Shown: positions 1 through 64,000 of the stretch, piece after piece
How the letters are laid out: every line of letters begins with the position of its first letter
Position numbering within the stretch: position 1 is the stretch's first letter
NCBI GenBank assembly: GCA_963781585.1
Contig: CAWAGQ010000006.1
Span: 438,084-502,083 of the forward strand
DNA length: 64,000 nucleotides
Origin: an uncultured Gemmatimonadaceae bacterium
Lineage (GTDB): Bacteria > Gemmatimonadota > Gemmatimonadetes > Gemmatimonadales > Gemmatimonadaceae
Reading direction: 5' to 3'
The notes under the pieces: generated by a model
What the model was told of the DNA's origin: nothing
The model's database searches: none
The model's input: the letters and a program-made list of their open reading frames with translations, nothing else
Made by a program: the position numbers and the translations under genes

Positions 1-380
1 CCCTCCGACGGGAAGTGCATGATGTAATCGTGCCCTCCCGAGAGCGTGTGGCCCGCTCCATCTACGTTCGTCTTCCAGTACATCGCCTCTTGCGGCCCGC
101 TTATCGGGCCGGGAAATATTCGGGTGCGCGCGGCCCGCATGAACATGCCGTTGCGCGACAGGCCGCACCCAAACGCGGTGACCCAGCCATTGATTCTCGC
201 AAACTTGATCGTTGCGACAATCTCAATCGTGACAACCGCCAGCCCGAACCCGACGAAGAAGCCTTGTATTAGAGCATTGCGCAGAGTCAGTGAATCGGCA
301 AAGAGGAACCGTTTGATGACGACATAGCTGCATACTGCGCCGATAAGCGTAATGAAACGTTTGTACGTTCTGTCGCTCAT
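1..380 (-). CDS. DUF1214-like domain membrane protein, 3'-truncated by the window edge
   Basis: Not in the ORF track. Manual translation from ATG at 380 (purine-rich AGGAAACAGG upstream) gives MSDRTYKRFITLIGAVCSYVV...PQEAMYWKTNVDGAGHTLSGGHDYIMHFP. The EAxY..T.VD..G..L.G...Y..HFP pattern resembles DUF1214. Confidence 0.65.
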   Translation of the reverse strand, partial: MSDRTYKRFITLIGAVCSYVVIKRFLFADSLTLRNALIQGFFVGFGLAVVTIEIVATIKFARINGWVTAFGCGLSRNGMFMRAARTRIFPGPISGPQEAMYWKTNVDGAGHTLSGGHDYIMHFPSE

Positions 381-475
381 CCTGTTTCCTTGACTGCGAC
401 CACGTTGGCTTCGCGAACAGGATACCTTCACCGCTATCGCGGTGGCCTGGAGCTCAATCAACGTGATAGTCAGAA

Positions 476-624
476 GACTGCGAGCTCATCGCAACCCGGT
501 ACTGCCGCCCTCCTGATAACTTCCTCACAACGCCCCGCGCCGCAAGGTTGTAACCGGCGGCGCGGCGGCAGCCGGCGGTTGGACCGCGAGCGCTTCGCAA
601 CCCAGTCTGCACGTCGAGGGATTT
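476..624. repeat. ~150-bp dispersed intergenic repeat, copy 1
   Basis: Colinear similarity to 16406-16556, with shared blocks catcgcaacccggtac, taacttc, gccgcaag, cgcggcggc, ttggac, tcgcaacc and tcgagggattt. Confidence 0.8.
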
Positions 625-806
625 CGCGCCGAGCGCCGCGGACGGAGCACCAGGGTCGCACTGACCCGTTGATCTGGTCGGGAAGGTGATGCAGGTTCAC
701 TCGGACCAGGGATCGAGCGCCACACCGGGCGGTGGCCGTCCTGGATCGAACGTGGCCAAGCGGATCCGCCTAGGCCGATTGAATCCCTCGCCCCGCGGAG
801 GTCGAG

Positions 807-1277
807 ATGCGTGGCATTCCTGTTGTCTCCCTGGCGGTCGTTTGCTCTCTCACCGCTCCACCGCTCAGTGCTCAGGCATCCCCTTCCGTGGATGCCTGCC
901 CGCTGGTCACCGCGGCGGAGGTCAGCGCGGTCCTCGGTATCACGTCACTGCCCGGCCGGCCTTTCCTCGGCAGTCACGTAACCTGCTACTTCGCGGCCGA
1001 TACCGGCTACGCTACGACGCCGTCAGTCAGCGTGAATGTGATGACGCCCGAGATGTTTCATAATCAGGGGCAGATGGGCGGTCCGCTGGCGTCGCATCCG
1101 CTGACGGGGTTGGGCGACGAGGCCTTCTATATCAGTTCCGGGAACTATACCAAGGTGAGCGTCCTCAAGGGCGGGCGCGCATGCAGCGTGACGATCGTTC
1201 CGGGTGGGAAGGTGAAAGCCGCCCAGGTGCTGGACATGGAAAAATCGCTGGCGCAGAAGGCAGTGGCGCGGCTGTAG
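807..1277 (+). CDS. Secreted hypothetical protein
   Basis: GGAGG RBS, Sec signal peptide (..PPLSA/QAS), DACPLVTAAEVSAVLG and GLGDEAF motifs typical of small secreted proteins. Confidence 0.75.
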   Translation: MRGIPVVSLAVVCSLTAPPLSAQASPSVDACPLVTAAEVSAVLGITSLPGRPFLGSHVTCYFAADTGYATTPSVSVNVMTPEMFHNQGQMGGPLASHPLTGLGDEAFYISSGNYTKVSVLKGGRACSVTIVPGGKVKAAQVLDMEKSLAQKAVARL

Positions 1278-1409
1278 CGACGAGGATGAGCGGGGCGCGA
1301 TCGTAACATGGCGGCGATGGAACCGTCCACTTCAGCCACCGATGATTCGCGCGCCCAATGAACGCGCCGCACAGTCCAGAGACCGTGCGGCGCGCGGTGC
1401 ATCCGTCGG

Positions 1410-4400
1410 TCAGAAGTAGTACTTCAGTCCGACCTGCGCCTGGAACTGGAGCAGCAGGTTGGTCCCCGTGATCCCCAGCGATCCGAAGGTCGTGGGCACG
1501 CTGTAGAGGATCTTCCCGCTCGCCGCGTCGAAGCTGTTCGGCGTCAGCAGGTCGCGGCTCGCACCGAAGACGCCCATGTAGCGCCCCCACTTGCTGTTCA
1601 AGCCATTCAGCACGTTGAACAGGTTCACCTGAAGCTCGGCGCGCTGCGCCCCCGTCGTGGTGATGGATTTCGCGAGCTGGATGTCCATCCGGTTGAACCA
1701 GGGGAGGGTGCACGTGTTTCGCTGGATGATCTGCCCCACGTACTTCCCGACGCACGGGTAGGCCTTGAGGTAGCCCGCATAACGATCGCGGATCGCCTGC
1801 GCTTTCGTCGGGTCCGTCTCCGTCAGCGGGAGGTCCGTGGGCGCGAAGATGAACGGCCGGTCATTGAAGTTCGCGCCGTCGCCGTTCAGGTCGCCGCCCT
1901 GCTCGGGTCCCCACCGGTTCCCCGACTGGAAGCGCCAGAGCCCGCTCACGCGGATGTCCCACGGCAGCTGCGCGTTGCCCGAGATGACGATGACGTGGTT
2001 ACGCACCGTCGCCGACGGTCCCCACGCCTTGTCGGTCGCGCCGACGCCGCCGATGTCGTTCGGCCCGTACGCACCGACCGTCGGATTGGTGAAGCCTTCC
2101 TTCGCCGTGCAGCAGGAATAGGATGAGTTGTCATACGCCCGCGTGTACGTGTATGACACCCGCACCTGCGAGCCGCCACGGAAGATGCGCGTCAGTTCCG
2201 CCGTGCCCGCCAACGACTGCGACTGGCCGTCGTTGTAGTTGGCGTAGATCTGGGCGAAATCGATGTTGAGCTCCGCATTCGGTGCCGTCGACGTCGCACT
2301 CGACGGGTTGAACACCGCCGCGGGCACGAAGACCTGCCGGTTCCCCTCGTTCGTCAGCGCGAACTGCGCGGGGCGCAGGTTCAGGTTGCGCACCGTGTAC
2401 AGGCGGTACGAGCGCGACCCCACGATGTCGACCGAGAGCTTGGTGTTCCCCGCGAAAAGGCGGTCATACCCGATGTTCGCCTTGAAGCTCTCGGGATACT
2501 GGAAGTTGTCCTTCCAGAAGGTGTACGTCGGCACCCCGGTTCCTGTCTGCCCGCCGGCGCAGGTGACCGGGTCGTTTTCCCCACCGGTGCTCCAGGAGGA
2601 GAACCCCGACACCGACGGCGGCGCGTCCGGGGCTCCGGTCGCGCTCGACCCGGCGCACGTGAGGCTCAGCACCGGGTGCACCGAGCTCGTCACGTTCCCG
2701 CCCACCACGTAAGGCAGCCGGCCGTAGAAGTACCCCATGCCGAAGCGCGCCACCGACCGCCCGTCGCCGTTCACGTCGTACGCCAGCGCGAGCCGCGGCG
2801 AGACGTTGTTCTTGTCGGTCGGCGCGTTGCCGGATTTCACGCCGAACGCGCGCTCGGCGTCGATCACCCGCTGCGGATTGTTGAGGAACGACTCGACGTC
2901 GTAGCGGACGCCGAGCGTCGCCGTGAGCTTCGGCGTCGGGCGCCACTCGTCCTGTGCGTAGACGGCGTACTCGCCGACGTTGAACTTCGAGAGTGGCACC
3001 GTGCCATCGATCGTCTCGCTGCGCGTGAAGGACGACGGCTTCCTGGCCGCGAAGTCGGCCAGCGACGCGAAGGTGTACGCGCCCGTCGTGTTGTCGATCG
3101 ATCCGGTCGGCCCGATGAACGAGTTCTTGAGGTGCGAGTAGATGCCGCTCCCCCCGAACTTGAACGTGTGCCGCCCGGCCTCGAGCGTGAAGTTGTCGAT
3201 CAGCTGGAGCTTCCGCTCCAGCAGGTCGTTGTTCAGCGAGACGAACGTGCCGCCGTAGCCGGCGCTCTGGCCGCCGCCGATGTTCGTCACGAACAGCGAG
3301 GGCCGCAGGTCGTGCCCGTTGCGCGGCCGGTCCTCGTCGGAGAACTGGAAGCGGAGCACGTTGAACGACCTCGCCCCCGTCACCGACTGGAGCTCGCCCA
3401 CCAGCGACGACGACCGGTCGCCCAGGTTCTCCGCGCGCGCCTGCCCGTACGAGAAGTCGAAGCTCGGACTGAACAGGTTGTCGTTGTGGTGGTTCGCGTA
3501 GTTCTCCCGCAGCGAGAAGCGGTTGTTGCGATCGAGGTTCCAGTCGAGGCGGCCGAACAGCGTGATCACGTCGTTGGTCGTCTGGAAGTTGGAGTACTTC
3601 GCGGCCGCGTCGCCGACGCCGTAGGTGCTCTGGAGGATGTCGATGAACTGTTGCAGGTTGTGTGCGCCCTCGGTATCCGGCGCCGGGTTGCCGTTGGCGT
3701 CCAGCTTGGAGAGGAAGTAGTCCGGGCGCAGCGGCAGCTGCGGTTCCCGGCGCCGCTGGCCGTCGAGCGAGACGAGGAAGAACGCCTTGTCACGCTTGAT
3801 CGGCCCCGAGTAGCGGGCCGCGTATTGCGCCGAGCTGAAGTCGATCGCGGGCTTGCCGGCGAAGTCCTTCGCCGCGAACTGATTGCCGCTGTAGTTCGCG
3901 TACGCAGTCCCCTCAAACGCGTTCGTGCCGCCGCGAGTCACCACGTTGACCACGCCGCCCGTGTAGTTCCCGTACTCGACGTCGAAACCATTGGTGATGA
4001 TCTGGAACTCGCGGATCGATTCCAGCGAAAACTCGAACGGGATGCGCGAGCCGCCGCGGTTCTCGCCGAAGAAGGAGTTGTTGGCGTCGACGCCGTCGAT
4101 CTGGACGTTGGTCTGCGACGGACGCAGCCCGGCGATCGAGAACTGGCCACCGGTCGTCTTCTCGGGATTCGGGTCGACGAGGCCGGACAGGTTGATGAAG
4201 TCCGTGAAGTCACGGCCAAGCGACGGCAGCGTCTCGATCTCCTTCTGCGACACGCTCTGTGCCACCGAGGCATCGGTGACGTCGATCTCCGGCCGCGCAT
4301 TCGCCTGCACCTGCACCCCCTGCAGCGCGACGGCCTGCTGCGCCATCGCGAAGTTCACCGTCGCCGTCTGCCCCACGATGACCGTGATGTTGCGCTGCGA

Positions 4401-4685
4401 ATCCGCGGCGAACCCGATCATCCGCGCCTGGACCGTGTACGTCCCCGGCGGCAGCAGAACGAGGGTGTACTGCCCGTCGCCGTTGGAGTGCGCGGAACGT
4501 TCGAAGCCCGTGTTGATGTTGCGACCCGTGATCGTCGCATTCTCCAGCGGCGCGCCGCCCGGCCCCGTGATGAGCCCACGGATCGCGCCGGTCGTCGTGG
4601 CGTTCTGCGCCCCGACCGGGGCCGCGGCCAGCAGGGTCGCGACCATCAGCGCGGCCAGGCCGCCCATCGGCTGCCGGCTCGTCAT
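1410..4685 (-). CDS. TonB-dependent receptor (Oar-like) with N-terminal carboxypeptidase-regulatory-like domain
   Basis: Signal peptide, GAIRGLITGPGGAPL..ATIT N-domain, plug motif IDGVDAN..EFQIITNGFDVEYGNYTGGVVNVVTRGGTN, YAQDEWR, C-terminal aromatic QVGLKYYF. Start placed at the ATGA overlap with the upstream stop. Confidence 0.92.
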   Translation of the reverse strand: MTSRQPMGGLAALMVATLLAAAPVGAQNATTTGAIRGLITGPGGAPLENATITGRNINTGFERSAHSNGDGQYTLVLLPPGTYTVQARMIGFAADSQRNITVIVGQTATVNFAMAQQAVALQGVQVQANARPEIDVTDASVAQSVSQKEIETLPSLGRDFTDFINLSGLVDPNPEKTTGGQFSIAGLRPSQTNVQIDGVDANNSFFGENRGGSRIPFEFSLESIREFQIITNGFDVEYGNYTGGVVNVVTRGGTNAFEGTAYANYSGNQFAAKDFAGKPAIDFSSAQYAARYSGPIKRDKAFFLVSLDGQRRREPQLPLRPDYFLSKLDANGNPAPDTEGAHNLQQFIDILQSTYGVGDAAAKYSNFQTTNDVITLFGRLDWNLDRNNRFSLRENYANHHNDNLFSPSFDFSYGQARAENLGDRSSSLVGELQSVTGARSFNVLRFQFSDEDRPRNGHDLRPSLFVTNIGGGQSAGYGGTFVSLNNDLLERKLQLIDNFTLEAGRHTFKFGGSGIYSHLKNSFIGPTGSIDNTTGAYTFASLADFAARKPSSFTRSETIDGTVPLSKFNVGEYAVYAQDEWRPTPKLTATLGVRYDVESFLNNPQRVIDAERAFGVKSGNAPTDKNNVSPRLALAYDVNGDGRSVARFGMGYFYGRLPYVVGGNVTSSVHPVLSLTCAGSSATGAPDAPPSVSGFSSWSTGGENDPVTCAGGQTGTGVPTYTFWKDNFQYPESFKANIGYDRLFAGNTKLSVDIVGSRSYRLYTVRNLNLRPAQFALTNEGNRQVFVPAAVFNPSSATSTAPNAELNIDFAQIYANYNDGQSQSLAGTAELTRIFRGGSQVRVSYTYTRAYDNSSYSCCTAKEGFTNPTVGAYGPNDIGGVGATDKAWGPSATVRNHVIVISGNAQLPWDIRVSGLWRFQSGNRWGPEQGGDLNGDGANFNDRPFIFAPTDLPLTETDPTKAQAIRDRYAGYLKAYPCVGKYVGQIIQRNTCTLPWFNRMDIQLAKSITTTGAQRAELQVNLFNVLNGLNSKWGRYMGVFGASRDLLTPNSFDAASGKILYSVPTTFGSLGITGTNLLLQFQAQVGLKYYF

Positions 4686-5734
4686 GGACATGCCACCTCC
4701 GTCGCCTCGCTCAGCGAGCGCGGGAACAGCTCGACGGGCGGGTTCGTGAACGCTTTCAGGATGCCGGTCCAGTCGTAGCACTTCCCGGCGGTGAAGGTCG
4801 TCTTGAGCGTGGTCGTGTCGGCCACCACGTGACTGTCGAAGCGCACCGCCACGGCACCGCTGCCGTCGTCGACCACCGCGTTGCGGCCGCCGCCCGTCGT
4901 GAAGACGTCGAGCAGCTTGCCGGCCTTGATCCGGATCAGCCGCCCCTGGAGGTTCGCGTGAATGTCGCTTCCCGCGTCCGCCGCGTCCTTGGACGTGACG
5001 TCCGCCGGCGCGAGCGGCGTGCCGGACTGGACCGAGTTGACCGTCACCGGGCTCAGCTCGAACTCGTTGTTGAACGCCGCCAGCGTCGCCGACACCTCGA
5101 TCACGTCGCCGATCTGGAACGACGGTCCGGTCGGGCTGAACAGCTCGACGCCACCCGTCTCGTCCTCGATGTACGCCTGCCCCGTCGAGATCTGGTTCAC
5201 CGTCGACGTCACCGTGCCGCGCACCGTGATGCGCGCGCCGAGCGACTGTTGCTCGGCGGCGGCAATGGTGATCACGCATCCCGTGCGCCCATCGAGCGTC
5301 ACGAACTGCGTCTCCGAGATATAGATGCTGACCGACTTCGGGTTCTCGCAGAACGACACCACCGAGCCCATGCCGGTGGTGTCGACCCTGAGCCAGTGGG
5401 TGCCCGCAGGGAGGTCGGAGACGTCGAAGCGGCCGTCCACGCCGGAGTGGACGTCGCCACCCGCGAGTGCCGCCGACGTCCCGCGCACCTGCACGATCAG
5501 GTGCACGTTCGCCATGGCGCTGTCGCCCGCCGACGGATCGTAGAGACCGTTCTGGTCACGGTCCAGGAAGACGATCCCGTCCAGGCCACCGGTGCCGCTC
5601 ACCGTGAACGGGCGCGCCGGCTTGATCGAGCACCCGGATGCGGTGCCCAGCGCCGCGAGCGCGATGCACGTCAGGATCAGCGGCCCGCGCCTCGCGCGCG
5701 ACGGTCCGGATCCGGAGAGAGTCTGGTACCTCAT
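4682..5734 (-). CDS. Lipoprotein with SdrD-B-like domain and one tandem OB-fold module (putative nucleic-acid binding)
   Basis: Lipobox TASGC, GIVFLDRDQNGLYD (SdrD-B-like), TIAAAE..ITVRGTVT..AYIEDETGGV..GDVIEV..FNNEFEL and ELFPRS resembling YhcR/ExeM N-terminal OB folds. Confidence 0.7.
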   Translation of the reverse strand: MRYQTLSGSGPSRARRGPLILTCIALAALGTASGCSIKPARPFTVSGTGGLDGIVFLDRDQNGLYDPSAGDSAMANVHLIVQVRGTSAALAGGDVHSGVDGRFDVSDLPAGTHWLRVDTTGMGSVVSFCENPKSVSIYISETQFVTLDGRTGCVITIAAAEQQSLGARITVRGTVTSTVNQISTGQAYIEDETGGVELFSPTGPSFQIGDVIEVSATLAAFNNEFELSPVTVNSVQSGTPLAPADVTSKDAADAGSDIHANLQGRLIRIKAGKLLDVFTTGGGRNAVVDDGSGAVAVRFDSHVVADTTTLKTTFTAGKCYDWTGILKAFTNPPVELFPRSLSEATEVACP

Positions 5735-8229
5735 TTCTGCACCACGTCCGATGCACCTCTCGGCTTGAGTTCCGCGGCGCTTGGCGTGCCGAACGGCACC
5801 GCGATACCGGTGATGTCGTAATGCGTCCCCACGGTGAACAGCGACGCCGGCGGCGGGACGTGCCCCGTCGGCGCCGACATGAAGACCGTGAACGACGAGG
5901 CGTCAGGCGCCGTGACGGTGACGCTGTATGTCCCGCTCCCGCTGGGCGTGCCCACCGTGTTGACCGTCACGTCCCGAATCGTCACCAGCTGGCCTTCGTA
6001 CGTTCGTGCGAGGAATTCCGCGCCCGTCACTACGCGCGGAGCCGGCGGCGCCCCGGATCCGAGCTTCGTCACCTTGATCGAATCGGTCGGCGTGATGTTG
6101 TTCGTGATCTCCTTCTCGTTGCTGAACGTCGTCATCTTGCCGTGGACCCGCACGGCGTCACCCGCCATGAGGCCGAGCGCGGCCGGCAGGTTGAAGATCA
6201 GCACGCCCCCCGTCGCATCCTGGATGTACGAGTTGTCCGTGCGGAACGTCCCCTGTCCCGCCGTCACGATCCCTTCCACCGTGACGGTGTCGTTGTTGAC
6301 CGCGCGCGCCGCCGCGATCGTCACCAGGTTCGGGTTGGTGGAGACCACGTCCGCCGGCGAGCGCGGCTTCACTTCGGGCGTGAACGTCGTGCCGTTGGTC
6401 GAGAAGTTGAGCGCCGCGCCCGAGACGTCGTACGTCATCCCGACCTGCCAGAACGTGTTCGTGATCCCGACCGCGGCGTTGTCGATGCGAACCGTCAGAT
6501 CGGTGCCGTCGGGGGCCGTCGCGAGGACGTTGTACGCGCCGCTCCCGCTTGGCGTGCCGACGCTGTTGACCACCAGGCCGGAGAGCCGCACGAACTGCCC
6601 GTCGTAGATCCTCGACGCGAGGTCAGGCCCCGTGACCGTGCGCGGCGACGGCGGGGTCGTCGTGCCGAGCCTCTCGATCAACGGCGGCGTCGAGGCGTTG
6701 AAGCGCGCGATCTCGTACTCGTTGTTGAAGAACGAGACGACGCCGGTGACGCGGATACTGTCTCCCGGCACAAGTACCGTCGCGGTCGGGATGTTGAAGA
6801 TATCGGCGCCGCCTGTCGGGTCGACGATATAGGCGCTCAGGTTCGTCGCCGTCGAGAGCTGGTAGACGCCGGTGCCGGCGTACACCACCCCCTCGACCGT
6901 CACCGTGTCGCCGGCGGCGTGCGTGCGCGCCTGCGCGATCGGGATCGCGACCGTGCCGACGGCCACGTCGGCGCTCGAGCGCGGCTTGAGCTGCGCCGTG
7001 CCGTTGAAGACGCCGTCGAGTCCCGTGACGTTGTACGCGTGCCCGACCTGCCAATACGAGATCGGGATGTCGATGTTGTTGGTGTTGCCGTTCCGGACCT
7101 GGAACCCCTCGGAGGCATTCTGGCCCTGCAGGTTCACGTTATACGACGTGGCGCCGGTGGTGGCCGAGCTCAGGACCGTCGCCCCCTGAACGCTCACGAG
7201 CTGCCCCGCGAACGCTCCCGAAACGAGGTCGGCGATCGAGATCGGCTTGGCATCGGGAACCGGGCCGCTGCCGAGCTTCGTCACGCTCAGGGTTCCGCCG
7301 GAGGGCGCGACCACTTCGAGCTCGCCGTTGAAGACCGACGTGACGCCGATGACGCGCACCGTATCACCGGCCACGGTCCCGATCACCTGCGCGCCGAAGA
7401 CCACGATGCCCGCCGTCTGGTCCTGAACGTAGAGGTTGTTGAAGCTCAGGAATCCGCCGTTGGACGTAGCCACGGCGACGAACGCGACGGTCGTGCCGAC
7501 CGCGCTCGCACGCGACTCGGCCACCGTGGTAAGCAGGTTCCCCGTGAACTGCACCGCGACCGACTGCGTCGCGTTGGCGCCGACGGTTACGGTCCGCACC
7601 GTGCCGCCGACGATATCAATGGTCGGAATCGGCGTGATCACGACCGTATAGGTCCCCGGTCTCAATGTTGCGAACGTGAACTCGCCGCCGCTGCCCGTCG
7701 CCGTCGTCGCCTGAGGCTCCTGGGTCGTGTCGGAGGTGGCAAACAGCCGGACCGTCATGCCGGGCGCCGGGGTGTCGACGCCTGCGTCGTAGGTGCTGTT
7801 CGCGTTGTTGTCGCGGAACAGCAACCCGCTGATGGTGCCGGGCTCGTACACATAGCGGAATTCCGAGCTGACCACGCCACCGCGGAAGGGAACCACGACT
7901 ACCGGTGTCGGAGCACTCGCCAGCAACGCGCCAGCCGGTGCGGTGGCGGACAGGGCGGCACTGTAGCTCCCAGGGTCGACGTCGTCGAAGGTGGCGCTCC
8001 CGTCGCTGCCGAGCGTGGCCTGTCGAGCCGAACCGCCACCGACGGGGGTGAGGGTTACCTGGCCGCTGATCGCGAGGTCGCCGGTCGAGTAGGCGCCGGA
8101 GCCGTCGACATCGACGTACGCGCGCACGGAGACCGTGACGGCCGTGCCGGTTGGAATCTTGTTATCATTGCAGCCGAACATGATGAGTGCGGCCACCGCG
8201 ACGATGGCCGGTCGAGCCCTGCGACGCAT
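5731..8229 (-). CDS. Large lipoprotein with two SdrD-B-like domains and three tandem OB-fold pair modules
   Basis: GGAG RBS before ATG 8229, lipobox IMFGC. Three ~190-aa repeats (TIA.AR...TVTVEG.V..G..YIQD.TGG..GD.VRV.G..F..E.EI...GQLV...YDVTG..KPR...DV). No catalytic nuclease motif recognised. Confidence 0.72.
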   Translation of the reverse strand: MRRRARPAIVAVAALIMFGCNDNKIPTGTAVTVSVRAYVDVDGSGAYSTGDLAISGQVTLTPVGGGSARQATLGSDGSATFDDVDPGSYSAALSATAPAGALLASAPTPVVVVPFRGGVVSSEFRYVYEPGTISGLLFRDNNANSTYDAGVDTPAPGMTVRLFATSDTTQEPQATTATGSGGEFTFATLRPGTYTVVITPIPTIDIVGGTVRTVTVGANATQSVAVQFTGNLLTTVAESRASAVGTTVAFVAVATSNGGFLSFNNLYVQDQTAGIVVFGAQVIGTVAGDTVRVIGVTSVFNGELEVVAPSGGTLSVTKLGSGPVPDAKPISIADLVSGAFAGQLVSVQGATVLSSATTGATSYNVNLQGQNASEGFQVRNGNTNNIDIPISYWQVGHAYNVTGLDGVFNGTAQLKPRSSADVAVGTVAIPIAQARTHAAGDTVTVEGVVYAGTGVYQLSTATNLSAYIVDPTGGADIFNIPTATVLVPGDSIRVTGVVSFFNNEYEIARFNASTPPLIERLGTTTPPSPRTVTGPDLASRIYDGQFVRLSGLVVNSVGTPSGSGAYNVLATAPDGTDLTVRIDNAAVGITNTFWQVGMTYDVSGAALNFSTNGTTFTPEVKPRSPADVVSTNPNLVTIAAARAVNNDTVTVEGIVTAGQGTFRTDNSYIQDATGGVLIFNLPAALGLMAGDAVRVHGKMTTFSNEKEITNNITPTDSIKVTKLGSGAPPAPRVVTGAEFLARTYEGQLVTIRDVTVNTVGTPSGSGTYSVTVTAPDASSFTVFMSAPTGHVPPPASLFTVGTHYDITGIAVPFGTPSAAELKPRGASDVVQK

Positions 8230-8389
8230 CACGGCTCCTGCCTTGCGGATCATGGACGGGTTGCGAATCGAAGTCTTTCGGGCGAACGCGAGCCTAGATC
8301 CCACGGCAATGACTGTCAAGATGTCACCGCCGGGCGACCGCATCGTTCCCCGTTCGTTACCACGCGGATAAACCGAGGCTGAAGGCAAG

Positions 8390-9610
8390 GTGACGCTCCG
8401 TCAGTCCGTCACATTCGCGCTGCTGGTCGCCTTCGGCGTGTCCGCCTGCTCGCCCGGCGACAAGGCCACCGGCCCCCTGACCGCGCCCGTCATTTCGATT
8501 GCGGGTGTCACCGAGGGCGCGACCTACTCGGTTCCTGTGACGATTCACATCGATACCGACGTGGGATCGTGGGAGGCTACGCTCGACGGACAGCCGTTCA
8601 CGTCTGGCGGTACCGTGCAGACCCCCGGGGACCACACGCTGTCGGTGACGGCGCACCTCTCGCTCGCCGTCGCAACTGTCGTCGTGCACTTCAGGATCCA
8701 GCCTCCAGCGGGCGGGGAACTGATCATCCGGATGTTCGACCTTGGGCCGAATGAGTTCGGCGGGGGTGGGGACGCCATCCTGATCACCGACTCCACCTCG
8801 GCGGGCATGGTGAGCGCCATGGTGGATGCCGGGCCGGCGGGCGCCGATGCGAGTGATCCCGGCTTGGTCTCGCGCCAGCTCGCGCAGCTCCACATCGACA
8901 CGCTCGCGATCCTGCTGCTCACCCACGCCCACGGCGACCACTATGGCGGCATGGGGCCGATTCTCTCGAGCGTGCACGTGAAGCGGTTCCTGTACAACGG
9001 ACAGATTCGCAGCCTGTCGTCCTACACGAGCGTGATCTCCCAGGCCGGCCTCGTCGCCGACAGCACCATCGTCGTCACGGCGACGCGCGACTACGACCTG
9101 GGATACGCGGCAACTCCCTCACACCTGAAAGTCCTCCCGCCGCTCGCGACGCACCTGGCCGAGGACACCGACGATGGCACTCTGCTGAACGACGGCTCGG
9201 TGGGGGCGCGTCTCTCACTCGGCACGTTCTCGATGTTCCTCACCGGAGACAGCGAGGTCGCCGCGACGGAGCGCTGGCGCGCACAGTTCACGAGCCTCGT
9301 CCAGAACATCACCGTGCTGAAGGTCGGCCACCATGGTGCGAACAACGCCATCTTCGACAACGGCGTGAGCGGGACGTCGTCCTGGCTCGCGGTGACCGCA
9401 CCGCGGGTGTCGATCATCTCGGGGAACGGCACCACCCATCCGCGTATCAACGCGCTCAACAAGCTCCTGGGACAGCCCGGAAACCGGACGTACTGCACCA
9501 ACGTGCACGGGAACATCACAATCCGCGTGGCGCGCGATGGCAGTTACCGTGTGAGCGTGGCGAAGAACGCCGACCAGGACTGCGTGCCGGGGAGCGACGC
9601 GACGACCTGA
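8390..9610 (+). CDS. ComEC/Rec2-type metallo-beta-lactamase-fold hydrolase lipoprotein (putative nuclease)
   Basis: Lipobox VSAC, GDAILI, VDAG, LTHAHGDHYGG (HxHxDH), N..S, FLTGD, LKVGHHG and HP motifs. Lacks the ComEC membrane channel domain. Confidence 0.8.
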   Translation: MTLRQSVTFALLVAFGVSACSPGDKATGPLTAPVISIAGVTEGATYSVPVTIHIDTDVGSWEATLDGQPFTSGGTVQTPGDHTLSVTAHLSLAVATVVVHFRIQPPAGGELIIRMFDLGPNEFGGGGDAILITDSTSAGMVSAMVDAGPAGADASDPGLVSRQLAQLHIDTLAILLLTHAHGDHYGGMGPILSSVHVKRFLYNGQIRSLSSYTSVISQAGLVADSTIVVTATRDYDLGYAATPSHLKVLPPLATHLAEDTDDGTLLNDGSVGARLSLGTFSMFLTGDSEVAATERWRAQFTSLVQNITVLKVGHHGANNAIFDNGVSGTSSWLAVTAPRVSIISGNGTTHPRINALNKLLGQPGNRTYCTNVHGNITIRVARDGSYRVSVAKNADQDCVPGSDATT

Positions 9611-9617
9611 TGGGTCA

Positions 9618-9730
9618 GTGCCACGCGGTGTCGTGCGCCCGACGACCACCGCGCCGAACGACCTCTGGATCGCAGACTTCAACCGGAGCGTATCGCACCA
9701 CACGCTGCCACGAAACGCAACACCCCCGCG
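9618..9730 (+). mobile_element. Possible internally deleted IS481-family transposase remnant
   Basis: Translation RGVVRPTTTAPNDLWIADFNRSVSHHTLPRNATP joins a PNxLWxADF start-of-DDE-core motif to an N...H..L....TP end-of-core-like motif. Confidence 0.4.
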
Positions 9731-10326
9731 GGGCCCGGTGCCGGGCTCTGACCGGCAACTCATTCCCGCCAAGTCGCTTACCGATTCTCTGGTTGCACCG
9801 CTGAGCCGCAGGTACCTTGGACCGCCACGAGCATTCGTTGCGGCTCCCCTTCCTGCACTCGCTCCGTTCGCGGCTCCTCCTGCTCTTCGCCGCGCTCGCG
9901 GCTCGCGGGCTCGAGCTACTACACGGCGGGACTCACCGACGCTCGCGGTGTGCGGATCTGGTCCGCGGGCAGTGACTCCACCGCACCCGATGTTGTCGAC
10001 CGGCTGCCGATCATCCATTCGCCGGTCCGGGATCTCGAGTCGAATCGCGTCGTCGGAGCACTCGCGCTGGCGCCGCGCCCCGCCGCGCTCTGGCCGCGTG
10101 ATCTCTTCGCCCCGTCATTCGGTCGAAGCGGGTGCGGCGTCATCATTGACCGAGCGTCGAATCTCGTCCTCCTCCCGGAAGCGTTGGGCTGAGCCGAAAA
10201 CCGTGAGCCGCAACCCGGGTTGGCGGGAACCGACACCCTGTCACGCACCCCGACAGCGTCAAAGGCTCTGCCGCTAACCCATCCCTGCCTGCACGATCGA
10301 GCAGCGGCTGGTCAGGCGACAGCTGG

Positions 10327-10698
10327 CTAGTAGGGCAAGTCGTCTGGTTGAAGGCCTACGTGATCAGGCTCAGGGTCGTGGTCGAACTGCACCGCCATGA
10401 TATCAGTGCGGCCTTCACGCATCGCCCTGGCGACCCGATGCCTGCCATCCATGACGGCACCGTCCGCCGCCAGAATGATCGGGAACGAGAGGTCCGCCTC
10501 GTCGATCAATGTCATGTGGTCAATGATAGTGCGCCAGGTGATGGGCTGATCATCGGAATGCCAGACCTCGTCGAGCTCGCGGATGTGACTGAGCGGGATC
10601 TGCTTGCGAGGAAAGTCATTCGAGCGCTCCACCAACCGATCTACATCCCAGGCCAGCAGACCGCGAATCGACGGCCGGAAATAGTACTGTTTGCGCAC
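10327..10698 (-). CDS. Conserved hypothetical protein with ParB/Srx-like motif
   Basis: ADLSFPIIL..DG.VMDGRHRVARA motif; GTG start. Confidence 0.75.
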   Translation of the reverse strand: MRKQYYFRPSIRGLLAWDVDRLVERSNDFPRKQIPLSHIRELDEVWHSDDQPITWRTIIDHMTLIDEADLSFPIILAADGAVMDGRHRVARAMREGRTDIMAVQFDHDPEPDHVGLQPDDLPY

Positions 10699-10743
10699 GG
10701 AAGAATCCGGGTAGGGGAGGTCGACGAGTCCAGTGGCTGGTGC

Positions 10744-11015
10744 CTAATGTATAGTCGACAAGCCGGGGCGCCGAAGGCGACCGGGGTGATTCGCGATGAA
10801 CGGCAGCATCACCGCATCCGCCATGCCGGCACCCGCACCAAAACCAATCAACTGCGAAGGCGTCGGGGGGTGCCACACGAGCACGAAGAACGCCGACGCC
10901 ACACCGCGTTCGGCGCTCGCCGAGAGCACGCCGAGGATGACCGCAGCCGTCCGATGGTCAGTTGCCCGCCGGACCGCACGATCGACGACGAGGTGATGAA
11001 TGATTGCCTTGGCCG
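10744..11015 (-). pseudogene. Fragment of a membrane protein (YhfC-like intramembrane protease family?)
   Basis: Open frame without a good start: AAVILGVLSASAERGVASAFFVLVW..LIGFGAGAGMADAV. Confidence 0.25.
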
Positions 11016-11034
11016 CTAGTCTCGGTTCATCTTC

Positions 11035-12012
11035 TTGAGGCCTAAACGAACTCTCCCCGTGCCCTCAATCTTCTGGGCATTCGTCGCGCTCGACGCAGCA
11101 CTCCTCGTGATACTCGTCGTCCTGGGCGTCATGAGCCCGGCCACCCCCGATGGCGGCCCGGAGATGTCGCTCATCTTCTTCGTCGTCGTTCCCGCGGTAC
11201 TCATCGGCGGCGCGGTGCTGCTGTTCCTCAAAGCCGGATCGCCGGTGTGGCGGATGGTCGCGTTGGTCATCGCGGCCGGTCCGGGTCTACTCCTGGCCGG
11301 CACGCGCCTTCGGAGTGCGATGATCGACTATCGAGTGCGCCAGAATGCGGAGGGAAGCGGCTATTTCTCCGGCCAACACCTGAAGCGCGCTGCTGCCGCC
11401 GTGGTTCGACGCGACGTGGCCACGCTTGCTGCGCTCGATAGAAGCATCGACGTCAACGCCAAGGGCGTGCGCGGCATGACGCTCATGGAGCTCGCGGTCA
11501 CGCAGGCGCTCGATTCGTCGACGCCGGCACCGGCCGGTTCGACCTCACTGGACGTCGTGCACACCTTGCTCTCTCGCGGCGCCGATCCAAACGCCGGCGT
11601 GGAGATCGCCACGAAGCTGGCCGACAGCACGATTCTGTTGGCGCTCCTCGATGCGGGCGCCAAGCCCGGGTTCGCCAACGACCACGGCCCGGTCGCGTTC
11701 CAGTGGCTCAACGTCATGCCGCTCGCGAATTTCACGGCGCTGCTCGATCACGGCCTCGACGTCAACCTGAGCGATGTATTCGGTACGCCGCTCGTCATCG
11801 CCGCGGCGGAAAACGATCGCTGGAATTTCGTGCTGCTCCTCATCGACCGCGGCGCGGACGCATCTCGCGTCGCGCGCAACGGAACCCGGCTTGCCGACGT
11901 CGTGCAGAGCCGGATCGAATCGACGAGCGAACGGCCGCCGGAGATGAGCGCCGACATTGCGCGCGTGAAAGCGAGACTGACCGCACAGAAGCCGCACCCG
12001 ACGCCGCGATGA
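11035..12012 (+). CDS. Membrane-anchored ankyrin-repeat protein
   Basis: Three N-terminal hydrophobic helices, then ankyrin-like GMTLMELAV, LLSRGADPN, GTPLVIAAA..LLIDRGAD. Start uncertain. Confidence 0.75.
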   Translation: MRPKRTLPVPSIFWAFVALDAALLVILVVLGVMSPATPDGGPEMSLIFFVVVPAVLIGGAVLLFLKAGSPVWRMVALVIAAGPGLLLAGTRLRSAMIDYRVRQNAEGSGYFSGQHLKRAAAAVVRRDVATLAALDRSIDVNAKGVRGMTLMELAVTQALDSSTPAPAGSTSLDVVHTLLSRGADPNAGVEIATKLADSTILLALLDAGAKPGFANDHGPVAFQWLNVMPLANFTALLDHGLDVNLSDVFGTPLVIAAAENDRWNFVLLLIDRGADASRVARNGTRLADVVQSRIESTSERPPEMSADIARVKARLTAQKPHPTPR

Positions 12013-12749
12013 CATCGCCAGCGCCGATCGTCCACATCACGATCACCGGCCGTGGCGGCGGCATCACGTATCGCGAAGGCGACCATCGGATCGAGTTCGA
12101 TTGGGAGTTCGCCATGTCGCCGGCCGTCGCGTTGATCTGGGGACCCCAGCGAGCCGAGTGGGACGGCCAGTATCCCTGGGCGCGCGGCCGGCAGGCGGCC
12201 ATCTACGATATCGTCGGCGCCGAAATCGTTCGGCAAAAGGCATCGGGCGGCGCGTTCGAATACGATCTCGAGCTCGGACACCTGACGATCCTCAACGAGA
12301 CCGGCGCGCGGGCGCGGGGCCTCTACGTGGACAGGAGCGCCGCGGCCGCCGAGGAGTTGCGCCGACACACGTCGGTGGACGCGCGTCTTGCCGCCGCCGA
12401 AGCGACGAACGACGTCGCGACGATCGGGGCTGTGCTCGCGCGTGAGATCCGGCGACTCTCGCGGCCCGAGGATGGGCTCGAGCGCGCCATGCGTCTGGCC
12501 GCGGCGCATCCCACCGAGGAGGTTCGTCAGGCGCTGCTCTGGGCGAGCTACAACGCGACCGCGTGCGCGCCGCGTTGCGCCGAGATGCTGTTGACGCTGA
12601 CCGGTACCGCGTCCGATCCGCGCGATCGGGACGTGCAGTCGATCCTTGGGCGGCTCGGGAAGCATTCGAGCGACTTCGATCGAAGCGAGGCGTTCGCAGC
12701 ACTCTCGCGACGCGTCGGCATGGTGCTGGACCAGAGCGCGCGGGACTGA
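12009..12749 (+). CDS. Hypothetical protein
   Basis: ATGA overlap with the ankyrin gene stop; protein-like composition from MTSPAPIVHITITGRGGG onward. Confidence 0.65.
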   Translation: MTSPAPIVHITITGRGGGITYREGDHRIEFDWEFAMSPAVALIWGPQRAEWDGQYPWARGRQAAIYDIVGAEIVRQKASGGAFEYDLELGHLTILNETGARARGLYVDRSAAAAEELRRHTSVDARLAAAEATNDVATIGAVLAREIRRLSRPEDGLERAMRLAAAHPTEEVRQALLWASYNATACAPRCAEMLLTLTGTASDPRDRDVQSILGRLGKHSSDFDRSEAFAALSRRVGMVLDQSARD

Positions 12750-12929
12750 CGGCGGGCCTCCCGAACGACGAATCGGGGAAGCTGCGCCCTGCCTCGCGAC
12801 TCAGCGACGCTGCGAGCCTTCATCCGGTCGCGTTAGGGCGTTCACAAACGTCCCCCTGATGCGGCTGCACCGGTCTTGACGTCATGCGTGCCAGACTTCA
12901 CATTGCCAAGTACTTTATACAGTGGAGTG

Positions 12930-13511
12930 ATGACCCCGTTCGACATCCTGTTCATCGTTCTCTTCCTCGCCCTTGTCGGTAGCCTTCTCTACGCGACGGC
13001 GGCGGCCCTGGCCGGGCATCGGTCCACTGCCGGCAAGCTGCTCCGACGCCTCGCCGTGGCGGTGATCGCCTACCTGGCGGTCGTCTATGCGGTGGCCCTG
13101 CTTTCGCCCGGGCAGGTGCTCGCCCTTGACGAGGACAAGTGCTCGGATGACTGGTGCATCGCGGTCAGTGCCGTGCGCGAGGTATCTGATTCATCTGAAC
13201 GGCTGTACGACCTCACGTTCCGATTGTCGAGCCGCGCCCGACGCATTAGTCAGCGAGAGCGCGGGGTCGTGGTCTACATGCGTGACGCCCGCGGGCGCCG
13301 CTACGATGGGGGAAGTGGCCCCACCGACGCTCCGTTCGATGTGCGGCTCGGTCCGCAGGAAACCATGCTCACGCATCGGCGCTTCGTCTTGCCGCGCGAG
13401 GCGTCCGCGCGCGATGTGGTCATCACACGCGGCGGATTTCCATTTCCCGGCTGCTGCATCATCGGCGAAGCCACCGGCGTACTGCACCCCGCAACGATAC
13501 GCGTGCCGTAG
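12930..13511 (+). CDS. Membrane protein with C-terminal beta-rich extracytoplasmic domain
   Basis: GGAG RBS, two TM helices, C.DDWCIAV and Y..DARGRRYD motifs. Confidence 0.65.
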   Translation: MTPFDILFIVLFLALVGSLLYATAAALAGHRSTAGKLLRRLAVAVIAYLAVVYAVALLSPGQVLALDEDKCSDDWCIAVSAVREVSDSSERLYDLTFRLSSRARRISQRERGVVVYMRDARGRRYDGGSGPTDAPFDVRLGPQETMLTHRRFVLPREASARDVVITRGGFPFPGCCIIGEATGVLHPATIRVP

Positions 13512-13577
13512 CTGTCGGCAGCGACCTGGCGGATAGCGTTCTGCAGCCCACAGTTCGCGGCCGTGAGTAACGAGCCG

Positions 13578-13964
13578 TCATTGGCCTTGAGGCGGCTGCC
13601 ATAGCTCGACCTTGTTTCCTTCCGGATCAATCACCCAGGCGAACATTCCATACTCGGATTCGTCAATCTTCTCGAGCACCTTGCAGCCTTCTTCCTTCAG
13701 GACCTTGACCAGGGCGTGGAGGTCTGCCACCCGGTAGTTGACCATGAAGGACGCAGCGCTCGGAGCAAAGTGATCACTTTCCTGGGGGTCGATCAGCCAG
13801 GCAGTTGTGCCTGCAACCGGCTTGCCCTCGGCGTCGGTCCAATCGAAGGCCGCTCCGCCCCAGGCCTGGACATCGATTCCCAGGTGCCGCTTATACCAAG
13901 CCTGCAGTGATGGAGCGTCTTTGGCCTTGAAGAAGATGCCGCCGATGCCAGTGACTCGTTTCAT
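13578..13964 (-). CDS. VOC/glyoxalase family protein
   Basis: MKRVTGIGGIFFK..WYKRHLG..FMVNYRV.DL..EYGMFAWVIDPEGNKVELWQP; GAGG RBS. Confidence 0.92.
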   Translation of the reverse strand: MKRVTGIGGIFFKAKDAPSLQAWYKRHLGIDVQAWGGAAFDWTDAEGKPVAGTTAWLIDPQESDHFAPSAASFMVNYRVADLHALVKVLKEEGCKVLEKIDESEYGMFAWVIDPEGNKVELWQPPQGQ

Positions 13965-14383
13965 GTGACCTCTGATGCGGGTGGCGGTGAGAGGTGTTTC
14001 TTCTGCGACCTGACGGATAGCGTTCTGCTGCAGCAGAACATCAACGATCGCCGCCGCGGGCGGCGGCTCCGCCCTACGGGCGCGTCTGGGGCGTGATGAT
14101 CGGCCGTCAGCCGACGCCAGTGTCGTCGGAAGTAGCCGGCAGGATGTTCCGCGGACGGCGAACGGGACGCCGATTTCGGTGCAAGGTCTCGCGATTGGAA
14201 TTCCTGCCGTGCGGTCGCGAACGACGCGTCGGCGATCTCCGGCTCCATCGCCACAGCGGGTAGGGGCGATTGTGGCATCGCCGCCGTCCGGCCTGCGTCA
14301 ATCTCGATGGCTCGAACAAGAAGGCGATCGGCGACATCCTCGGGTACGTCGTCGCCGCTCTGGAAAGAGGCAGTCGGAGTCAC
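13961..14383 (-). CDS. Small hypothetical protein, possibly degenerate cassette gene
   Basis: GGAGG RBS before GTG 14383, just after a GTTAGGC site; VPEDVADRLLVRAIEID N-terminus. The C-terminus runs through an attC-like region. Confidence 0.4.
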   Translation of the reverse strand: MTPTASFQSGDDVPEDVADRLLVRAIEIDAGRTAAMPQSPLPAVAMEPEIADASFATARQEFQSRDLAPKSASRSPSAEHPAGYFRRHWRRLTADHHAPDAPVGRSRRPRRRSLMFCCSRTLSVRSQKKHLSPPPASEVT

Positions 14384-14418
14384 TGTGGGAATCCTCCAAG
14401 ACTGCTGACGTTCGTGCG

Positions 14419-14510
14419 GCCTAACGTCGAGCTTCGCTGCGGCCGACTCGATTGGAGAGCGCGCAGCGCGCCCACAATAGCTCGGCTGGCTGCAGTAAGC
14501 AATGTCAGGC
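14419..14510 (-). other. attC-like recombination site
   Basis: Minus strand reads GCCTGAC...GTTAGGC, 92 bp, with an imperfect internal palindrome (gctt/aagc, ctgcggcc/ggctgcag). An RBS and start codon follow. Confidence 0.6.
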
Positions 14511-14594
14511 CGTCGGCACAGGCCTGAACCGCGGAAACCCCGGCTAAACAGGTCGCGTACGGGTACACCATCGGACTTCCACGGAGCGCCCCCT

Positions 14595-14972
14595 GTGAAG
14601 CAGAACGATCTGTTGAGTGTAACCTCGATACTGTCCGTGCTTCTGCTTGCCCTGCACATCTCGCAGGACATCGTCTTCGGCTTGGACCGGGCGGGGCTCA
14701 ATCATCTTGTCGGCGTCGCAATCCTCCTCGTCGTTGTCTGCGGCGCCGTGCTGCTGCGAGAACGGCCATCGGGCAAGGTGATCATGCTACTTGGCGGCGT
14801 GATGGCTGCCGGGATGCTGCCCCTGCACATGCGGAATGGATTGCGCCCGGAGTTTCTCGAGAAGAGCGGCGCCCTGCTGTTCATCTGGACTCTCTATGTC
14901 CTCGGAGTGAATGGCGCGTTCTCGGTTATCCTCGCGGTCCAGGCGTTGCGCGGTCGGCGCGTCGCTTCGTGA
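14595..14972 (+). CDS. Small four-TM membrane protein
   Basis: GGAG before GTG 14595; four hydrophobic segments; LHISQDIVFG motif. Confidence 0.7.
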   Translation: MKQNDLLSVTSILSVLLLALHISQDIVFGLDRAGLNHLVGVAILLVVVCGAVLLRERPSGKVIMLLGGVMAAGMLPLHMRNGLRPEFLEKSGALLFIWTLYVLGVNGAFSVILAVQALRGRRVAS

Positions 14973-15026
14973 CGAAGCGGCTTGACGGCGCGAGCTAGTT
15001 CCTTTCGCCCTGGCCGGATCGGCGCG

Positions 15027-15434
15027 TCACCGTCCGTGGCTGGCGTCAAGAGCAGGAAGGCCACAATGAACACCTGCTGACTGCAGCTCCCGATTGATTC
15101 GGCGAATCAGCGGAAACAGCTGGACGGAAGACGAAGACATGCTACACATGCGTGGTCCGGTGGTCTCAGGCCATGCCTTCCGAACCTCGATTAGCGATGG
15201 ATTCTCGCCCGCGATGTATCGGTCGAGGACGGACTGGTATCGCGAGTTTCCGCACTCGACGACGATATCGTTCACCACATCATTGAACCCTGGCGCTCTC
15301 GCCAGTGCCCAAACGAAGTCGTCGAGATCCTTCATTCCGGGCGCCCTGCTCATTGCCCGAAACAACGCGATGATCGCCGGAATCACTTCAGCGCTCGTTA
15401 GCCAGAAGCGAAGGGGTATTCTGGTGACCGGCAA
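15027..15434 (-). CDS. Hypothetical protein (doubtful, possibly a fragment)
   Basis: ORF in a lower-GC stretch with a TTG start and no recognisable motif. Confidence 0.3.
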   Translation of the reverse strand: MPVTRIPLRFWLTSAEVIPAIIALFRAMSRAPGMKDLDDFVWALARAPGFNDVVNDIVVECGNSRYQSVLDRYIAGENPSLIEVRKAWPETTGPRMCSMSSSSVQLFPLIRRINRELQSAGVHCGLPALDASHGR

Positions 15435-15480
15435 GTCGGGCGCACGCGCGGACCGCGTCGCCGGTGCGCTCGACCAATTG

Positions 15481-16038
<558 letters not shown>

Positions 16039-16131
16039 CTTGCGTGAGAGAATCCCGAAAGTGTAGCGGAGCAGACTATGGCTTGCCCGACCCTGCGCTT
16101 CTTCGACGCCTGCCAGCAGCAGAGCGCCTCG

Positions 16132-16320
16132 TTAGCCGGCGCTGGGCCGATACCTACGCATCCCGATTGCCGACACTAATCCAACGAGGAATGCAATCAG
16201 CATGATCCAGGTCGCCAGGTCCCGCTGTGCAGTCGCCAGCTGATACGCCGCGGCCAGCAGGCCAACGAGATTGCTTCCGAGCCACACATTCAGCACCGCA
16301 GCATGAGTGCCTGGCTTCAT
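16132..16320 (-). CDS. Small two-TM protein in a cassette-like unit
   Basis: GGAGG RBS; bracketed on the minus strand by GTTAGCC (16353-16347) and GGCTAAC, which contains its TAA stop. Confidence 0.6.
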   Translation of the reverse strand: MKPGTHAAVLNVWLGSNLVGLLAAAYQLATAQRDLATWIMLIAFLVGLVSAIGMRRYRPSAG

Positions 16321-16405
16321 TGAAATGCCTCCGTGGCAGGTCGTCTGGCTAACCGGAACCGGACTGCAGATTGGCTGGCGGGGTTCTGCTGCGAAATTCG
16401 ACCTG

Positions 16406-16556
16406 GACTGCACACCCATCGCAACCCGGTACCGCCACCCTCTCGGTAACTTCGCCTCGAAGCTCCGTGCCGCAAGATGTTGTGCCCGGCGCCGCGGCGG
16501 CGGCCAGCGTTTGGACTGCCAGCGCCTCGCAACCTGGTCTGGATCTCGAGGGATTT
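16406..16556. repeat. ~150-bp dispersed intergenic repeat, copy 2
   Basis: Similar to 476-624, same orientation. Confidence 0.8.
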
Positions 16557-16687
16557 GGGCCGCCCGAGGAGCTCATGGCCGCTTTCGCGAACGACTGGGC
16601 CGCCGACCGGACGAGTGAGGCCACCGCGCGCTCGCGGCCGCATGATATGAAACCAGACAGCCCTGTGAAGGCTATCAAACACGCCGG

Positions 16688-17086
16688 CTAGCCCAACTCA
16701 TAGTTCAACGTCATGGGATGCTCAGCCCCGTGCCCAACAGAGGACGTACCCTCGCCGCGCAGGTCCCGGAGCTCCCCCGTGCCGGAGCCTGGGATGACGA
16801 CATAGGACTCCGTCGCCGCGCCGTTCTCGAATGTTCCTGTGCGTTGGAGCACGAAGCTGCCCGCTTTCCCTGCCACCTGCCCCACGATCCGCTCGACGCC
16901 CACGAACGTGGCCGAGCCGTCGCTACGGTACATCATCAGATATTGCACTTGTCCCGCGCCCGTGATATCGCCGGTGAACGTCTTTGTGACCGCGGCCCGG
17001 GTCAGCCTTGGCAGGTCCTGGCCCTCATCATAAGGCTTCTCGTCCCAGCTCCTGATAGTGAAGCGGCAGTTCGCAACGTTCTTCAT
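16688..17086 (-). CDS. DUF3224-like domain protein
   Basis: F.I.SWDEKPY, KTFTGDITG, YLMMY, GSFVLQ..G, VIPGSGTGELRDLRG. Confidence 0.85.
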   Translation of the reverse strand: MKNVANCRFTIRSWDEKPYDEGQDLPRLTRAAVTKTFTGDITGAGQVQYLMMYRSDGSATFVGVERIVGQVAGKAGSFVLQRTGTFENGAATESYVVIPGSGTGELRDLRGEGTSSVGHGAEHPMTLNYELG

Positions 17087-17249
17087 GTTCTACACCTCGG
17101 CCGGGTGATCGGGAACAGGATGTGGAGGCGCCATCGCGGGCAGATGCCAGGTGCGAGTGGGTGGCGGTGCCTAACGCCCTGGGTTCGGCGGCGGCCGGAT
17201 GAAATAGCAACGCCGCCGCAGGCCGCGCAAGCGCCGCCGGCCGATCCGC

Positions 17250-18545
17250 CTAACTCTCCGCGGCGCGGCGCATGAGCGCCCCGAACAGCTCGGGGTCCAC
17301 CCGCACCCGGTCGTCGTCGATCCACTCCGCCTTCACCTCGGCGCCCGCCTCGGCGAGCATCCGCACCACCGACCGGTACCGCTCCTGGTCCTTCCTGCCT
17401 TCGACGAGCCAGGCATGGAGCGCCCAGACGAGTGGTGTCGTGCCGTAGACATCATCGATCACGTTGACCGGCGCCTGACGGTGGAGCAGCAGCTCGACGA
17501 TCTCCACACGGCCCTCGTAGGCTGCGAGGTGGAGCGCAGTGCGATTCTCACCATCGTCCCGGACCTTCCACCCCGGATCGAACCCACGATCCAGAAAACA
17601 GGCCACGATGTCCCGGTGCTCGTACCAGACCGCCATCATCAGCGCGCCGCCGACCTCCTGCCGCCATGCGGGATCGGCCAGGCTTCGGCGTTCGTCGAAC
17701 TGCCGCTCCACCAGGTCGAGGCGCCCGATACCCGCCGCTTCGTCCAGGCTGACTGCGACTCCCCGACGCGCCAGGTATTCACCGGCCTCGGGGCAGCCGT
17801 TCATGAGACAGGACTGAACACTGCCAGGATCGATGCGGGCGCCGCGCTCGAGCAGCAGGTCGGCGAGATCGTTCTGCACGCCCGCGAGGCGTGGGTGCGC
17901 GCTCGTCATCGTGAGCCCGAACGTCGTCGCGCCCCCGCCATACACGTCGGCTTCGGCGTCCACCTCCGCACCGGCGTCGAGCAGGATGCGCGCGATCTCG
18001 ACGATATTCGACGGCGTCTCCTGACGATAGTCCTCCACCCCGTTCGCGGAGATGTAGTGCAACAGCGTCGCGCGATGCTGCCGGCTGGAGCAGGCGTGCA
18101 CGAGACCCGGGCTCTCACGAAGAAGTCGTTCGAGCGTCGCCCGGTCGCCGGCGACGATGGCATCGGCCGCCTCCTCGAAGGCGGAGACCGGCGTCCGTGC
18201 ACCGCCGAGTGCCTCGATATGGTGTGCCAGCCTGGGCCAGCTCTCGAAGCCGTGCGCGCGCGCGATGACGAACTGCGCCTGCGCGAGAGCGCATCCAGCG
18301 GCGAGACGCTCGCGCGCGAAGCCAGCTACCTGATCGGTGTATCGCTCGGCAGCGCGGACGTGCGGCGCCCGACCACTGTCCGACTGGAGCTCGAGCAGGT
18401 CGCGAACCCAGCGCGCGGCCCACGCCCGAATGGCCGCGGGGTCCGCGGAACTGCACGCCTTGACGAGGTCCTTCGCCCGCTTCCGGTAGTGGTGCAGATC
18501 GGGGCGCGGCGGAAGCGGCAGGACGTCCTGCGGGTTGGGATACAT
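17250..18545 (-). CDS. Ankyrin-repeat protein with LPxRPDL..YRKRAK N-terminal domain
   Basis: AQFVIARAHGFESWP, ATLLHY, RTALHLAAYEGRVEIVELLL, TTPLVWA; strong AAAGGAG RBS. Confidence 0.88.
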   Translation of the reverse strand: MYPNPQDVLPLPPRPDLHHYRKRAKDLVKACSSADPAAIRAWAARWVRDLLELQSDSGRAPHVRAAERYTDQVAGFARERLAAGCALAQAQFVIARAHGFESWPRLAHHIEALGGARTPVSAFEEAADAIVAGDRATLERLLRESPGLVHACSSRQHRATLLHYISANGVEDYRQETPSNIVEIARILLDAGAEVDAEADVYGGGATTFGLTMTSAHPRLAGVQNDLADLLLERGARIDPGSVQSCLMNGCPEAGEYLARRGVAVSLDEAAGIGRLDLVERQFDERRSLADPAWRQEVGGALMMAVWYEHRDIVACFLDRGFDPGWKVRDDGENRTALHLAAYEGRVEIVELLLHRQAPVNVIDDVYGTTPLVWALHAWLVEGRKDQERYRSVVRMLAEAGAEVKAEWIDDDRVRVDPELFGALMRRAAES

Positions 18546-18671
18546 ACGAATCTCCTTTCATGGCGCCTGGAGTCCGCACTCGTCAGGCTGAAAGAAGGTT
18601 CGCGATGTGCAACGCAGCTGTGGGTGGGCACGGCCCTTTCCGCGGACTGGATGCGCCCCTCGCGCGCCCGT

Positions 18672-18700
18672 AGTATGTCACGCGCGGGGGCGCTCGGCAA
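18672..18700 (-). promoter_or_regulatory. Putative sigma70 promoter of the ankyrin gene
   Basis: Minus strand TTGCCG-N17-CATACT, about 125 nt upstream of the ATG. Confidence 0.5.
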
Positions 18701-18793
18701 CGGGAATGGCGCGGGGCGGTGGGGTGTGTTGCTGAGCCTGTTCCGGTCGCGGCAGTTGGCTACGAGGCGGGGAGTAGAGGCGGCAGCGCCACC

Positions 18794-19570
18794 CTAGTAC
18801 CGCAGGATCAGTGGAAGCCCGGGGCGCAAGTCCCACGTCTGCCCGCGACGACCGCCGTCGAGCTCTACCACCAGATGGGGGCTGTTCGCCTCCTCGAAGC
18901 GTACCAGCTCCGGTGCCAGCTCGGCTGCCCGGGGGCGCTGGTTGGGTTGGCCGCGGATGAGGACGCGCGTGATGCGCCGCGCACCCATCGGATGACGGAA
19001 CAGGTCTGGCTGGCTGCTCCTGTAACGCCCGAGCCAGGAGGTCACCGCGGCGTAGTCAGGTACGATAAACATGTCTACAGCCAGTGACTCCTCGGGCTGG
19101 CGCAGAAGGACGTAGGCGGTGCCCGGACGCAGCCGGTCAGCCGAATCGAGGCGGAAGGGGATTCCCAGGTCGGCCGGTGTGCCCCTCAGAAAATGGAGGC
19201 CGACACCGACCGGACTCGCACCGGACTGACGCCACGCTGCGGCGCGAGCGAAGTCCGCCGCATCGAGGCGGTGCAGCGAGTCAACGGCAACTGAAGAGTC
19301 GACCCAGAGAAGCTCGAGATACGCGTTCTCGAAAAACACCGCCATGGAGGCGGTGCCCTGGCCGTCGTGCCGCGAGACGCTCGTGTCGACCACGAGGCCG
19401 ACGTGACGAAGGGCCTCGACTGCGGAATCCGCCCCGGGCGGCACGACCAGGTAGACATGATCGAGCTCGATCAGGGGAGACTGTGCAGCGATCGCGGTTG
19501 GCGAACCGCCGCCGACCGTCAGAACCGCCGCGGTGGACAGAGCCCGTCTGATTCCATGGGTGACGTTCAT
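18794..19570 (-). CDS. Exported VOC-family (glyoxalase-like) protein
   Basis: Signal peptide, ELDHVYLVV, H.GQGTAS..VFFENAYLELLW; GAGGAG RBS right after GTTAGGC. Confidence 0.82.
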   Translation of the reverse strand: MNVTHGIRRALSTAAVLTVGGGSPTAIAAQSPLIELDHVYLVVPPGADSAVEALRHVGLVVDTSVSRHDGQGTASMAVFFENAYLELLWVDSSVAVDSLHRLDAADFARAAAWRQSGASPVGVGLHFLRGTPADLGIPFRLDSADRLRPGTAYVLLRQPEESLAVDMFIVPDYAAVTSWLGRYRSSQPDLFRHPMGARRITRVLIRGQPNQRPRAAELAPELVRFEEANSPHLVVELDGGRRGQTWDLRPGLPLILRY

Positions 19571-19854
19571 TCCTGCTCCTCTCGCTGCCTAACGCACCTG
19601 GTTTGACCTGCGAGGTGCTGCCACGCAATGTGCCTGCGCACGGCGCCGAACGGAACCGGGGCTCCTGCCGGGGTCATCCGCGCGACAGCTGCGAGCCCCA
19701 CGCGGCGGCGCACAGGCTGAAGGCCACTCCGGCGGTTTTCGGACTACGGATCGTGCTCGCGCTTTGATCCACTGCCATGACGGACCGCCTGGTGTGACCC
19801 GTCCACATGCCACGGGGTCCACCTGAGTAACGACGCACGCCAGCCAGCAGTCGA

Positions 19855-21348
19855 ATGACAATCTCTTCACTCGGCGCGACGGGAGGCCAGGTGGGCATAC
19901 GCGCCGGAATCACCGTCGTCTTCTTCATCTTCCTCGCCATCGTCGCGCCACGCCTCCCGGCGCAAGTGGTCGAGCGACCGATCGCCTTCGACTCCGCCGG
20001 GCGCGTCATGACGATCTCGCCGCCGCTCGCCGCGCGGCTGCAACTCGCGGCGCCGCTGTGGCCCGTCACGGGCGATTTCGTGGAAGCGCGCCTGTTCGAT
20101 CGCGGCAACGACACCTTCGTGATCGCCGTCCAGCGGGCGCAGGGCGCGATCGAGCGCTACGAGCTTTCCGCCGCGGCGCAGGAGACGCTGCGCAGCGCGG
20201 TGACCACCGCCATGCGGCGCACAGGCTCGCTCACGACCGGCGAGCGTCCGGACGAGATCTCGCAACCGGCCAGGGGTCGGCTTGTGCGCGACCAGGTCGT
20301 GCTCTCGCTCGTTCTCTACGGCCCGGCGCTCGCGGCGCTCACCCACGATGCAACCGCCGGCGGCGCGCTCTATCTGGCGTCCGTCGGCGCCACGTTCTTC
20401 ACCGCCGCGCAGATCGCGAAGAATCGCCCGGTCTCGAAGGCGCAGAACCACATGGCGACCAACGGTGCCTGGCGCGGCGCCCTGATCGCCCGCGGCCTTC
20501 TGTACGTCGCCAAGGGCGGCGAGCGCGCGAGCAGTGACGCGACGGCGGTCAGCCTCCTGCTCGGCGGCATCGGCGGGACCATCCTCGGCTTTCACGCGGG
20601 ACGCGCCCTCACCGACGGAGAAGCGCACGGCGCCACCGTGGGATCCACGCTCGCGGCGCTGACGTCCGCCGGAATCATCGGCGCGGCCGGAGGCTTCAAT
20701 CACGCGAGCGTGGGCGTGGAGCGACCGTTCGGGACCTCACATCGATATCCCGCACAGGTGGCGGCGATCACCGGCGCGGCGCTGGTGGGCTTTCCCCTCG
20801 GCCTGCATCACGTGCGCCGTGCGCCCTACAGCATCACGTCGGGGGACGCCGCGGTTCTCACCGCGTCCTATGCAGTCGGTGTACTGAGCGCATCAACGTT
20901 CGTCGTGGATGGCGATCCCTCCAATGAAGCAGTCGCTGCCGTGCTCACCGCTGGACTCCTCGCCGGCGCGGTGATTGGGGAGATGGACCTGGTCAAGCCC
21001 TACGATTTCACCGAGAGCCAGGGATGGCTCATGCAGCTCGGCGCCGCGGCCGGCGGACTCATGGGACTCGCGATTCCCGTTGCCGCCAAGTCAGAGTCGT
21101 CGGCGCTGAACGTAGGGGCCGCCGCGCTGGGAGCGGCGGCGGGACTGGCCATCACGAGATCTCTCCTCGATCCTGCACGAGGCATGCAACGCGAGTCGCC
21201 CAACGCTGGAGCAACCGCATCGCGAGGCGCGGCAACATCCGCGGTGGCTTCGCGGGTCGCGGTCGCGCTGCATCCGGAAAGCCTCGCGATCCTCCTCGCG
21301 CGGCCCGGGGCGAACGTCACGGTACCGCTGCTGAGCGCGCGCTGGTAA
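19855..21348 (+). CDS. Gly/Ala-rich multi-helix membrane or secreted protein
   Basis: Signal peptide and many glycine-zipper-like hydrophobic helices. The start may be GTG 19891 (GGAGG upstream). Confidence 0.7.
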   Translation: MTISSLGATGGQVGIRAGITVVFFIFLAIVAPRLPAQVVERPIAFDSAGRVMTISPPLAARLQLAAPLWPVTGDFVEARLFDRGNDTFVIAVQRAQGAIERYELSAAAQETLRSAVTTAMRRTGSLTTGERPDEISQPARGRLVRDQVVLSLVLYGPALAALTHDATAGGALYLASVGATFFTAAQIAKNRPVSKAQNHMATNGAWRGALIARGLLYVAKGGERASSDATAVSLLLGGIGGTILGFHAGRALTDGEAHGATVGSTLAALTSAGIIGAAGGFNHASVGVERPFGTSHRYPAQVAAITGAALVGFPLGLHHVRRAPYSITSGDAAVLTASYAVGVLSASTFVVDGDPSNEAVAAVLTAGLLAGAVIGEMDLVKPYDFTESQGWLMQLGAAAGGLMGLAIPVAAKSESSALNVGAAALGAAAGLAITRSLLDPARGMQRESPNAGATASRGAATSAVASRVAVALHPESLAILLARPGANVTVPLLSARW

Positions 21349-21464
21349 GCGGGCCGCAGGCATCGCCGGCGCGTGTCGGCCGCCGCCTCCGGCTCAGGAT
21401 CCGTCAGGGTACGTTATACGAGGGCAACAGCCGCGGTGGTCGAGCCAGAACGATGGAGTCGTCG

Positions 21465-22235
21465 ATGAACTCGAACCGCACCACCGACGGGAACGTGAGT
21501 ACGGGTCACGTCTTCTTCGCCGTGACCATGATTGGGCTCGGGATCCTCGGCCTGGTCAAAGGCGACTTCCCGTCGATCTGGGTGCCGGTGCCGAAGGCGG
21601 TGCCCGCACGCGCGGCACTGATCTACGCCACCGCGGTCATCTCGCTGGCCTGTGGTGTCGGGCTGCTCTGGCGGCGAACGGCTGCGGTCGCCGCGCGCGT
21701 GCTGCTCGTGTATCTCCTGGCCTGGCTCCTTCTATTGAAGGTGCCCCACATGCTGGTCGCGTTTGCCGTGGACACCTGGTGGGCCGCCTGCAAGCTGGCG
21801 GTGATGGCAGCGGGCGCCTGGATCATCTACGTCCGGTTCGACGGTGAGCGTGACGGCGGGCGCTTCCGTTTTGCCCGCGGTGAAAGTGGCGTGCGCATCG
21901 CGAGGCTTCTCTACGGCGTGGCGCTGATTCCGTTCGGGCTGGCCCACTTCATCTACCTGCAGCAGACGGCCGTGCTCGTGCCCGGGTGGCTGCTCTTTTC
22001 CGGGAATACGTGGGGGTACTTCACCGGCTGCGCGTTCGTGGCGGCGGGCCTCGCGATCGTCGTCGGCGTGTGGGCACGACTGGCGGCGGTGCTCGCGGCC
22101 GTGCAGGTGGGGCTGTTCACGCTCATCGTGTGGGTGCCCGTCGTCGCGGCCGGCCCCAACTCGTACCAATGGCAGGAGTTCGTGACCTCGTGGGCGATCA
22201 CGGCCGGCGCCTGGATGATCGCGGACTCCTACTAG
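21465..22235 (+). CDS. DoxX-like membrane protein (duplicated domain)
   Basis: GGAG RBS; two similar halves (PVPKAVP / LVPGWL), RLLYGVALIPFGLAHF. Confidence 0.8.
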   Translation: MNSNRTTDGNVSTGHVFFAVTMIGLGILGLVKGDFPSIWVPVPKAVPARAALIYATAVISLACGVGLLWRRTAAVAARVLLVYLLAWLLLLKVPHMLVAFAVDTWWAACKLAVMAAGAWIIYVRFDGERDGGRFRFARGESGVRIARLLYGVALIPFGLAHFIYLQQTAVLVPGWLLFSGNTWGYFTGCAFVAAGLAIVVGVWARLAAVLAAVQVGLFTLIVWVPVVAAGPNSYQWQEFVTSWAITAGAWMIADSY

Positions 22236-22321
22236 GCCCCGGCTCGCCCGGCGATGGATGCCAGGGGGTCTGCCCTGCGGCAAACCCAGGCTCTCCGGCC
22301 GCTTCATGCTGTCCCCGGCGT

Positions 22322-24088
22322 CTACTCGGGCGGCGCAATGTCGTCCAGTTGGTCGAATCGCAGGTTGCTCACGCCCTCACCCCGACCGGCTTGCTTCGAT
22401 CGGCCAAGCCAGAGATAGGTCTGCCCCGATGTCCAGCGCGCGCGCTGCCAGGCTCGCTCCACGATCACGCCGGCGCGCGGCACCTCCTCCTCGTTGATGA
22501 AGAACGGCGGCGGCACCTCGGTGAGGAGACGGCCGCGCGCGCCGGGTGCTCCCGGCATTCGCGCGCGCTGCAACTGGATCTCCGACGTGCTTCCCGCGAG
22601 ATGGACGGGCAGAAACGGGATCCAGTTGCTCGGCACCGTGGTGCCGGCGACGTACCGGATTGCCGCCGTGCCCGCGGGAACAAACGGCGGCGGTGGCGGC
22701 GTGCCGATGTCGAGCTCGTCGCCGCGCACACCGGCGCCGGCGGCCGATGGCACGACCTTCTCCACCGCCCACACCATCTTCGCCGCCTCGTCGCGCAGGA
22801 AATTGACCTTTTCGATCGGGTCGCTCTCCAGCATCTGGGCGATCGAGGAGGCCAGATAGAACCTGCTCGACGCCGATGCGGCGCCGCCGCGATCGGTATT
22901 CTGGAACATCGCCCATCGGTGCCAGGTGGTGCCTTCGCTCCGGCCGGCCGGCCGGATCAGCGTCTCCACGCCGAACACGTCGGTTACCACGATGCCCTCT
23001 ACGCTGCACAGGGTATTGAACGGCATTGGAAATGGAAGCATGAACCAGTCGTTCGAGTAGATCAGCCCGAACTCCGCGAAGACCAGGTGCAGGAGTCCCG
23101 TCGGTGACACGCCGATCGCGCCGAAGTCCGTCTGGTTCTCCTCCATCTGCCAGAAGCGCGGATTGGGCATGCCCTTGAAGCTGAGTGGCGCCGGAATGAA
23201 CGACGACAGAACCTCGGCGTCGGGCGGGGCGGTCGGCGTCGTTTCCCCGTCCGCGATCATCGCCTGGCGCGAGTCCAGATCGAACGAGTACCAGTCGATG
23301 TGGCCCTGATAGTACTCGTCGGCCAGAAGGACGCTCTGCTGCCCGGCCGGCGTCGCGAGGCTGAATCCGTACTCGAGCTGCCGCGTCTTCCAGGCATTCT
23401 CGGCCGGCAATGACGGCTGGCTGTAGGTCCGCGCGAACCACGCGAGCAGGGGCGCCGCGAGGTCATCCAGGGCTGTCTTGTCCGCGCCTGCGATCGTGCC
23501 CTCGGCATCGAGCCACTCGCGAAAACGCGTGAGCGCGGGATTCACGCCCGGCGTGGTCATGTCGCGGTACATCGCGTAGCCGTTCCACCACCGCGTTCTG
23601 GCCGCGCCGTAGAGCTGCGTTCCGCTGTAGTCGTTAGGCTCGGGAGCGAAAACGAGCGGATACTGCGCGATCAGCGCGTCCCGGTGCGCGGAGACGAGCG
23701 CGGCACCGAGTTTCCAGTACGACCGCGCGAGTTCGACGGCGAGCCCGAGGTCGCCGATGAGCATTTCGCGCTCGACGCGCGTCTCGATCGGGATCGTGTC
23801 GTCGTAACTCTGGACCGGCCCGGATCCGATCAACGCGCGGTCGACGTGCTGCTGCACGCTCAGGATTCGCGCGCCGATCGGCGTCGCGGCGTCCTCGCCC
23901 TGAAACTCGCCCATCTGCCACTGCCGCGTGAGCAGCCACATCGGGTCGCGCACCTCGGCGCGCAGGCTCCGGGTGAAGTCGGTGCTGCGCGGACTGGCCT
24001 CGAGCCGGTTGAACGCGGTCACCGTCGGGAGGCGGAACTCCGCCTCGTAGACGCTTTCGAGTGTGGCGATGGGAATGGCTGCGGTCAT
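22322..24088 (-). CDS. Conserved-type hypothetical protein, last gene of the DUF6603-like operon
   Basis: 588 aa; RLE..PR..DF..SLRAEVRDPMWLLTRQWQMGEFQGED, GMPNPRFWQME, AEFGLIYSNDWF, EEEVPRAG, GRGE..SNLRFD. Confidence 0.85.
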   Translation of the reverse strand: MTAAIPIATLESVYEAEFRLPTVTAFNRLEASPRSTDFTRSLRAEVRDPMWLLTRQWQMGEFQGEDAATPIGARILSVQQHVDRALIGSGPVQSYDDTIPIETRVEREMLIGDLGLAVELARSYWKLGAALVSAHRDALIAQYPLVFAPEPNDYSGTQLYGAARTRWWNGYAMYRDMTTPGVNPALTRFREWLDAEGTIAGADKTALDDLAAPLLAWFARTYSQPSLPAENAWKTRQLEYGFSLATPAGQQSVLLADEYYQGHIDWYSFDLDSRQAMIADGETTPTAPPDAEVLSSFIPAPLSFKGMPNPRFWQMEENQTDFGAIGVSPTGLLHLVFAEFGLIYSNDWFMLPFPMPFNTLCSVEGIVVTDVFGVETLIRPAGRSEGTTWHRWAMFQNTDRGGAASASSRFYLASSIAQMLESDPIEKVNFLRDEAAKMVWAVEKVVPSAAGAGVRGDELDIGTPPPPPFVPAGTAAIRYVAGTTVPSNWIPFLPVHLAGSTSEIQLQRARMPGAPGARGRLLTEVPPPFFINEEEVPRAGVIVERAWQRARWTSGQTYLWLGRSKQAGRGEGVSNLRFDQLDDIAPPE

Positions 24089-24095
24089 CGCGACC

Positions 24096-27000
24096 TCAGG
24101 TCAGGTTCGGATTGACGTAAAACGTCGTCAGCAGGGGCATCGCCGAGAGGTTGAGCCGATAATCCAGCGAGACGTTGAGCGCGAACTGCTGGAACTCCGC
24201 TATCACCGCCGGCAGAAGAACACCGAGCTCCGGGTTGGCCGCCCGCTGGTCGAGCAGCAGCGGCTCCACGGCGCGCATCTTCGCCCGGCGGAGGGTGTCG
24301 TTGAGGATTCCGACCAGCGCGTCCCAGCTCCAATGACCGGTCATTTCCGGAGGCACGGCGAGCAACAGCGCCTGCGGCGGCATGGCGTTCGGCCGATTGT
24401 AGTTGAAGGCCACACCGGTGCTCTGGTCCCGGGCCGGAATAGTCTCCGTCCACGAATCCACGAGAACACCGCTGCGCAGGGAACCGGCGGTGTACGCTGC
24501 GTCGCCGTGGGTGACGATCGACAGGGTATCGCTGGCGATGTCGTACGGCTCGCCGGTGGCGGGATCGGTGTCGGGAAGCCCAACGGCGAGCCAACTGTCC
24601 CGGGGGCGATAGGGAAGCTGCACCGCGCTCAGGTCGAGCGACGACGCGAACAGCGTTTCACGCAACAGGCGGATGCGTTCCCAGGCCGCGATCCTGGGGC
24701 GCACGTATGCGACGCCGCGAATCCACTCGTCTTCAGGTGTCGGCATCGCGAGCGTGTTCACGGCGTGATCGACGAGCTGCCCGTGATCGGCGTGCGATTG
24801 CATCAGCTCGCTCTCGTTGTCCAACGCGAATGCCGGGATCACCGGGAACGCGTCGCCGAGGATGGCTTTGCACGCGTCGCTCGCCAGGCCGACCGCCTTC
24901 TCGTTCGCGTCCGTGGCGGCGATGTCGGCGTCGGTGAGCGCCTTGTCGCTCGCCGCCCGGCGGGTGGCTGCTGCGTTCGCGGCGTCGATCGCCTGCGACA
25001 CGAGCGCCAGCTTCGAGCCGTCGCGGGTGACGTCCTGGGTGCGCGGAAACGCATCGGCAAGGCCAAAGGCGGCCAGGTGAATCAACTGCTCCTGCAGCAG
25101 CAGCATGTCGCTCGACGCGAACGTGAACGCGAGATCGGTGACGTCGGCGTCCTGCGCGCGAATCTCGTCGAACGCCTGGCCGAGCGTCGTGACATTCACG
25201 GCGCCGATCGAGGCGGTGAACGGCAGCCCGCGGATCGTCGAGAGCACGCCGTCGATCTGCGTCTGCAGCGCGGCGGCCCGCGCGCGCAGCTCGGCAAACA
25301 CGGATCCGGAGTCCGGCGTTCCCCCCTGCGTGGTGGAGGTGTGGTAGTCGCGCGCGTCGAGCGGACGGGAGTCGTGGAGCACTCGCTGCAGCGCGAGCAT
25401 CAGCGGCATCACCTCGGCCATGCTCAGCCTGGATGGATCGCCGGTGGGCGCGCCGAAGTCGATCTGCACGCGCGCGGTCTCGTCGAGTCCGTGGTCGGCG
25501 CGATAGCGCCAGGCGACGCGCGTCTCGATCTCCGAGGCTCCGGTGCGCCCGCCGTCGCCCGTGGCGGCGTCGGTCCCGAGGATCGAGATCAGGTCGATGG
25601 GCTGGAGTGCGAGGTCGGCGGCCGACATCGTCGCCGGGTTCACGAGTGTTTCGTCGTCCTGCCGCTCGGACACCTGCATGACGAAGTGATTCGGGGCGCC
25701 GAGGACGGCTCCGAGCCACTGATTCACTCCCGGCTCGAGCGAGGCGCGTGGCGTCATCGGCACTGGCCACGCCGCGGCCGCGGGATCGCCGGGATCGAGC
25801 CGCGTGAAATGAACCGCGACGCGCTGCGTGAACGTGAACCGGCTGCTGCGCGGCGTCCTGACGACGTCGAGCTGCGGGGGCACCTGCGCGTCCTTGATCG
25901 AGCCGAGCACCGCGCCCGCGCGATCGAAGTTGGACTGCACCATCTGATACGCGCTTTCGGCCAGCAGGAGATCGTTGACGGCATCGAGGGTGTCGGCGAT
26001 GCGGTCGCGCTCCGCGTTGAGCGCGGCCAGACGGGGCGCGGTCAGGACGGTTGCGTCGGCGCCGGTAATCGCCGCCCAGTTCGGCGACGCGGTCGCGGCG
26101 AGCGTCAGGCCGTTGACGACGTCGTAGGTGTCGACCGTTTCCTGCGCCCCGCCGGCGTCTCCGCCCGCGATGCGCATTCGCCGAATCGGAAACGCGACCC
26201 GGATGTCGAAGAGCAGGCCGTTCAGCACCTGGAGCGACGCGTCGGCCGAGGCGCGGTCGTGGATGCCGCGCTCGAACTGATAGCCAAGCAGCGCTTCCAC
26301 TGCCTGGCCGTTGCGCATCCCCTCGAGAATGAACATCGCCCGGCGGACCCGCTCCGAGGTGAGGTTCACCGCCATGACGTCGGGGTTGGTGTCGGTCGCG
26401 TGGCTCATGTACCCGGCGCGCAGCACGGCGGCGGCGGTCGCGTGATTGATCGACGGCGCGTGGACGAACCCGCCGTTGTCGGTGTATTCGCGCAGCGGCG
26501 TGCCCCTGGGTGAACGGAGCTTGTCGGGGACGTCCTGCACTGCGGCGAACGAAGCCGACGGTCGCACGTTCTCCACCCAGCCGAACCCGCCAAGATAGGA
26601 TCCGGGATTTCTGGTGGCGCCGCGCGCGGGGGGAACGCCGCGCAGCGTCTCGAGCCTGCCCTTGAAGAGCGCCGTCTGCCACGCGTCGAGCCGGTAGGTG
26701 CACGCATCCACATGCTCGGTGAAGCATCGCTCCAGGCGTGCGGTCGACCGACTGGCGAGCGAGTCGATGGATTCCCGCATCTGATCGAGGAACGCCGTCT
26801 CGCTGAGTGAAACGGTCGGCAGCAGGAGGTAGTCGGCGACGCGGAACGACTTGTACGGGCTGGCTGGGTCGATTGCGCCCACGGGGGCGCGCAGCACTTC
26901 CCATCGCGTGAGATCTCCGCCGGGTCGCACGTTGTGGAACGTGCTGGCGAGGGTCGTTGCCTTCGCGTCGACGCCCCGGCCCTTCATCCACAGGACCGCG

Positions 27001-29675
27001 CTCTTGTGGAGCTGCAGAATGAGGGCGTGTCGCGCCTGGAGATAGAGCAGCGCCGTCGGCACCGGCGCGCCGCCGAAGTTCTGGGCCGACAGCGCATCGA
27101 CCGACGTCGCGTCGCGCAGCCAGTGGAGATAGTTCTGGTGCGCAACGGTGTCGTACTCGCGGATCGGGTCCGTCTCGGACAACGGGACGCCGTCGATGAG
27201 ATTGGCCGCGTCGAGCGACGTCGTGAAATTCTGGAAGACGAGCTTGGTGAGCTCGAACAGGTTGCCCGTCAGGCCGGGGGCGGCCGGCAACCCTGCCCAG
27301 CTTCGCAGGAGATTGGTGACGTTGACGCCGCGGAGCCCCGCGGCGATGACCCGGTCGGATTCGGCGCCGCCGGCCTCGAAGTTCACGAGGTTGGCGAGAT
27401 ACTCCAGCGTGTAGGCAATCCGCTGCGCGAAGGTGACAGACCCGGGCTGGAGCCCGAGCACGTTGAGGAGCATGTCATCGGCGGCCAGACCCGGCTTGCC
27501 GGCGAACGCGAGCTGCGGAATGATGGCAGTCCAGATCGCGTCGAAGTACTGAAGGAGCTTGTAGAGCATCGGTCGAAACGGATCGGACTTCGCGGAGACG
27601 GCGGTCTCCTTCCACCTCACGAAATCGCTCGTCAGGAGGATACCGTACGGCTGATCGCCGATGCGGATGGCCGAGAGCGGCCCGCGACCGGTGACGTTGG
27701 CGACGAAGAAGTCGCGGAGCCGATCGCGTCCCGATTCGCTCACCAGCGGGTCCAACAGGGTGTCGAAGTAGTAGCCGAGCGTCGCGGGATAGAGCGCGGC
27801 GTTCATCGCCACCGCGTCGCTGTAGTCCGTGTTGTCACTGTTGAAGACGAACTGCAGTGTCTCGTAGGAGACACCGAGCCCGTCGGCGAGCAGCCTGCCG
27901 TCGGTGGTTGAGGCGGGGGTAAAGAGCGGGACGTCGAGGCCGGTGACCTCCTGCGTGTGCGTGAGCAGGTCGTTGACGGAGTACCCCGATCCGTCGCCGT
28001 CGGTGTTGTTGGTGGCGGTGCCCTGGGCCAGAAGCGACAGGCCCTTTGGCGAATGCTGATGGTTCGACAGCAGTGTCTCGAGCGCCTCGCCGCCCGACGC
28101 CGCGGAGCGCGACGCCATCACCCCGAGCACAAGGATCCTGTCGAAGCCGGATTGGAGCTGCGCCGGGGTGATGGGGATGCGAAAGCCCATTCCCAGGCTC
28201 ACGGCGCGGTCGAAGTTGGACGCCCAGTCGTAGTTCGGGCCAAACGTGAGTTGGCCATCGACCGTGACGAACGAATCCTCGTTGTCCGCCTGGTCGGCGT
28301 CCGCGGCGAGGTCGAGCGGCTCGGGTCCGAGCATCAGCTCGTCCGGGATCACGTTGCCCACGACCTCCTTCACGATCGTGCCGCCGGTGTACAGGATCGC
28401 CACGAACCGGTCGGGGAGCACGTTGGAGCGCGGCGCGCGCGACCATGAGCTGGTGCTGGTGAGGTCGTGCGGCGGAAAGGTGAGATCGTCGGTAGTGGCC
28501 AGGGTGCTGAGCGCGGACCAGTTGGTCGGCCGCGTTTGTCTCGCCACCCACGCCGAGCGCGATGGGCCGAAGAGCGCGGCGAAGTTCTTCCACGTTTCGG
28601 TCTTGCGGGAGCCCTTGCCGCTGTCGGTGTCCTTTTCGATGCCGAAGATCGATCGCCAGTACTCTTCGCCGGCGGCGACCTCCCGGTCGGTGAGCTCGTT
28701 CTCGTGCGTATGAACGGCGATGTCATCGGGATAGACGCGAAGCCACAGCTCGGGCGACGGCACCGGCGCAACCGCTCCCACGGCGAGAGCGCCTGCCGGT
28801 GCAACGCCCGGCGGGCCCGCCGCCGGACTTCCGGCTGGAATTCCACCCGGAGGCGGCGGCTGGCTGACGAACCGCGTCTCGATGCGTACCGGCAGGAGGA
28901 GGAACGGGGTCGTGTCCGGCATCTGCGCGACGGCCGACCGGGGATGTGGGTCGACGTAGATACCGGTGATCGTGTCGTGCAGCGCCCCGGTGGTCGCCTT
29001 CCACGACCCCTTGGTCTTGGCATACTGCGCGTTCAGCGCCGCGAGCCGTTCCCGAATCTGGTCCGGCGTGGGTCCGGCCGCGCCCTTGAGGGCGCCGATC
29101 TCCGCCTGGTTGTCGTCGATCGCCTGACGCGTGTCACTCGTTTGCGCGACGATCTTCTGCAGCGCCTTGCGCGCTGCGGCCGCCGCTTGCTCGATTGCGG
29201 CCTGATTGTCGGTGGCGGCCGCCAGCGACCCCGTCGTATCGGCGATCTGTGCGCGCGTGGACTCGATCGAGGCCTCGAGGGAATCCGCCAGCGTGCGGTC
29301 CTTGGGCCGGGCGGTTTGCGCGAGCGCGATGCGACTCTCGAGCTGGTCGAGCGCTGCGCGAAGCGCGGTGAGCGACTGCTGCAGGAACGTGATGCGTTGC
29401 CTGCCGGCGTCCACGCTGCCGATCGCGGCGCGCGCCGACTGCTCGGCGGCCGACAGCGAGCGCAGGGTGGACTCCAGCTGCGCGATCTCGGCGCGTCGAG
29501 CCGTAACTTCGGCGGGGTCGGGCGGGCCGAGCTTGCCGCCGGCCTGCTGACTCTTGCGGAGCGCGGCGGTGTCACGCGAGATCTGCGTCCGCAACGCGTA
29601 CATGCGCTGCCCGAGATCATCGCGCTGCGCGCGGAGTCGGTCGATTACCGGCAGGTGGTCGTCGAGGGTAGCCAT
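24096..29675 (-). CDS. Very large hypothetical protein with N-terminal coiled coil
   Basis: 1859 aa; heptad-rich first ~230 aa; LLPVRIETRF, LRVYPDD, YRLDAW, GGFVHAPS..HA..AAVLRAGY, LLGYQFER, PNAMPPQALLLAVPP. Confidence 0.85.
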   Translation of the reverse strand: MATLDDHLPVIDRLRAQRDDLGQRMYALRTQISRDTAALRKSQQAGGKLGPPDPAEVTARRAEIAQLESTLRSLSAAEQSARAAIGSVDAGRQRITFLQQSLTALRAALDQLESRIALAQTARPKDRTLADSLEASIESTRAQIADTTGSLAAATDNQAAIEQAAAAARKALQKIVAQTSDTRQAIDDNQAEIGALKGAAGPTPDQIRERLAALNAQYAKTKGSWKATTGALHDTITGIYVDPHPRSAVAQMPDTTPFLLLPVRIETRFVSQPPPPGGIPAGSPAAGPPGVAPAGALAVGAVAPVPSPELWLRVYPDDIAVHTHENELTDREVAAGEEYWRSIFGIEKDTDSGKGSRKTETWKNFAALFGPSRSAWVARQTRPTNWSALSTLATTDDLTFPPHDLTSTSSWSRAPRSNVLPDRFVAILYTGGTIVKEVVGNVIPDELMLGPEPLDLAADADQADNEDSFVTVDGQLTFGPNYDWASNFDRAVSLGMGFRIPITPAQLQSGFDRILVLGVMASRSAASGGEALETLLSNHQHSPKGLSLLAQGTATNNTDGDGSGYSVNDLLTHTQEVTGLDVPLFTPASTTDGRLLADGLGVSYETLQFVFNSDNTDYSDAVAMNAALYPATLGYYFDTLLDPLVSESGRDRLRDFFVANVTGRGPLSAIRIGDQPYGILLTSDFVRWKETAVSAKSDPFRPMLYKLLQYFDAIWTAIIPQLAFAGKPGLAADDMLLNVLGLQPGSVTFAQRIAYTLEYLANLVNFEAGGAESDRVIAAGLRGVNVTNLLRSWAGLPAAPGLTGNLFELTKLVFQNFTTSLDAANLIDGVPLSETDPIREYDTVAHQNYLHWLRDATSVDALSAQNFGGAPVPTALLYLQARHALILQLHKSAVLWMKGRGVDAKATTLASTFHNVRPGGDLTRWEVLRAPVGAIDPASPYKSFRVADYLLLPTVSLSETAFLDQMRESIDSLASRSTARLERCFTEHVDACTYRLDAWQTALFKGRLETLRGVPPARGATRNPGSYLGGFGWVENVRPSASFAAVQDVPDKLRSPRGTPLREYTDNGGFVHAPSINHATAAAVLRAGYMSHATDTNPDVMAVNLTSERVRRAMFILEGMRNGQAVEALLGYQFERGIHDRASADASLQVLNGLLFDIRVAFPIRRMRIAGGDAGGAQETVDTYDVVNGLTLAATASPNWAAITGADATVLTAPRLAALNAERDRIADTLDAVNDLLLAESAYQMVQSNFDRAGAVLGSIKDAQVPPQLDVVRTPRSSRFTFTQRVAVHFTRLDPGDPAAAAWPVPMTPRASLEPGVNQWLGAVLGAPNHFVMQVSERQDDETLVNPATMSAADLALQPIDLISILGTDAATGDGGRTGASEIETRVAWRYRADHGLDETARVQIDFGAPTGDPSRLSMAEVMPLMLALQRVLHDSRPLDARDYHTSTTQGGTPDSGSVFAELRARAAALQTQIDGVLSTIRGLPFTASIGAVNVTTLGQAFDEIRAQDADVTDLAFTFASSDMLLLQEQLIHLAAFGLADAFPRTQDVTRDGSKLALVSQAIDAANAAATRRAASDKALTDADIAATDANEKAVGLASDACKAILGDAFPVIPAFALDNESELMQSHADHGQLVDHAVNTLAMPTPEDEWIRGVAYVRPRIAAWERIRLLRETLFASSLDLSAVQLPYRPRDSWLAVGLPDTDPATGEPYDIASDTLSIVTHGDAAYTAGSLRSGVLVDSWTETIPARDQSTGVAFNYNRPNAMPPQALLLAVPPEMTGHWSWDALVGILNDTLRRAKMRAVEPLLLDQRAANPELGVLLPAVIAEFQQFALNVSLDYRLNLSAMPLLTTFYVNPNLT

Positions 29676-29681
29676 GGCCGG

Positions 29682-32600
29682 TCAGAGCGATGCCAGCATC
29701 TCGGACGCGTGGACCGCGACCATGCTGGGCTCCTGAAAGAGAACGTACGCCATGTTCGCCGAGCTGGTGGCCCACTTGTCCGGCGAATTGTCGGTGGGCG
29801 AGAAGCCGGTGGGGTGCGGGCTTGCGGTGATGAAGTCGGGGTTGGGGGCGGGGAAGTTGGTCCAGGCCAGGTCGTTCCACGAAACCCCATCCGAGCCGGG
29901 ATCGTAGCTGATGTCCATGCCGAAACGGGGCTCGCCCGGTACCTCCTGAATCACGAAGAACCACCCCAGCGTGTCGGTCGCAAGAAAGCCCGGGCTCGGA
30001 TCGTCGCCGCGCGCCTGTCGCGCGGTGAGATCGAAGCCGAAGAACTTGATGTCGGGCGCGATGTCGGCGCGGTAGAGTGGGAACAGGAGCTCCTGCGTGA
30101 ATTCGGCGCCCGTCAGGTCGAGATCGATGACCGGTACACCGCCGCTGCCGGCGATCGCTTTCTGTGCGAAGACCACGGAATTGGGGTAGCGCTTGAGCAG
30201 GTCGCCGCGCACCACGAGCACGATCTGCGACGTGTCGCCCTGCGCGTCGCGGTTGTTGTGGGTGCCGAGGCGGGAGTTGCGCGTCCAGGTGTGGATGGGC
30301 GTGATGTCCTTGTGCTCTTCGGCCAACTGCGCGGGCGTCTTCCCCGTGCTCGGCTCCACCAGTCCGCTCACGTCCCAGAACTGGCGGAAGTAGCTTCCGC
30401 GCTCGTCGGTCGGAAACTCGCTCCACAGCAGCGTGCGTCCCATCTCGTAGTTGAGGCCGACCATGTACGACTCGATCACCGGCTCGTTGGTCTCGAGCAG
30501 CGAGATCGTGTTGGGTGGGATCAGCTTGAGGTTGGCGACGAGGAATTCGTCGGACTGCCCGGTGAGCTTCTTGTACATCGGCTCGTCGAAGTCGGGATAG
30601 GCCATCGCCTCGACGAGCGGCTCGGACGGCACGGTCCACGGCACGTTCCGGATCTTTATCATTCGCGAGAGGCGGGTGCCGTGGGCCATCCGCGGCTCGA
30701 GAGCCACGGTGAGCCTGGCCTGCGCGTTCGACAGCGAATACGCGGTCGGCGGCGGAAGCTCGGGAGGCGCCAGCGCGGCGATCTGCGACAGCCCGGTCAC
30801 CGCGGACCTGAAGTTCTGCGCCTCTTTGCTCTCGCCATTCGCGCCGCCGGGCGTGGCGCTCGGCGCAGTGGCTTCGGCGAGCAATCGCACGTTGAAGTCC
30901 GGTCGCGCCGGCACGGTCGCCAGAACCGTGTCGGCCGTGGCCGGATTGGAGACGAGGGTGGACTCCTCGTGCGCCGCGGCGGCCGCCTGAGACCTTCTCG
31001 CCACCGTCGCCACGACCGCGGCGCCCACTACCGCCGCGAGCAGGGCGGCGCCGACTCCGGCCGTCGCCAGCAGCACGATCACGATCAGCACGACAAGCAG
31101 GATGAGAATCAGCAACCCCAGCCGGGACATCGGTGGAACGGTCGTGCCGGCGGGCGGCGTGACGGCACCGCCCAGATCGGTGGTCGTGGGAAGTCCGGCG
31201 GGCGTCGGCCGTGGCGGCGCGGCGGTGAGCGTTCCGTCGTTGAGGCCATCGACCACGCTGGTGAAGTTGTCGGCGGTGATTCCCGTTCGGCGCGCGAACG
31301 GACCACGCGGTCGCATGAAACGTCGGAACGCGGCCGACAGCGCAGCTACGGGCAGGCGGCTCACGGTCAACTGATGGAAGAGCGTGGTCGGGCTTCCCAT
31401 CACCCGTGGCAGCACGGCGCGGCTGATGGCGACCAGTTGCGTCGTCGGCAGCTTCCGGAACGTGGCGGTGAAGAGCGGCGTGGCGAAGGCGATTGCGGCC
31501 TTGGCGTTGCGGATGGCGCGGTTGGCCTGATTCACCTTGTCGACCTGTTGCCAGGCCGACTTCATGTAGCGGTCCTGATTCTCCTGGATAACGAGCGACC
31601 CGACCCCAGCCATGGTGCGCGTGCGCGGATCCCGGTTCAACTCATCCAGCCACCGGTCCTGCGTGATGTCGAGGAGAATCACGTCCTCCGGATGCTGCCG
31701 CACGTGGTTCTTGCCGTAGAGCGGCATCGTGACGATCGGATCCTGTGCCGTGTCCGCGGCGGTCTGCTCGCCCAGGTTCACGACGTCCTCCAGCGCGGCC
31801 TGGAAGTCATTGCTTGCCGGCGGATCGGGGAAGACGGTGGAGACCGTGGTGGGCGCCTTGAGCGCGGCCTCGAGGCCGAGGATCGGCGGGCTGGTGGCCG
31901 GGATCGGTCCCGAGCCGTCGGCTTTGACGAAACCGGGCGCCGAGCAATCCATGTCGCGGATGCCGACGCGTGGATCCATCGGCCGTGGCACGAGGAGGTT
32001 GGCCAGCGACTCGAAGTCCTCGTTCTCTCCGGTGCGGAAATACCACTCGAAGTAGACGGGCATCTCGGCGGCGGTGCCGTCGGCCGCCCACGCGGGCTGC
32101 TGCGCGTCGACGGTGTCGGTGGCCTGGCCCAATCCGGCGAGACGACCGGTCTCGAAGGTCGGGACGACGAACGCGGTGTACGCCGTGTTGGGCTTGAGGT
32201 GCCGCGGACTCATCAGCCGAGAGTACAGGCCGTCCGGGTCGGTCGTGATCGTGGTGTTGAGCGAGTTCAGGAACCTCTCGTAGGTGCTCAAATCACTGTC
32301 AGGGAGGTCGACGTTGCTGTGGACGTGTGCCCACATCCACAGCTCGTTCGCCGGCGGCATCGCTGTGCGGTCCTTGACGTTGATCGACGGCAGGGGGACG
32401 CGGCGCTGGGTGCGCTCGAACTCGTCGTCCTCGAGGACGAGCAGCGCCACCCACGGACGCAGGCGCTCGCCCGACGCCTGAGCCGGCGTGTACCGCCAGC
32501 TGAAGTCTTCATCGTAGAACTCGATGAACGCGAGGTAGTTCGGCTCGAAGTCCGTGATCCAGTTGAGCGGCTCGGTGCGAACGATCATGTCGCGGTTGAT

Positions 32601-32798
32601 GCCGATGATGTCACCCGGACCGATGAGCGCGAAGTTCTTCGAGACGTCGGTGGCGTTCGCCTTGAGCGCGACCGGCACGGTCGCACGCTCCCTGGTGTGG
32701 ACGGTGCCGCTGCCGAGGTCGTCGGCGTCGGTGATGTTCGCCGACATCCCGCGACGCGCCCACGAGTGGAACTGGTATCGCGCGACTTCGATCGTCAT
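29682..32798 (-). CDS. Large hypothetical protein with internal hydrophobic hairpin
   Basis: 1038 aa; FEPNYLAFIEF..DFSWRYTP, FVVPTFETGRLAGLG, VGLNYEMGRTLLWSEFPTDERGSYFRQFWD, RGDLLKRYP, GWFFVIQE.PGEPRFG; ATGA overlap with the upstream gene. Confidence 0.85.
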   Translation of the reverse strand: MTIEVARYQFHSWARRGMSANITDADDLGSGTVHTRERATVPVALKANATDVSKNFALIGPGDIIGINRDMIVRTEPLNWITDFEPNYLAFIEFYDEDFSWRYTPAQASGERLRPWVALLVLEDDEFERTQRRVPLPSINVKDRTAMPPANELWMWAHVHSNVDLPDSDLSTYERFLNSLNTTITTDPDGLYSRLMSPRHLKPNTAYTAFVVPTFETGRLAGLGQATDTVDAQQPAWAADGTAAEMPVYFEWYFRTGENEDFESLANLLVPRPMDPRVGIRDMDCSAPGFVKADGSGPIPATSPPILGLEAALKAPTTVSTVFPDPPASNDFQAALEDVVNLGEQTAADTAQDPIVTMPLYGKNHVRQHPEDVILLDITQDRWLDELNRDPRTRTMAGVGSLVIQENQDRYMKSAWQQVDKVNQANRAIRNAKAAIAFATPLFTATFRKLPTTQLVAISRAVLPRVMGSPTTLFHQLTVSRLPVAALSAAFRRFMRPRGPFARRTGITADNFTSVVDGLNDGTLTAAPPRPTPAGLPTTTDLGGAVTPPAGTTVPPMSRLGLLILILLVVLIVIVLLATAGVGAALLAAVVGAAVVATVARRSQAAAAAHEESTLVSNPATADTVLATVPARPDFNVRLLAEATAPSATPGGANGESKEAQNFRSAVTGLSQIAALAPPELPPPTAYSLSNAQARLTVALEPRMAHGTRLSRMIKIRNVPWTVPSEPLVEAMAYPDFDEPMYKKLTGQSDEFLVANLKLIPPNTISLLETNEPVIESYMVGLNYEMGRTLLWSEFPTDERGSYFRQFWDVSGLVEPSTGKTPAQLAEEHKDITPIHTWTRNSRLGTHNNRDAQGDTSQIVLVVRGDLLKRYPNSVVFAQKAIAGSGGVPVIDLDLTGAEFTQELLFPLYRADIAPDIKFFGFDLTARQARGDDPSPGFLATDTLGWFFVIQEVPGEPRFGMDISYDPGSDGVSWNDLAWTNFPAPNPDFITASPHPTGFSPTDNSPDKWATSSANMAYVLFQEPSMVAVHASEMLASL

Positions 32799-35700
32799 AC
32801 GGTGCTGACCTCGAGCGTGGAAACGACCTGCACCTTCCCCCTGAGCTCCGGCCGGGACGCGATCAGCGATTCGTAGTGCTGCTGTGCTTCGGCGTACGAT
32901 CCGGCCACCATGCCCGCCGCAAAGGGCGTGAGCGTGCTGACGGTTGCCACCATGTACTGCTCGGCATCGACGTCGACACCGGCCGGCGCGAGCACCGACT
33001 GCCGTGAGTTCCGGTGGGACAGGGGCGAGTTCGCCGCGGCGGCGTTCTGCCGGGCAAGACCGAACCGCGTCTTGCCGAGCGGCCGGCGGCCGGCGAACAC
33101 CGGCTGCTTCGCCCGCAGGTACGAGATCTCATAATCCACGTCCCGGCTTACCGGCGGAGTCGTGGCGAGATTGGCCGTCCCGGTGAGCTGGATGCCGCTG
33201 TCCAGCATCTCGAACGACGGCCGGCTGAGCTTCTCGCTGTCGCTCATCTCGGTGAACTGCGCGACTGCGAAGCGATCCTGCACCGGCGTCGTATCCAGCG
33301 ATGTCGGTCCGCTGTGTACGCCGGTGAGCGTGAATCGGGTGTCGTCCTGCGGAACCTGCTCCCCGATCTTGTCGATGGTGTAGTCGAGGGGCACCGCCGA
33401 CTCGCTGAACGCCAGTGTGCCGAACGGGTGGATGATGACCGCGCTGCCGGCGTTCTTGATCTGCTTGACGGTGACGTGGAGGTGGTTGTTGTCGGGAATC
33501 GTCGCACGCCAGTTGCGGTCGTCGTCGAGCTGCGCGATCAGCAGCGCCCTCACGTCGACCTTTTCCCTGGGCAGCTGGTCGGGATCGTCGCCCCACGTCT
33601 CGTGGAAGCGGATGGTGACGTCGAAGAAGAGGATCGAGAAGCTGGCCTTGCCCTGCACGTCCCACGGCGTCGGACCAGCCAGTTGGCCGTGGAGACGGAG
33701 ACTCATGATGTTCGTGGAGCCCCGCCGCAGCGCCAGCCCCGCGTCCAGATCCGCGATGAACCGGAACGGCGTGAACTGGAAGAGCACGTCGAACCCGATG
33801 AATCCGTAGAGGCTGAATCCGCACGCCGCAGCGTAGAGCTCCGCTCGCGCGCCGAACTGCACCGTGTTCGACGTCACCGCGAAGTAGCAGGCAATGGTGA
33901 GACGCGGGTTGTCGCCGCTCAACAGCGCGAGCGTGAGCCGCGTCATGTTCTGGAGATCCGGGGGCGCGTCCTTGAATGCCGGATGGAAGCCCCCCACGCT
34001 CAGCACGAACATCGGCGTGTCGCCCCAATTGATGCGGAGCGCCATGTCGCCGGTGAGCGTGAAGATGAGCAGCTTCGAATCGAACAGGCTCGCGTCGAAC
34101 GAGATGTACTTGTTCCCGAAGTCGACGACGCCCAGGAAGTTCACCTGAATGAGCAGGATCGGCTCGTCGGGATCGGGGAGCGCCGCCCGCAGCACCCCCA
34201 GGATCGCGAACATCGGGTTCGGAATGTCGAGCAGGAGTCCAAGCTCCAGCGTCAGAATGGACCCCGCCCATCCGATCTCGGCCATCGGCCCGAGCAGGAA
34301 GTGTCCCTCGGCGATCGGGAAGATCTGTTTGAGATCGCTGACGATGCGGGTGATGTTGGCGACGACGTCTTGCGGGAAGAGCACACTGTTGAGCGCCCCC
34401 GTCTTCACGCCGGCGCGCAACACGTCGATCCGCACCGTCCGGCTGAGCCCGAGCAGCCCGCCAACGCCGTTCAGCGAGAAGCCGAATCCCAGCTGGATCG
34501 GCGTGAACTCGGCGGTGATGATGATGAGGAGCGAGAACCCGTTGCTCCCGTCGGGCATCTTCGTGTCGATCAATCCCACGGCCTTGAGCGAGAACAGATC
34601 CTGGAACTCCAGCTCCAGCGCGCCGATGTACTCGCCCTTGTCGGTGTCGATGTAGAGGAAGCCCGCGCCCTTGATTCCGCCGGCGTCGATCGAGAGTCCG
34701 ACCCCGTTCGGCGGCTTGAAGTCGAAGTCGAGCTGCGTGGAGCCGCCGATGTTTCCGCTGTTGTCGCTCGGGAAGCTGAACCGCGCCGTGAGACCCATGT
34801 TCTGCACCACGGCGGTGAGCGGACCGAGCGCCGCCTTGATATCGGCGCCGAGCGAAATGGGCAGTTCGGTGACACCGGCGGCGTTCTGGCCGATCTTGAG
34901 CGTGAGGGTCAGGCCCTCGATCGAAACGGGACCGAGCTCGATGTGGACGGGCAGCTGAATCTCGAGCGCGCTGCTGCCCTGGAAGTAGAATCCGCGCGTG
35001 CTCGACACACCCATGAGGATTCCGAAATCGGCCTCGATCTTCGTGCCGGGAAGGATCCTGGCGAGGAATCCGTCGCCTTTCGTCGCGTCGATGACGATGC
35101 TGCCGCCGGTGATCTCTCCTTCGAGTGTGAGTTGGCTGGTCGCGTTGGTGCCGTTCCACGTGAGGTCCACGCCCGCCTCGAGGCGCAGCGACGCCATCTC
35201 GACGCGCCCGGCGCCGGCCTGGCCGAGCAGGATGATCGTGCTCTGGCCCGGCGGCGGATTGGCGATCCAGCGGCCGAAGATCTTGCCCTGGATCGTACCG
35301 GCGGCCGGCGGAATGATCGTCACGTCCAGTGCCGGCGACAGCGCGACGCCCGCCTCCAACGGCACCTGCGCGTTGACGCCGAACACGGCGCTCCACTGTT
35401 CGCGCGTCACTGTGTACGAGCCGCCGACGGTGAACAGGTACTTGAGCAGGAGCTGGAGGCCCGGTGGCACCATGTCGGTCCTGGCCGACAGCTCGAAGAA
35501 CAGTACGTCGAGCGTGTGCGGCGTGACGCCGGTGTCGAGCACCACCGGCATGCCGAGCGCCAGCATCACCTTGTTGAGCTTGTCCAGCAGCGCGGCGCCG
35601 TCGAAGTCGTCGTTCCCCCAGCCATACAGCGCGCGCAGCTGCTCGAGCGGATTGCTGAACGTCTTCGTCAGCCCGTCGACATGGAACGCCTTCCGGATGT

Positions 35701-36226
35701 ACGGCGGATTGACGGGATTCGTGGAGCCGACGTTCTGCGGGCTGCGCTCGATGACGCCGAACAATTCCAGCACCGCCGCCGCCGCGGGCGCCACACTCTC
35801 GACGTAGTTGACCAACAGGTAGTTGATCAGGTTCACGCTGAGATTGGCGACGAAGTCGCCGATGTCGATCGCGGGGAAGCTGCCGTGCGCGGTATCGATC
35901 GCGTGCGCGATGGCGTCGATGTCCCCGATCAGCTCGACGATCTGCTGGGTGAGATCGATCGCGGTGCCGATCGCGGCGCCCTCGTCGTCGGCGTCGATCT
36001 GCTGGATGAGCGTCTCGATCAGCCCCGGAACCGCCTCGAGCCGGGAGATCGCGTCGGTCAGCGCCGTCTGGAACTGCGGATTGCTGGCGAGCGATTCCGG
36101 GAACTGGATGCCGAGCTCGGCGAACAGCTCCAGAATCTGGCCGCTGCCGATACGCTCCTCGAGTGGCTTGATGACCTTCGCCAGCTCGAGCGCGATGACT
36201 TCCAGTGTCCCGGTCTGATTGTTCAC
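32795..36226 (-). CDS. DUF6603-like domain protein
   Basis: 1143 aa, with a helical N-terminus then a long beta-rich region: FKPPNGVGLSID.G..KG.GFL, PIQLGFGFSLNGVGGLLGL.R, FVLSVGGFHP.F, YFAVTSNTVQFGA, GFDVLFQF.PF.F. Confidence 0.8.
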   Translation of the reverse strand: MNNQTGTLEVIALELAKVIKPLEERIGSGQILELFAELGIQFPESLASNPQFQTALTDAISRLEAVPGLIETLIQQIDADDEGAAIGTAIDLTQQIVELIGDIDAIAHAIDTAHGSFPAIDIGDFVANLSVNLINYLLVNYVESVAPAAAAVLELFGVIERSPQNVGSTNPVNPPYIRKAFHVDGLTKTFSNPLEQLRALYGWGNDDFDGAALLDKLNKVMLALGMPVVLDTGVTPHTLDVLFFELSARTDMVPPGLQLLLKYLFTVGGSYTVTREQWSAVFGVNAQVPLEAGVALSPALDVTIIPPAAGTIQGKIFGRWIANPPPGQSTIILLGQAGAGRVEMASLRLEAGVDLTWNGTNATSQLTLEGEITGGSIVIDATKGDGFLARILPGTKIEADFGILMGVSSTRGFYFQGSSALEIQLPVHIELGPVSIEGLTLTLKIGQNAAGVTELPISLGADIKAALGPLTAVVQNMGLTARFSFPSDNSGNIGGSTQLDFDFKPPNGVGLSIDAGGIKGAGFLYIDTDKGEYIGALELEFQDLFSLKAVGLIDTKMPDGSNGFSLLIIITAEFTPIQLGFGFSLNGVGGLLGLSRTVRIDVLRAGVKTGALNSVLFPQDVVANITRIVSDLKQIFPIAEGHFLLGPMAEIGWAGSILTLELGLLLDIPNPMFAILGVLRAALPDPDEPILLIQVNFLGVVDFGNKYISFDASLFDSKLLIFTLTGDMALRINWGDTPMFVLSVGGFHPAFKDAPPDLQNMTRLTLALLSGDNPRLTIACYFAVTSNTVQFGARAELYAAACGFSLYGFIGFDVLFQFTPFRFIADLDAGLALRRGSTNIMSLRLHGQLAGPTPWDVQGKASFSILFFDVTIRFHETWGDDPDQLPREKVDVRALLIAQLDDDRNWRATIPDNNHLHVTVKQIKNAGSAVIIHPFGTLAFSESAVPLDYTIDKIGEQVPQDDTRFTLTGVHSGPTSLDTTPVQDRFAVAQFTEMSDSEKLSRPSFEMLDSGIQLTGTANLATTPPVSRDVDYEISYLRAKQPVFAGRRPLGKTRFGLARQNAAAANSPLSHRNSRQSVLAPAGVDVDAEQYMVATVSTLTPFAAGMVAGSYAEAQQHYESLIASRPELRGKVQVVSTLEVSTV

Positions 36227-36236
36227 GCGTCACCCA

Positions 36237-37673
36237 TCAAACGGTCTGTACTGATTCGTGCACCCGCGCGTCCGGGCCGGCGTCTCCCGCGGCCGCCCGC
36301 TCCAGCATCTCCTCCACCGACGTGATCCCGCTCACGAGATGGAGAAGCGGTACGGTGTTCGCTGCGACCGCGGCCGCGAGCGCCGCGCTCCCCTGCTCCT
36401 GCAGCACCACCGACATTCGCAGTACGACATTCGCCGGCGACACGTCCGCGATCTCCGGCGGAATGCGATGTCCGGGCTCGCGCGCGCTCTTGATGAAGTG
36501 CCCGGTGAACGCGGGCCCCTGGTACCGATGCCAGGCGACCTTCACCTGGCGATTGTCATTGAGCAGCCGGTTGATCTCATCACCGTGTTCGCGGAACATC
36601 GCGAGCGCCGCGCGCCCGACCTCCAGGGTGTCCAGCACTCTCACGATGTCGTCGAGGTGGTCGGGACCGGGCGCCTGAAGCGGCTCGGCGACCGAAGCGC
36701 TGCCGAGCGGGATGGTTCCCGGGGTGCCGGAATTGATGATCGTGATCCCCATCGCCGCCGTGACGTCGGTGATGATGTTCGCAAAGCTGTCATTGGTATT
36801 CGTGTTGACGCCCCAGCACAGCCCGACCACCACGTTCTGGTCGTTGACCAGCGCCGAGCCGGAGTCGCCGAACCACTGGAAATGGTCGAAGCCGGCATCG
36901 GGAGCGATGTGGATCTGGTTCGCGCGGGCCGGAATCTGCTTGGCCGGATTTCCGGCGGTCGGCCCCTTCGGGTCGGTAACCGTGCCGGTCGTGAGGCCGG
37001 TGGTGCGCCCGCGCTTCATCACGTGGTCGCCCGGCGCCACGGTCGACCCGCCGGCGTTCAGCGTCGCCGCGCCGAGAATCAGACCGATGTCGATGATCTC
37101 GTTCATGAACCCCGGTGCGCCGGTGATGCGCGCGATGGCGCAGTCGACCAGTCCGTTGTTGAGCGAGTTCACGACCACGCCCACGATGTTACCCTTGCAG
37201 CAGCAGCAACACGAGATCGTCGACTGTCCGATCTTCTCGCCGTTCGACGCGCCGCCCGCCATCATCACGTGGTGGTTGCTCAACATGACGATCGAGCCGT
37301 CGCTGTCGAGCCGGGCGATGCATCCCATCGTGCCGACCTCGCTCGACGAGTCGTTACCGATCTGGATGCCGCCGAGGAGGGGGCGGTACCTGCCATCGTC
37401 GTCGGCGAGCGTCGGTACGGGCTCCACGAGCACGTCGGTCTTCACGCCAAGGACCTCGACGGGAATCACTTTCTTCCGCGGCAGTTCGTTCGCCGGGAGT
37501 TTCTTCTCCACATAGACGCGGAAGACGATTTGCTCGGTCGGTTTGCCCGCGGTCTCCTTGAGCCCGACCGAGACGTGGCGCACGCCGGGATATGCCATCA
37601 ACTGCTCGCGCGCCTTCGGCAGCAGCGCCGAAAGCCGGGTGAACTCGGCTACCCGTTCGTGTCGCGGTCTCAT
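36237..37673 (-). CDS. Trypsin-like (S1, Nal1-like) serine protease with N-terminal prodomain, CCCCC motif and C-terminal helical domain
   Basis: Prodomain VSVGLKET..FRVYVEKKLP..IP.EV.GVKTDV, then YRPLLGGIQI. Catalytic triad LSNHHV / VDCAIA / GDSGS. ATGA overlap at the start. Confidence 0.85.
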   Translation of the reverse strand: MRPRHERVAEFTRLSALLPKAREQLMAYPGVRHVSVGLKETAGKPTEQIVFRVYVEKKLPANELPRKKVIPVEVLGVKTDVLVEPVPTLADDDGRYRPLLGGIQIGNDSSSEVGTMGCIARLDSDGSIVMLSNHHVMMAGGASNGEKIGQSTISCCCCCKGNIVGVVVNSLNNGLVDCAIARITGAPGFMNEIIDIGLILGAATLNAGGSTVAPGDHVMKRGRTTGLTTGTVTDPKGPTAGNPAKQIPARANQIHIAPDAGFDHFQWFGDSGSALVNDQNVVVGLCWGVNTNTNDSFANIITDVTAAMGITIINSGTPGTIPLGSASVAEPLQAPGPDHLDDIVRVLDTLEVGRAALAMFREHGDEINRLLNDNRQVKVAWHRYQGPAFTGHFIKSAREPGHRIPPEIADVSPANVVLRMSVVLQEQGSAALAAAVAANTVPLLHLVSGITSVEEMLERAAAGDAGPDARVHESVQTV

Positions 37674-38080
37674 CGTGCACCCCCCGCCAGGGTTCCGGCA
37701 CGAATCCGCGCGAACAGGTCGGAGAGACTGGCACACTCGCTGGCCGCTGCCAGCACCGGGGACGCGTACCGCCCTACCGTAGCCGCCAGCTCGCGGCTTC
37801 CGCTCTGCTGCAGCGCGTCGGCCATGCGGAGCAACAGCCGCTCGAGCGACACCCCGTCGAACTCCTTGCGTACCGGCGTGTGCTCGTCGAATCCGCTGTC
37901 CATCGCCGAGGTGAGGAACTGCGGACCATGGTTGCGCTGCCACGCCACCATCACCCCGCGGTTGTTGTTCACCAGGCGATTCACCTCGTCCACGTGCGAC
38001 ATGATCACGCCCAGGATCTCGCGTCCCGGCGGCGACGCGTTCAGCTCCTCCTCGAAGTACTCGAGTTTGCGCATCGTCAT
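37670..38080 (-). CDS. Stand-alone paralog of the protease C-terminal helical domain
   Basis: GREILGVIMSHVDEVNRLVNNNRGVMVAWQRNHGPQF aligns with GRAALAMFREHGDEINRLLNDNRQVKVAWHRYQGPAF of the downstream protease. ATGA overlaps on both sides. Confidence 0.8.
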   Translation of the reverse strand: MTMRKLEYFEEELNASPPGREILGVIMSHVDEVNRLVNNNRGVMVAWQRNHGPQFLTSAMDSGFDEHTPVRKEFDGVSLERLLLRMADALQQSGSRELAATVGRYASPVLAAASECASLSDLFARIRAGTLAGGAR

Positions 38081-38751
38081 ACCGGTTGTGGTGCGGTATC
38101 GGAGTACAGCCAGATGCCGGTGGTCGCGTCGACCACGTGGCGCATGTGGTTGCGCGCGTCGGGGTGAATGTTGGCCATCGCCGCGTAGCCTTCGGCGGCC
38201 ATCTCGATACCGCGCGTCTGAATGATCCAGACGTTGCGCGGGCTGTAGTGCCGGGTGTGGTGGGTGACGAGGTAGGCGATGATCTGCTTCGCCGACTTCG
38301 GCGGCACCGGTCCGGTCAGCTCGAGCTGCTTGAGCGCATTGTAGAAGTCGACGTCGGGCTCGGCGTCGGGCAGACCGACGAACCGTTCGCCGAGGTTGCG
38401 AAGCTGCCGCTCCTCCTCCGGTGCGCTGGGGAAAGGCGCGATCGGCCGCGCGCCCGCCGCCCACGGCGAGGTGATCTTGTAGACGATCGCCGTCCGTGGA
38501 TTCACCACCGTGTCCACGCTCTTGATGTTCGGGAAGCGCGGCCGCCCGCCTCGGGCCGTGATTTCGTCGAGCCGGTCGAGGTGCAGACGCGGGTGCGTCT
38601 CGTCCTTGCGCCAGTGGCGTTCATCCTCGGCCGACGTCCTGAGGAAGGGAACGAATGTGCGCTCGACCGTCGCCGGCGGCGCGGTGATGGCCTCCGGCTT
38701 CACCTCGAAGCCCAGGGTGCGCGTCGCGCGCTCGATGGCAGGGTTGGTCAT
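38077..38751 (-). CDS. Hypothetical protein
   Basis: 224-aa ORF starting 10 nt after the protease stop and overlapping the next start; no known motif. Confidence 0.7.
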   Translation of the reverse strand: MTNPAIERATRTLGFEVKPEAITAPPATVERTFVPFLRTSAEDERHWRKDETHPRLHLDRLDEITARGGRPRFPNIKSVDTVVNPRTAIVYKITSPWAAGARPIAPFPSAPEEERQLRNLGERFVGLPDAEPDVDFYNALKQLELTGPVPPKSAKQIIAYLVTHHTRHYSPRNVWIIQTRGIEMAAEGYAAMANIHPDARNHMRHVVDATTGIWLYSDTAPQPV

Positions 38752-38761
38752 GGTCGATCGG

Positions 38762-40726
38762 CTACGGATTCACGTCCCAGATGTCGAGCGCATCGGCGCC
38801 GACGAAGTCACAGCCGTGCTCGGCCGCGTCCGTCACCGAGCAGTTCGCAGCCACCAGCCCGGCGCCCACGTATCCGCCGGCGATCAGTCCCGACGACGAG
38901 CTGCTCGAGAACGCCGTGCCCGTCTTGTACTGGCAGTGCGAGATGTGGCACTTGGAGCCGGCGGTCCCCGGCATCTGCGAGCCAAGGTCGTAGACCTCGG
39001 CGGTAAAGTCGACGCGATCGCCCGACTCGGCGATCCACCCCGCGTTCGTGAAGTTGTCCTTCGCGACACTGCCCACGAAGAAATCCCAGCGTCCGGTCGC
39101 CGGATCCACCACGCATTCGTACTCCTGCGTCGTCCCGACTACGGGGAACCCGGGGTCGTTGTGGATGGTGTTGTGGTAGTCCGCGGGATTCGGTCCCGCC
39201 TGGACTTCGTACTTGAGATACTGGACGACCGCCGCCGCGCCGCTGCTGCGCCGCCGCGTGATGCCGATCTGCCCCCACTTCGTGATATCGCCCTTGGTCA
39301 CCCCCGTCCACACTGTGGTGAACGCCTCGTAGGTTGCCGTGCCCTCGCAGGGCAGATTCATCGGGAAGGTGTCGATCGTCGCCTTGCAGCCGAGCAGCCG
39401 GGGGACGTGCTTGCTCGCCCCGGCGTACCAGCGCGGCCCGCCGGCGATACGCGGCGCGCACGACGAGCTGCTCGAGCGGCTTGATGATGATCGGACCGAC
39501 GAGCTCGACGACGCACTGGATGAGGAACTGCTTGACGAAGACGAGCTGACGGACGACGACGAGCTGCTCGGCGATGCACTGCTGGACGACGAGGCGACCG
39601 CCGACCCCGCGGCGCTGCTCGACGAACTCCCGGGAAGTTCCGCCGCGGCGCTCGAGCTGCTGCCGCAGTTGCTCGACGGAATGCCGAGCCCGGTGCCTGC
39701 GTCGCCTGCGATCCTGATGCCCATCGCCGCGAGCACGGTCCCGATGTGATTGGCGACGCCACGGTTCCGTGTGCCGCGGTCGGCGCCCCACAGCAGGCCG
39801 ACGACCTTGCCGTCGCTGTTGACGATCACCGATCCCGAGTCCCCGAAGTAGGCAAACCTGGGGAACCCGGGCAGGGGATTGATCAGGATCTGACTTCCCT
39901 CATACAGCACGTCGACCACGGTGCCGCGCGTGAGCCGCGTGGCCGACCCGCGCTTGCGCACCTCTGAGAAACAGACGGCCTGCGCCACCCCGGTCAGCGC
40001 TCCGATGTCCACCACCTGGTTCAGGGTACCACCCGCCGTCACGCCGCTCACCGCGTCGCCGTCGAGCTGCACGATCGCACAATCGACCTGCGTCGTCTTC
40101 TGCGAGCGCAGCACCGCGCCGATCTCGTTGAAGGTGCAGCAACAGCAGCAGGTGATATGTCGCGGCTGCCCCACCTTCACGCCGTTGCAGGCAAAGCTCG
40201 TCGGCGCGCCCGACGCCGCGGACCCACTCGATGCCGAACCGGCGCCGACGTTGAACTCCGTGCCGGCGCACGCGATGTGCTGGCTCGTCAGCGCCACCAT
40301 CGTCCCGTCGGTCGTCTGCGCGAGACAGCCGATCGTCCCCATGCCGCGGGTATTGTCGCCCTCGAACTTCGCCGTGCGGAGCTGCGATCCCCCCTGGAGC
40401 GGCCGGTACTTGGTGGTGTCGCGATTCGGCGCGAACGCGACCAGCGAGCTCGAGGACATCGCCTCGAGGGCGGGTGCGACGATCACGTCCGTGCGTACGC
40501 CGAACACGTCGGCCGGCACGCGATACGAAACAGGAAGAACCGCGGCGTCGAGCTTCTCGGCGACGTACACGCGATACGCCAGCTCGGGCACCAGCTCGCC
40601 CCGGATTTCGCGCGCACCCACACCGACACTCAGTACGCCGGGATAGCGCGACAGGATCGCCGACGCCTCGTCGTATCGGTCGACCAGCTGCTGCTGCCGG
40701 TTGAGGACCTCGCGATCGATCGGCAT
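38762..40726 (-). CDS. Trypsin-like (Nal1-like) serine protease with CCCC motif, poly-Ser linker and C-terminal beta domain (glutamic peptidase G1/neprosin-like?)
   Basis: Prodomain SVGVGARE..YRVYVAEK..GVRTDV, triad LTSQHI / VDCAIV / GDSGS, ~70-aa Ser-rich tract, then a domain with VWTGV..WGQIG..DFTAEV. Confidence 0.82.
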   Translation of the reverse strand: MPIDREVLNRQQQLVDRYDEASAILSRYPGVLSVGVGAREIRGELVPELAYRVYVAEKLDAAVLPVSYRVPADVFGVRTDVIVAPALEAMSSSSLVAFAPNRDTTKYRPLQGGSQLRTAKFEGDNTRGMGTIGCLAQTTDGTMVALTSQHIACAGTEFNVGAGSASSGSAASGAPTSFACNGVKVGQPRHITCCCCCTFNEIGAVLRSQKTTQVDCAIVQLDGDAVSGVTAGGTLNQVVDIGALTGVAQAVCFSEVRKRGSATRLTRGTVVDVLYEGSQILINPLPGFPRFAYFGDSGSVIVNSDGKVVGLLWGADRGTRNRGVANHIGTVLAAMGIRIAGDAGTGLGIPSSNCGSSSSAAAELPGSSSSSAAGSAVASSSSSASPSSSSSSVSSSSSSSSSSSASSSSSVRSSSSRSSSSSCAPRIAGGPRWYAGASKHVPRLLGCKATIDTFPMNLPCEGTATYEAFTTVWTGVTKGDITKWGQIGITRRRSSGAAAVVQYLKYEVQAGPNPADYHNTIHNDPGFPVVGTTQEYECVVDPATGRWDFFVGSVAKDNFTNAGWIAESGDRVDFTAEVYDLGSQMPGTAGSKCHISHCQYKTGTAFSSSSSSGLIAGGYVGAGLVAANCSVTDAAEHGCDFVGADALDIWDVNP

Positions 40727-40729
40727 CGC

Positions 40730-43102
40730 TCAGGCCGTTGTCCCGATAACGATCCGCCGTCGGCTGTACGAACGCATGTTCGTCTCGATCAGCGCGTCGC
40801 GACAGGTGTACCCGACGGCCTCCACGCTTCGCATCACCGCGTCGAGGATCTCGCCGTTGTGGTAGTCGGCTGCCGTCTCGAACAGGCACACGCGCGGCCG
40901 GTAGTGCCGCACGAGGAATCGCATGTTCGGTTCGGCGAGCTGCGCGTCCCATGAGCAGTAGCCGTGGCTCAGCCCGAGGGCTACCAGCACGTCGGCGTGC
41001 TCGGGGAGATTCGCGTGGGCGAGGTGCTTCTCCTCGATTTGCTCCCACCGCCGCCCGGGATACTCGGCGCGCAGCCGGGCGATGATCGCCGGATCGATGT
41101 CGAAACCGAAGACGCGGTCGTGGCGATAGTACTCGTTGAGCGGCGAAAAGCCGCAGTAGGCCTCGAAGATCCGGTCGTCCGGCCGCAGCAGCGGACCCAG
41201 ATGGTCCATGATCATGCTGCCGCGGTCGGATGGCGCGGTGAGGTAGCTCCACTTGTCCTCGACGCGCGGCGGGCGCGCGACCGCGACCAGGCTCAGCCCC
41301 GCGTCGAGGTGGAGCGTCGTCACTTCGATGCCGCGCGTACGGAGCGACTGCATCGTCCACGACACACCGCAGTTCGGATTCGTAGAGTCGTGAAACAGCA
41401 CGACGCCGTCCGACATCAACGTCGAGTAATTGTCGAAGTCGCGCAGACTCTGCTGGTGCGTGTGCGCGCCGTCGATGACCACCAGCCCGACATACCGGCC
41501 TTGCGTCATGTCGCGCACCGCGTCCAGCGCGTCGTCGGAGCGCATTTTGAAATGCCGAATCCACGGCGCAAGGCCAAAGAGACCGAACCACTTCTCGACT
41601 TCCGTGGAGTGCTCCCAGTGACCGCGCCCGTCCCAGGCCGGATCACCGCTGCCGGCATACGACGGATCGATGAAGATCACCTGTCCGTGCCCGTTGTCCT
41701 GCAGCCCACGAGCGACGCAGAGCGGCGAGAATCCGCGGGCCGAGCCGATGACCACGGCGAAATCGGGGCGGAGGTTGCGCGCCATACTATAGTAGAGCCA
41801 GCCGAACCCGAGATCGCCGCTGCCGGTGTTCTGCGACAGGGGCTCGGCGTACGCCACCGCCTTTTCGATGAACTCGTTCAGGGACAACGCGGCGCGTGTT
41901 GAGGCGCTGTGCTTCCCCGGAATCGGCACCAGCTCCGTTTCACCGGACGCGCTGCTCCAGCCGAGCGAGCCCGGTTGCAGCACGGTCGACGGAACGCTGT
42001 CGGCGCCGATCTCCAGTGCGAGCCGGTTGCCCGAGAGGTACACGTCCCACCTTCGTTCGGTGTCGGTCGCCCCGATTCCCACCCGACCGTCGCTCATGAA
42101 CGACATCGGCCAGTAGCCGTACCCGTCGCGCACGAACCGATAGACAGTGGTGATGAGCTCGCGTCGCGCCTCGATGACGTCGCGCTGGCCGGCGCGCATC
42201 CCGCCGCTGCCGACGACGCCGTTCCATGATCGGCGCAGCTCCTCGAGGAATCCGCGGCACTCGGCCTCGTATCGAAACGACGGCACCGCGGGATTGTCGC
42301 CGTCGAAGTTCCACTTTGCACGGTTCCGATGCTGAAACAGCAGGTCGCCGCTGAAATCGTATTGGAAGAACGTGCCGCCCTGGAGGAGCATCGCGTGCCG
42401 CGGCATGGCGTACGGCTGGCCGACTTTGCGGAACGCGAAGTGGAACGTCTCCTTGTCGCCGTGAACGTGGCGATAATAGAAGTCGGAGTGGTCGTTGTAG
42501 AACTTCGTCAGGACGAGCGCCTGCCAGCAGCGCTCCTTGTTGACGACGATCTGCCCCGACTCGAACTCCGGCTCATCGAGATACGGCACGCCGAAGACGC
42601 CCCAGATCGGGCTGTCGCCCGGCATGCGGCCCAGGTCGGGCCAGAAGAGCGCGCCCGTCTGCCGGTACTCCCAGGACTCGAAGAGGAATTCCGGGTTCCT
42701 CGCGACGTAATTGTCGGCGTCGAGCAGCATCACTTCGCGGAACGGCGAGTGAATGATCGAGTATGGTTTGACTTCCCAGCCACGGAGAATCCGCGCGGGA
42801 TGCACGTCGCGAACCGCCAGCGCGTCGATGCACTCGACGCCGAGGGGCGCGATCAGCTCCTCCATGAACGGGTCGATTTCGTTCGCGCCGAGATACCAGA
42901 GCTGCACCGGCAGCGTGCATCCGACGTGACGCAGCAGGGATATGGCGATCCAGGCGTTCGTGAAGTACGTCGTACCGCCGCCGCACATCACGATCCCGCG
43001 GCCGTGGAACGTGTCGGGGTAGTCGCCGATCGTGGCGATGAAGGCCTCGGCGCGGCTGCGCGCCGTGGTGTCGGCGAGCGCTTCGTCGGTGAACAGTTCC
43101 AT
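40730..43102 (-). CDS. GT71/MNN2-like mannosyltransferase fused to two SAM-methyltransferase-like domains
   Basis: GRGIVMCGG, GWEVKPYSIIHSPFREVMLLDADN, TGALFWPD, EFESGQIVVNK, HGDKETF; then VIGSARGFS..IDGAHT..FHDS (Methyltransf_24-like) and IFEAYCGF..GFDID. TGATG overlap at the start. Confidence 0.8.
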   Translation of the reverse strand: MELFTDEALADTTARSRAEAFIATIGDYPDTFHGRGIVMCGGGTTYFTNAWIAISLLRHVGCTLPVQLWYLGANEIDPFMEELIAPLGVECIDALAVRDVHPARILRGWEVKPYSIIHSPFREVMLLDADNYVARNPEFLFESWEYRQTGALFWPDLGRMPGDSPIWGVFGVPYLDEPEFESGQIVVNKERCWQALVLTKFYNDHSDFYYRHVHGDKETFHFAFRKVGQPYAMPRHAMLLQGGTFFQYDFSGDLLFQHRNRAKWNFDGDNPAVPSFRYEAECRGFLEELRRSWNGVVGSGGMRAGQRDVIEARRELITTVYRFVRDGYGYWPMSFMSDGRVGIGATDTERRWDVYLSGNRLALEIGADSVPSTVLQPGSLGWSSASGETELVPIPGKHSASTRAALSLNEFIEKAVAYAEPLSQNTGSGDLGFGWLYYSMARNLRPDFAVVIGSARGFSPLCVARGLQDNGHGQVIFIDPSYAGSGDPAWDGRGHWEHSTEVEKWFGLFGLAPWIRHFKMRSDDALDAVRDMTQGRYVGLVVIDGAHTHQQSLRDFDNYSTLMSDGVVLFHDSTNPNCGVSWTMQSLRTRGIEVTTLHLDAGLSLVAVARPPRVEDKWSYLTAPSDRGSMIMDHLGPLLRPDDRIFEAYCGFSPLNEYYRHDRVFGFDIDPAIIARLRAEYPGRRWEQIEEKHLAHANLPEHADVLVALGLSHGYCSWDAQLAEPNMRFLVRHYRPRVCLFETAADYHNGEILDAVMRSVEAVGYTCRDALIETNMRSYSRRRIVIGTTA

Positions 43103-44091
43103 CAGTTCGCCAGTGCCGTCGAACGCGCGTCCGGGTTCGCGTACGACAGCGATCCCGCCGCGTAGTACAGTTCGATCCGCCGGACCACGTCTCCGGCAGT
43201 GATCATATCGAGGCAGTGCGGCAACTCGCCGACCACGTCGGTGCACAGATGCTCGGGCAGATCCTTCTCGTCGCCGTCGCCGAGCGGCTTCACCCGCGAC
43301 TTCCAGCAGCCGCCGTCGTCGCAGCAGGGAAGGGCGCCGTTGGTGTGAATGAACTGATGGTGGGGGTACGCTTCCCACTGCGGGGGCTCGCGCCCGCCCG
43401 CGACGACCACACACGCGCGCTGCCTCGGCATGCCCGGCTTCGTCTCGATCGCCGCCGCCAGGTGCATCAGCAGGCTCACCGGCGTGAGCACACCCGCGGC
43501 GTGATACACCAGACGCACGAGCTGGCGCAGATCTGTCTGGCCGCGGAGATCGATCACGCCGTTGAGTGGGGGGTGATGATGCTGGGTCTCACCCACCTGC
43601 ACGAACTGAATCCTGCCGGCGAAGTGATCGATCACGTCCTGATAGCGATCCGGGTCCCACCACTTCGTGGTGAAGTCGTACTTGCCGCCGGCGACCACGA
43701 TCCAGAATGGCGTATCTTCGCCGGTGAGCTCCTGCACCTGCGACATCCACGACTTCTCGAGACTGGAGAGGGGGACGTCGCCCTTGAATGCGGTCGGCCG
43801 GATGTTGAGCGACAACCGCGCGTTCAGGTGGTCAATGAATCCGAAGAGAAAGTGATAGGGAAGCGTGTTGCTCTGGTGAATGAGCGGATACTCGCATGGG
43901 ATCGTGTCGACATCGGGCTCAGTCTGATCGAGCGGGGCGATGAAGACGTTGTTCTCCCAGAGTTGCGGGCACGACGTCCGGACGTCGGTGATGAACTGAC
44001 CCGGATAGCAGCGATGGAGATCGCGAACCGCTGCCGTCAGCATCACGATGTCGCCGGGCGATTGAAAGTTCGTGAGAACGATCTTTCGCAT
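43102..44091 (-). CDS. Glycosyltransferase family 9-like (heptosyltransferase-like) protein
   Basis: SPGDIVMLTAAVRDL, TTKWW, FVQVG, IDLRGQTDLRQLVRLV, LMHLAAA, Cys-rich PCCDDGGCWK, CLDMIT...V. Confidence 0.85.
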   Translation of the reverse strand: MRKIVLTNFQSPGDIVMLTAAVRDLHRCYPGQFITDVRTSCPQLWENNVFIAPLDQTEPDVDTIPCEYPLIHQSNTLPYHFLFGFIDHLNARLSLNIRPTAFKGDVPLSSLEKSWMSQVQELTGEDTPFWIVVAGGKYDFTTKWWDPDRYQDVIDHFAGRIQFVQVGETQHHHPPLNGVIDLRGQTDLRQLVRLVYHAAGVLTPVSLLMHLAAAIETKPGMPRQRACVVVAGGREPPQWEAYPHHQFIHTNGALPCCDDGGCWKSRVKPLGDGDEKDLPEHLCTDVVGELPHCLDMITAGDVVRRIELYYAAGSLSYANPDARSTALAN

Positions 44092-44479
44092 TCTGCGTCG
44101 CGTGGCGCGCGAGCGGTCCCACCCCGCAACAGCCGGGCGATGCTCGAGCGGAAGGTCTGAGTCGCCCGGTGGATCGACGAACGGCGTGCGACCTGCCATC
44201 GATCTTCCGGACATCCGTCGAAGCATCAGCGCTCGGCGGCGAAGGGGCCAATATCCCGCGAGCATTCTGGTCGGTCAAGGCTGCATGAACGGCCTACACA
44301 CGTGTCCGGCAGGGAGATGCCAGACCCGGCCATTGCACTGGGAGTCGTCGACGACGCAGACTGCTTGCCGGGCGGCTAGTGCAGCCCGAAAGCAGAAACG
44401 GCCCGCCTCGTTATGCGGTCCTCCTCGGGACGACCTGACCGCTCCAGGTCATTCAGATACAGCATGTTGGGCCGGGCAG

Positions 44480-46909
44480 TTACCCTTCGGAGCGTAGCGC
44501 GAGCGCGGGATCTATTCTCGCACTTGAGCGCGACGGGATGAGGCTTGCCAGTAGTGCGATCGTGGTGACGAACAACACGGCTGCCGCCAGGGTTGCTGCG
44601 TCGGTGGCGCGTACTTCATACAGAAGCGAGGAGAGCACCCGATTCGCCAGAAGAGCGGCAGCCAGACCTGCCGCCACGCCCGCACCGGCGATCGCGAGCC
44701 CTCGTCCAATCACAAGGGATTGGATATCCCGTGAAGTTGCACCGAGTGCCATGCGCACCCCGAATTCGCGCGTACGTTGACGCACCATCGCGGACATAGT
44801 GCCGAAGAGACCGATCGCGGCGAGCGTGGCCGCAACGACCGCAAAGACGCCGAGCAGGAAGGCGTTGAGACGGGGCTGAGACAACGGACCTTTCATATAC
44901 GTCTCGAACGGTTCAGCGCCGGCAAGCGCGACCCCGGATACCGTCTCGTTGATCACTCGGCGCACGATCGGCACAAGCGACGCCGGCGAGCCGGCGGTGC
45001 GAATCGCGAGCGTCGTCGGCACGAAGGGAAAGGGCGACTGAGCGAGAGGGTAGTACACGCTTGCCCGCGGTTCGCGCAAGTCGCGATACCGCGTGTCGGG
45101 GACGATACCAACAACCGTGAAGCCCACGTCAAGGATTCCGCCAATGTACAGTCGCCTGCCGATCGGGTCCTGATCGGGCCAGTACTGTCGCGCGGTGGTT
45201 TCGCTGATCACGACCACCTGTTCCGAGCCCGGCCGATCGGTGTCGGCGAATGCGCGCCCCCGCAGCACATGAAGGCCGAACGTGCGGAAGTATTCGGGTG
45301 TGACGACCTCCATGCTGAACATCGGATTCCTGGCCGCTTCAGTGGCTGACTGCCCCTCGAGTCCGGCGCGGCCGGTCCATCCACCCGTCCCGGAAAATGG
45401 TATCGCGACCACCGGAGACACTGCCTGAACGCCAGGCGTGGATCGGAGCTGTGCGAGTAGCGCGCGGATGAGGGGTAGCTGCTGTTCCGCGGTACCGTAG
45501 TGGTCGTAACGGATCGCCAGCTCGGCGATGAGCAGGTGTGAGGAATCGAACTCGAGATCGGCGTTCCGGAGCGCCACGAAACTGCGCGCGAGGAGAGCGG
45601 CCCCCGACAGGACGAGCAAGGCGAGCCCAATCTGTGCGGCGACCAGCGTCTCCCGGGCCATGCGGGCGCCACGACCGCTGCTCTGCCGCGCGCCGGATCT
45701 CAGCACGCCATGAATGTCGGCTCGCGCCGTGAGAAACGCCGGCACGAGCCCGAAGAACAGCGTGGCGACGATCGTGATCACCAGCGCAGCGACAAGAGCA
45801 GCCTTGTTGAGATGGACGGTACTCAACAGCGGCAAGCCGGCGGGCGCGAGCGCGATGAAGCTCCCCGACGCCGCCGAGGCGACCAGCACGCCGGCCGCAC
45901 CACCCGCGCCGGCGAGCATGGCGTTCTCGGTGAGGAGCTGCGTGAAGATCTGCCATTGCGATGCGCCAAGTGCGGCGCGAATGCCGATCTCCCGGAACCG
46001 TGCGAGACCGCGAACGAGCAGGAGGTTGGCGACGTTGATGCATGTGAGAAGCAGCAGAAGCGCGGCCGCCGCCGCGAAGACGAGGACCGCCTGACGCACG
46101 TCGCCGAGTATCACGCGCGGTAGCGGGTGAGCGACGCCGCGCATGTCCCGCAGCCACGGAGACGCGCCCGCACGCGTGAAGTACGCGGTCAGCTCCGTCT
46201 GGGCGTTTTCAGCCGTGGCATTCACGGCCAGCCGGCCGACGAGGTCGAGTGCCGTATACGCCGTCGTGTCGTTCTCACTGCGCAGTCGCGAGGGAACGAA
46301 TGGCGCCCAGACGTCGGTGCCCGGCGGATACTCGAGGCCCGGCGGCATCACCCCGACGATCTTCGCGCTGATGCCGAATTCCGCGAGCGTCAACGTTGTC
46401 CCGACGACGCCCGGATCGGCGCCGTACTGCCGTTGCCATGCCGCATGACTGAGGACAACCACCGGCGCCGCGCCCACGACGTCATCAGCCGGTCTCAGTG
46501 CACGGCCGATGACCGGGCGCGCGCCGAGGACGTCGAACCAGTTTCCCGACACGAGGGCGCGGCGCATTCGCGTGATGCGGTCGCCGTTGCGGATTGCAAC
46601 CGGCCACGCGCCCTCATAGGCGAAGTACGCCACGCCCTTGAGCGTGCGCGCGTCACGCGTGAACTCGCGCGTCTGTTTCAGGTCGAGCGGCGAGTTGTCC
46701 AGGCTGCCGTCGCGCTTTTCCCCCCAGAGCGTGATGAGTCGGTCCTGATCAACGACCGGCAGTTTGCGAATGAGGAGGGCATCGGCGACCGTGTAGACCG
46801 CGGTCGAGAGCCCGATGCCAAGCGCCAGCGTGATAGTTGCGGTGAGTGCGAAGGCCGGCGGACGAAAGACCGTGCGGGCGCGTATCCGAACCGAGTGCAT
46901 CAGGCCCAT
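44480..46909 (-). CDS. ABC transporter permease, duplicated MacB_PCD/FtsX (ADOP-type orphan permease)
   Basis: TLALGIG.STAVY, C.NVANLLLVRG..R.REIGIRAALGA, VRQRTREFGVRMALGA, RIDPALALRSE. Confidence 0.92.
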   Translation of the reverse strand: MGLMHSVRIRARTVFRPPAFALTATITLALGIGLSTAVYTVADALLIRKLPVVDQDRLITLWGEKRDGSLDNSPLDLKQTREFTRDARTLKGVAYFAYEGAWPVAIRNGDRITRMRRALVSGNWFDVLGARPVIGRALRPADDVVGAAPVVVLSHAAWQRQYGADPGVVGTTLTLAEFGISAKIVGVMPPGLEYPPGTDVWAPFVPSRLRSENDTTAYTALDLVGRLAVNATAENAQTELTAYFTRAGASPWLRDMRGVAHPLPRVILGDVRQAVLVFAAAAALLLLLTCINVANLLLVRGLARFREIGIRAALGASQWQIFTQLLTENAMLAGAGGAAGVLVASAASGSFIALAPAGLPLLSTVHLNKAALVAALVITIVATLFFGLVPAFLTARADIHGVLRSGARQSSGRGARMARETLVAAQIGLALLVLSGAALLARSFVALRNADLEFDSSHLLIAELAIRYDHYGTAEQQLPLIRALLAQLRSTPGVQAVSPVVAIPFSGTGGWTGRAGLEGQSATEAARNPMFSMEVVTPEYFRTFGLHVLRGRAFADTDRPGSEQVVVISETTARQYWPDQDPIGRRLYIGGILDVGFTVVGIVPDTRYRDLREPRASVYYPLAQSPFPFVPTTLAIRTAGSPASLVPIVRRVINETVSGVALAGAEPFETYMKGPLSQPRLNAFLLGVFAVVAATLAAIGLFGTMSAMVRQRTREFGVRMALGATSRDIQSLVIGRGLAIAGAGVAAGLAAALLANRVLSSLLYEVRATDAATLAAAVLFVTTIALLASLIPSRSSARIDPALALRSEG

Positions 46910-46921
46910 GGCATCATCGCA

Positions 46922-47002
46922 AGTCGTCCAGCATCCGGGTGGTCGGCAAGCGTCATCTCTCTGTCAGTCGTCCAGCATCCGGGTGGTCGGCAAGCGTCAT
47001 CT
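46922..47002. repeat. Perfect 37-bp direct repeat x2 with 7-bp spacer
   Basis: agtcgtccagcatccgggtggtcggcaagcgtcatct at 46922-46958 and 46966-47002. Confidence 0.9.
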
Positions 47003-47230
47003 GCCCCTGGTTGAACCGTGTGACGATCCAACGAACGGCGTTCTGCGGCGAACGCTCGGATAGAATGCAACGAGCGAACGGCGTTCGCGAGGAGCGACCG
47101 GGAGGGCAGGCCGTGCGCGGGCGGGAACTCGGCCCGCACGGGAATGCAGCACCGCGGTCATCTCGAGCAGGCCGCCCGGCCGTTACCTCAACGCTTGATG
47201 TTATGACCAGCGCGAGGTAGGATTTGGCGC

Positions 47231-49705
47231 ATGAAGGCGCGAAGCTGGCTCCGGTCGTTCCGCATCGACATCCGTATCGCGCGGCGCGAAAACCGGGCTG
47301 CCTGGTGGGAGCAGCTCGCGCAGGATGTCGTCTTCGCGTGGCGGGGGATTCGCGGCGCGCCCCTGCTGGCCTGCGTCACGGTCCTCACAATTGCGCTCGG
47401 CGTCGGCGCCACCACGGCCGTGTTCACCGTCGCGGACACGCTGATTCTGCGACCCATCGCGTACCTGCACGCCGCTCGCGTGTTCGTCCTGCGTCGCGAG
47501 AGCCCAACGCCCGACGGCTTTCCCCCGGGGCCGATTCCGGCGCAGTCACTCGAGGCGTGGCGGCAAGACGCTCAATCGATCGAAAGGGCGCTCGCGTTTC
47601 AGCCGAGCGGTAGTCGCCTTCTCGTGAACGGCGGGGATACGACGACCGTGCGGGTCGCCTACGTGGAGCGGGGATTCCTCGCGTTCGCCGGCGTGCACCC
47701 GCTGGCCGGCCGCGACTTCACGTCCGAGGAGGTGACCAGCGACGGCCCGCGCGCGGTCGTCCTGGGTGAAGGCATCTGGCGACGCGAGTTCGGTGCGTCG
47801 TCCGACGTAATCGGCAGGACGGTGCGGATCAACTCCCGCCTCTGCACCATCGTCGGCGTTGTTCCGGCATCGTTCACGCTCCCCGACTTCCGGTCCGAAC
47901 GGCCGGACCTGTGGCTGCCGCTTTCGCTCTCATCGCAGGACTTCATGGTCAGCACCGTCGCCGTCCGGCTCAAGCCAGGCGTCTCACGTGAGGCGGCGTC
48001 GGACGAAGCCGCGGCGTACCTGAAGCCGTCCGAGCTCGACGCCCCCTGGAACCGTGACATCCGATGGCGCGTGCGCCTCAGCCGGCCGGACGAGAGCCTG
48101 AAGTTCCGCGAGGCGCTCAAGCTGCTCACCGCTGCCGTGGCGCTCCTCCTCCTGGTGGCATGCGCGAACGTCGCGCACCTCTTTCTCGCGCGTGGCGCGG
48201 CGCGGGAGCGGGAGCTCGCGGTTCGCCGCGCACTCGGCGCCGGGCGCGGTCGCCTGCTCCGCCACCTCGTCACCGAAAGCGTGCTCCTCGCGAGTGTCGG
48301 TGGAGGGATCGCGGCCGCCGTTGCGTGGGCGAGCCTCCGCCTCCTCGCCGCCGCCCGGCCGGCGAGCCTCGTTGCCCTGACCTATCCGTCCGCCGATGCC
48401 AGACTGGTCGCGTTCGCCTCGCTGGCCGCGATTACCGTCGGGCTGGCCGTCGGCGTGATCGCGGCGCTGCGGATCGCCGGCCGCGACGTTGCGCAGTCGC
48501 TGCGGGCGGCGACGGCCATGCACCCCGCGGCAGCACGCTTCCGCAAGTGGATCGTCGTCGGCGAGGTGGGACTCTCCACCACCCTGCTGGTCGGCGCGCT
48601 GCTCCTCATCCACGCGGTCTTCGGCCTCGAGCGGACGCGACTCGGCTTCGACGTGCGCGACCTGTACACCGTAATGTTCCAGGCGCGTCAGGGTGAGACA
48701 CCGGAAAGCCGCGCGGCATTCGCCGCCGCCCTTCGTCAGGCTGCGGAACCGCTGGCGACACCGGGCGACTTCGCCGTGACGGTGACCGGTTTCACCTGGC
48801 TCAGTTCGCGGTTCGACACCCCCGAGCATCCTGCGAGCACGGAGACGCCCGGCGCATCGGTCAGCTTCGTGGGCCCGGACTATTTTGCCATGATGGGCAT
48901 GCCGCTGCTCGCCGGCCGGTCGTTCGACGCGGGGGCGGCGGCGGCGAGCGACGTCGTCATCAGCAGCACCCTCGCGCGGGCTGTCTGGCCAGACGCAAAT
49001 CCGATCGGCCGTCGGTTCCGCAATTCGCGCACGCGGGTGATGACCGGTGCGATGGAACCGTGGCGCACGGTCATCGGCGTGGTGCCCGACGCCGTGAGCA
49101 ACCTGTTGCAGACATCCGGTACGAGCGCCATCTACCAGCCGCTCGACTGGCGGAGCGCGGATGGGAACGTCACGCTGGCCATTCGGCTTCACGGGCCCGA
49201 CGCGATGACGCGACTCGGCCGGCTGGCGGCCGCCGTCAGGCCCGAGCCGCCACGCGGCGTGACCACGCGGATCGAGAACGTGCGGCGGTCCATCGACCAG
49301 TCGGCGGCCGAACCGCGCTTCACCATGCGGGTGCTGGTGACGCTTGCCGCGCTCGGGGTGGTGATGGCGGCGGTCGGGCTCTTCGGCGTCGTCTCCTATG
49401 GTGTGCGGCAGCGGACGCGCGAGATCGGCGTTCGCATGGCGCTTGGCGCGACCCGCTCCGGGATCGCGCGGCTGGTGGTCGGCGAGGGGGTGCGACTGAC
49501 GGTGGGCGGAATCGTGCTTGGCTCGCTCGGTGCGCTGGCGACGTCGTGGCTCCTGCAGGGCATGCTGTACGGCGTCAGCCGCGTCGACCCGTTCGCGTTC
49601 GGCGCCGGCGCGGCGGTACTCCTGGTCGTGACGGTCGTGTCGTGCGTCGTGCCGGTGATGCGCGCAACGAGAATCGACCCGCTCGTGGCCACGCGCAGCG
49701 AGTGA
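47231..49705 (+). CDS. ABC transporter permease, duplicated MacB_PCD/FtsX (ADOP-type orphan permease)
   Basis: QDVVFAWRGIR..P, TIALGVGATTAVF, ACANVAHL..RERELAVRRALGA, VRQRTREIGVRMALGA, RIDPLVATRSE. Confidence 0.92.
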   Translation: MKARSWLRSFRIDIRIARRENRAAWWEQLAQDVVFAWRGIRGAPLLACVTVLTIALGVGATTAVFTVADTLILRPIAYLHAARVFVLRRESPTPDGFPPGPIPAQSLEAWRQDAQSIERALAFQPSGSRLLVNGGDTTTVRVAYVERGFLAFAGVHPLAGRDFTSEEVTSDGPRAVVLGEGIWRREFGASSDVIGRTVRINSRLCTIVGVVPASFTLPDFRSERPDLWLPLSLSSQDFMVSTVAVRLKPGVSREAASDEAAAYLKPSELDAPWNRDIRWRVRLSRPDESLKFREALKLLTAAVALLLLVACANVAHLFLARGAARERELAVRRALGAGRGRLLRHLVTESVLLASVGGGIAAAVAWASLRLLAAARPASLVALTYPSADARLVAFASLAAITVGLAVGVIAALRIAGRDVAQSLRAATAMHPAAARFRKWIVVGEVGLSTTLLVGALLLIHAVFGLERTRLGFDVRDLYTVMFQARQGETPESRAAFAAALRQAAEPLATPGDFAVTVTGFTWLSSRFDTPEHPASTETPGASVSFVGPDYFAMMGMPLLAGRSFDAGAAAASDVVISSTLARAVWPDANPIGRRFRNSRTRVMTGAMEPWRTVIGVVPDAVSNLLQTSGTSAIYQPLDWRSADGNVTLAIRLHGPDAMTRLGRLAAAVRPEPPRGVTTRIENVRRSIDQSAAEPRFTMRVLVTLAALGVVMAAVGLFGVVSYGVRQRTREIGVRMALGATRSGIARLVVGEGVRLTVGGIVLGSLGALATSWLLQGMLYGVSRVDPFAFGAGAAVLLVVTVVSCVVPVMRATRIDPLVATRSE

Positions 49706-49845
49706 CCCTCCGGGCGCTTTGGCGTCGCCCGGATCGCGTTCAGCGGCCCGGGGTCGAACCGGCGGCCGGATCCCAGGTGAAGCTCTACGCGTTCATTGTC
49801 ATTCAGACCGACGGCATTCCCTCTCGGCATGCCGCGAAGGCGCGG

Positions 49846-52590
49846 TCAGGCGTCGCGTTGCTCCGTCAACCCCTCGCCCTTCTCCCCCTCACCGGCATCG
49901 CCGCCGGCCGCCATCCGCTCCGCCAATCGCCCCAGCACCGTGTGCAGGTCGGGCGCCTGGTCCAGCACCGCGGCGTCGGGATCGGATCCGAGTCCCTCCA
50001 TGCGCTCGATCGCCGTCCTGATCGTGTACGCCCGCGGATCGAGCGTATCGTTTACCTCTTCCCACCGGAGCGGCATCGACACCGTCGCCCCCGGCAGCGG
50101 ACGCACGCTGAACGGCGCCACGATCGTCTGGCCGTGCCGATTCTGCAGGTAGTCGAAGTAGACCTTGTCTCCCCGCTTGGTCACATGCCGCACGATGGTC
50201 GCGATGTCGTGCAGATCGCGCAGCACCACCCGCGCCAGCAGCTCGCCTAACGTCCGTGACTGGGCGTAGGTGACCTGCCGGCCCAGTGGAATCAGGATGT
50301 GCAACCCGGTCTTCCCGGTCGTCTTCACGTAGCTCGGCAGCGCGATCGACTGGCACAGGTCCCGCAACACGAGCGCGGTCCGCACCACGTCGGAGAACGG
50401 CGCCTCCTTGGGATCGAGGTCGACCACGCACCAGTCGGGCAGCTCGAGCGAACCCACCCGGCTGGCCCAGATGTGCAGTGGGATCGAGCCGAGGTTCGCC
50501 ACATAGAGCAGCGATTCCACGTCGTCGCAGACGAAATAGCGGATCTCGCGCTGGGTGTCCTCGCTCCAGATCGGTACCGTGCGGATCCACGACGGCGCGA
50601 ACTCCGGCGCGTCCTTCTGATAGAACGATTTGCCCTCGATGCCGTCGGGGAATCGCGTGAGAACGAGCGGACGCTCCCGGAGATACGGCAGCATCCACCG
50701 CGACACCGCGCGGTAGTACTCGATCAGATCGCCCTTGGTGTAGCGCTCGGCCGGCCAGAAGATCTTGTGGAGGTTGGAGAAGGTGACGGTCTTCTCGACC
50801 GGAGGACGCGGTGGCGGGGGAGGGACGTCGGCCGACTCGTCAGGCGGTGCGGCGTCGCGCGGGCGGTCCGCCCGGGACTCCGCGCCGCCGCGGCCGGGGT
50901 CCGTGCCGCCACGGCCGGGGTCTGTGCCGGCGGCGGCCGGCATCCCCGGCTCGGCGCCCGCTGGCGCGCCCCATTGCCGGTCGCAATCCCGAGGCGCCTT
51001 GTCGGTCCGGATCCGGAGGAACGTCGGGTGCCGCAGCAGCCCATCGGGCGTCCATTCGCGGAAGCGCACCTCGCACACGTACACCGGTTCCACCCAGGTC
51101 GTCGTTTTCGTTTCCGGGATTGCGGAGCCGGGTAGCGGCTCGACGCCCGGCGCCGTGACCGGTCCCTCGCACGGCGGTTCGGCGCGCACGATCGGGTCGA
51201 GCATCTCCTTGAGCTCGGCGAGCAATCGGTCGTCGAACCCGGTTCCCGCGCGCCCCGCGTACGCCAGCGATCCGCCGACCATGTCGGCCAGCTGGAGCGC
51301 GCCGAGATGGCTCCGGCCCCCCTTTGGCGCGGTGAATCCGACGATCACGAAGTCGCCGGTGCGGTCCGTCTTGATCTTGACCCACTTGTCGCTCCGGCCG
51401 CCGCGATAAGGGGCGTCGGCGCGCTTGGCGATCGTTCCCTCCAGGCCTAACGCGGCGACCCCCGCCAGGAACCGCTCGCCCTCGCGCTCGATGTGGTCGA
51501 GCGTGCGCACCGGCCCGAGTTTGGGCACCGCCTGCAGCAGGAGCGCCTTCCGGCGCTCGAGCGCGAGCGGTCGCAGATCGAAATCCTCGAACGCCAGCAG
51601 GTCGAACGCGAAGTACGTCGCCGGATACTCCACCGCCGCGTGGCGGATCTCGATCGGCGACGAGAGCCGGCCGCGCTTCTGAAGCCGCGCGAAGCTCGGC
51701 TTCCCCTGCTCGTCCATCACCACCACCTCGCCGTCGAGAATGCACTCGCTCACCGGCAGCGCCTTCACCGCGCGGGCGACCTCGGGGAACACTCCGGTGT
51801 AGTCGTTCCCGTTCCGCGACAGGAGCAGCGCTTCGCCGCGTGCCTTGCTGGCGAGCAGGCGGTAGCCGTCCAGCTTGAGCTCGAACAGCCACCCATCGCG
51901 CGTGAATGCCGCATCGGCCGTCTCGGCGAGCATGAGCTGCACCGACCGCGGATCCACGCGTCCACGCTGCGCGCCGGCCGCTTCCACCGCGGCGCGCAGC
52001 GCGGACGCCGGCGTGCGCCCCTCCTTCACCTCCTCCACCGTCAGCCCCGACAGCACCGACTCCTCGGGGAACTGGTCGCCGGGCTGCCGCACCCACTCGT
52101 CGCGCTCCTTGATGAGGAGCCAGTCGCGCTCGCTCTTCTTGATCTTCACCAGCGTCCACTTGCCGTGCAGCTTGTATCCGCGGAACTCGAACAGCAGCTT
52201 CCCCTTCTCCAGTCCCTGGCGCCAATCCTCCAGCGCGATCCACTCGCCGCGGTCCCAGACGATGATCCCGCCGGCACCGTAGTTGCCCGCGGGAATGATC
52301 CCCTCGAAGTCGCCGTACTCCAGCGGATGATCCTCGACCTTCACCGCCAGCCGCTTGTCGTTGGTGTCGTATGACGGACCCTTGGGCACCGCCCACGACC
52401 TGAGGACGCCGTCCATCTCGAGCCGGAGATCGTAATGCAGCTGCCGCGCCGCGTGCTTGTGGACCACGAACAGGTGCCCGGGGACCGGCGACACCGTCCC
52501 CGTCGGCTCGGGGGACGTGTCGGCCGATCGCTTGGCGCGATACAGGCTCAGGTTGTCGGGCGGTTGTGCCTCGTCCGGACCTGTTGTCAT
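49846..52590 (-). CDS. ligD: NHEJ DNA ligase D (phosphoesterase-ligase-polymerase)
   Basis: KHAARQLHYDLRLE..LRSWAVPKGPS (PE), FELKLDGYR and LDGEVV (ligase), YTKGDLIEYY, RFPDGI, DLDP, KTTGKTGLH (polymerase). Confidence 0.96.
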   Translation of the reverse strand: MTTGPDEAQPPDNLSLYRAKRSADTSPEPTGTVSPVPGHLFVVHKHAARQLHYDLRLEMDGVLRSWAVPKGPSYDTNDKRLAVKVEDHPLEYGDFEGIIPAGNYGAGGIIVWDRGEWIALEDWRQGLEKGKLLFEFRGYKLHGKWTLVKIKKSERDWLLIKERDEWVRQPGDQFPEESVLSGLTVEEVKEGRTPASALRAAVEAAGAQRGRVDPRSVQLMLAETADAAFTRDGWLFELKLDGYRLLASKARGEALLLSRNGNDYTGVFPEVARAVKALPVSECILDGEVVVMDEQGKPSFARLQKRGRLSSPIEIRHAAVEYPATYFAFDLLAFEDFDLRPLALERRKALLLQAVPKLGPVRTLDHIEREGERFLAGVAALGLEGTIAKRADAPYRGGRSDKWVKIKTDRTGDFVIVGFTAPKGGRSHLGALQLADMVGGSLAYAGRAGTGFDDRLLAELKEMLDPIVRAEPPCEGPVTAPGVEPLPGSAIPETKTTTWVEPVYVCEVRFREWTPDGLLRHPTFLRIRTDKAPRDCDRQWGAPAGAEPGMPAAAGTDPGRGGTDPGRGGAESRADRPRDAAPPDESADVPPPPPRPPVEKTVTFSNLHKIFWPAERYTKGDLIEYYRAVSRWMLPYLRERPLVLTRFPDGIEGKSFYQKDAPEFAPSWIRTVPIWSEDTQREIRYFVCDDVESLLYVANLGSIPLHIWASRVGSLELPDWCVVDLDPKEAPFSDVVRTALVLRDLCQSIALPSYVKTTGKTGLHILIPLGRQVTYAQSRTLGELLARVVLRDLHDIATIVRHVTKRGDKVYFDYLQNRHGQTIVAPFSVRPLPGATVSMPLRWEEVNDTLDPRAYTIRTAIERMEGLGSDPDAAVLDQAPDLHTVLGRLAERMAAGGDAGEGEKGEGLTEQRDA

Positions 52591-52636
52591 ACTTGATGCG
52601 AGTCGTTCACGCCTTTCCACCCTCCCGGCTCATCCT

Positions 52637-53449
52637 ATGCCTGCCCGATCAATCGCCACTGCCACCATCTCGTTCGGACTCGTTTCGGTCCCGGTGGACC
52701 TGTATTCGTCCGCGGAATCCAAGGCCAGCGTGTCGTTCAATATGCTCCACAAGAAATGCGGCACGCGCCTCAAGCAGCAGTACATCTGCCCGAAGGACAA
52801 CGAAGTCGTCACCCGTGACGACACCGTCAAGGGCTACGAGTTCGCCAAGGACCAGTACGTCGTGCTGTCGCCGGAAGAGCTGAAGGCGCTCGAAGAGAAG
52901 GCCACTGCGATGATCGACGTGCTCGAGTTCGTCCCCCTGTCCGAGGTCGATCGCGAATACGTCGACAAAGTGTACTACCTCGGACCGGCCAAGGGAGGCG
53001 ATCGGGCCTACCGCCTCCTGGTGGCTGCCCTCAAGGAGAGCGGTCGGGCCGGGCTGGGGCAGTACGCCGCCCGGGGACGCCAGTACCTGGTGCTCCTGCG
53101 CCCCCTGAATGACGTCCTGGTGATGGAGCAGCTGCATTACGCCGAGGAAGTGCGGCCGCCGAGCGAGGTGCCCATTCCCGCCGGCGAAGTGAAGCCGGCC
53201 GAGCTGAAGCTGGCGATGCAGCTCATCGACCAGACGGCGAACGACGAGTTCCAGCCGGAGAAGTACCGCGACACCGTGCGCGAGCGGGTGCTCGATGCCA
53301 TCCAGCAGAAGGTGGACGGCCAGGAGATCACCGCCGAGGCGGCGCCGGCGGCCGGAGCGAAGATTTTGGATCTGATGGATGCGCTCAAGGCGAGTCTCGC
53401 CGCCGCGCCGGCGGAGGAGAAGAGAGAGAAGGGGCGCAAGGCCTCGTGA
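52637..53449 (+). CDS. ku: NHEJ DNA-end-binding protein Ku
   Basis: ARSIATATISFGLVSVPVDLYS, VKGYEFAKDQYV, YYLGP, F.PEKYRD, LMDALKASL; divergent from ligD. Confidence 0.96.
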   Translation: MPARSIATATISFGLVSVPVDLYSSAESKASVSFNMLHKKCGTRLKQQYICPKDNEVVTRDDTVKGYEFAKDQYVVLSPEELKALEEKATAMIDVLEFVPLSEVDREYVDKVYYLGPAKGGDRAYRLLVAALKESGRAGLGQYAARGRQYLVLLRPLNDVLVMEQLHYAEEVRPPSEVPIPAGEVKPAELKLAMQLIDQTANDEFQPEKYRDTVRERVLDAIQQKVDGQEITAEAAPAAGAKILDLMDALKASLAAAPAEEKREKGRKAS

Positions 53450-54153
53450 GGCTCCTCGCCGGCACCAGCGGCTTCGCGTTCAAAGAGTGGAAAGGGTCGT
53501 TCTATCCGGAAGATCTCAAGGACGACCAGATGCTGGCGTTCTACGCCGGGAAGCTTCCGACGGTCGAGATCAACAACACCTTCTACCGCCTTCCCAAGGA
53601 GCACGTGCTCCTCGAATGGGCGGCGCAGGTGCCGGAGTCGTTCACCTTCGCCATCAAGGCGAGCCAGCGCATCACACATCACGCGCGGCTCAAGGCCGAG
53701 AGCGCCGGCCCCCTGGAGTTCCTGCTCAAGAACACGGCCGTGCTGGGGAGCCGGCTCGGCGCGATTCTCTTTCAGCTCCCGCCCAATCTGAAGAAGGACG
53801 TCCCGCGCCTGAGCGCGTTCCTCGCCATGCTCCCGGCCGATCGGCGCTTCACGATCGAGTTCCGGAACGACACCTGGTTCGACGACGAGGTCTTCGCGGC
53901 GCTCCGCGCGCGCGACATTGCGCTGTGTGTGACCGAGCAGCCCGAGTTTGCTTCCCCGGTCGTTTCGACGGCGACGTGGGGTTATGCACGCCTGCACCGA
54001 CTGGACTACGGCGAAGCGGAGCTGGTGGAGTGGGCGAAGAAGATCGCCGCGCAGTCGTGGACCGATGCCTACGTATACTTCAAGCACGACGAAGGCGGGG
54101 GCTCTGGTCCGCCGGCGGTCGGTGCGTTCGCGAAAGCGTTCAGCGAACGCTGA
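53446..54153 (+). CDS. DUF72 (YecE-like) family protein
   Basis: GTSGF..KEWKGSFYP, TVEINNTFYRLP, LFQLPP, EFRN.TW, YARLH, YVYFKH. Confidence 0.92.
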   Translation: MRLLAGTSGFAFKEWKGSFYPEDLKDDQMLAFYAGKLPTVEINNTFYRLPKEHVLLEWAAQVPESFTFAIKASQRITHHARLKAESAGPLEFLLKNTAVLGSRLGAILFQLPPNLKKDVPRLSAFLAMLPADRRFTIEFRNDTWFDDEVFAALRARDIALCVTEQPEFASPVVSTATWGYARLHRLDYGEAELVEWAKKIAAQSWTDAYVYFKHDEGGGSGPPAVGAFAKAFSER

Positions 54154-54334
54154 CGGCGAGCAAATAGTGCTGGCCGTTGTCAGCGATCAGCTGCCAGCGC
54201 ACAAGTAGAGCTTTCCGTTATCAGGGATCAGCTGTCGGACGGGAAGACGAATGAACGGTGGCTCTCCTCTGATCGCCGTCCACTGACAGCCATCCGCTGC
54301 AAGCCTTACTTACCTGCTCATCGCTGACATCTGA

Positions 54335-55027
54335 TCACCGGCTTCTCTTGTCCGCTGCCGGCGGCAAGCCGCCGACCCACCTCGCGCTCGCTTCGGCGAT
54401 TCCGTCCACCACCTCCGCATCCGTCCGCCCCGACGACTTCAGCACGTGAAAGCCGTGGTCGGCGCCCTCGATCCAGTGCATCTCCCAGCTCGTATTCACT
54501 GATTGCAGCGCGCGCTCCATCAACGCCCTGGTGCACAGGTTGTCGCGCGTGCCGCAGAAGCACAGCACCGGCATGCGGAGCTGCGGCAGGTGCGCATCGC
54601 GCAGCTTCTCCGGCCGTCCCGCCGGATGCAGCGGATACGCGAGCAGCAGGAGCCCGTCCGCCGCGAAGCCATCTGCAGCCAGCATCGACGCGGCGCGGCC
54701 GCCCATCGAGCGTCCCCCGATGATGAGACGCGACGATGGGTGTTCCGTTCTGGTGCGCGTGACCACGGCGGCGAAGGTCTCCATGAGCTTCGGCATGGGA
54801 TCCGGCCGCGCGCTCTTCCGCTCGCGGTAGAGGAAGTTGAATCGCACCACGCCGACTCCGCGCGTGCGCAGCGCGTTGGCTATGGCGACCATGGCGCGGT
54901 CGAACATGTTACCGCCCGCTCCGTGCGCACAGACGAAGACCGCGGTCTCCGGCCCTGTCGTGGGCGCCTCGTACAGCGCGGTCGTCTCACTCTCACCGAC
55001 AGCGACCTTCCACGTTTCCGCGCTCAT
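54335..55027 (-). CDS. Alpha/beta hydrolase
   Basis: AHGAGG, GGRSMGGR nucleophile elbow, YPLHP, GTRD, GADHGF. Confidence 0.9.
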   Translation of the reverse strand: MSAETWKVAVGESETTALYEAPTTGPETAVFVCAHGAGGNMFDRAMVAIANALRTRGVGVVRFNFLYRERKSARPDPMPKLMETFAAVVTRTRTEHPSSRLIIGGRSMGGRAASMLAADGFAADGLLLLAYPLHPAGRPEKLRDAHLPQLRMPVLCFCGTRDNLCTRALMERALQSVNTSWEMHWIEGADHGFHVLKSSGRTDAEVVDGIAEASARWVGGLPPAADKRSR

Positions 55028-58000
55028 GGCTCCTCCTCGCGCTGGTCTCCGGCCTCCGTCCGCTGGACGCTGGACTGTGGACTGTGGACTCCGTTCTCCG
55101 GATTCTGGCCTGCAGGCTCCAGTCCCAGCCCCATCTCATCCAGAAACCGGTGACCCCCGGTGGACTTGCCGCCGCGCACCGCGGCGTGCGTCAGCACCAG
55201 CCGGTCTATCGTTCGCGTCATGCCGACGTACAACAGCCGGCGCGCCTCCTCGATCTCCTCCGGTCTGGGCCCCGATGTCGGAGAACCGCCCGGCAGCTGC
55301 GCGTCCTCGGCCCCCACGATGTACACCCGCGAGAACTCGAGGCCCTTGGTGGAATGGAGGGTGAGCAGATTCACCGCCTCGCGCTCGGGCTCGAGTCCGT
55401 CCCATTTCGAGAGCGCGACGCGCTCCAGAAAGCACGATAGTTGTTCATCGAGCGGGCCCTCCGGAATTCCGGCGAGGAGCCGGCGCAATCGCGCCATCAC
55501 CGCGGGGTAGCGCTCGTCGGCGGTCTTCTCGGCGCGGATCTTGGCCATCAGTTGCACCCCGCCCAGCCGCTCGATGACTTCCTCCACCCCGGGGATGGAG
55601 AGATCGTCGACCGCTTCGCGCTCGTACCACTCGAGCGCTCCGCTGTATCGCCCGAGCGCGAACGGGCGCGCGAGGTCGCGAAACAGTCGCGCCTCCGCGC
55701 ACAGGGACTGGTCGGGACAGAGCGCGAGCGCGACGCCCAGGTGGCCCAGCAGGCCGGAGAGCGCGGTCTTGCGCGCACGCGCGAGCTTCATCGCGTCGAG
55801 CCTGAGGAGCACGTGCGCAAGCGTCCTCGAATCGTCGAGCGCGCGATGTGACCGGCCCGGCGCGACGCCGAATCGGCCGGCCAGGTTGGGCAGGCTGCAA
55901 CTGGTGGACAGCAGGTCGCGCGCCAGCGGGAGCGAGTCGAAGGTGCAGAGGTCGAACGTGGCGCCGGTCCCATGCACCATACGCCGCAGAACCGGGAAGT
56001 CGAAGTCGTAGCCGTTGTGTGCGACGATTACATCGTCGCCGCAGAAGTCCCGGAACGACTGCCACACCTGCACAAACCGTGGTGCGTCGGCGACGTCGGC
56101 GTCGGTAATGCCGTGAGTTCCGGCGGCGCCTGCCGAGATCGGTAGGTCCGGCCGCACCAGCGAGTCGAACTCGTCGTCGATCTTTCCGCTGCGCACCCGC
56201 ACCGCCGCGATTTCGACAACCTCGTCCCGCCGACGGTCGTTGCCGGTCGTCTCGACGTCGATCGCGGTGAAATTCGTGAATGCCGCGTCCCCCTCTCCCA
56301 TCTCCATCAGTTGCGCCGCCTTGAACACGCCGAGGGCGAGCCCCACCGACGGCACCTCGTCAGGCGCGACGCGCGCCACATCCCCCGCACCGATCCCACG
56401 CCCATCACCATCAGGCGGCATGTCTCCGCGCACCGCGTTCACCCCGATGTCCGTCAGCAGTCCCACCAGCGCAATCTCGGCGCCGCCGATCGGGGGAATC
56501 CAGACCGGCGCGCGACGCGCCCGTGCTTCGCGCAACCGCGTCGCCAGGGCAACGACATCGGGCAGCGATGCCGGATCGCTCACTTCGTCGTGACGATCGT
56601 CGAGCACCGAACGCAGCTTCCCCACACGCCGGGACAGCAGCTCCTGCACGAGCGCTGCCAGCGATGCGTGCTGCCTTCGCGCCGCATTGAGATTCCTCCG
56701 GTCGGCCAGGGCCCGACGGATCTGCCGCGCGTTCTCGTCGCCGCGCGGGAGCCGGGCCGCCATCCGGTCGAGCTGCTGCCGCAGCGTGACTCCGCGCTCG
56801 TCGGCTTTCGCCTGCGCCTCGTCGTACAGCGGCCGGGGCAGCACCACCCGGAACAGGCCATCGTCGTGCAGATCGTCCGAGGGGTCCGCGATCACCCGGA
56901 GGGCGGCGATCACGTACGCCACCACCGGGTCGTCGCCCAGCGCGCGCCCCTGCGGAAGCCGGCACGGAATGCCCGCGGTGATGAAGGCCGCTTCCAGCCG
57001 GTCGCCGATCTCGTGCTTCCGGTAGAGCAGCGCCACGTCGCCCCAGCGATGCCCGTGCGCCTCCTGGTCGCGCCGCACGTCGTCCACCAGCCAGGGTGCC
57101 TCGTCGTCATCGCTGGCAAACCCCATCGTCCGGATGGGAAAGGCGGACACGCGGCTCGCGCGCGGCACCACGCGGTCGTCGAAGATGGGCGCATTGATCG
57201 CGATCAGCGTGCGCGCGAGCGCGAACACGTCCTGCGGGCAGCGACGGTTCTCCTCGAGATGGATCCGCGTCGCGATGCCGAATTCATTGACGAAGCTCCG
57301 GAACACGACCGGATCGGCCCCCGCCCAGGAGTAGATCGACTGCTCGTCGTCGCCCACCGCGAACACATGCCGATGATCGCGCGCCAGCTCGCGGATGACC
57401 CGGTACTGCACGGGATTGAGATCCTGGAACTCGTCCACCAGCACCACGTCCCACTGCGCGCGCACCGCCGCCGCGGCGTTGGTGCCCTCGAGCAGTTCGG
57501 CCGCCCTGATGACCAGCAGGTCGAAGTCCAGCACGTTCCGGCCGGCCAGGAATCGCTCGTACTGGTCGAACAGGGCGGCGTCGTTGGGGAGCAGTGGCTC
57601 GTCGCGGAATCGATGCGCCGAGAAGCGGGTGAGGGTGTTGCGGTGCCAGCGTCGCGGCCCTTCGATGCGCCGCAGGGCGCCAAGCTGATACTCCTCGTCG
57701 GCGATGCCGAACCCCGGGTCGAGGTCGATCAGTGGAGCGTGGCGGCGGAGCAGATCGGCGCAGAACGCATGAATCGTCCCTCGTGTGATCCGCTCGACCG
57801 CCGGACCCAGCCGCTTCTCCAGCCGGTGCGCGATCTCACCCGCCGCCTTGTTGGTGAAGGTAAAGGCGCAGATGCGCGCGGGATCGAATCCGTGGCGCTC
57901 CACCAGGAACCCGATGCGTTCGATAAGACAATAGGTCTTGCCGGCGCCGGGCCCGGCCAGCACGAGGAGTGCATGCGGGTCGGCCTCGATGGCGCGCTGT

Positions 58001-58104
58001 TGCGAGGGCGACGGCGTGCCGGCCGGACCCGCGGCGGTCGGAGGCACGCCTCCGGCCGCGGTGGCCGCGGACGAGGACATTGCCGCGGCGACGTTACCGG
58101 TCAT
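55024..58104 (-). CDS. UvrD/PcrA-family helicase with inserted DEDDh 3'-5' exonuclease domain
   Basis: AGPGAGKT, TFTNKAA, VDEFQD, VGDDEQSIY, TLHSTKGLEF, EARRLLYVGMTR; internal IDVETTG..AHNGYDFD..HRALDD. Confidence 0.9.
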   Translation of the reverse strand: MTGNVAAAMSSSAATAAGGVPPTAAGPAGTPSPSQQRAIEADPHALLVLAGPGAGKTYCLIERIGFLVERHGFDPARICAFTFTNKAAGEIAHRLEKRLGPAVERITRGTIHAFCADLLRRHAPLIDLDPGFGIADEEYQLGALRRIEGPRRWHRNTLTRFSAHRFRDEPLLPNDAALFDQYERFLAGRNVLDFDLLVIRAAELLEGTNAAAAVRAQWDVVLVDEFQDLNPVQYRVIRELARDHRHVFAVGDDEQSIYSWAGADPVVFRSFVNEFGIATRIHLEENRRCPQDVFALARTLIAINAPIFDDRVVPRASRVSAFPIRTMGFASDDDEAPWLVDDVRRDQEAHGHRWGDVALLYRKHEIGDRLEAAFITAGIPCRLPQGRALGDDPVVAYVIAALRVIADPSDDLHDDGLFRVVLPRPLYDEAQAKADERGVTLRQQLDRMAARLPRGDENARQIRRALADRRNLNAARRQHASLAALVQELLSRRVGKLRSVLDDRHDEVSDPASLPDVVALATRLREARARRAPVWIPPIGGAEIALVGLLTDIGVNAVRGDMPPDGDGRGIGAGDVARVAPDEVPSVGLALGVFKAAQLMEMGEGDAAFTNFTAIDVETTGNDRRRDEVVEIAAVRVRSGKIDDEFDSLVRPDLPISAGAAGTHGITDADVADAPRFVQVWQSFRDFCGDDVIVAHNGYDFDFPVLRRMVHGTGATFDLCTFDSLPLARDLLSTSCSLPNLAGRFGVAPGRSHRALDDSRTLAHVLLRLDAMKLARARKTALSGLLGHLGVALALCPDQSLCAEARLFRDLARPFALGRYSGALEWYEREAVDDLSIPGVEEVIERLGGVQLMAKIRAEKTADERYPAVMARLRRLLAGIPEGPLDEQLSCFLERVALSKWDGLEPEREAVNLLTLHSTKGLEFSRVYIVGAEDAQLPGGSPTSGPRPEEIEEARRLLYVGMTRTIDRLVLTHAAVRGGKSTGGHRFLDEMGLGLEPAGQNPENGVHSPQSSVQRTEAGDQREEEP

Positions 58105-58213
58105 GGGAACGCTCTACGCGACATTCCGCTGCAATACGAGGAAGTTCCCGGGTGCGCAAGAGTCCTGCGTTTGCGTCCCGCCAACGGCGTCGCTGACAGC
58201 CGACAGCCGACTG

Positions 58214-60853
58214 TTAACGCACATTCCACCCCGACACCGCCAGCGTGGGCGGCGCTGCGCCTGCGTCGACGGTCCAGTACCGCGCCGAGAGCTCGCGGCT
58301 CTCGCCCGGCAGGAGCGAGATGTAGTTGTCGGTCCAGCGCACCGGGAGAATCTCCTCGCCGCCCGATCCGCCCGTGATCCGGAGCCGTACGAAGAAGGCG
58401 AGCGTCGCCCCGGTGTTGGTGATCGTGGTGTGCGCCACGGTCTCATCGCCGTCGCGCTCCACGCGCAGCGGACTGGCGGACACGGTGGCGGCCGGCAGGC
58501 GCTGCAACCCGGTCAGGTCGGCGAACGCCTTGCTGGGCGTGACGTACCACGTGGACTTGTCCCAATCCAGCGTGTCGGCGACGGTCGAGAGCCAATAGAG
58601 GTTGTCGCTCAGCAGCCGTCCGTCGGGACTCGTCAGGCGGAGATCGAGGAAGTAGGTGCGGGGCGCATCGGGGAGCGGTGGAACGACGAACAGCCGCGCC
58701 ACTTCGTCCGGAGCCAGGTCGACCGTCGTGTCGGCGGAGTACACCGGTGCGAGGTCGGTGCCGAATGCCCGGGCCGAAACGCGCCCGCGCGCCACCCGTT
58801 CCCGCGACTGGTTGATCGCCACGATCGAGCGGTCGTCATACGAGTACATCAGGTGCTGCGGCTCCAGCGCCTTCCTGGTGCCGAAGTATCCGCCGCCGGG
58901 GCGCAGGTACCAGTCGTAGAGGTGCCAGATGACCGACGGCCAGGCGTCGTTCAGCATCCACTGGATCACGCCGGTGGCCCGGTACCGGTTTCGCGCGAAG
59001 GCCTCGAACATCGCGCGCTCGCCCTCGTACGTCATCACCTGCGATTTCAGGGCGAAGTCCTCCACGCCGGTCGGCGCTCCGTATCGCGCGGCGAGCGCGT
59101 CGCTGAACGCGGTGATCCGCGTGAACTGACCGCCGCCGGCGTGCAGGCCCCACATGGAATCGACCGGCCAGAGGTGGTCCTGCGGGAACATGCGCCGCAG
59201 GGTCTCGATCGGCGGGATCGCGGGCCCCGGGCTGGTCTCGGTGTTGAATCCGAACGCGCCGCCGTGCTTGTCGTCCTGGAGCCAGTAGGCTGGCGCCACC
59301 CAGTCGTAGGGACCGGTCATCTTCACCCCGCTGGGCCCGGTGGACGCGCGCTTCCCGGTCGCCGACGACAGCACCGGATTGGGCCAGCCGACCGCGGTCA
59401 GCGTATCGACGTACATCTTCTCCACCGCCGCCGGCGGCGGGTTGTCGCTCCCGTTCAGCCACACCAGCACGCTGGCGCGCGAGCGCAACCGCAGCGCCTG
59501 ATCCCGCTCCGAGTGCGCGGCGATCAGCGTATCCTCGCGCGACCACTGGCTCCACTTCTCCCAGTGATCGCAGCAGCACCACCCGGCCATCACCAGCACA
59601 CCTAACGAATCGGCCAGATCGAAGAAGCGCTCGTCCTCGAGCTTGCCTTCCATACGTACCGTGTTCAGGTGCATGTCCAGCACGTATTGCAGCTCGCGCA
59701 GCTGACGCTCCGGTTGGGGACGCAACATCATGTCCGGTGCCCAGCCACCGCCGCGGACCGCCAGCCGCCGCCCGTTCACCCGGAACAGCCGCCCTCCGCC
59801 CGGGGCCATCTCCGAGGTGATCTGGCGAATGCCGAACCGGAGTGTCTGGTGATCGGAGACGCGGTTGTCCGCCTGGAACGTGAGGTCCAGGTCGTACAGA
59901 TCCGGCGTCCCGAGCTCGGCCGGCCACCAGAGGCGCGGGTTCCCGATCCGGAGCTGGGGAAACGTGGCCGGGGTAAGGCGCACAACACGCGTCTCGTTGG
60001 GCGCGAGCGACACGGCCTGGGCGAACGTGATCCGCTCGATGCGACCGTGCAACATGCCCTGTACCGGGCGGCCCGAGAGGTTGTGCAGTTCAGCCGACAC
60101 CGTGAGCGCGGCGTGGCGCGGCGTGCCGTTGTCCACCTGGCTTACTACCGCGGGATGGCGAATGGCCACGTCGCCGCTGCTGGTGAGGTACACCGGGCGC
60201 CAGAGCCCCATGTCCTTGTCGGGGGGAGCCGGATTCCAGTCCACCCAGGTCATGGCCAGCGAATTCGAATCCGGCGGAAACACCTCCACCGCCAGCACGT
60301 TCTGGCTGTCCGCCCGCGCGAGCTGTGAGATGTCGAACTCGTACAGCCGGAACATCCCGGCCACCGAGTCGGCGCCAGCAATCCGGCGTCCGTTGAGCCA
60401 GATGTTGGCGCGATAGTTGATGCCGTCGAAATGGAGCGCGACGTGCTGCCCCCGCATGTTCACGGGCAGCGCGAATTGCGCGCGGTACCACCACGACACG
60501 CGGAACGGGCTGTCGCCGGGCATCGGGAGGTTGGCGAAGTTCTTCCCCACGGGATAGTCGGCGCCGGGAATCGCCCGCAGGTTCGCGCCGAAGTAGGGAT
60601 CCTGGTACACTCCGTTGTCCACCAGCGCCGCGAGCACCGTCGTGGGAACGGCCGCGCGATACCAGCCTTCGGGCGCGAATGCGGCGCTCGCGATCGCCGA
60701 ACCGTCAGGCGCGCTCACGCGGGCCGACGACTGCAGGCGCCAGTCGTCGAGCACCATGCGGTCGGGCGGGAAAGGGCGCTCCACCGGCGGCCGCGTTCCA
60801 CCCAGTGCAGCCCCCATCAACGCCACGCCTGCTCCAAGTCTCGCTGTGCGCAT
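58214..60853 (-). CDS. GH2 glycoside hydrolase, exo-beta-D-glucosaminidase (CsxA-like)
   Basis: Signal peptide, VDWNP.PPD..MGLWR, NTVRMEGKLE, GWCCCDHWEKW, GSD, GVKMTGPYDWV, GFNTETSPG, QWMLN.AWPS..WHLYD. Confidence 0.88.
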   Translation of the reverse strand: MRTARLGAGVALMGAALGGTRPPVERPFPPDRMVLDDWRLQSSARVSAPDGSAIASAAFAPEGWYRAAVPTTVLAALVDNGVYQDPYFGANLRAIPGADYPVGKNFANLPMPGDSPFRVSWWYRAQFALPVNMRGQHVALHFDGINYRANIWLNGRRIAGADSVAGMFRLYEFDISQLARADSQNVLAVEVFPPDSNSLAMTWVDWNPAPPDKDMGLWRPVYLTSSGDVAIRHPAVVSQVDNGTPRHAALTVSAELHNLSGRPVQGMLHGRIERITFAQAVSLAPNETRVVRLTPATFPQLRIGNPRLWWPAELGTPDLYDLDLTFQADNRVSDHQTLRFGIRQITSEMAPGGGRLFRVNGRRLAVRGGGWAPDMMLRPQPERQLRELQYVLDMHLNTVRMEGKLEDERFFDLADSLGVLVMAGWCCCDHWEKWSQWSREDTLIAAHSERDQALRLRSRASVLVWLNGSDNPPPAAVEKMYVDTLTAVGWPNPVLSSATGKRASTGPSGVKMTGPYDWVAPAYWLQDDKHGGAFGFNTETSPGPAIPPIETLRRMFPQDHLWPVDSMWGLHAGGGQFTRITAFSDALAARYGAPTGVEDFALKSQVMTYEGERAMFEAFARNRYRATGVIQWMLNDAWPSVIWHLYDWYLRPGGGYFGTRKALEPQHLMYSYDDRSIVAINQSRERVARGRVSARAFGTDLAPVYSADTTVDLAPDEVARLFVVPPLPDAPRTYFLDLRLTSPDGRLLSDNLYWLSTVADTLDWDKSTWYVTPSKAFADLTGLQRLPAATVSASPLRVERDGDETVAHTTITNTGATLAFFVRLRITGGSGGEEILPVRWTDNYISLLPGESRELSARYWTVDAGAAPPTLAVSGWNVR

Positions 60854-60868
60854 GACCCCTGACCCCGC

Positions 60869-62242
<1,374 letters not shown>

Positions 62243-62251
62243 GGACGCGCC

Positions 62252-63916
62252 CTACGGGCTTCCCCGCGTTGCCCCCCCGGCAAAGAGCAGACGCACCGCA
62301 ATTCGCTCGCCGATACCGCGCGCGTCCGTGGTGTCGGAGTCCGTCAGGACGATGATGGTGACCCGTCGGTCGGGAAAGCGGACCAAGGCATTGCGCTTGC
62401 CATCCGCCGTTCCGTATTCCGCCAGCCGGGCCAGCCCGCGGAAGGAATCGGTGCGCCACCCCAGATCCTGGTCGGGCGACGCGACCTCGGTGGAGCTGTC
62501 TCCGGCGCGCGACGTGTCGCGCACGAAGGTCCGGGCATTCTGCAGACCTAACGACCAACGGTACAGTTCGTCGACATTGCTCTGGAACTGGCCATCGCTG
62601 TCGGTAAACGTCTTGTGCGCGCCGATCGGCGTGTAGAGGCGACGGATCACCAGCTGGCCGTACGGCGTCCCGCCCTTCCGGGTCAGCAGGGCCGCCAGCT
62701 GCGCTCCCCCGTCAGGCTGCCCGCATCCATCCGACAGGTACTGGCGCACGGTGAGCGCACCCCCGTCCACCAGCGGGTCTCCGTAGTCGAGCTTGCCGTC
62801 GTGCACGACCAGGGCCGCTGCCATCGCGTTGAACCCGCAGGACAGGCCGCCTAACGGGAAGTTGGGAACGGTGGTGGTGGGCATGTACTTCGGCTGATCG
62901 GGGATCCCGTACGACCGGTCCACCAGCACCTGGCCGTCCTGCGCCACCAGCACCGTGGCTACCGGCGCCCCGATCGGCGCGAACGCAGCAAACAGCGAAT
63001 CGATGAAGGCCGCGCGCAGCGGCGTGTCGTCGATCGCCCGGCGCGTCACGTGACGCGAGGCGAGGTCGTAGCGATCTCCGGGGTGCAGCGTCAGAAACGG
63101 CTTGCCGGAATCGGTGGGATCGTGGCCGCCGTACACGAACGCCTTGTTCCGGCCGATGATCTCCGCCGTGTCGCCCCGCACCACCCACGCGGTCCCTTCA
63201 TCCTCGGAGATCCCCAGCAGCTCGGGATGCCGTGGCATCAGCGAATCCGCCAGGTCGCGCAGCCGCTCGCGCGCCACCACGTGCTGGTCGATGCCGACCC
63301 CGCGCAGGAAGCCGAACCCGGTCTCGTAGCCGGGATAGTCGATGATGAAATTGTTGTTCGAAGGCGCCCCGCGCACCAGGAAGCTCCCCAGGATCGACGC
63401 CCCCGCCGAGCTGCCGCCCGCCACGCCGCCGCGCGCAAGCACGTTGTTGAATTCAGTCTCGGTCTTCGTGCCCGCATAGGAGTCGACCAGATGGAACTGC
63501 CGACCGCCCTCGAACCAGACGCCGCCCGCGTGCTTCAACGGCTCGACGAACTCATCGGAGTCCGCGACCTTGCGATCGATCGTGTGCAGGACGACCACAT
63601 GCCTTGCGCCGGCCGCGCGCCACGGTTGCGCGCCGCGCCAATCCGCAGGATACACGGAATCGCCGCCGGCGGTGGGCACGTCCACGATGAGCGCATCCGG
63701 CCCGCCGGCCAGTTGGATGAACTTCGCGTAGATCTCGGGCCCCAGCGATCCGCCCCCGACCACGACGACCGAGCCATTTGGCGGTCCCACCCGCGGCGTC
63801 GGCGCACGCTGCTGCGCCGGAAGTGCAAACGCGAGGAGGGCGGTGGCGACCAGAGCAGCGAAGCCCGAGGTCCTCGCCACAACAAGGGCATGGATGCAGG
63901 CGGGAGTCTTCTTCAT
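62252..63916 (-). CDS. Secreted cyanophycinase-like (S51) peptidase fused to a degenerate beta-lactamase-like domain
   Basis: VVVGGG, VPTAG, GVWFEGGRQ, GGSSAGASI, IDQHV..RER, GISEDEGTA; C-terminal VLVAQDGQVL..SYG..TT..F, SNVDELYRW. Confidence 0.82.
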   Translation of the reverse strand: MKKTPACIHALVVARTSGFAALVATALLAFALPAQQRAPTPRVGPPNGSVVVVGGGSLGPEIYAKFIQLAGGPDALIVDVPTAGGDSVYPADWRGAQPWRAAGARHVVVLHTIDRKVADSDEFVEPLKHAGGVWFEGGRQFHLVDSYAGTKTETEFNNVLARGGVAGGSSAGASILGSFLVRGAPSNNNFIIDYPGYETGFGFLRGVGIDQHVVARERLRDLADSLMPRHPELLGISEDEGTAWVVRGDTAEIIGRNKAFVYGGHDPTDSGKPFLTLHPGDRYDLASRHVTRRAIDDTPLRAAFIDSLFAAFAPIGAPVATVLVAQDGQVLVDRSYGIPDQPKYMPTTTVPNFPLGGLSCGFNAMAAALVVHDGKLDYGDPLVDGGALTVRQYLSDGCGQPDGGAQLAALLTRKGGTPYGQLVIRRLYTPIGAHKTFTDSDGQFQSNVDELYRWSLGLQNARTFVRDTSRAGDSSTEVASPDQDLGWRTDSFRGLARLAEYGTADGKRNALVRFPDRRVTIIVLTDSDTTDARGIGERIAVRLLFAGGATRGSP

Positions 63917-64000
63917 CGGAAGCACGGCGATCGGAGGTGAGAGAACGACTCGGACGTGAGGGACCGGACGGTGGATACGCGGTCGCGCTGCCGGTACCAC

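Follow-up and report, generated by a model that had tools for sequence, protein, structure and literature searches.

What do ten closely packed genes encode, and which of them belong together? The genes lie on the minus strand at positions 22322–44091 of the window, the whole 64,000 nt stretch of DNA that was analysed, and all run in the same direction. The nine junctions from g1 to g10 measure, in order, −1, 3, 10, −4, −4, 10, −4, 6 and 7 nt, which agrees with an earlier, sequence-only reading of ten co-directional genes separated by 10 bp or less or joined by ATGA/TGATG overlaps. The g2 gene and the stop of g1 share 1 nt, and ATGA overlaps join g5 to g4, g5 to g6 and g8 to g7. The ten open reading frames are more than chance, given their GC3 pattern and the presence of homologues elsewhere for every one of them. 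Among the genes measured (g1, g2, g5 and g6), GC3 (GC content at third codon positions) is 0.83–0.87 from the chosen start onward and 0.47–0.67 where the ORF could be extended at its 5′ end; when nine of the genes (all but g5) are taken as maximal ORFs it is 0.82–0.90. The g1 start at 44091 was picked on this basis, with 0.83 in the core of the gene and 0.67 in the 5′ extension. Past g10, a 191-residue ORF at 21732–22307 is probably not a gene, since its GC3 is 0.67, it has homologues in none of 79 related loci and part of it is shared with a convergent DoxX-like gene of GC3 0.90.

The last four genes form a unit that recurs elsewhere. We defined a four-gene module as a DUF6603 gene followed by same-strand homologues of g8, g9 and g10. 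In the window these are core genes 1 to 4, namely g7 (32795–36226, 1143 residues), g8 (29682–32798, 1038 residues), g9 (24096–29675, 1859 residues) and g10 (22322–24088, 588 residues), which closes the operon; the gaps between them are −4, 6 and 7 nt. The order g7–g8–g9–g10, collinear and on one strand, is kept in 78 of the 79 related loci, from 11 phyla. When presence is counted only among loci with enough DNA to hold the gene, g8 is found in 75 of 75, g9 in 66 of 66 and g10 in 54 of 58. In a set of 72,556 plasmids g7 matches 13 records and g8 the same 13, g9 is present in 12 of these and g10 in all 13 and one more; the same core order occurs on plasmids of Streptomyces europaeiscabiei and the archaeon Salinigranum marinum. 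The recurrent, uncharacterised four-protein cluster that had been proposed beforehand is thus real across phyla and on plasmids. Co-occurrence across phyla in fixed order holds for the four-gene core; the proteases and glycosyltransferases that accompany it here do not belong to that core. The phyla of the 79 loci are intermixed on the g7 tree, and cultured carriers that are not pathogens include Chitinophaga, Pedobacter, Hymenobacter roseosalivarius, Nannocystis and Streptomyces. A relative is encoded in 437 of 594 pattern-matching stretches drawn from 185,579 species genomes, and no DUF6603 relative was found in 50,697 phage records. The core recurs beside different digestive enzymes and therefore has the appearance of a novel type of machine for carrying enzymes. 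Our favoured reading, held tentatively and at somewhat less than an even chance, is that of a mobile, membrane-active four-protein core carrying an exchangeable hydrolase payload.

Of the core proteins, g7 is the one with a Pfam family. It matches DUF6603 (PF20248) with an E value of 8e-134 (447 bits, cut-off 27), residues 427–997 spanning profile positions 1–501 of 502. It had been labelled DUF6603-like, which named the family correctly and understated the case, as g7 is a full member; for its partners g8, g9 and g10 Pfam offers no model. Database relatives are named 'DUF6603 domain-containing protein', the PF20248 entry carries no function, and neither 'DUF6603' nor 'PF20248' is named in any paper of the searchable literature. 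The predicted layout is an N-terminal helical region followed by about 41 amphipathic β-strands, which average about 10 residues in length and have one apolar face (mean KD +2.28 versus −0.93). The mean column identity is 45%.

In a PDB fold search the AF2 model of g7 (pLDDT 77.7, pTM 0.49) finds outer-membrane β-barrels first, namely Deinococcus SlpA, LptD and the FimD/PapC ushers, with E values of 1.8e-4 to about 3e-3. SlpA and LptD are the only matches at E ≤ 1e-3, the ushers falling just above, and the TM-scores of merely 0.09–0.15 mark all of these as weak. We rejected an outer-membrane identity for g7, which has no signal peptide (no N-terminal hydrophobic segment), and outer-membrane residence in view of homologous modules in Actinomycetota and Halobacteria, which have no outer membrane. 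A cocoon fold of the Rhs/teneurin type was also rejected for g7, Tse5 and teneurin matching its model at probabilities of only 0.06–0.09. The strongly apolar face of the strands could alternatively form a lipid groove of the AsmA/TamB/VPS13 type in a lipid-handling or envelope-bridging machine, with the neighbouring enzymes remodelling the envelope. Weak BFVD matches to chorein-N proteins (probabilities 0.25 and 0.08) and the presence of PLD-like and PhoD-like neighbours, which act on phosphoesters, are consistent with this. We nevertheless consider it very unlikely: the fold matches of g7 are weak, with no AsmA/TamB or VPS13 structure in the top 50 from the PDB, the module is common to diderms, actinomycetes and haloarchaea despite their different envelopes, and its rarity and mobility are unlike housekeeping envelope machinery.

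The payload-carrying reading places the core at a membrane, and here g8 is informative. A crude hydropathy scan finds in it one strong central hydrophobic stretch of about 50 residues, at 552–602; such a segment is kept in 31 of 37 homologues and is absent from the other 6, as also from the Streptomyces copy. The protein has no relative in Pfam, NCBIfam or the PDB, and neither g9 nor g10 has a Pfam or NCBIfam model of its own. One Streptomyces g8-N homologue carries the PGAP product name 'VCBS repeat'. An N-terminal coiled coil (about residues 1–240) precedes a large conserved body in g9, the matches of which in NCBIfam, PADLOC, Pfam and the PDB are of coiled-coil type only; 'BGTF surface domain' appears among the PGAP product names of its archaeal homologues. 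For g10 there are 978 homologues, the best 120 of which are all named 'hypothetical protein' where a name is shown, and its AF2 model (pLDDT 63.6) has no PDB fold match at E ≤ 0.001. The conserved segments of g10 do not fold alone, which suggests that they are interfaces. An archaeal homologue of g10 bears two lamin-tail domains (LTD). Searches of Pfam and NCBIfam detected no ATPase or other energy source in the four-protein core, nor any NTPase, nuclease or nucleic-acid-binding domain, and no recognisable immunity gene was seen; the missing energy source and immunity gene both count against the payload-carrying reading.

Apart from DUF6603, the four core proteins matched no known system, PDB sequence or Pfam family, and the models of g7 and g10 matched no convincing fold. 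For all ten proteins, searches of Pfam, NCBIfam, PADLOC and PHROGs returned no match of meaningful score to sheath, tube, VgrG, Rhs, phage or PADLOC families, in agreement with the sequence-only reading, which had seen no T6SS/eCIS, VgrG, Rhs, phage or defence gene. A contractile injection system was rejected since none of its families (sheath, tube, baseplate, VgrG/PAAR, AAA+ ATPase) was detected among the ten proteins, or among those further genes of the window to which the scan extended. A Tc/ABC toxin or Rhs cocoon would call for an RHS/YD, TcA or TcB family, and none was found in Pfam; an encapsulin or BMC compartment was set aside for want of an HK97-fold or BMC shell protein in Pfam and PHROGs. 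Known anti-phage systems were sought in PADLOC-DB v2, where nine of the ten proteins have no match and g9 has matches in its coiled-coil region only (E 2e-4 to 7e-3). As far as the libraries searched can tell, the four-gene core would be an undescribed system, as had been proposed.

Two genes upstream of the core encode proteases. Both g3 (38762–40726, 654 residues) and g6 (36237–37673, 478 residues) match PHROG 20754 'protease', at 2.9e-27 and 1.1e-34, respectively. Their scores against Pfam Trypsin_2 and Nal1_C are below the cut-off (0.0078 for g6 with Nal1_C); relatives match Nal1_C, at up to 41.3 bits with a cut-off of 26.1, and NAL1_N. Both g3 and g6 show a GDSGS motif together with candidate His and Asp residues, and g3 a CCCCC motif. 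On these profile and motif matches both are classed as trypsin-fold Nal1-like serine proteases, and the earlier protease and glycosyltransferase labels (GT9-like, GT71 plus methyltransferase) mostly hold by Pfam and PHROG matches. The bacterial proteins share the GDSGS motif and the Nal1_C/NAL1_N matches with NAL1-type proteases and differ from them in a C-terminal helical domain of about 117 residues, the CCCCC motif and the position upstream of DUF6603. In g3 the protease domain is followed by a poly-Ser linker and a C-terminal domain without a family, and g3-type proteases carry PKD domains in three other loci (L064, L072 and L078).

The helical domain occupies about residues 347–460 of the 478-residue g6 (about 437–550 of a longer, 568-residue ORF call). 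The g5 gene (37670–38080, 136 residues) is a stand-alone copy, paralogous to the g6 C-terminus. An HMM of the domain, which has no Pfam model, matches 1390 representative clusters at E ≤ 1e-3. Within the loci it matches 48 of 834 ORFs, all of them Nal1-like or S8 proteases or free-standing copies, save for one fused ORF; its confinement to serine proteases argues against a general docking tag. The remaining gene of this group, g4 (38077–38751, 224 residues, GC3 0.88), has no family in the four libraries, and its only homologue among the loci, in L047, is 70% identical.

The position directly upstream of DUF6603 is occupied by a variety of genes. In 71 rows, two of them undetermined and 69 therefore scorable, it holds a Nal1-like protease in 23, no gene in 12, other genes in 10, a PhoD-like enzyme in 8, an M64-like enzyme in 7, an S8 protease in 6 and a PLD-like enzyme in 3. 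An M14 carboxypeptidase, an M10-like peptidase and a galactose-oxidase-like gene are further occupants, and a PhoD-like+DUF7800 class lies upstream of the core both in Chitinophaga and in a haloarchaeon. In 12 of the 69 scorable loci there is no co-directional gene within 120 bp upstream, which implies that the core can stand alone and speaks against a payload carrier. A protease, Nal1-like or S8, is directly upstream in merely 29 of the 69, and protease maturation, which had been put forward as a property of the system, does not generalize. The varied occupancy is easier to reconcile with a payload that can be exchanged than with a protease dedicated to maturation. By the same crude hydropathy scan, neither these enzymes nor any of the ten operon proteins has a signal-like N-terminal segment, consistent with the earlier statement that no Sec/Tat signal peptide is obvious.

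A further observation links this position to g7 itself. Residues 1–429 of g7 co-vary with the class of the upstream enzyme and the conserved β-rich domain does not. On trees built by g7 segment (47 rows, five enzyme classes, minimum four changes), residues 1–225 require five changes of enzyme class and residues 226–429 require four, against ten for residues 430–655, 13 for 655–880 and 12 for 880–1143. This co-segregation could reflect DNA linkage alone. It would also suit an intracellular scaffold or compartment that keeps harmful hydrolases sequestered inside the cell in the manner of an encapsulin: the g7 N-terminal region is specific to the cargo class, signal peptides are found nowhere and cargo-like genes lie immediately upstream of structural genes, an arrangement also seen for the cargo and shell genes of encapsulins. 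Such sequestration is highly improbable, however, as Pfam and PHROGs reveal no shell family of the HK97 or BMC type, the PKD and LTD domains and the poly-Ser linker suggest an outward destination and g8 has a membrane-type segment.

Glycosylation had been proposed as a second general property, and this did not survive the comparison. The first gene, g1 (43102–44091, 329 residues), encodes a GT9-like glycosyltransferase with a barely significant match to Pfam Glyco_transf_9 (E 3.6e-05, 23.6 bits, cut-off 22); g2 (40730–43102, 790 residues) encodes a Mannosyl_trans3 (GT71-type) glycosyltransferase (2.3e-34) fused to Methyltransf_24 (6.3e-16). Homologues of both occur in two of the 79 related loci, L001 and L047, each from Gemmatimonadaceae, with 82–84% identity for g1. 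By this distribution g1 and g2 are a lineage-specific accessory add-on of the Gemmatimonadaceae clade of the window and not part of the core. Their likely target lies within the operon. The poly-Ser linker of g3, at about residues 345–422, includes one 40-residue window that is 82% Ser; such linkers occur in four of the 834 ORFs (the window, L001, L047 and L078), and in all three loci of the clade the linker, in g3 orthologues, and the glycosyltransferase genes are found together. The glycosyltransferase genes are thus probably tied to the linker. Cytoplasmic protein O-glycosylation by a GT9-type enzyme has a precedent in the autotransporter heptosyltransferase.

The same genes bear on the sequence-only reading as a whole, according to which the giant proteins are matured by the proteases and decorated by the glycosyltransferases to give a processed, glycosylated particle or surface structure. 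In the window both enzyme groups show translational coupling to the core, many loci have two to four tandem protease paralogues directly upstream of it, and plant NAL1 is described as a cage-forming protease (PMC12012508). Against this, the upstream position holds non-protease hydrolases, other genes or nothing in 40 of the 69 scorable loci, the glycosyltransferases are confined to two of 79, and the sole Ser-rich, acceptor-like tract is in the protease g3, with none in g7–g10. We regard a matured particle as quite unlikely. Of the functions that the sequence-only reading put forward, any of toxin delivery, membrane attack, lipid bridging or a surface structure may still apply.

Returning to a membrane-active core with an exchangeable payload, we start from what the loci display directly, i.e. 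gene order, conservation, payload variability and co-segregation of the g7 N-terminus. In our model g7, g8, g9 and g10 (about 4,600 residues) would assemble as one large complex at the membrane. The very long sheet of g7, with its predicted 41 or so strands and one hydrophobic side, might provide a conduit or membrane-inserting surface, g8 a central hydrophobic hairpin, present in most lineages, and g9 a coiled-coil stalk with a large body. The gene directly upstream of g7 would encode the swappable hydrolase, and the N-terminal 430 or so residues of g7 may act as a payload-specific adaptor. The payload in this window would be the two Nal1-like proteases, and g1 and g2 probably O-glycosylate the linker of g3 before it leaves the cytoplasm. 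We infer that the likeliest job is to take signal-less enzymes of a normally extracellular type out of the cell without Sec/Tat; alternatively, the payload may be destined for a target cell or membrane. In favour of this reading, the PKD domains of g3-type proteases, the lamin-tail domains of the archaeal g10 homologue and the product names 'BGTF surface domain' and 'VCBS repeat' are of an extracellular type.

The main rival to this payload-carrying reading is an anti-phage or abortive-infection defence, in which the core senses infection and the exchangeable hydrolase kills or arrests the infected cell. The sporadic, horizontally transferred spread over 11 phyla and archaea would suit it, as would swappable effector-like enzymes (protease, phospholipase D, phosphatase), which are typical of defence systems. 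The plasmid copies adjoin tyrosine-recombinase trios and toxin–antitoxin genes. PADLOC models are matched at E ≤ 1e-5 by 16 of 120 sampled flanking proteins, a count without a matched control, among them TIR proteins, a type II methyltransferase and PDC-M29A (at 1e-193), and the module may thus tend to lie in defence islands. We judge defence unlikely all the same. The ten proteins have no PADLOC match beyond coiled-coil noise (E ≥ 2e-4), and no domain of the NTPase, nuclease or nucleic-acid-binding kind was detected in the core. The conservation of g7 is unusually high for a sensor, and an extracellular style marks the M64, M14, S8, PhoD and galactose-oxidase-like enzymes as well as the added PKD, LTD and poly-Ser parts.

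A bolder form of the payload-carrying reading, which is possible but in our view doubtful, is that the operon represents a previously unrecognized class of delivery or toxin machine that works without an ATPase and whose four giant proteins are unrelated to any known secretion, injection or toxin system, the DUF6603 sheet being a conduit or membrane element and the N-terminus of about 430 residues a plug-in adaptor. This adaptor would specify a protease, phospholipase D, phosphatase or metallopeptidase, and the class would have spread by horizontal transfer through at least 11 bacterial phyla and the haloarchaea. Effector–adaptor modularity is familiar from T6SS, eCIS and polymorphic-toxin systems; as in these, hydrolase genes that vary accompany a machine that is conserved, and the part of a core protein nearest the effector gene co-varies with the effector. 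Tc (ABC) toxins, Rhs cocoons and teneurins likewise involve several giant signal-less proteins, a swappable enzymatic payload and no dedicated ATPase. The likeness of the present core to the Tc toxins and Rhs cocoons extends to a large β-sheet structure, but here the payload is a separate gene and theirs is a C-terminal hypervariable region.

The core comprises about 4,600 strongly conserved residues without functional annotation, and neither Pfam nor NCBIfam has a model for g8, g9 or g10, three of the four families. The modularity of payload and adaptor provides an immediate experimental handle. Even if the role were defence, it would be unusual for a four-protein core to be built without an NTPase or nuclease domain. 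If the core moves or deploys enzymes, it would constitute a new route of protein deployment shared by diderms, monoderms and archaea alike, and one that needs no known secretion component.

The ten genes, g1 to g10, are arranged in tandem on the minus strand at 22322–44091, and their nine junctions measure −1, 3, 10, −4, −4, 10, −4, 6 and 7 nt in order from g1 to g10. The co-directional, tightly packed operon described in the sequence-only reading is therefore real. Start codons were picked by third-position GC content (GC3), which in g1, g2, g5 and g6 is 0.83–0.87 for the chosen frames versus 0.47–0.67 for the candidate 5′ extensions. A 191-aa ORF that follows g10 is probably not a gene, since it has low GC3 and no homologues. 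Upstream, a gap of ~390 nt separates the operon from an ADOP-family permease gene (44480–46909; NCBIfam E = 2e-227), and at the downstream end a DoxX-like gene is convergent with the operon. Scans for promoters and terminators gave a yield not above shuffled expectation, and a tRNA scan for island borders found none. The window is ~67% GC and chromosomal-looking, and its closest relatives are Gemmatimonadaceae MAGs with g7 identities of 74–77%.

The permease gene, on the minus strand, is one of two divergent ADOP-family duplicated permease genes (MacB_PCD and FtsX domains) directly upstream of the operon, the other being at 47231–49705 on the plus strand. Further along the window are a divergent NHEJ pair, LigD (phosphoesterase–ligase–primase/polymerase) and Ku, with a DUF72 gene next to it (49846–53449), and a UvrD-type helicase in which an RNase_T exonuclease domain is inserted between the N- and C-terminal helicase domains (55024–58104, minus strand). 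Two ankyrin-repeat proteins are also encoded in this bacterial chromosome segment (11035–12012, plus strand; 17250–18545, minus strand).

The ten proteins were compared with the Pfam, NCBIfam, PHROGs and PADLOC libraries. A marginal GT9 match was obtained for g1, and g2 combines a Mannosyl_trans3 domain with a Methyltransf_24 domain. Both g3 and g6 encode Nal1-type serine proteases with a trypsin fold, in which a GDSGS motif is visible along with an odd run of five consecutive cysteines inside the protease domain (HITCCCCCTF in g3, 38762–40726; TISCCCCCKG in g6, 36237–37673), which could be a metal-binding or lipidation site or a redox switch. The protease of g3 is followed by a poly-Ser tract of ~75 residues and a C-terminal domain of no known family; g6 ends in a helical domain of ~117 aa, of which g5 is a stand-alone copy, and g4 matched no family in the four libraries. 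The g7 product is a complete DUF6603 protein (E = 8e-134). No family in the four libraries was found for g8, g9 or g10, the library matches of g9 being coiled-coil resemblance confined to its first ~240 residues. A crude hydropathy scan detected no N-terminal signal-like segment in any of the ten proteins and a single strong hydrophobic stretch in g8, at residues 552–602, which is absent from six of 37 homologues and from the Streptomyces copy.

The last four genes, g7 to g10, form a core that recurs far beyond this organism. A profile-guided scan of 185,579 species, one genome per species, gave 594 pattern matches, 437 of which encode a DUF6603 relative. We kept the best 79 of these 437 loci, a set biased towards closer relatives, and assessed their gene content with the window proteins as tblastn queries, applying a correction for contig ends. 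All 75 loci with at least 600 bp beyond g7 carry g8, all 66 with at least 3.9 kb carry g9 and 54 of 58 with at least 9.6 kb carry g10. In 78 of the 79 loci the genes are collinear in both order and strand; flanking genes, used as a control, gave 0–2 weak matches by tblastn among the loci. According to record titles, the loci derive from Bacteroidota (41), Acidobacteriota (15), Gemmatimonadota (five), Pseudomonadota (four), Ignavibacteriota and Actinomycetota (three each), Chloroflexota and Verrucomicrobiota (two each), Deferribacterota, Nitrospirota and Myxococcota (one each), with one unassigned.

The sole non-collinear locus, from a Bacteroidota MAG (L058, 1–15443), is a circular permutation with the order g9–g10–PhoD-like–g7–g8. 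The four loci without g10 (L062, L064, L072 and L078) belong to a Saprospiraceae-type clade; in L064 the g9 ORF extends to the end of the available sequence, so that the absence of g10 there is end-limited. In the other three, g9 is followed by an HhH-motif gene unrelated to g10 (ORF cluster c19; 13978–15093 in L062, 18914–20071 in L072 and 18063–19031 in L078), and these three also lack the hydrophobic segment of g8. That c19 might be a divergent g10 was ruled out, as it has no g10 HMM match and carries the HhH motif.

Phyla are intermixed in a FastTree phylogeny built from 71 g7 sequences, for example with Nitrospira paired with a gammaproteobacterium, Limnocylindrales with Nannocystis and the Gemmatimonadota in two places, which is an indication of horizontal transfer. 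A separate, independent set of 72,556 plasmids yielded g7 matches in 13 records and g8 matches in the same 13; g9 was found in 12 of these and g10 in all 13 plus one more. Four of the matching records are haloarchaeal megaplasmids, and the four homologues in Streptomyces europaeiscabiei and the archaeon Salinigranum marinum retain the gene order of the window. The suggestion that the four large proteins mark a recurrent gene cluster thus holds across phyla, and on plasmids as well. No DUF6603 relative was found in 50,697 phage records.

On plasmids the module adjoins tyrosine-recombinase trios (S. europaeiscabiei and Rhizobium lusitanum) and toxin–antitoxin genes. In the S. europaeiscabiei plasmid locus (L080) a tandem recombinase pair lies beside the module with another recombinase downstream (4124–8278 and 25546–26091), and in that of R. 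lusitanum (L085) the trio occupies 1–2432; both loci also have adjacent pentapeptide-repeat proteins. Some loci carry tandem DUF6603 paralogues. L023 (4718–19190) reads PLD-like, g7, a 713-aa gene, g7, g8, g9, so that each g7 has its own upstream gene, and paralogues are likewise found in L011 and L032. In L011 a protease–helical ORF runs in frame into g7, which may reflect either a true fusion or an assembly indel error; no fused DUF6603 form longer than 2,001 aa was found, in itself weak evidence.

The gene directly upstream of g7 is far less constant than the core. Among 71 rows with a full-length g7, a co-directional gene within 120 bp encodes a Nal1-like protease in 23, often as two to four tandem copies, a PhoD-like phosphatase with an N-terminal DUF7800 in eight, an M64-like metallopeptidase in seven, an S8 subtilase in six, a PLD-like protein in three and something else in ten, including an M14 carboxypeptidase, an M10-like peptidase and a galactose-oxidase-like protein; 12 rows have no such gene and two are undetermined. 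The PhoD-like gene with DUF7800 occurs upstream in a haloarchaeal locus, as it does in Chitinophaga. A crude scan found no signal-like N-terminus in the upstream proteins. This position behaves as a cassette, with the proteases and glycosyltransferases as accessories to the core.

In two Chitinophaga loci (L066, 4472–6201; L067, 4463–5698) a PDC-M29A-type AAA ATPase (PADLOC E values of 1e-190 to 1e-193) is encoded just upstream of the PhoD-like gene, and in L066 it is followed by a PD-(D/E)XK-like ORF; the two are probably a separate defence pair. On a plasmid of Streptomyces sp. NBC_01724 (L086, 2598–5837), genes for a PLD-like protein and for a DUF2235 protein, the latter of the Tle1-type lipase family, are on the opposite strand at 6–9 kb upstream of the module.

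Of 834 locus ORFs, 48 contain the helical domain shared by g5 and g6, and apart from free copies and one fused ORF all of them are proteases of the Nal1-like or S8 type. The domain is therefore a feature of the proteases and not of the whole system. A search of 1.84 billion representatives gave 1390 members at E ≤ 1e-3. Of the 102 members of at least 300 aa listed in this representative search, 18 have a CCCC run; a family scan covering 97 of the 102 gave Nal1_C (22), Trypsin_2 (16), NAL1_N (12), Trypsin (eight), PKD types (three) and S8 (one). A universal docking tag was ruled out, because upstream proteins of the M64-like, PhoD-like and PLD-like classes lack the domain.

The glycosyltransferase genes g1 and g2 have homologues in two of the 79 loci (L001 and L047), the sister clade of the window. 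Poly-Ser tracts are present in four of the 834 ORFs, three being g3 orthologues of exactly the glycosyltransferase-bearing loci and the fourth lying in L078, with the end of the contig a short way upstream of it. Cytoplasmic O-heptosylation of autotransporter adhesins on serine is a known activity of GT9-type enzymes, and by analogy the g3 linker is a plausible predicted glycosylation acceptor. The sequence-only reading had treated proteases and glycosyltransferases as integral to a protease-matured, glycosylated complex. With a varying upstream gene and g1 and g2 homologues in two of 79 loci, their integral role does not stand, and we regard that overall reading as improbable.

We asked how g7 relates to the upstream gene by counting changes of upstream enzyme class on trees of g7 parts (five classes, 47 rows, minimum four changes). 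Residues 1–225 gave five changes and 226–429 four, against ten for 430–655, 13 for 655–880, 12 for 880–1143 and eight for the whole protein. With all seven states and 69 rows, residues 1–225 need 14 changes compared with 25–29 for slices of equal length taken from the conserved domain. The fewer changes on the N-terminal trees show that the upstream gene is co-inherited with the first ~430 residues of g7, exactly the part preceding the Pfam domain, and that the remainder of the core has recombined repeatedly against them. In distant Streptomyces and archaeal homologues, too, the alignment to g7 begins only at about residue 341. A cargo-specific adaptor should co-segregate in just this way; simple DNA linkage, with breakpoints recurring at the domain border, would look identical.

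We tentatively propose a modular enzyme-deploying machine, a possible rather than a probable reading. The four core proteins would assemble into one membrane-active complex, with the hydrolase encoded upstream of g7 as its payload, held via the N-terminal region of g7 and, independently of Sec/Tat, exported from the cytoplasm or delivered into a target. Several add-ons of extracellular type favour the proposal: PKD domains on g3-type proteases, two lamin-tail domains on an archaeal g10 homologue, PGAP names such as ‘BGTF surface domain’ (archaeal homologues of g9) and ‘VCBS repeat’ (a Streptomyces homologue of g8-N), and the poly-Ser linker of g3 with its dedicated glycosyltransferases. Against it, no ATPase and no recognizable immunity gene were found, 12 loci have no upstream partner and the hydrophobic segment of g8 is not universal. 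The main rival, a defence system with swappable effectors, draws on the mobility of the module and on PADLOC matches of 16 of 120 flanking proteins (150 of 222 sampled, 120 scanned), a figure with no control set for comparison. Since the system has no sensor-type or NTPase domain and its enzymes are extracellular in style, we consider defence unlikely.

No counterpart of the core was recognized among known systems. DUF6603, PF20248, DUF7800 and DUF7801 are not mentioned in the open literature searched, a wider keyword search gave nothing relevant, and database names of the relatives are ‘DUF6603 domain-containing’ or ‘hypothetical’. Sequence searches of the PDB (g7 and g9 singly, all four core proteins as profiles) returned coiled-coil and low-complexity noise only. 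Pfam gave no recurrent family across all members of the g8 and g9 alignments (at best three of 37 members for g8, E = 0.0028; coiled-coil families only for g9), the ESM Atlas gave unnamed clusters only for g8 and g9, and hhalign detected no common domain among the four core profiles. A g8 match to ‘midcut-by-XrtH’ (18.4 bits, cut-off 45) was dismissed as resemblance of the hydrophobic segment only.

AF2 fold models were made of g7 and g10. That of g10 is of mediocre confidence, with a pLDDT of 63.6 that falls below 50 at residues 1–77, 280–283, 285–289, 291–355 and 361–415, and has no PDB fold match at E ≤ 0.001. These low-confidence residues are among the most conserved columns, which makes them probable interfaces. 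The g7 model (pLDDT 77.7, pTM 0.49) is helical at the N-terminus to about residue 225, followed by ~41 antiparallel strands up to residue 878, with one strongly apolar face (KD +2.28, mean of 67 homologues) and one polar face (−0.93). Six PDB structures match this model at E ≤ 0.001, every one a giant membrane barrel (SlpA or LptD), and ushers come just above the line; the TM values of 0.09–0.15 indicate that only beta-meander character is shared. An ordinary outer-membrane protein is unlikely, given the lack of a signal peptide and the presence of the module in actinomycetes and haloarchaea. BFVD matches of the g7 model were generic, beta-rich and tail-fibre-like (TM ≤ 0.15) and were not accepted as a sign of phage origin. 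We judge a lipid-bridging role very improbable and an intracellular compartment the least probable reading of all.

Neither sequence nor profile comparison, nor any convincing fold similarity (judged on g7 and g10), connects the core families to secretion, injection, toxin, defence or compartment systems, and three of the four are without any family model. The claim that this operon holds an undescribed system is thereby upheld. The finding is real and unusual, and the four-gene core stands far removed from known systems.
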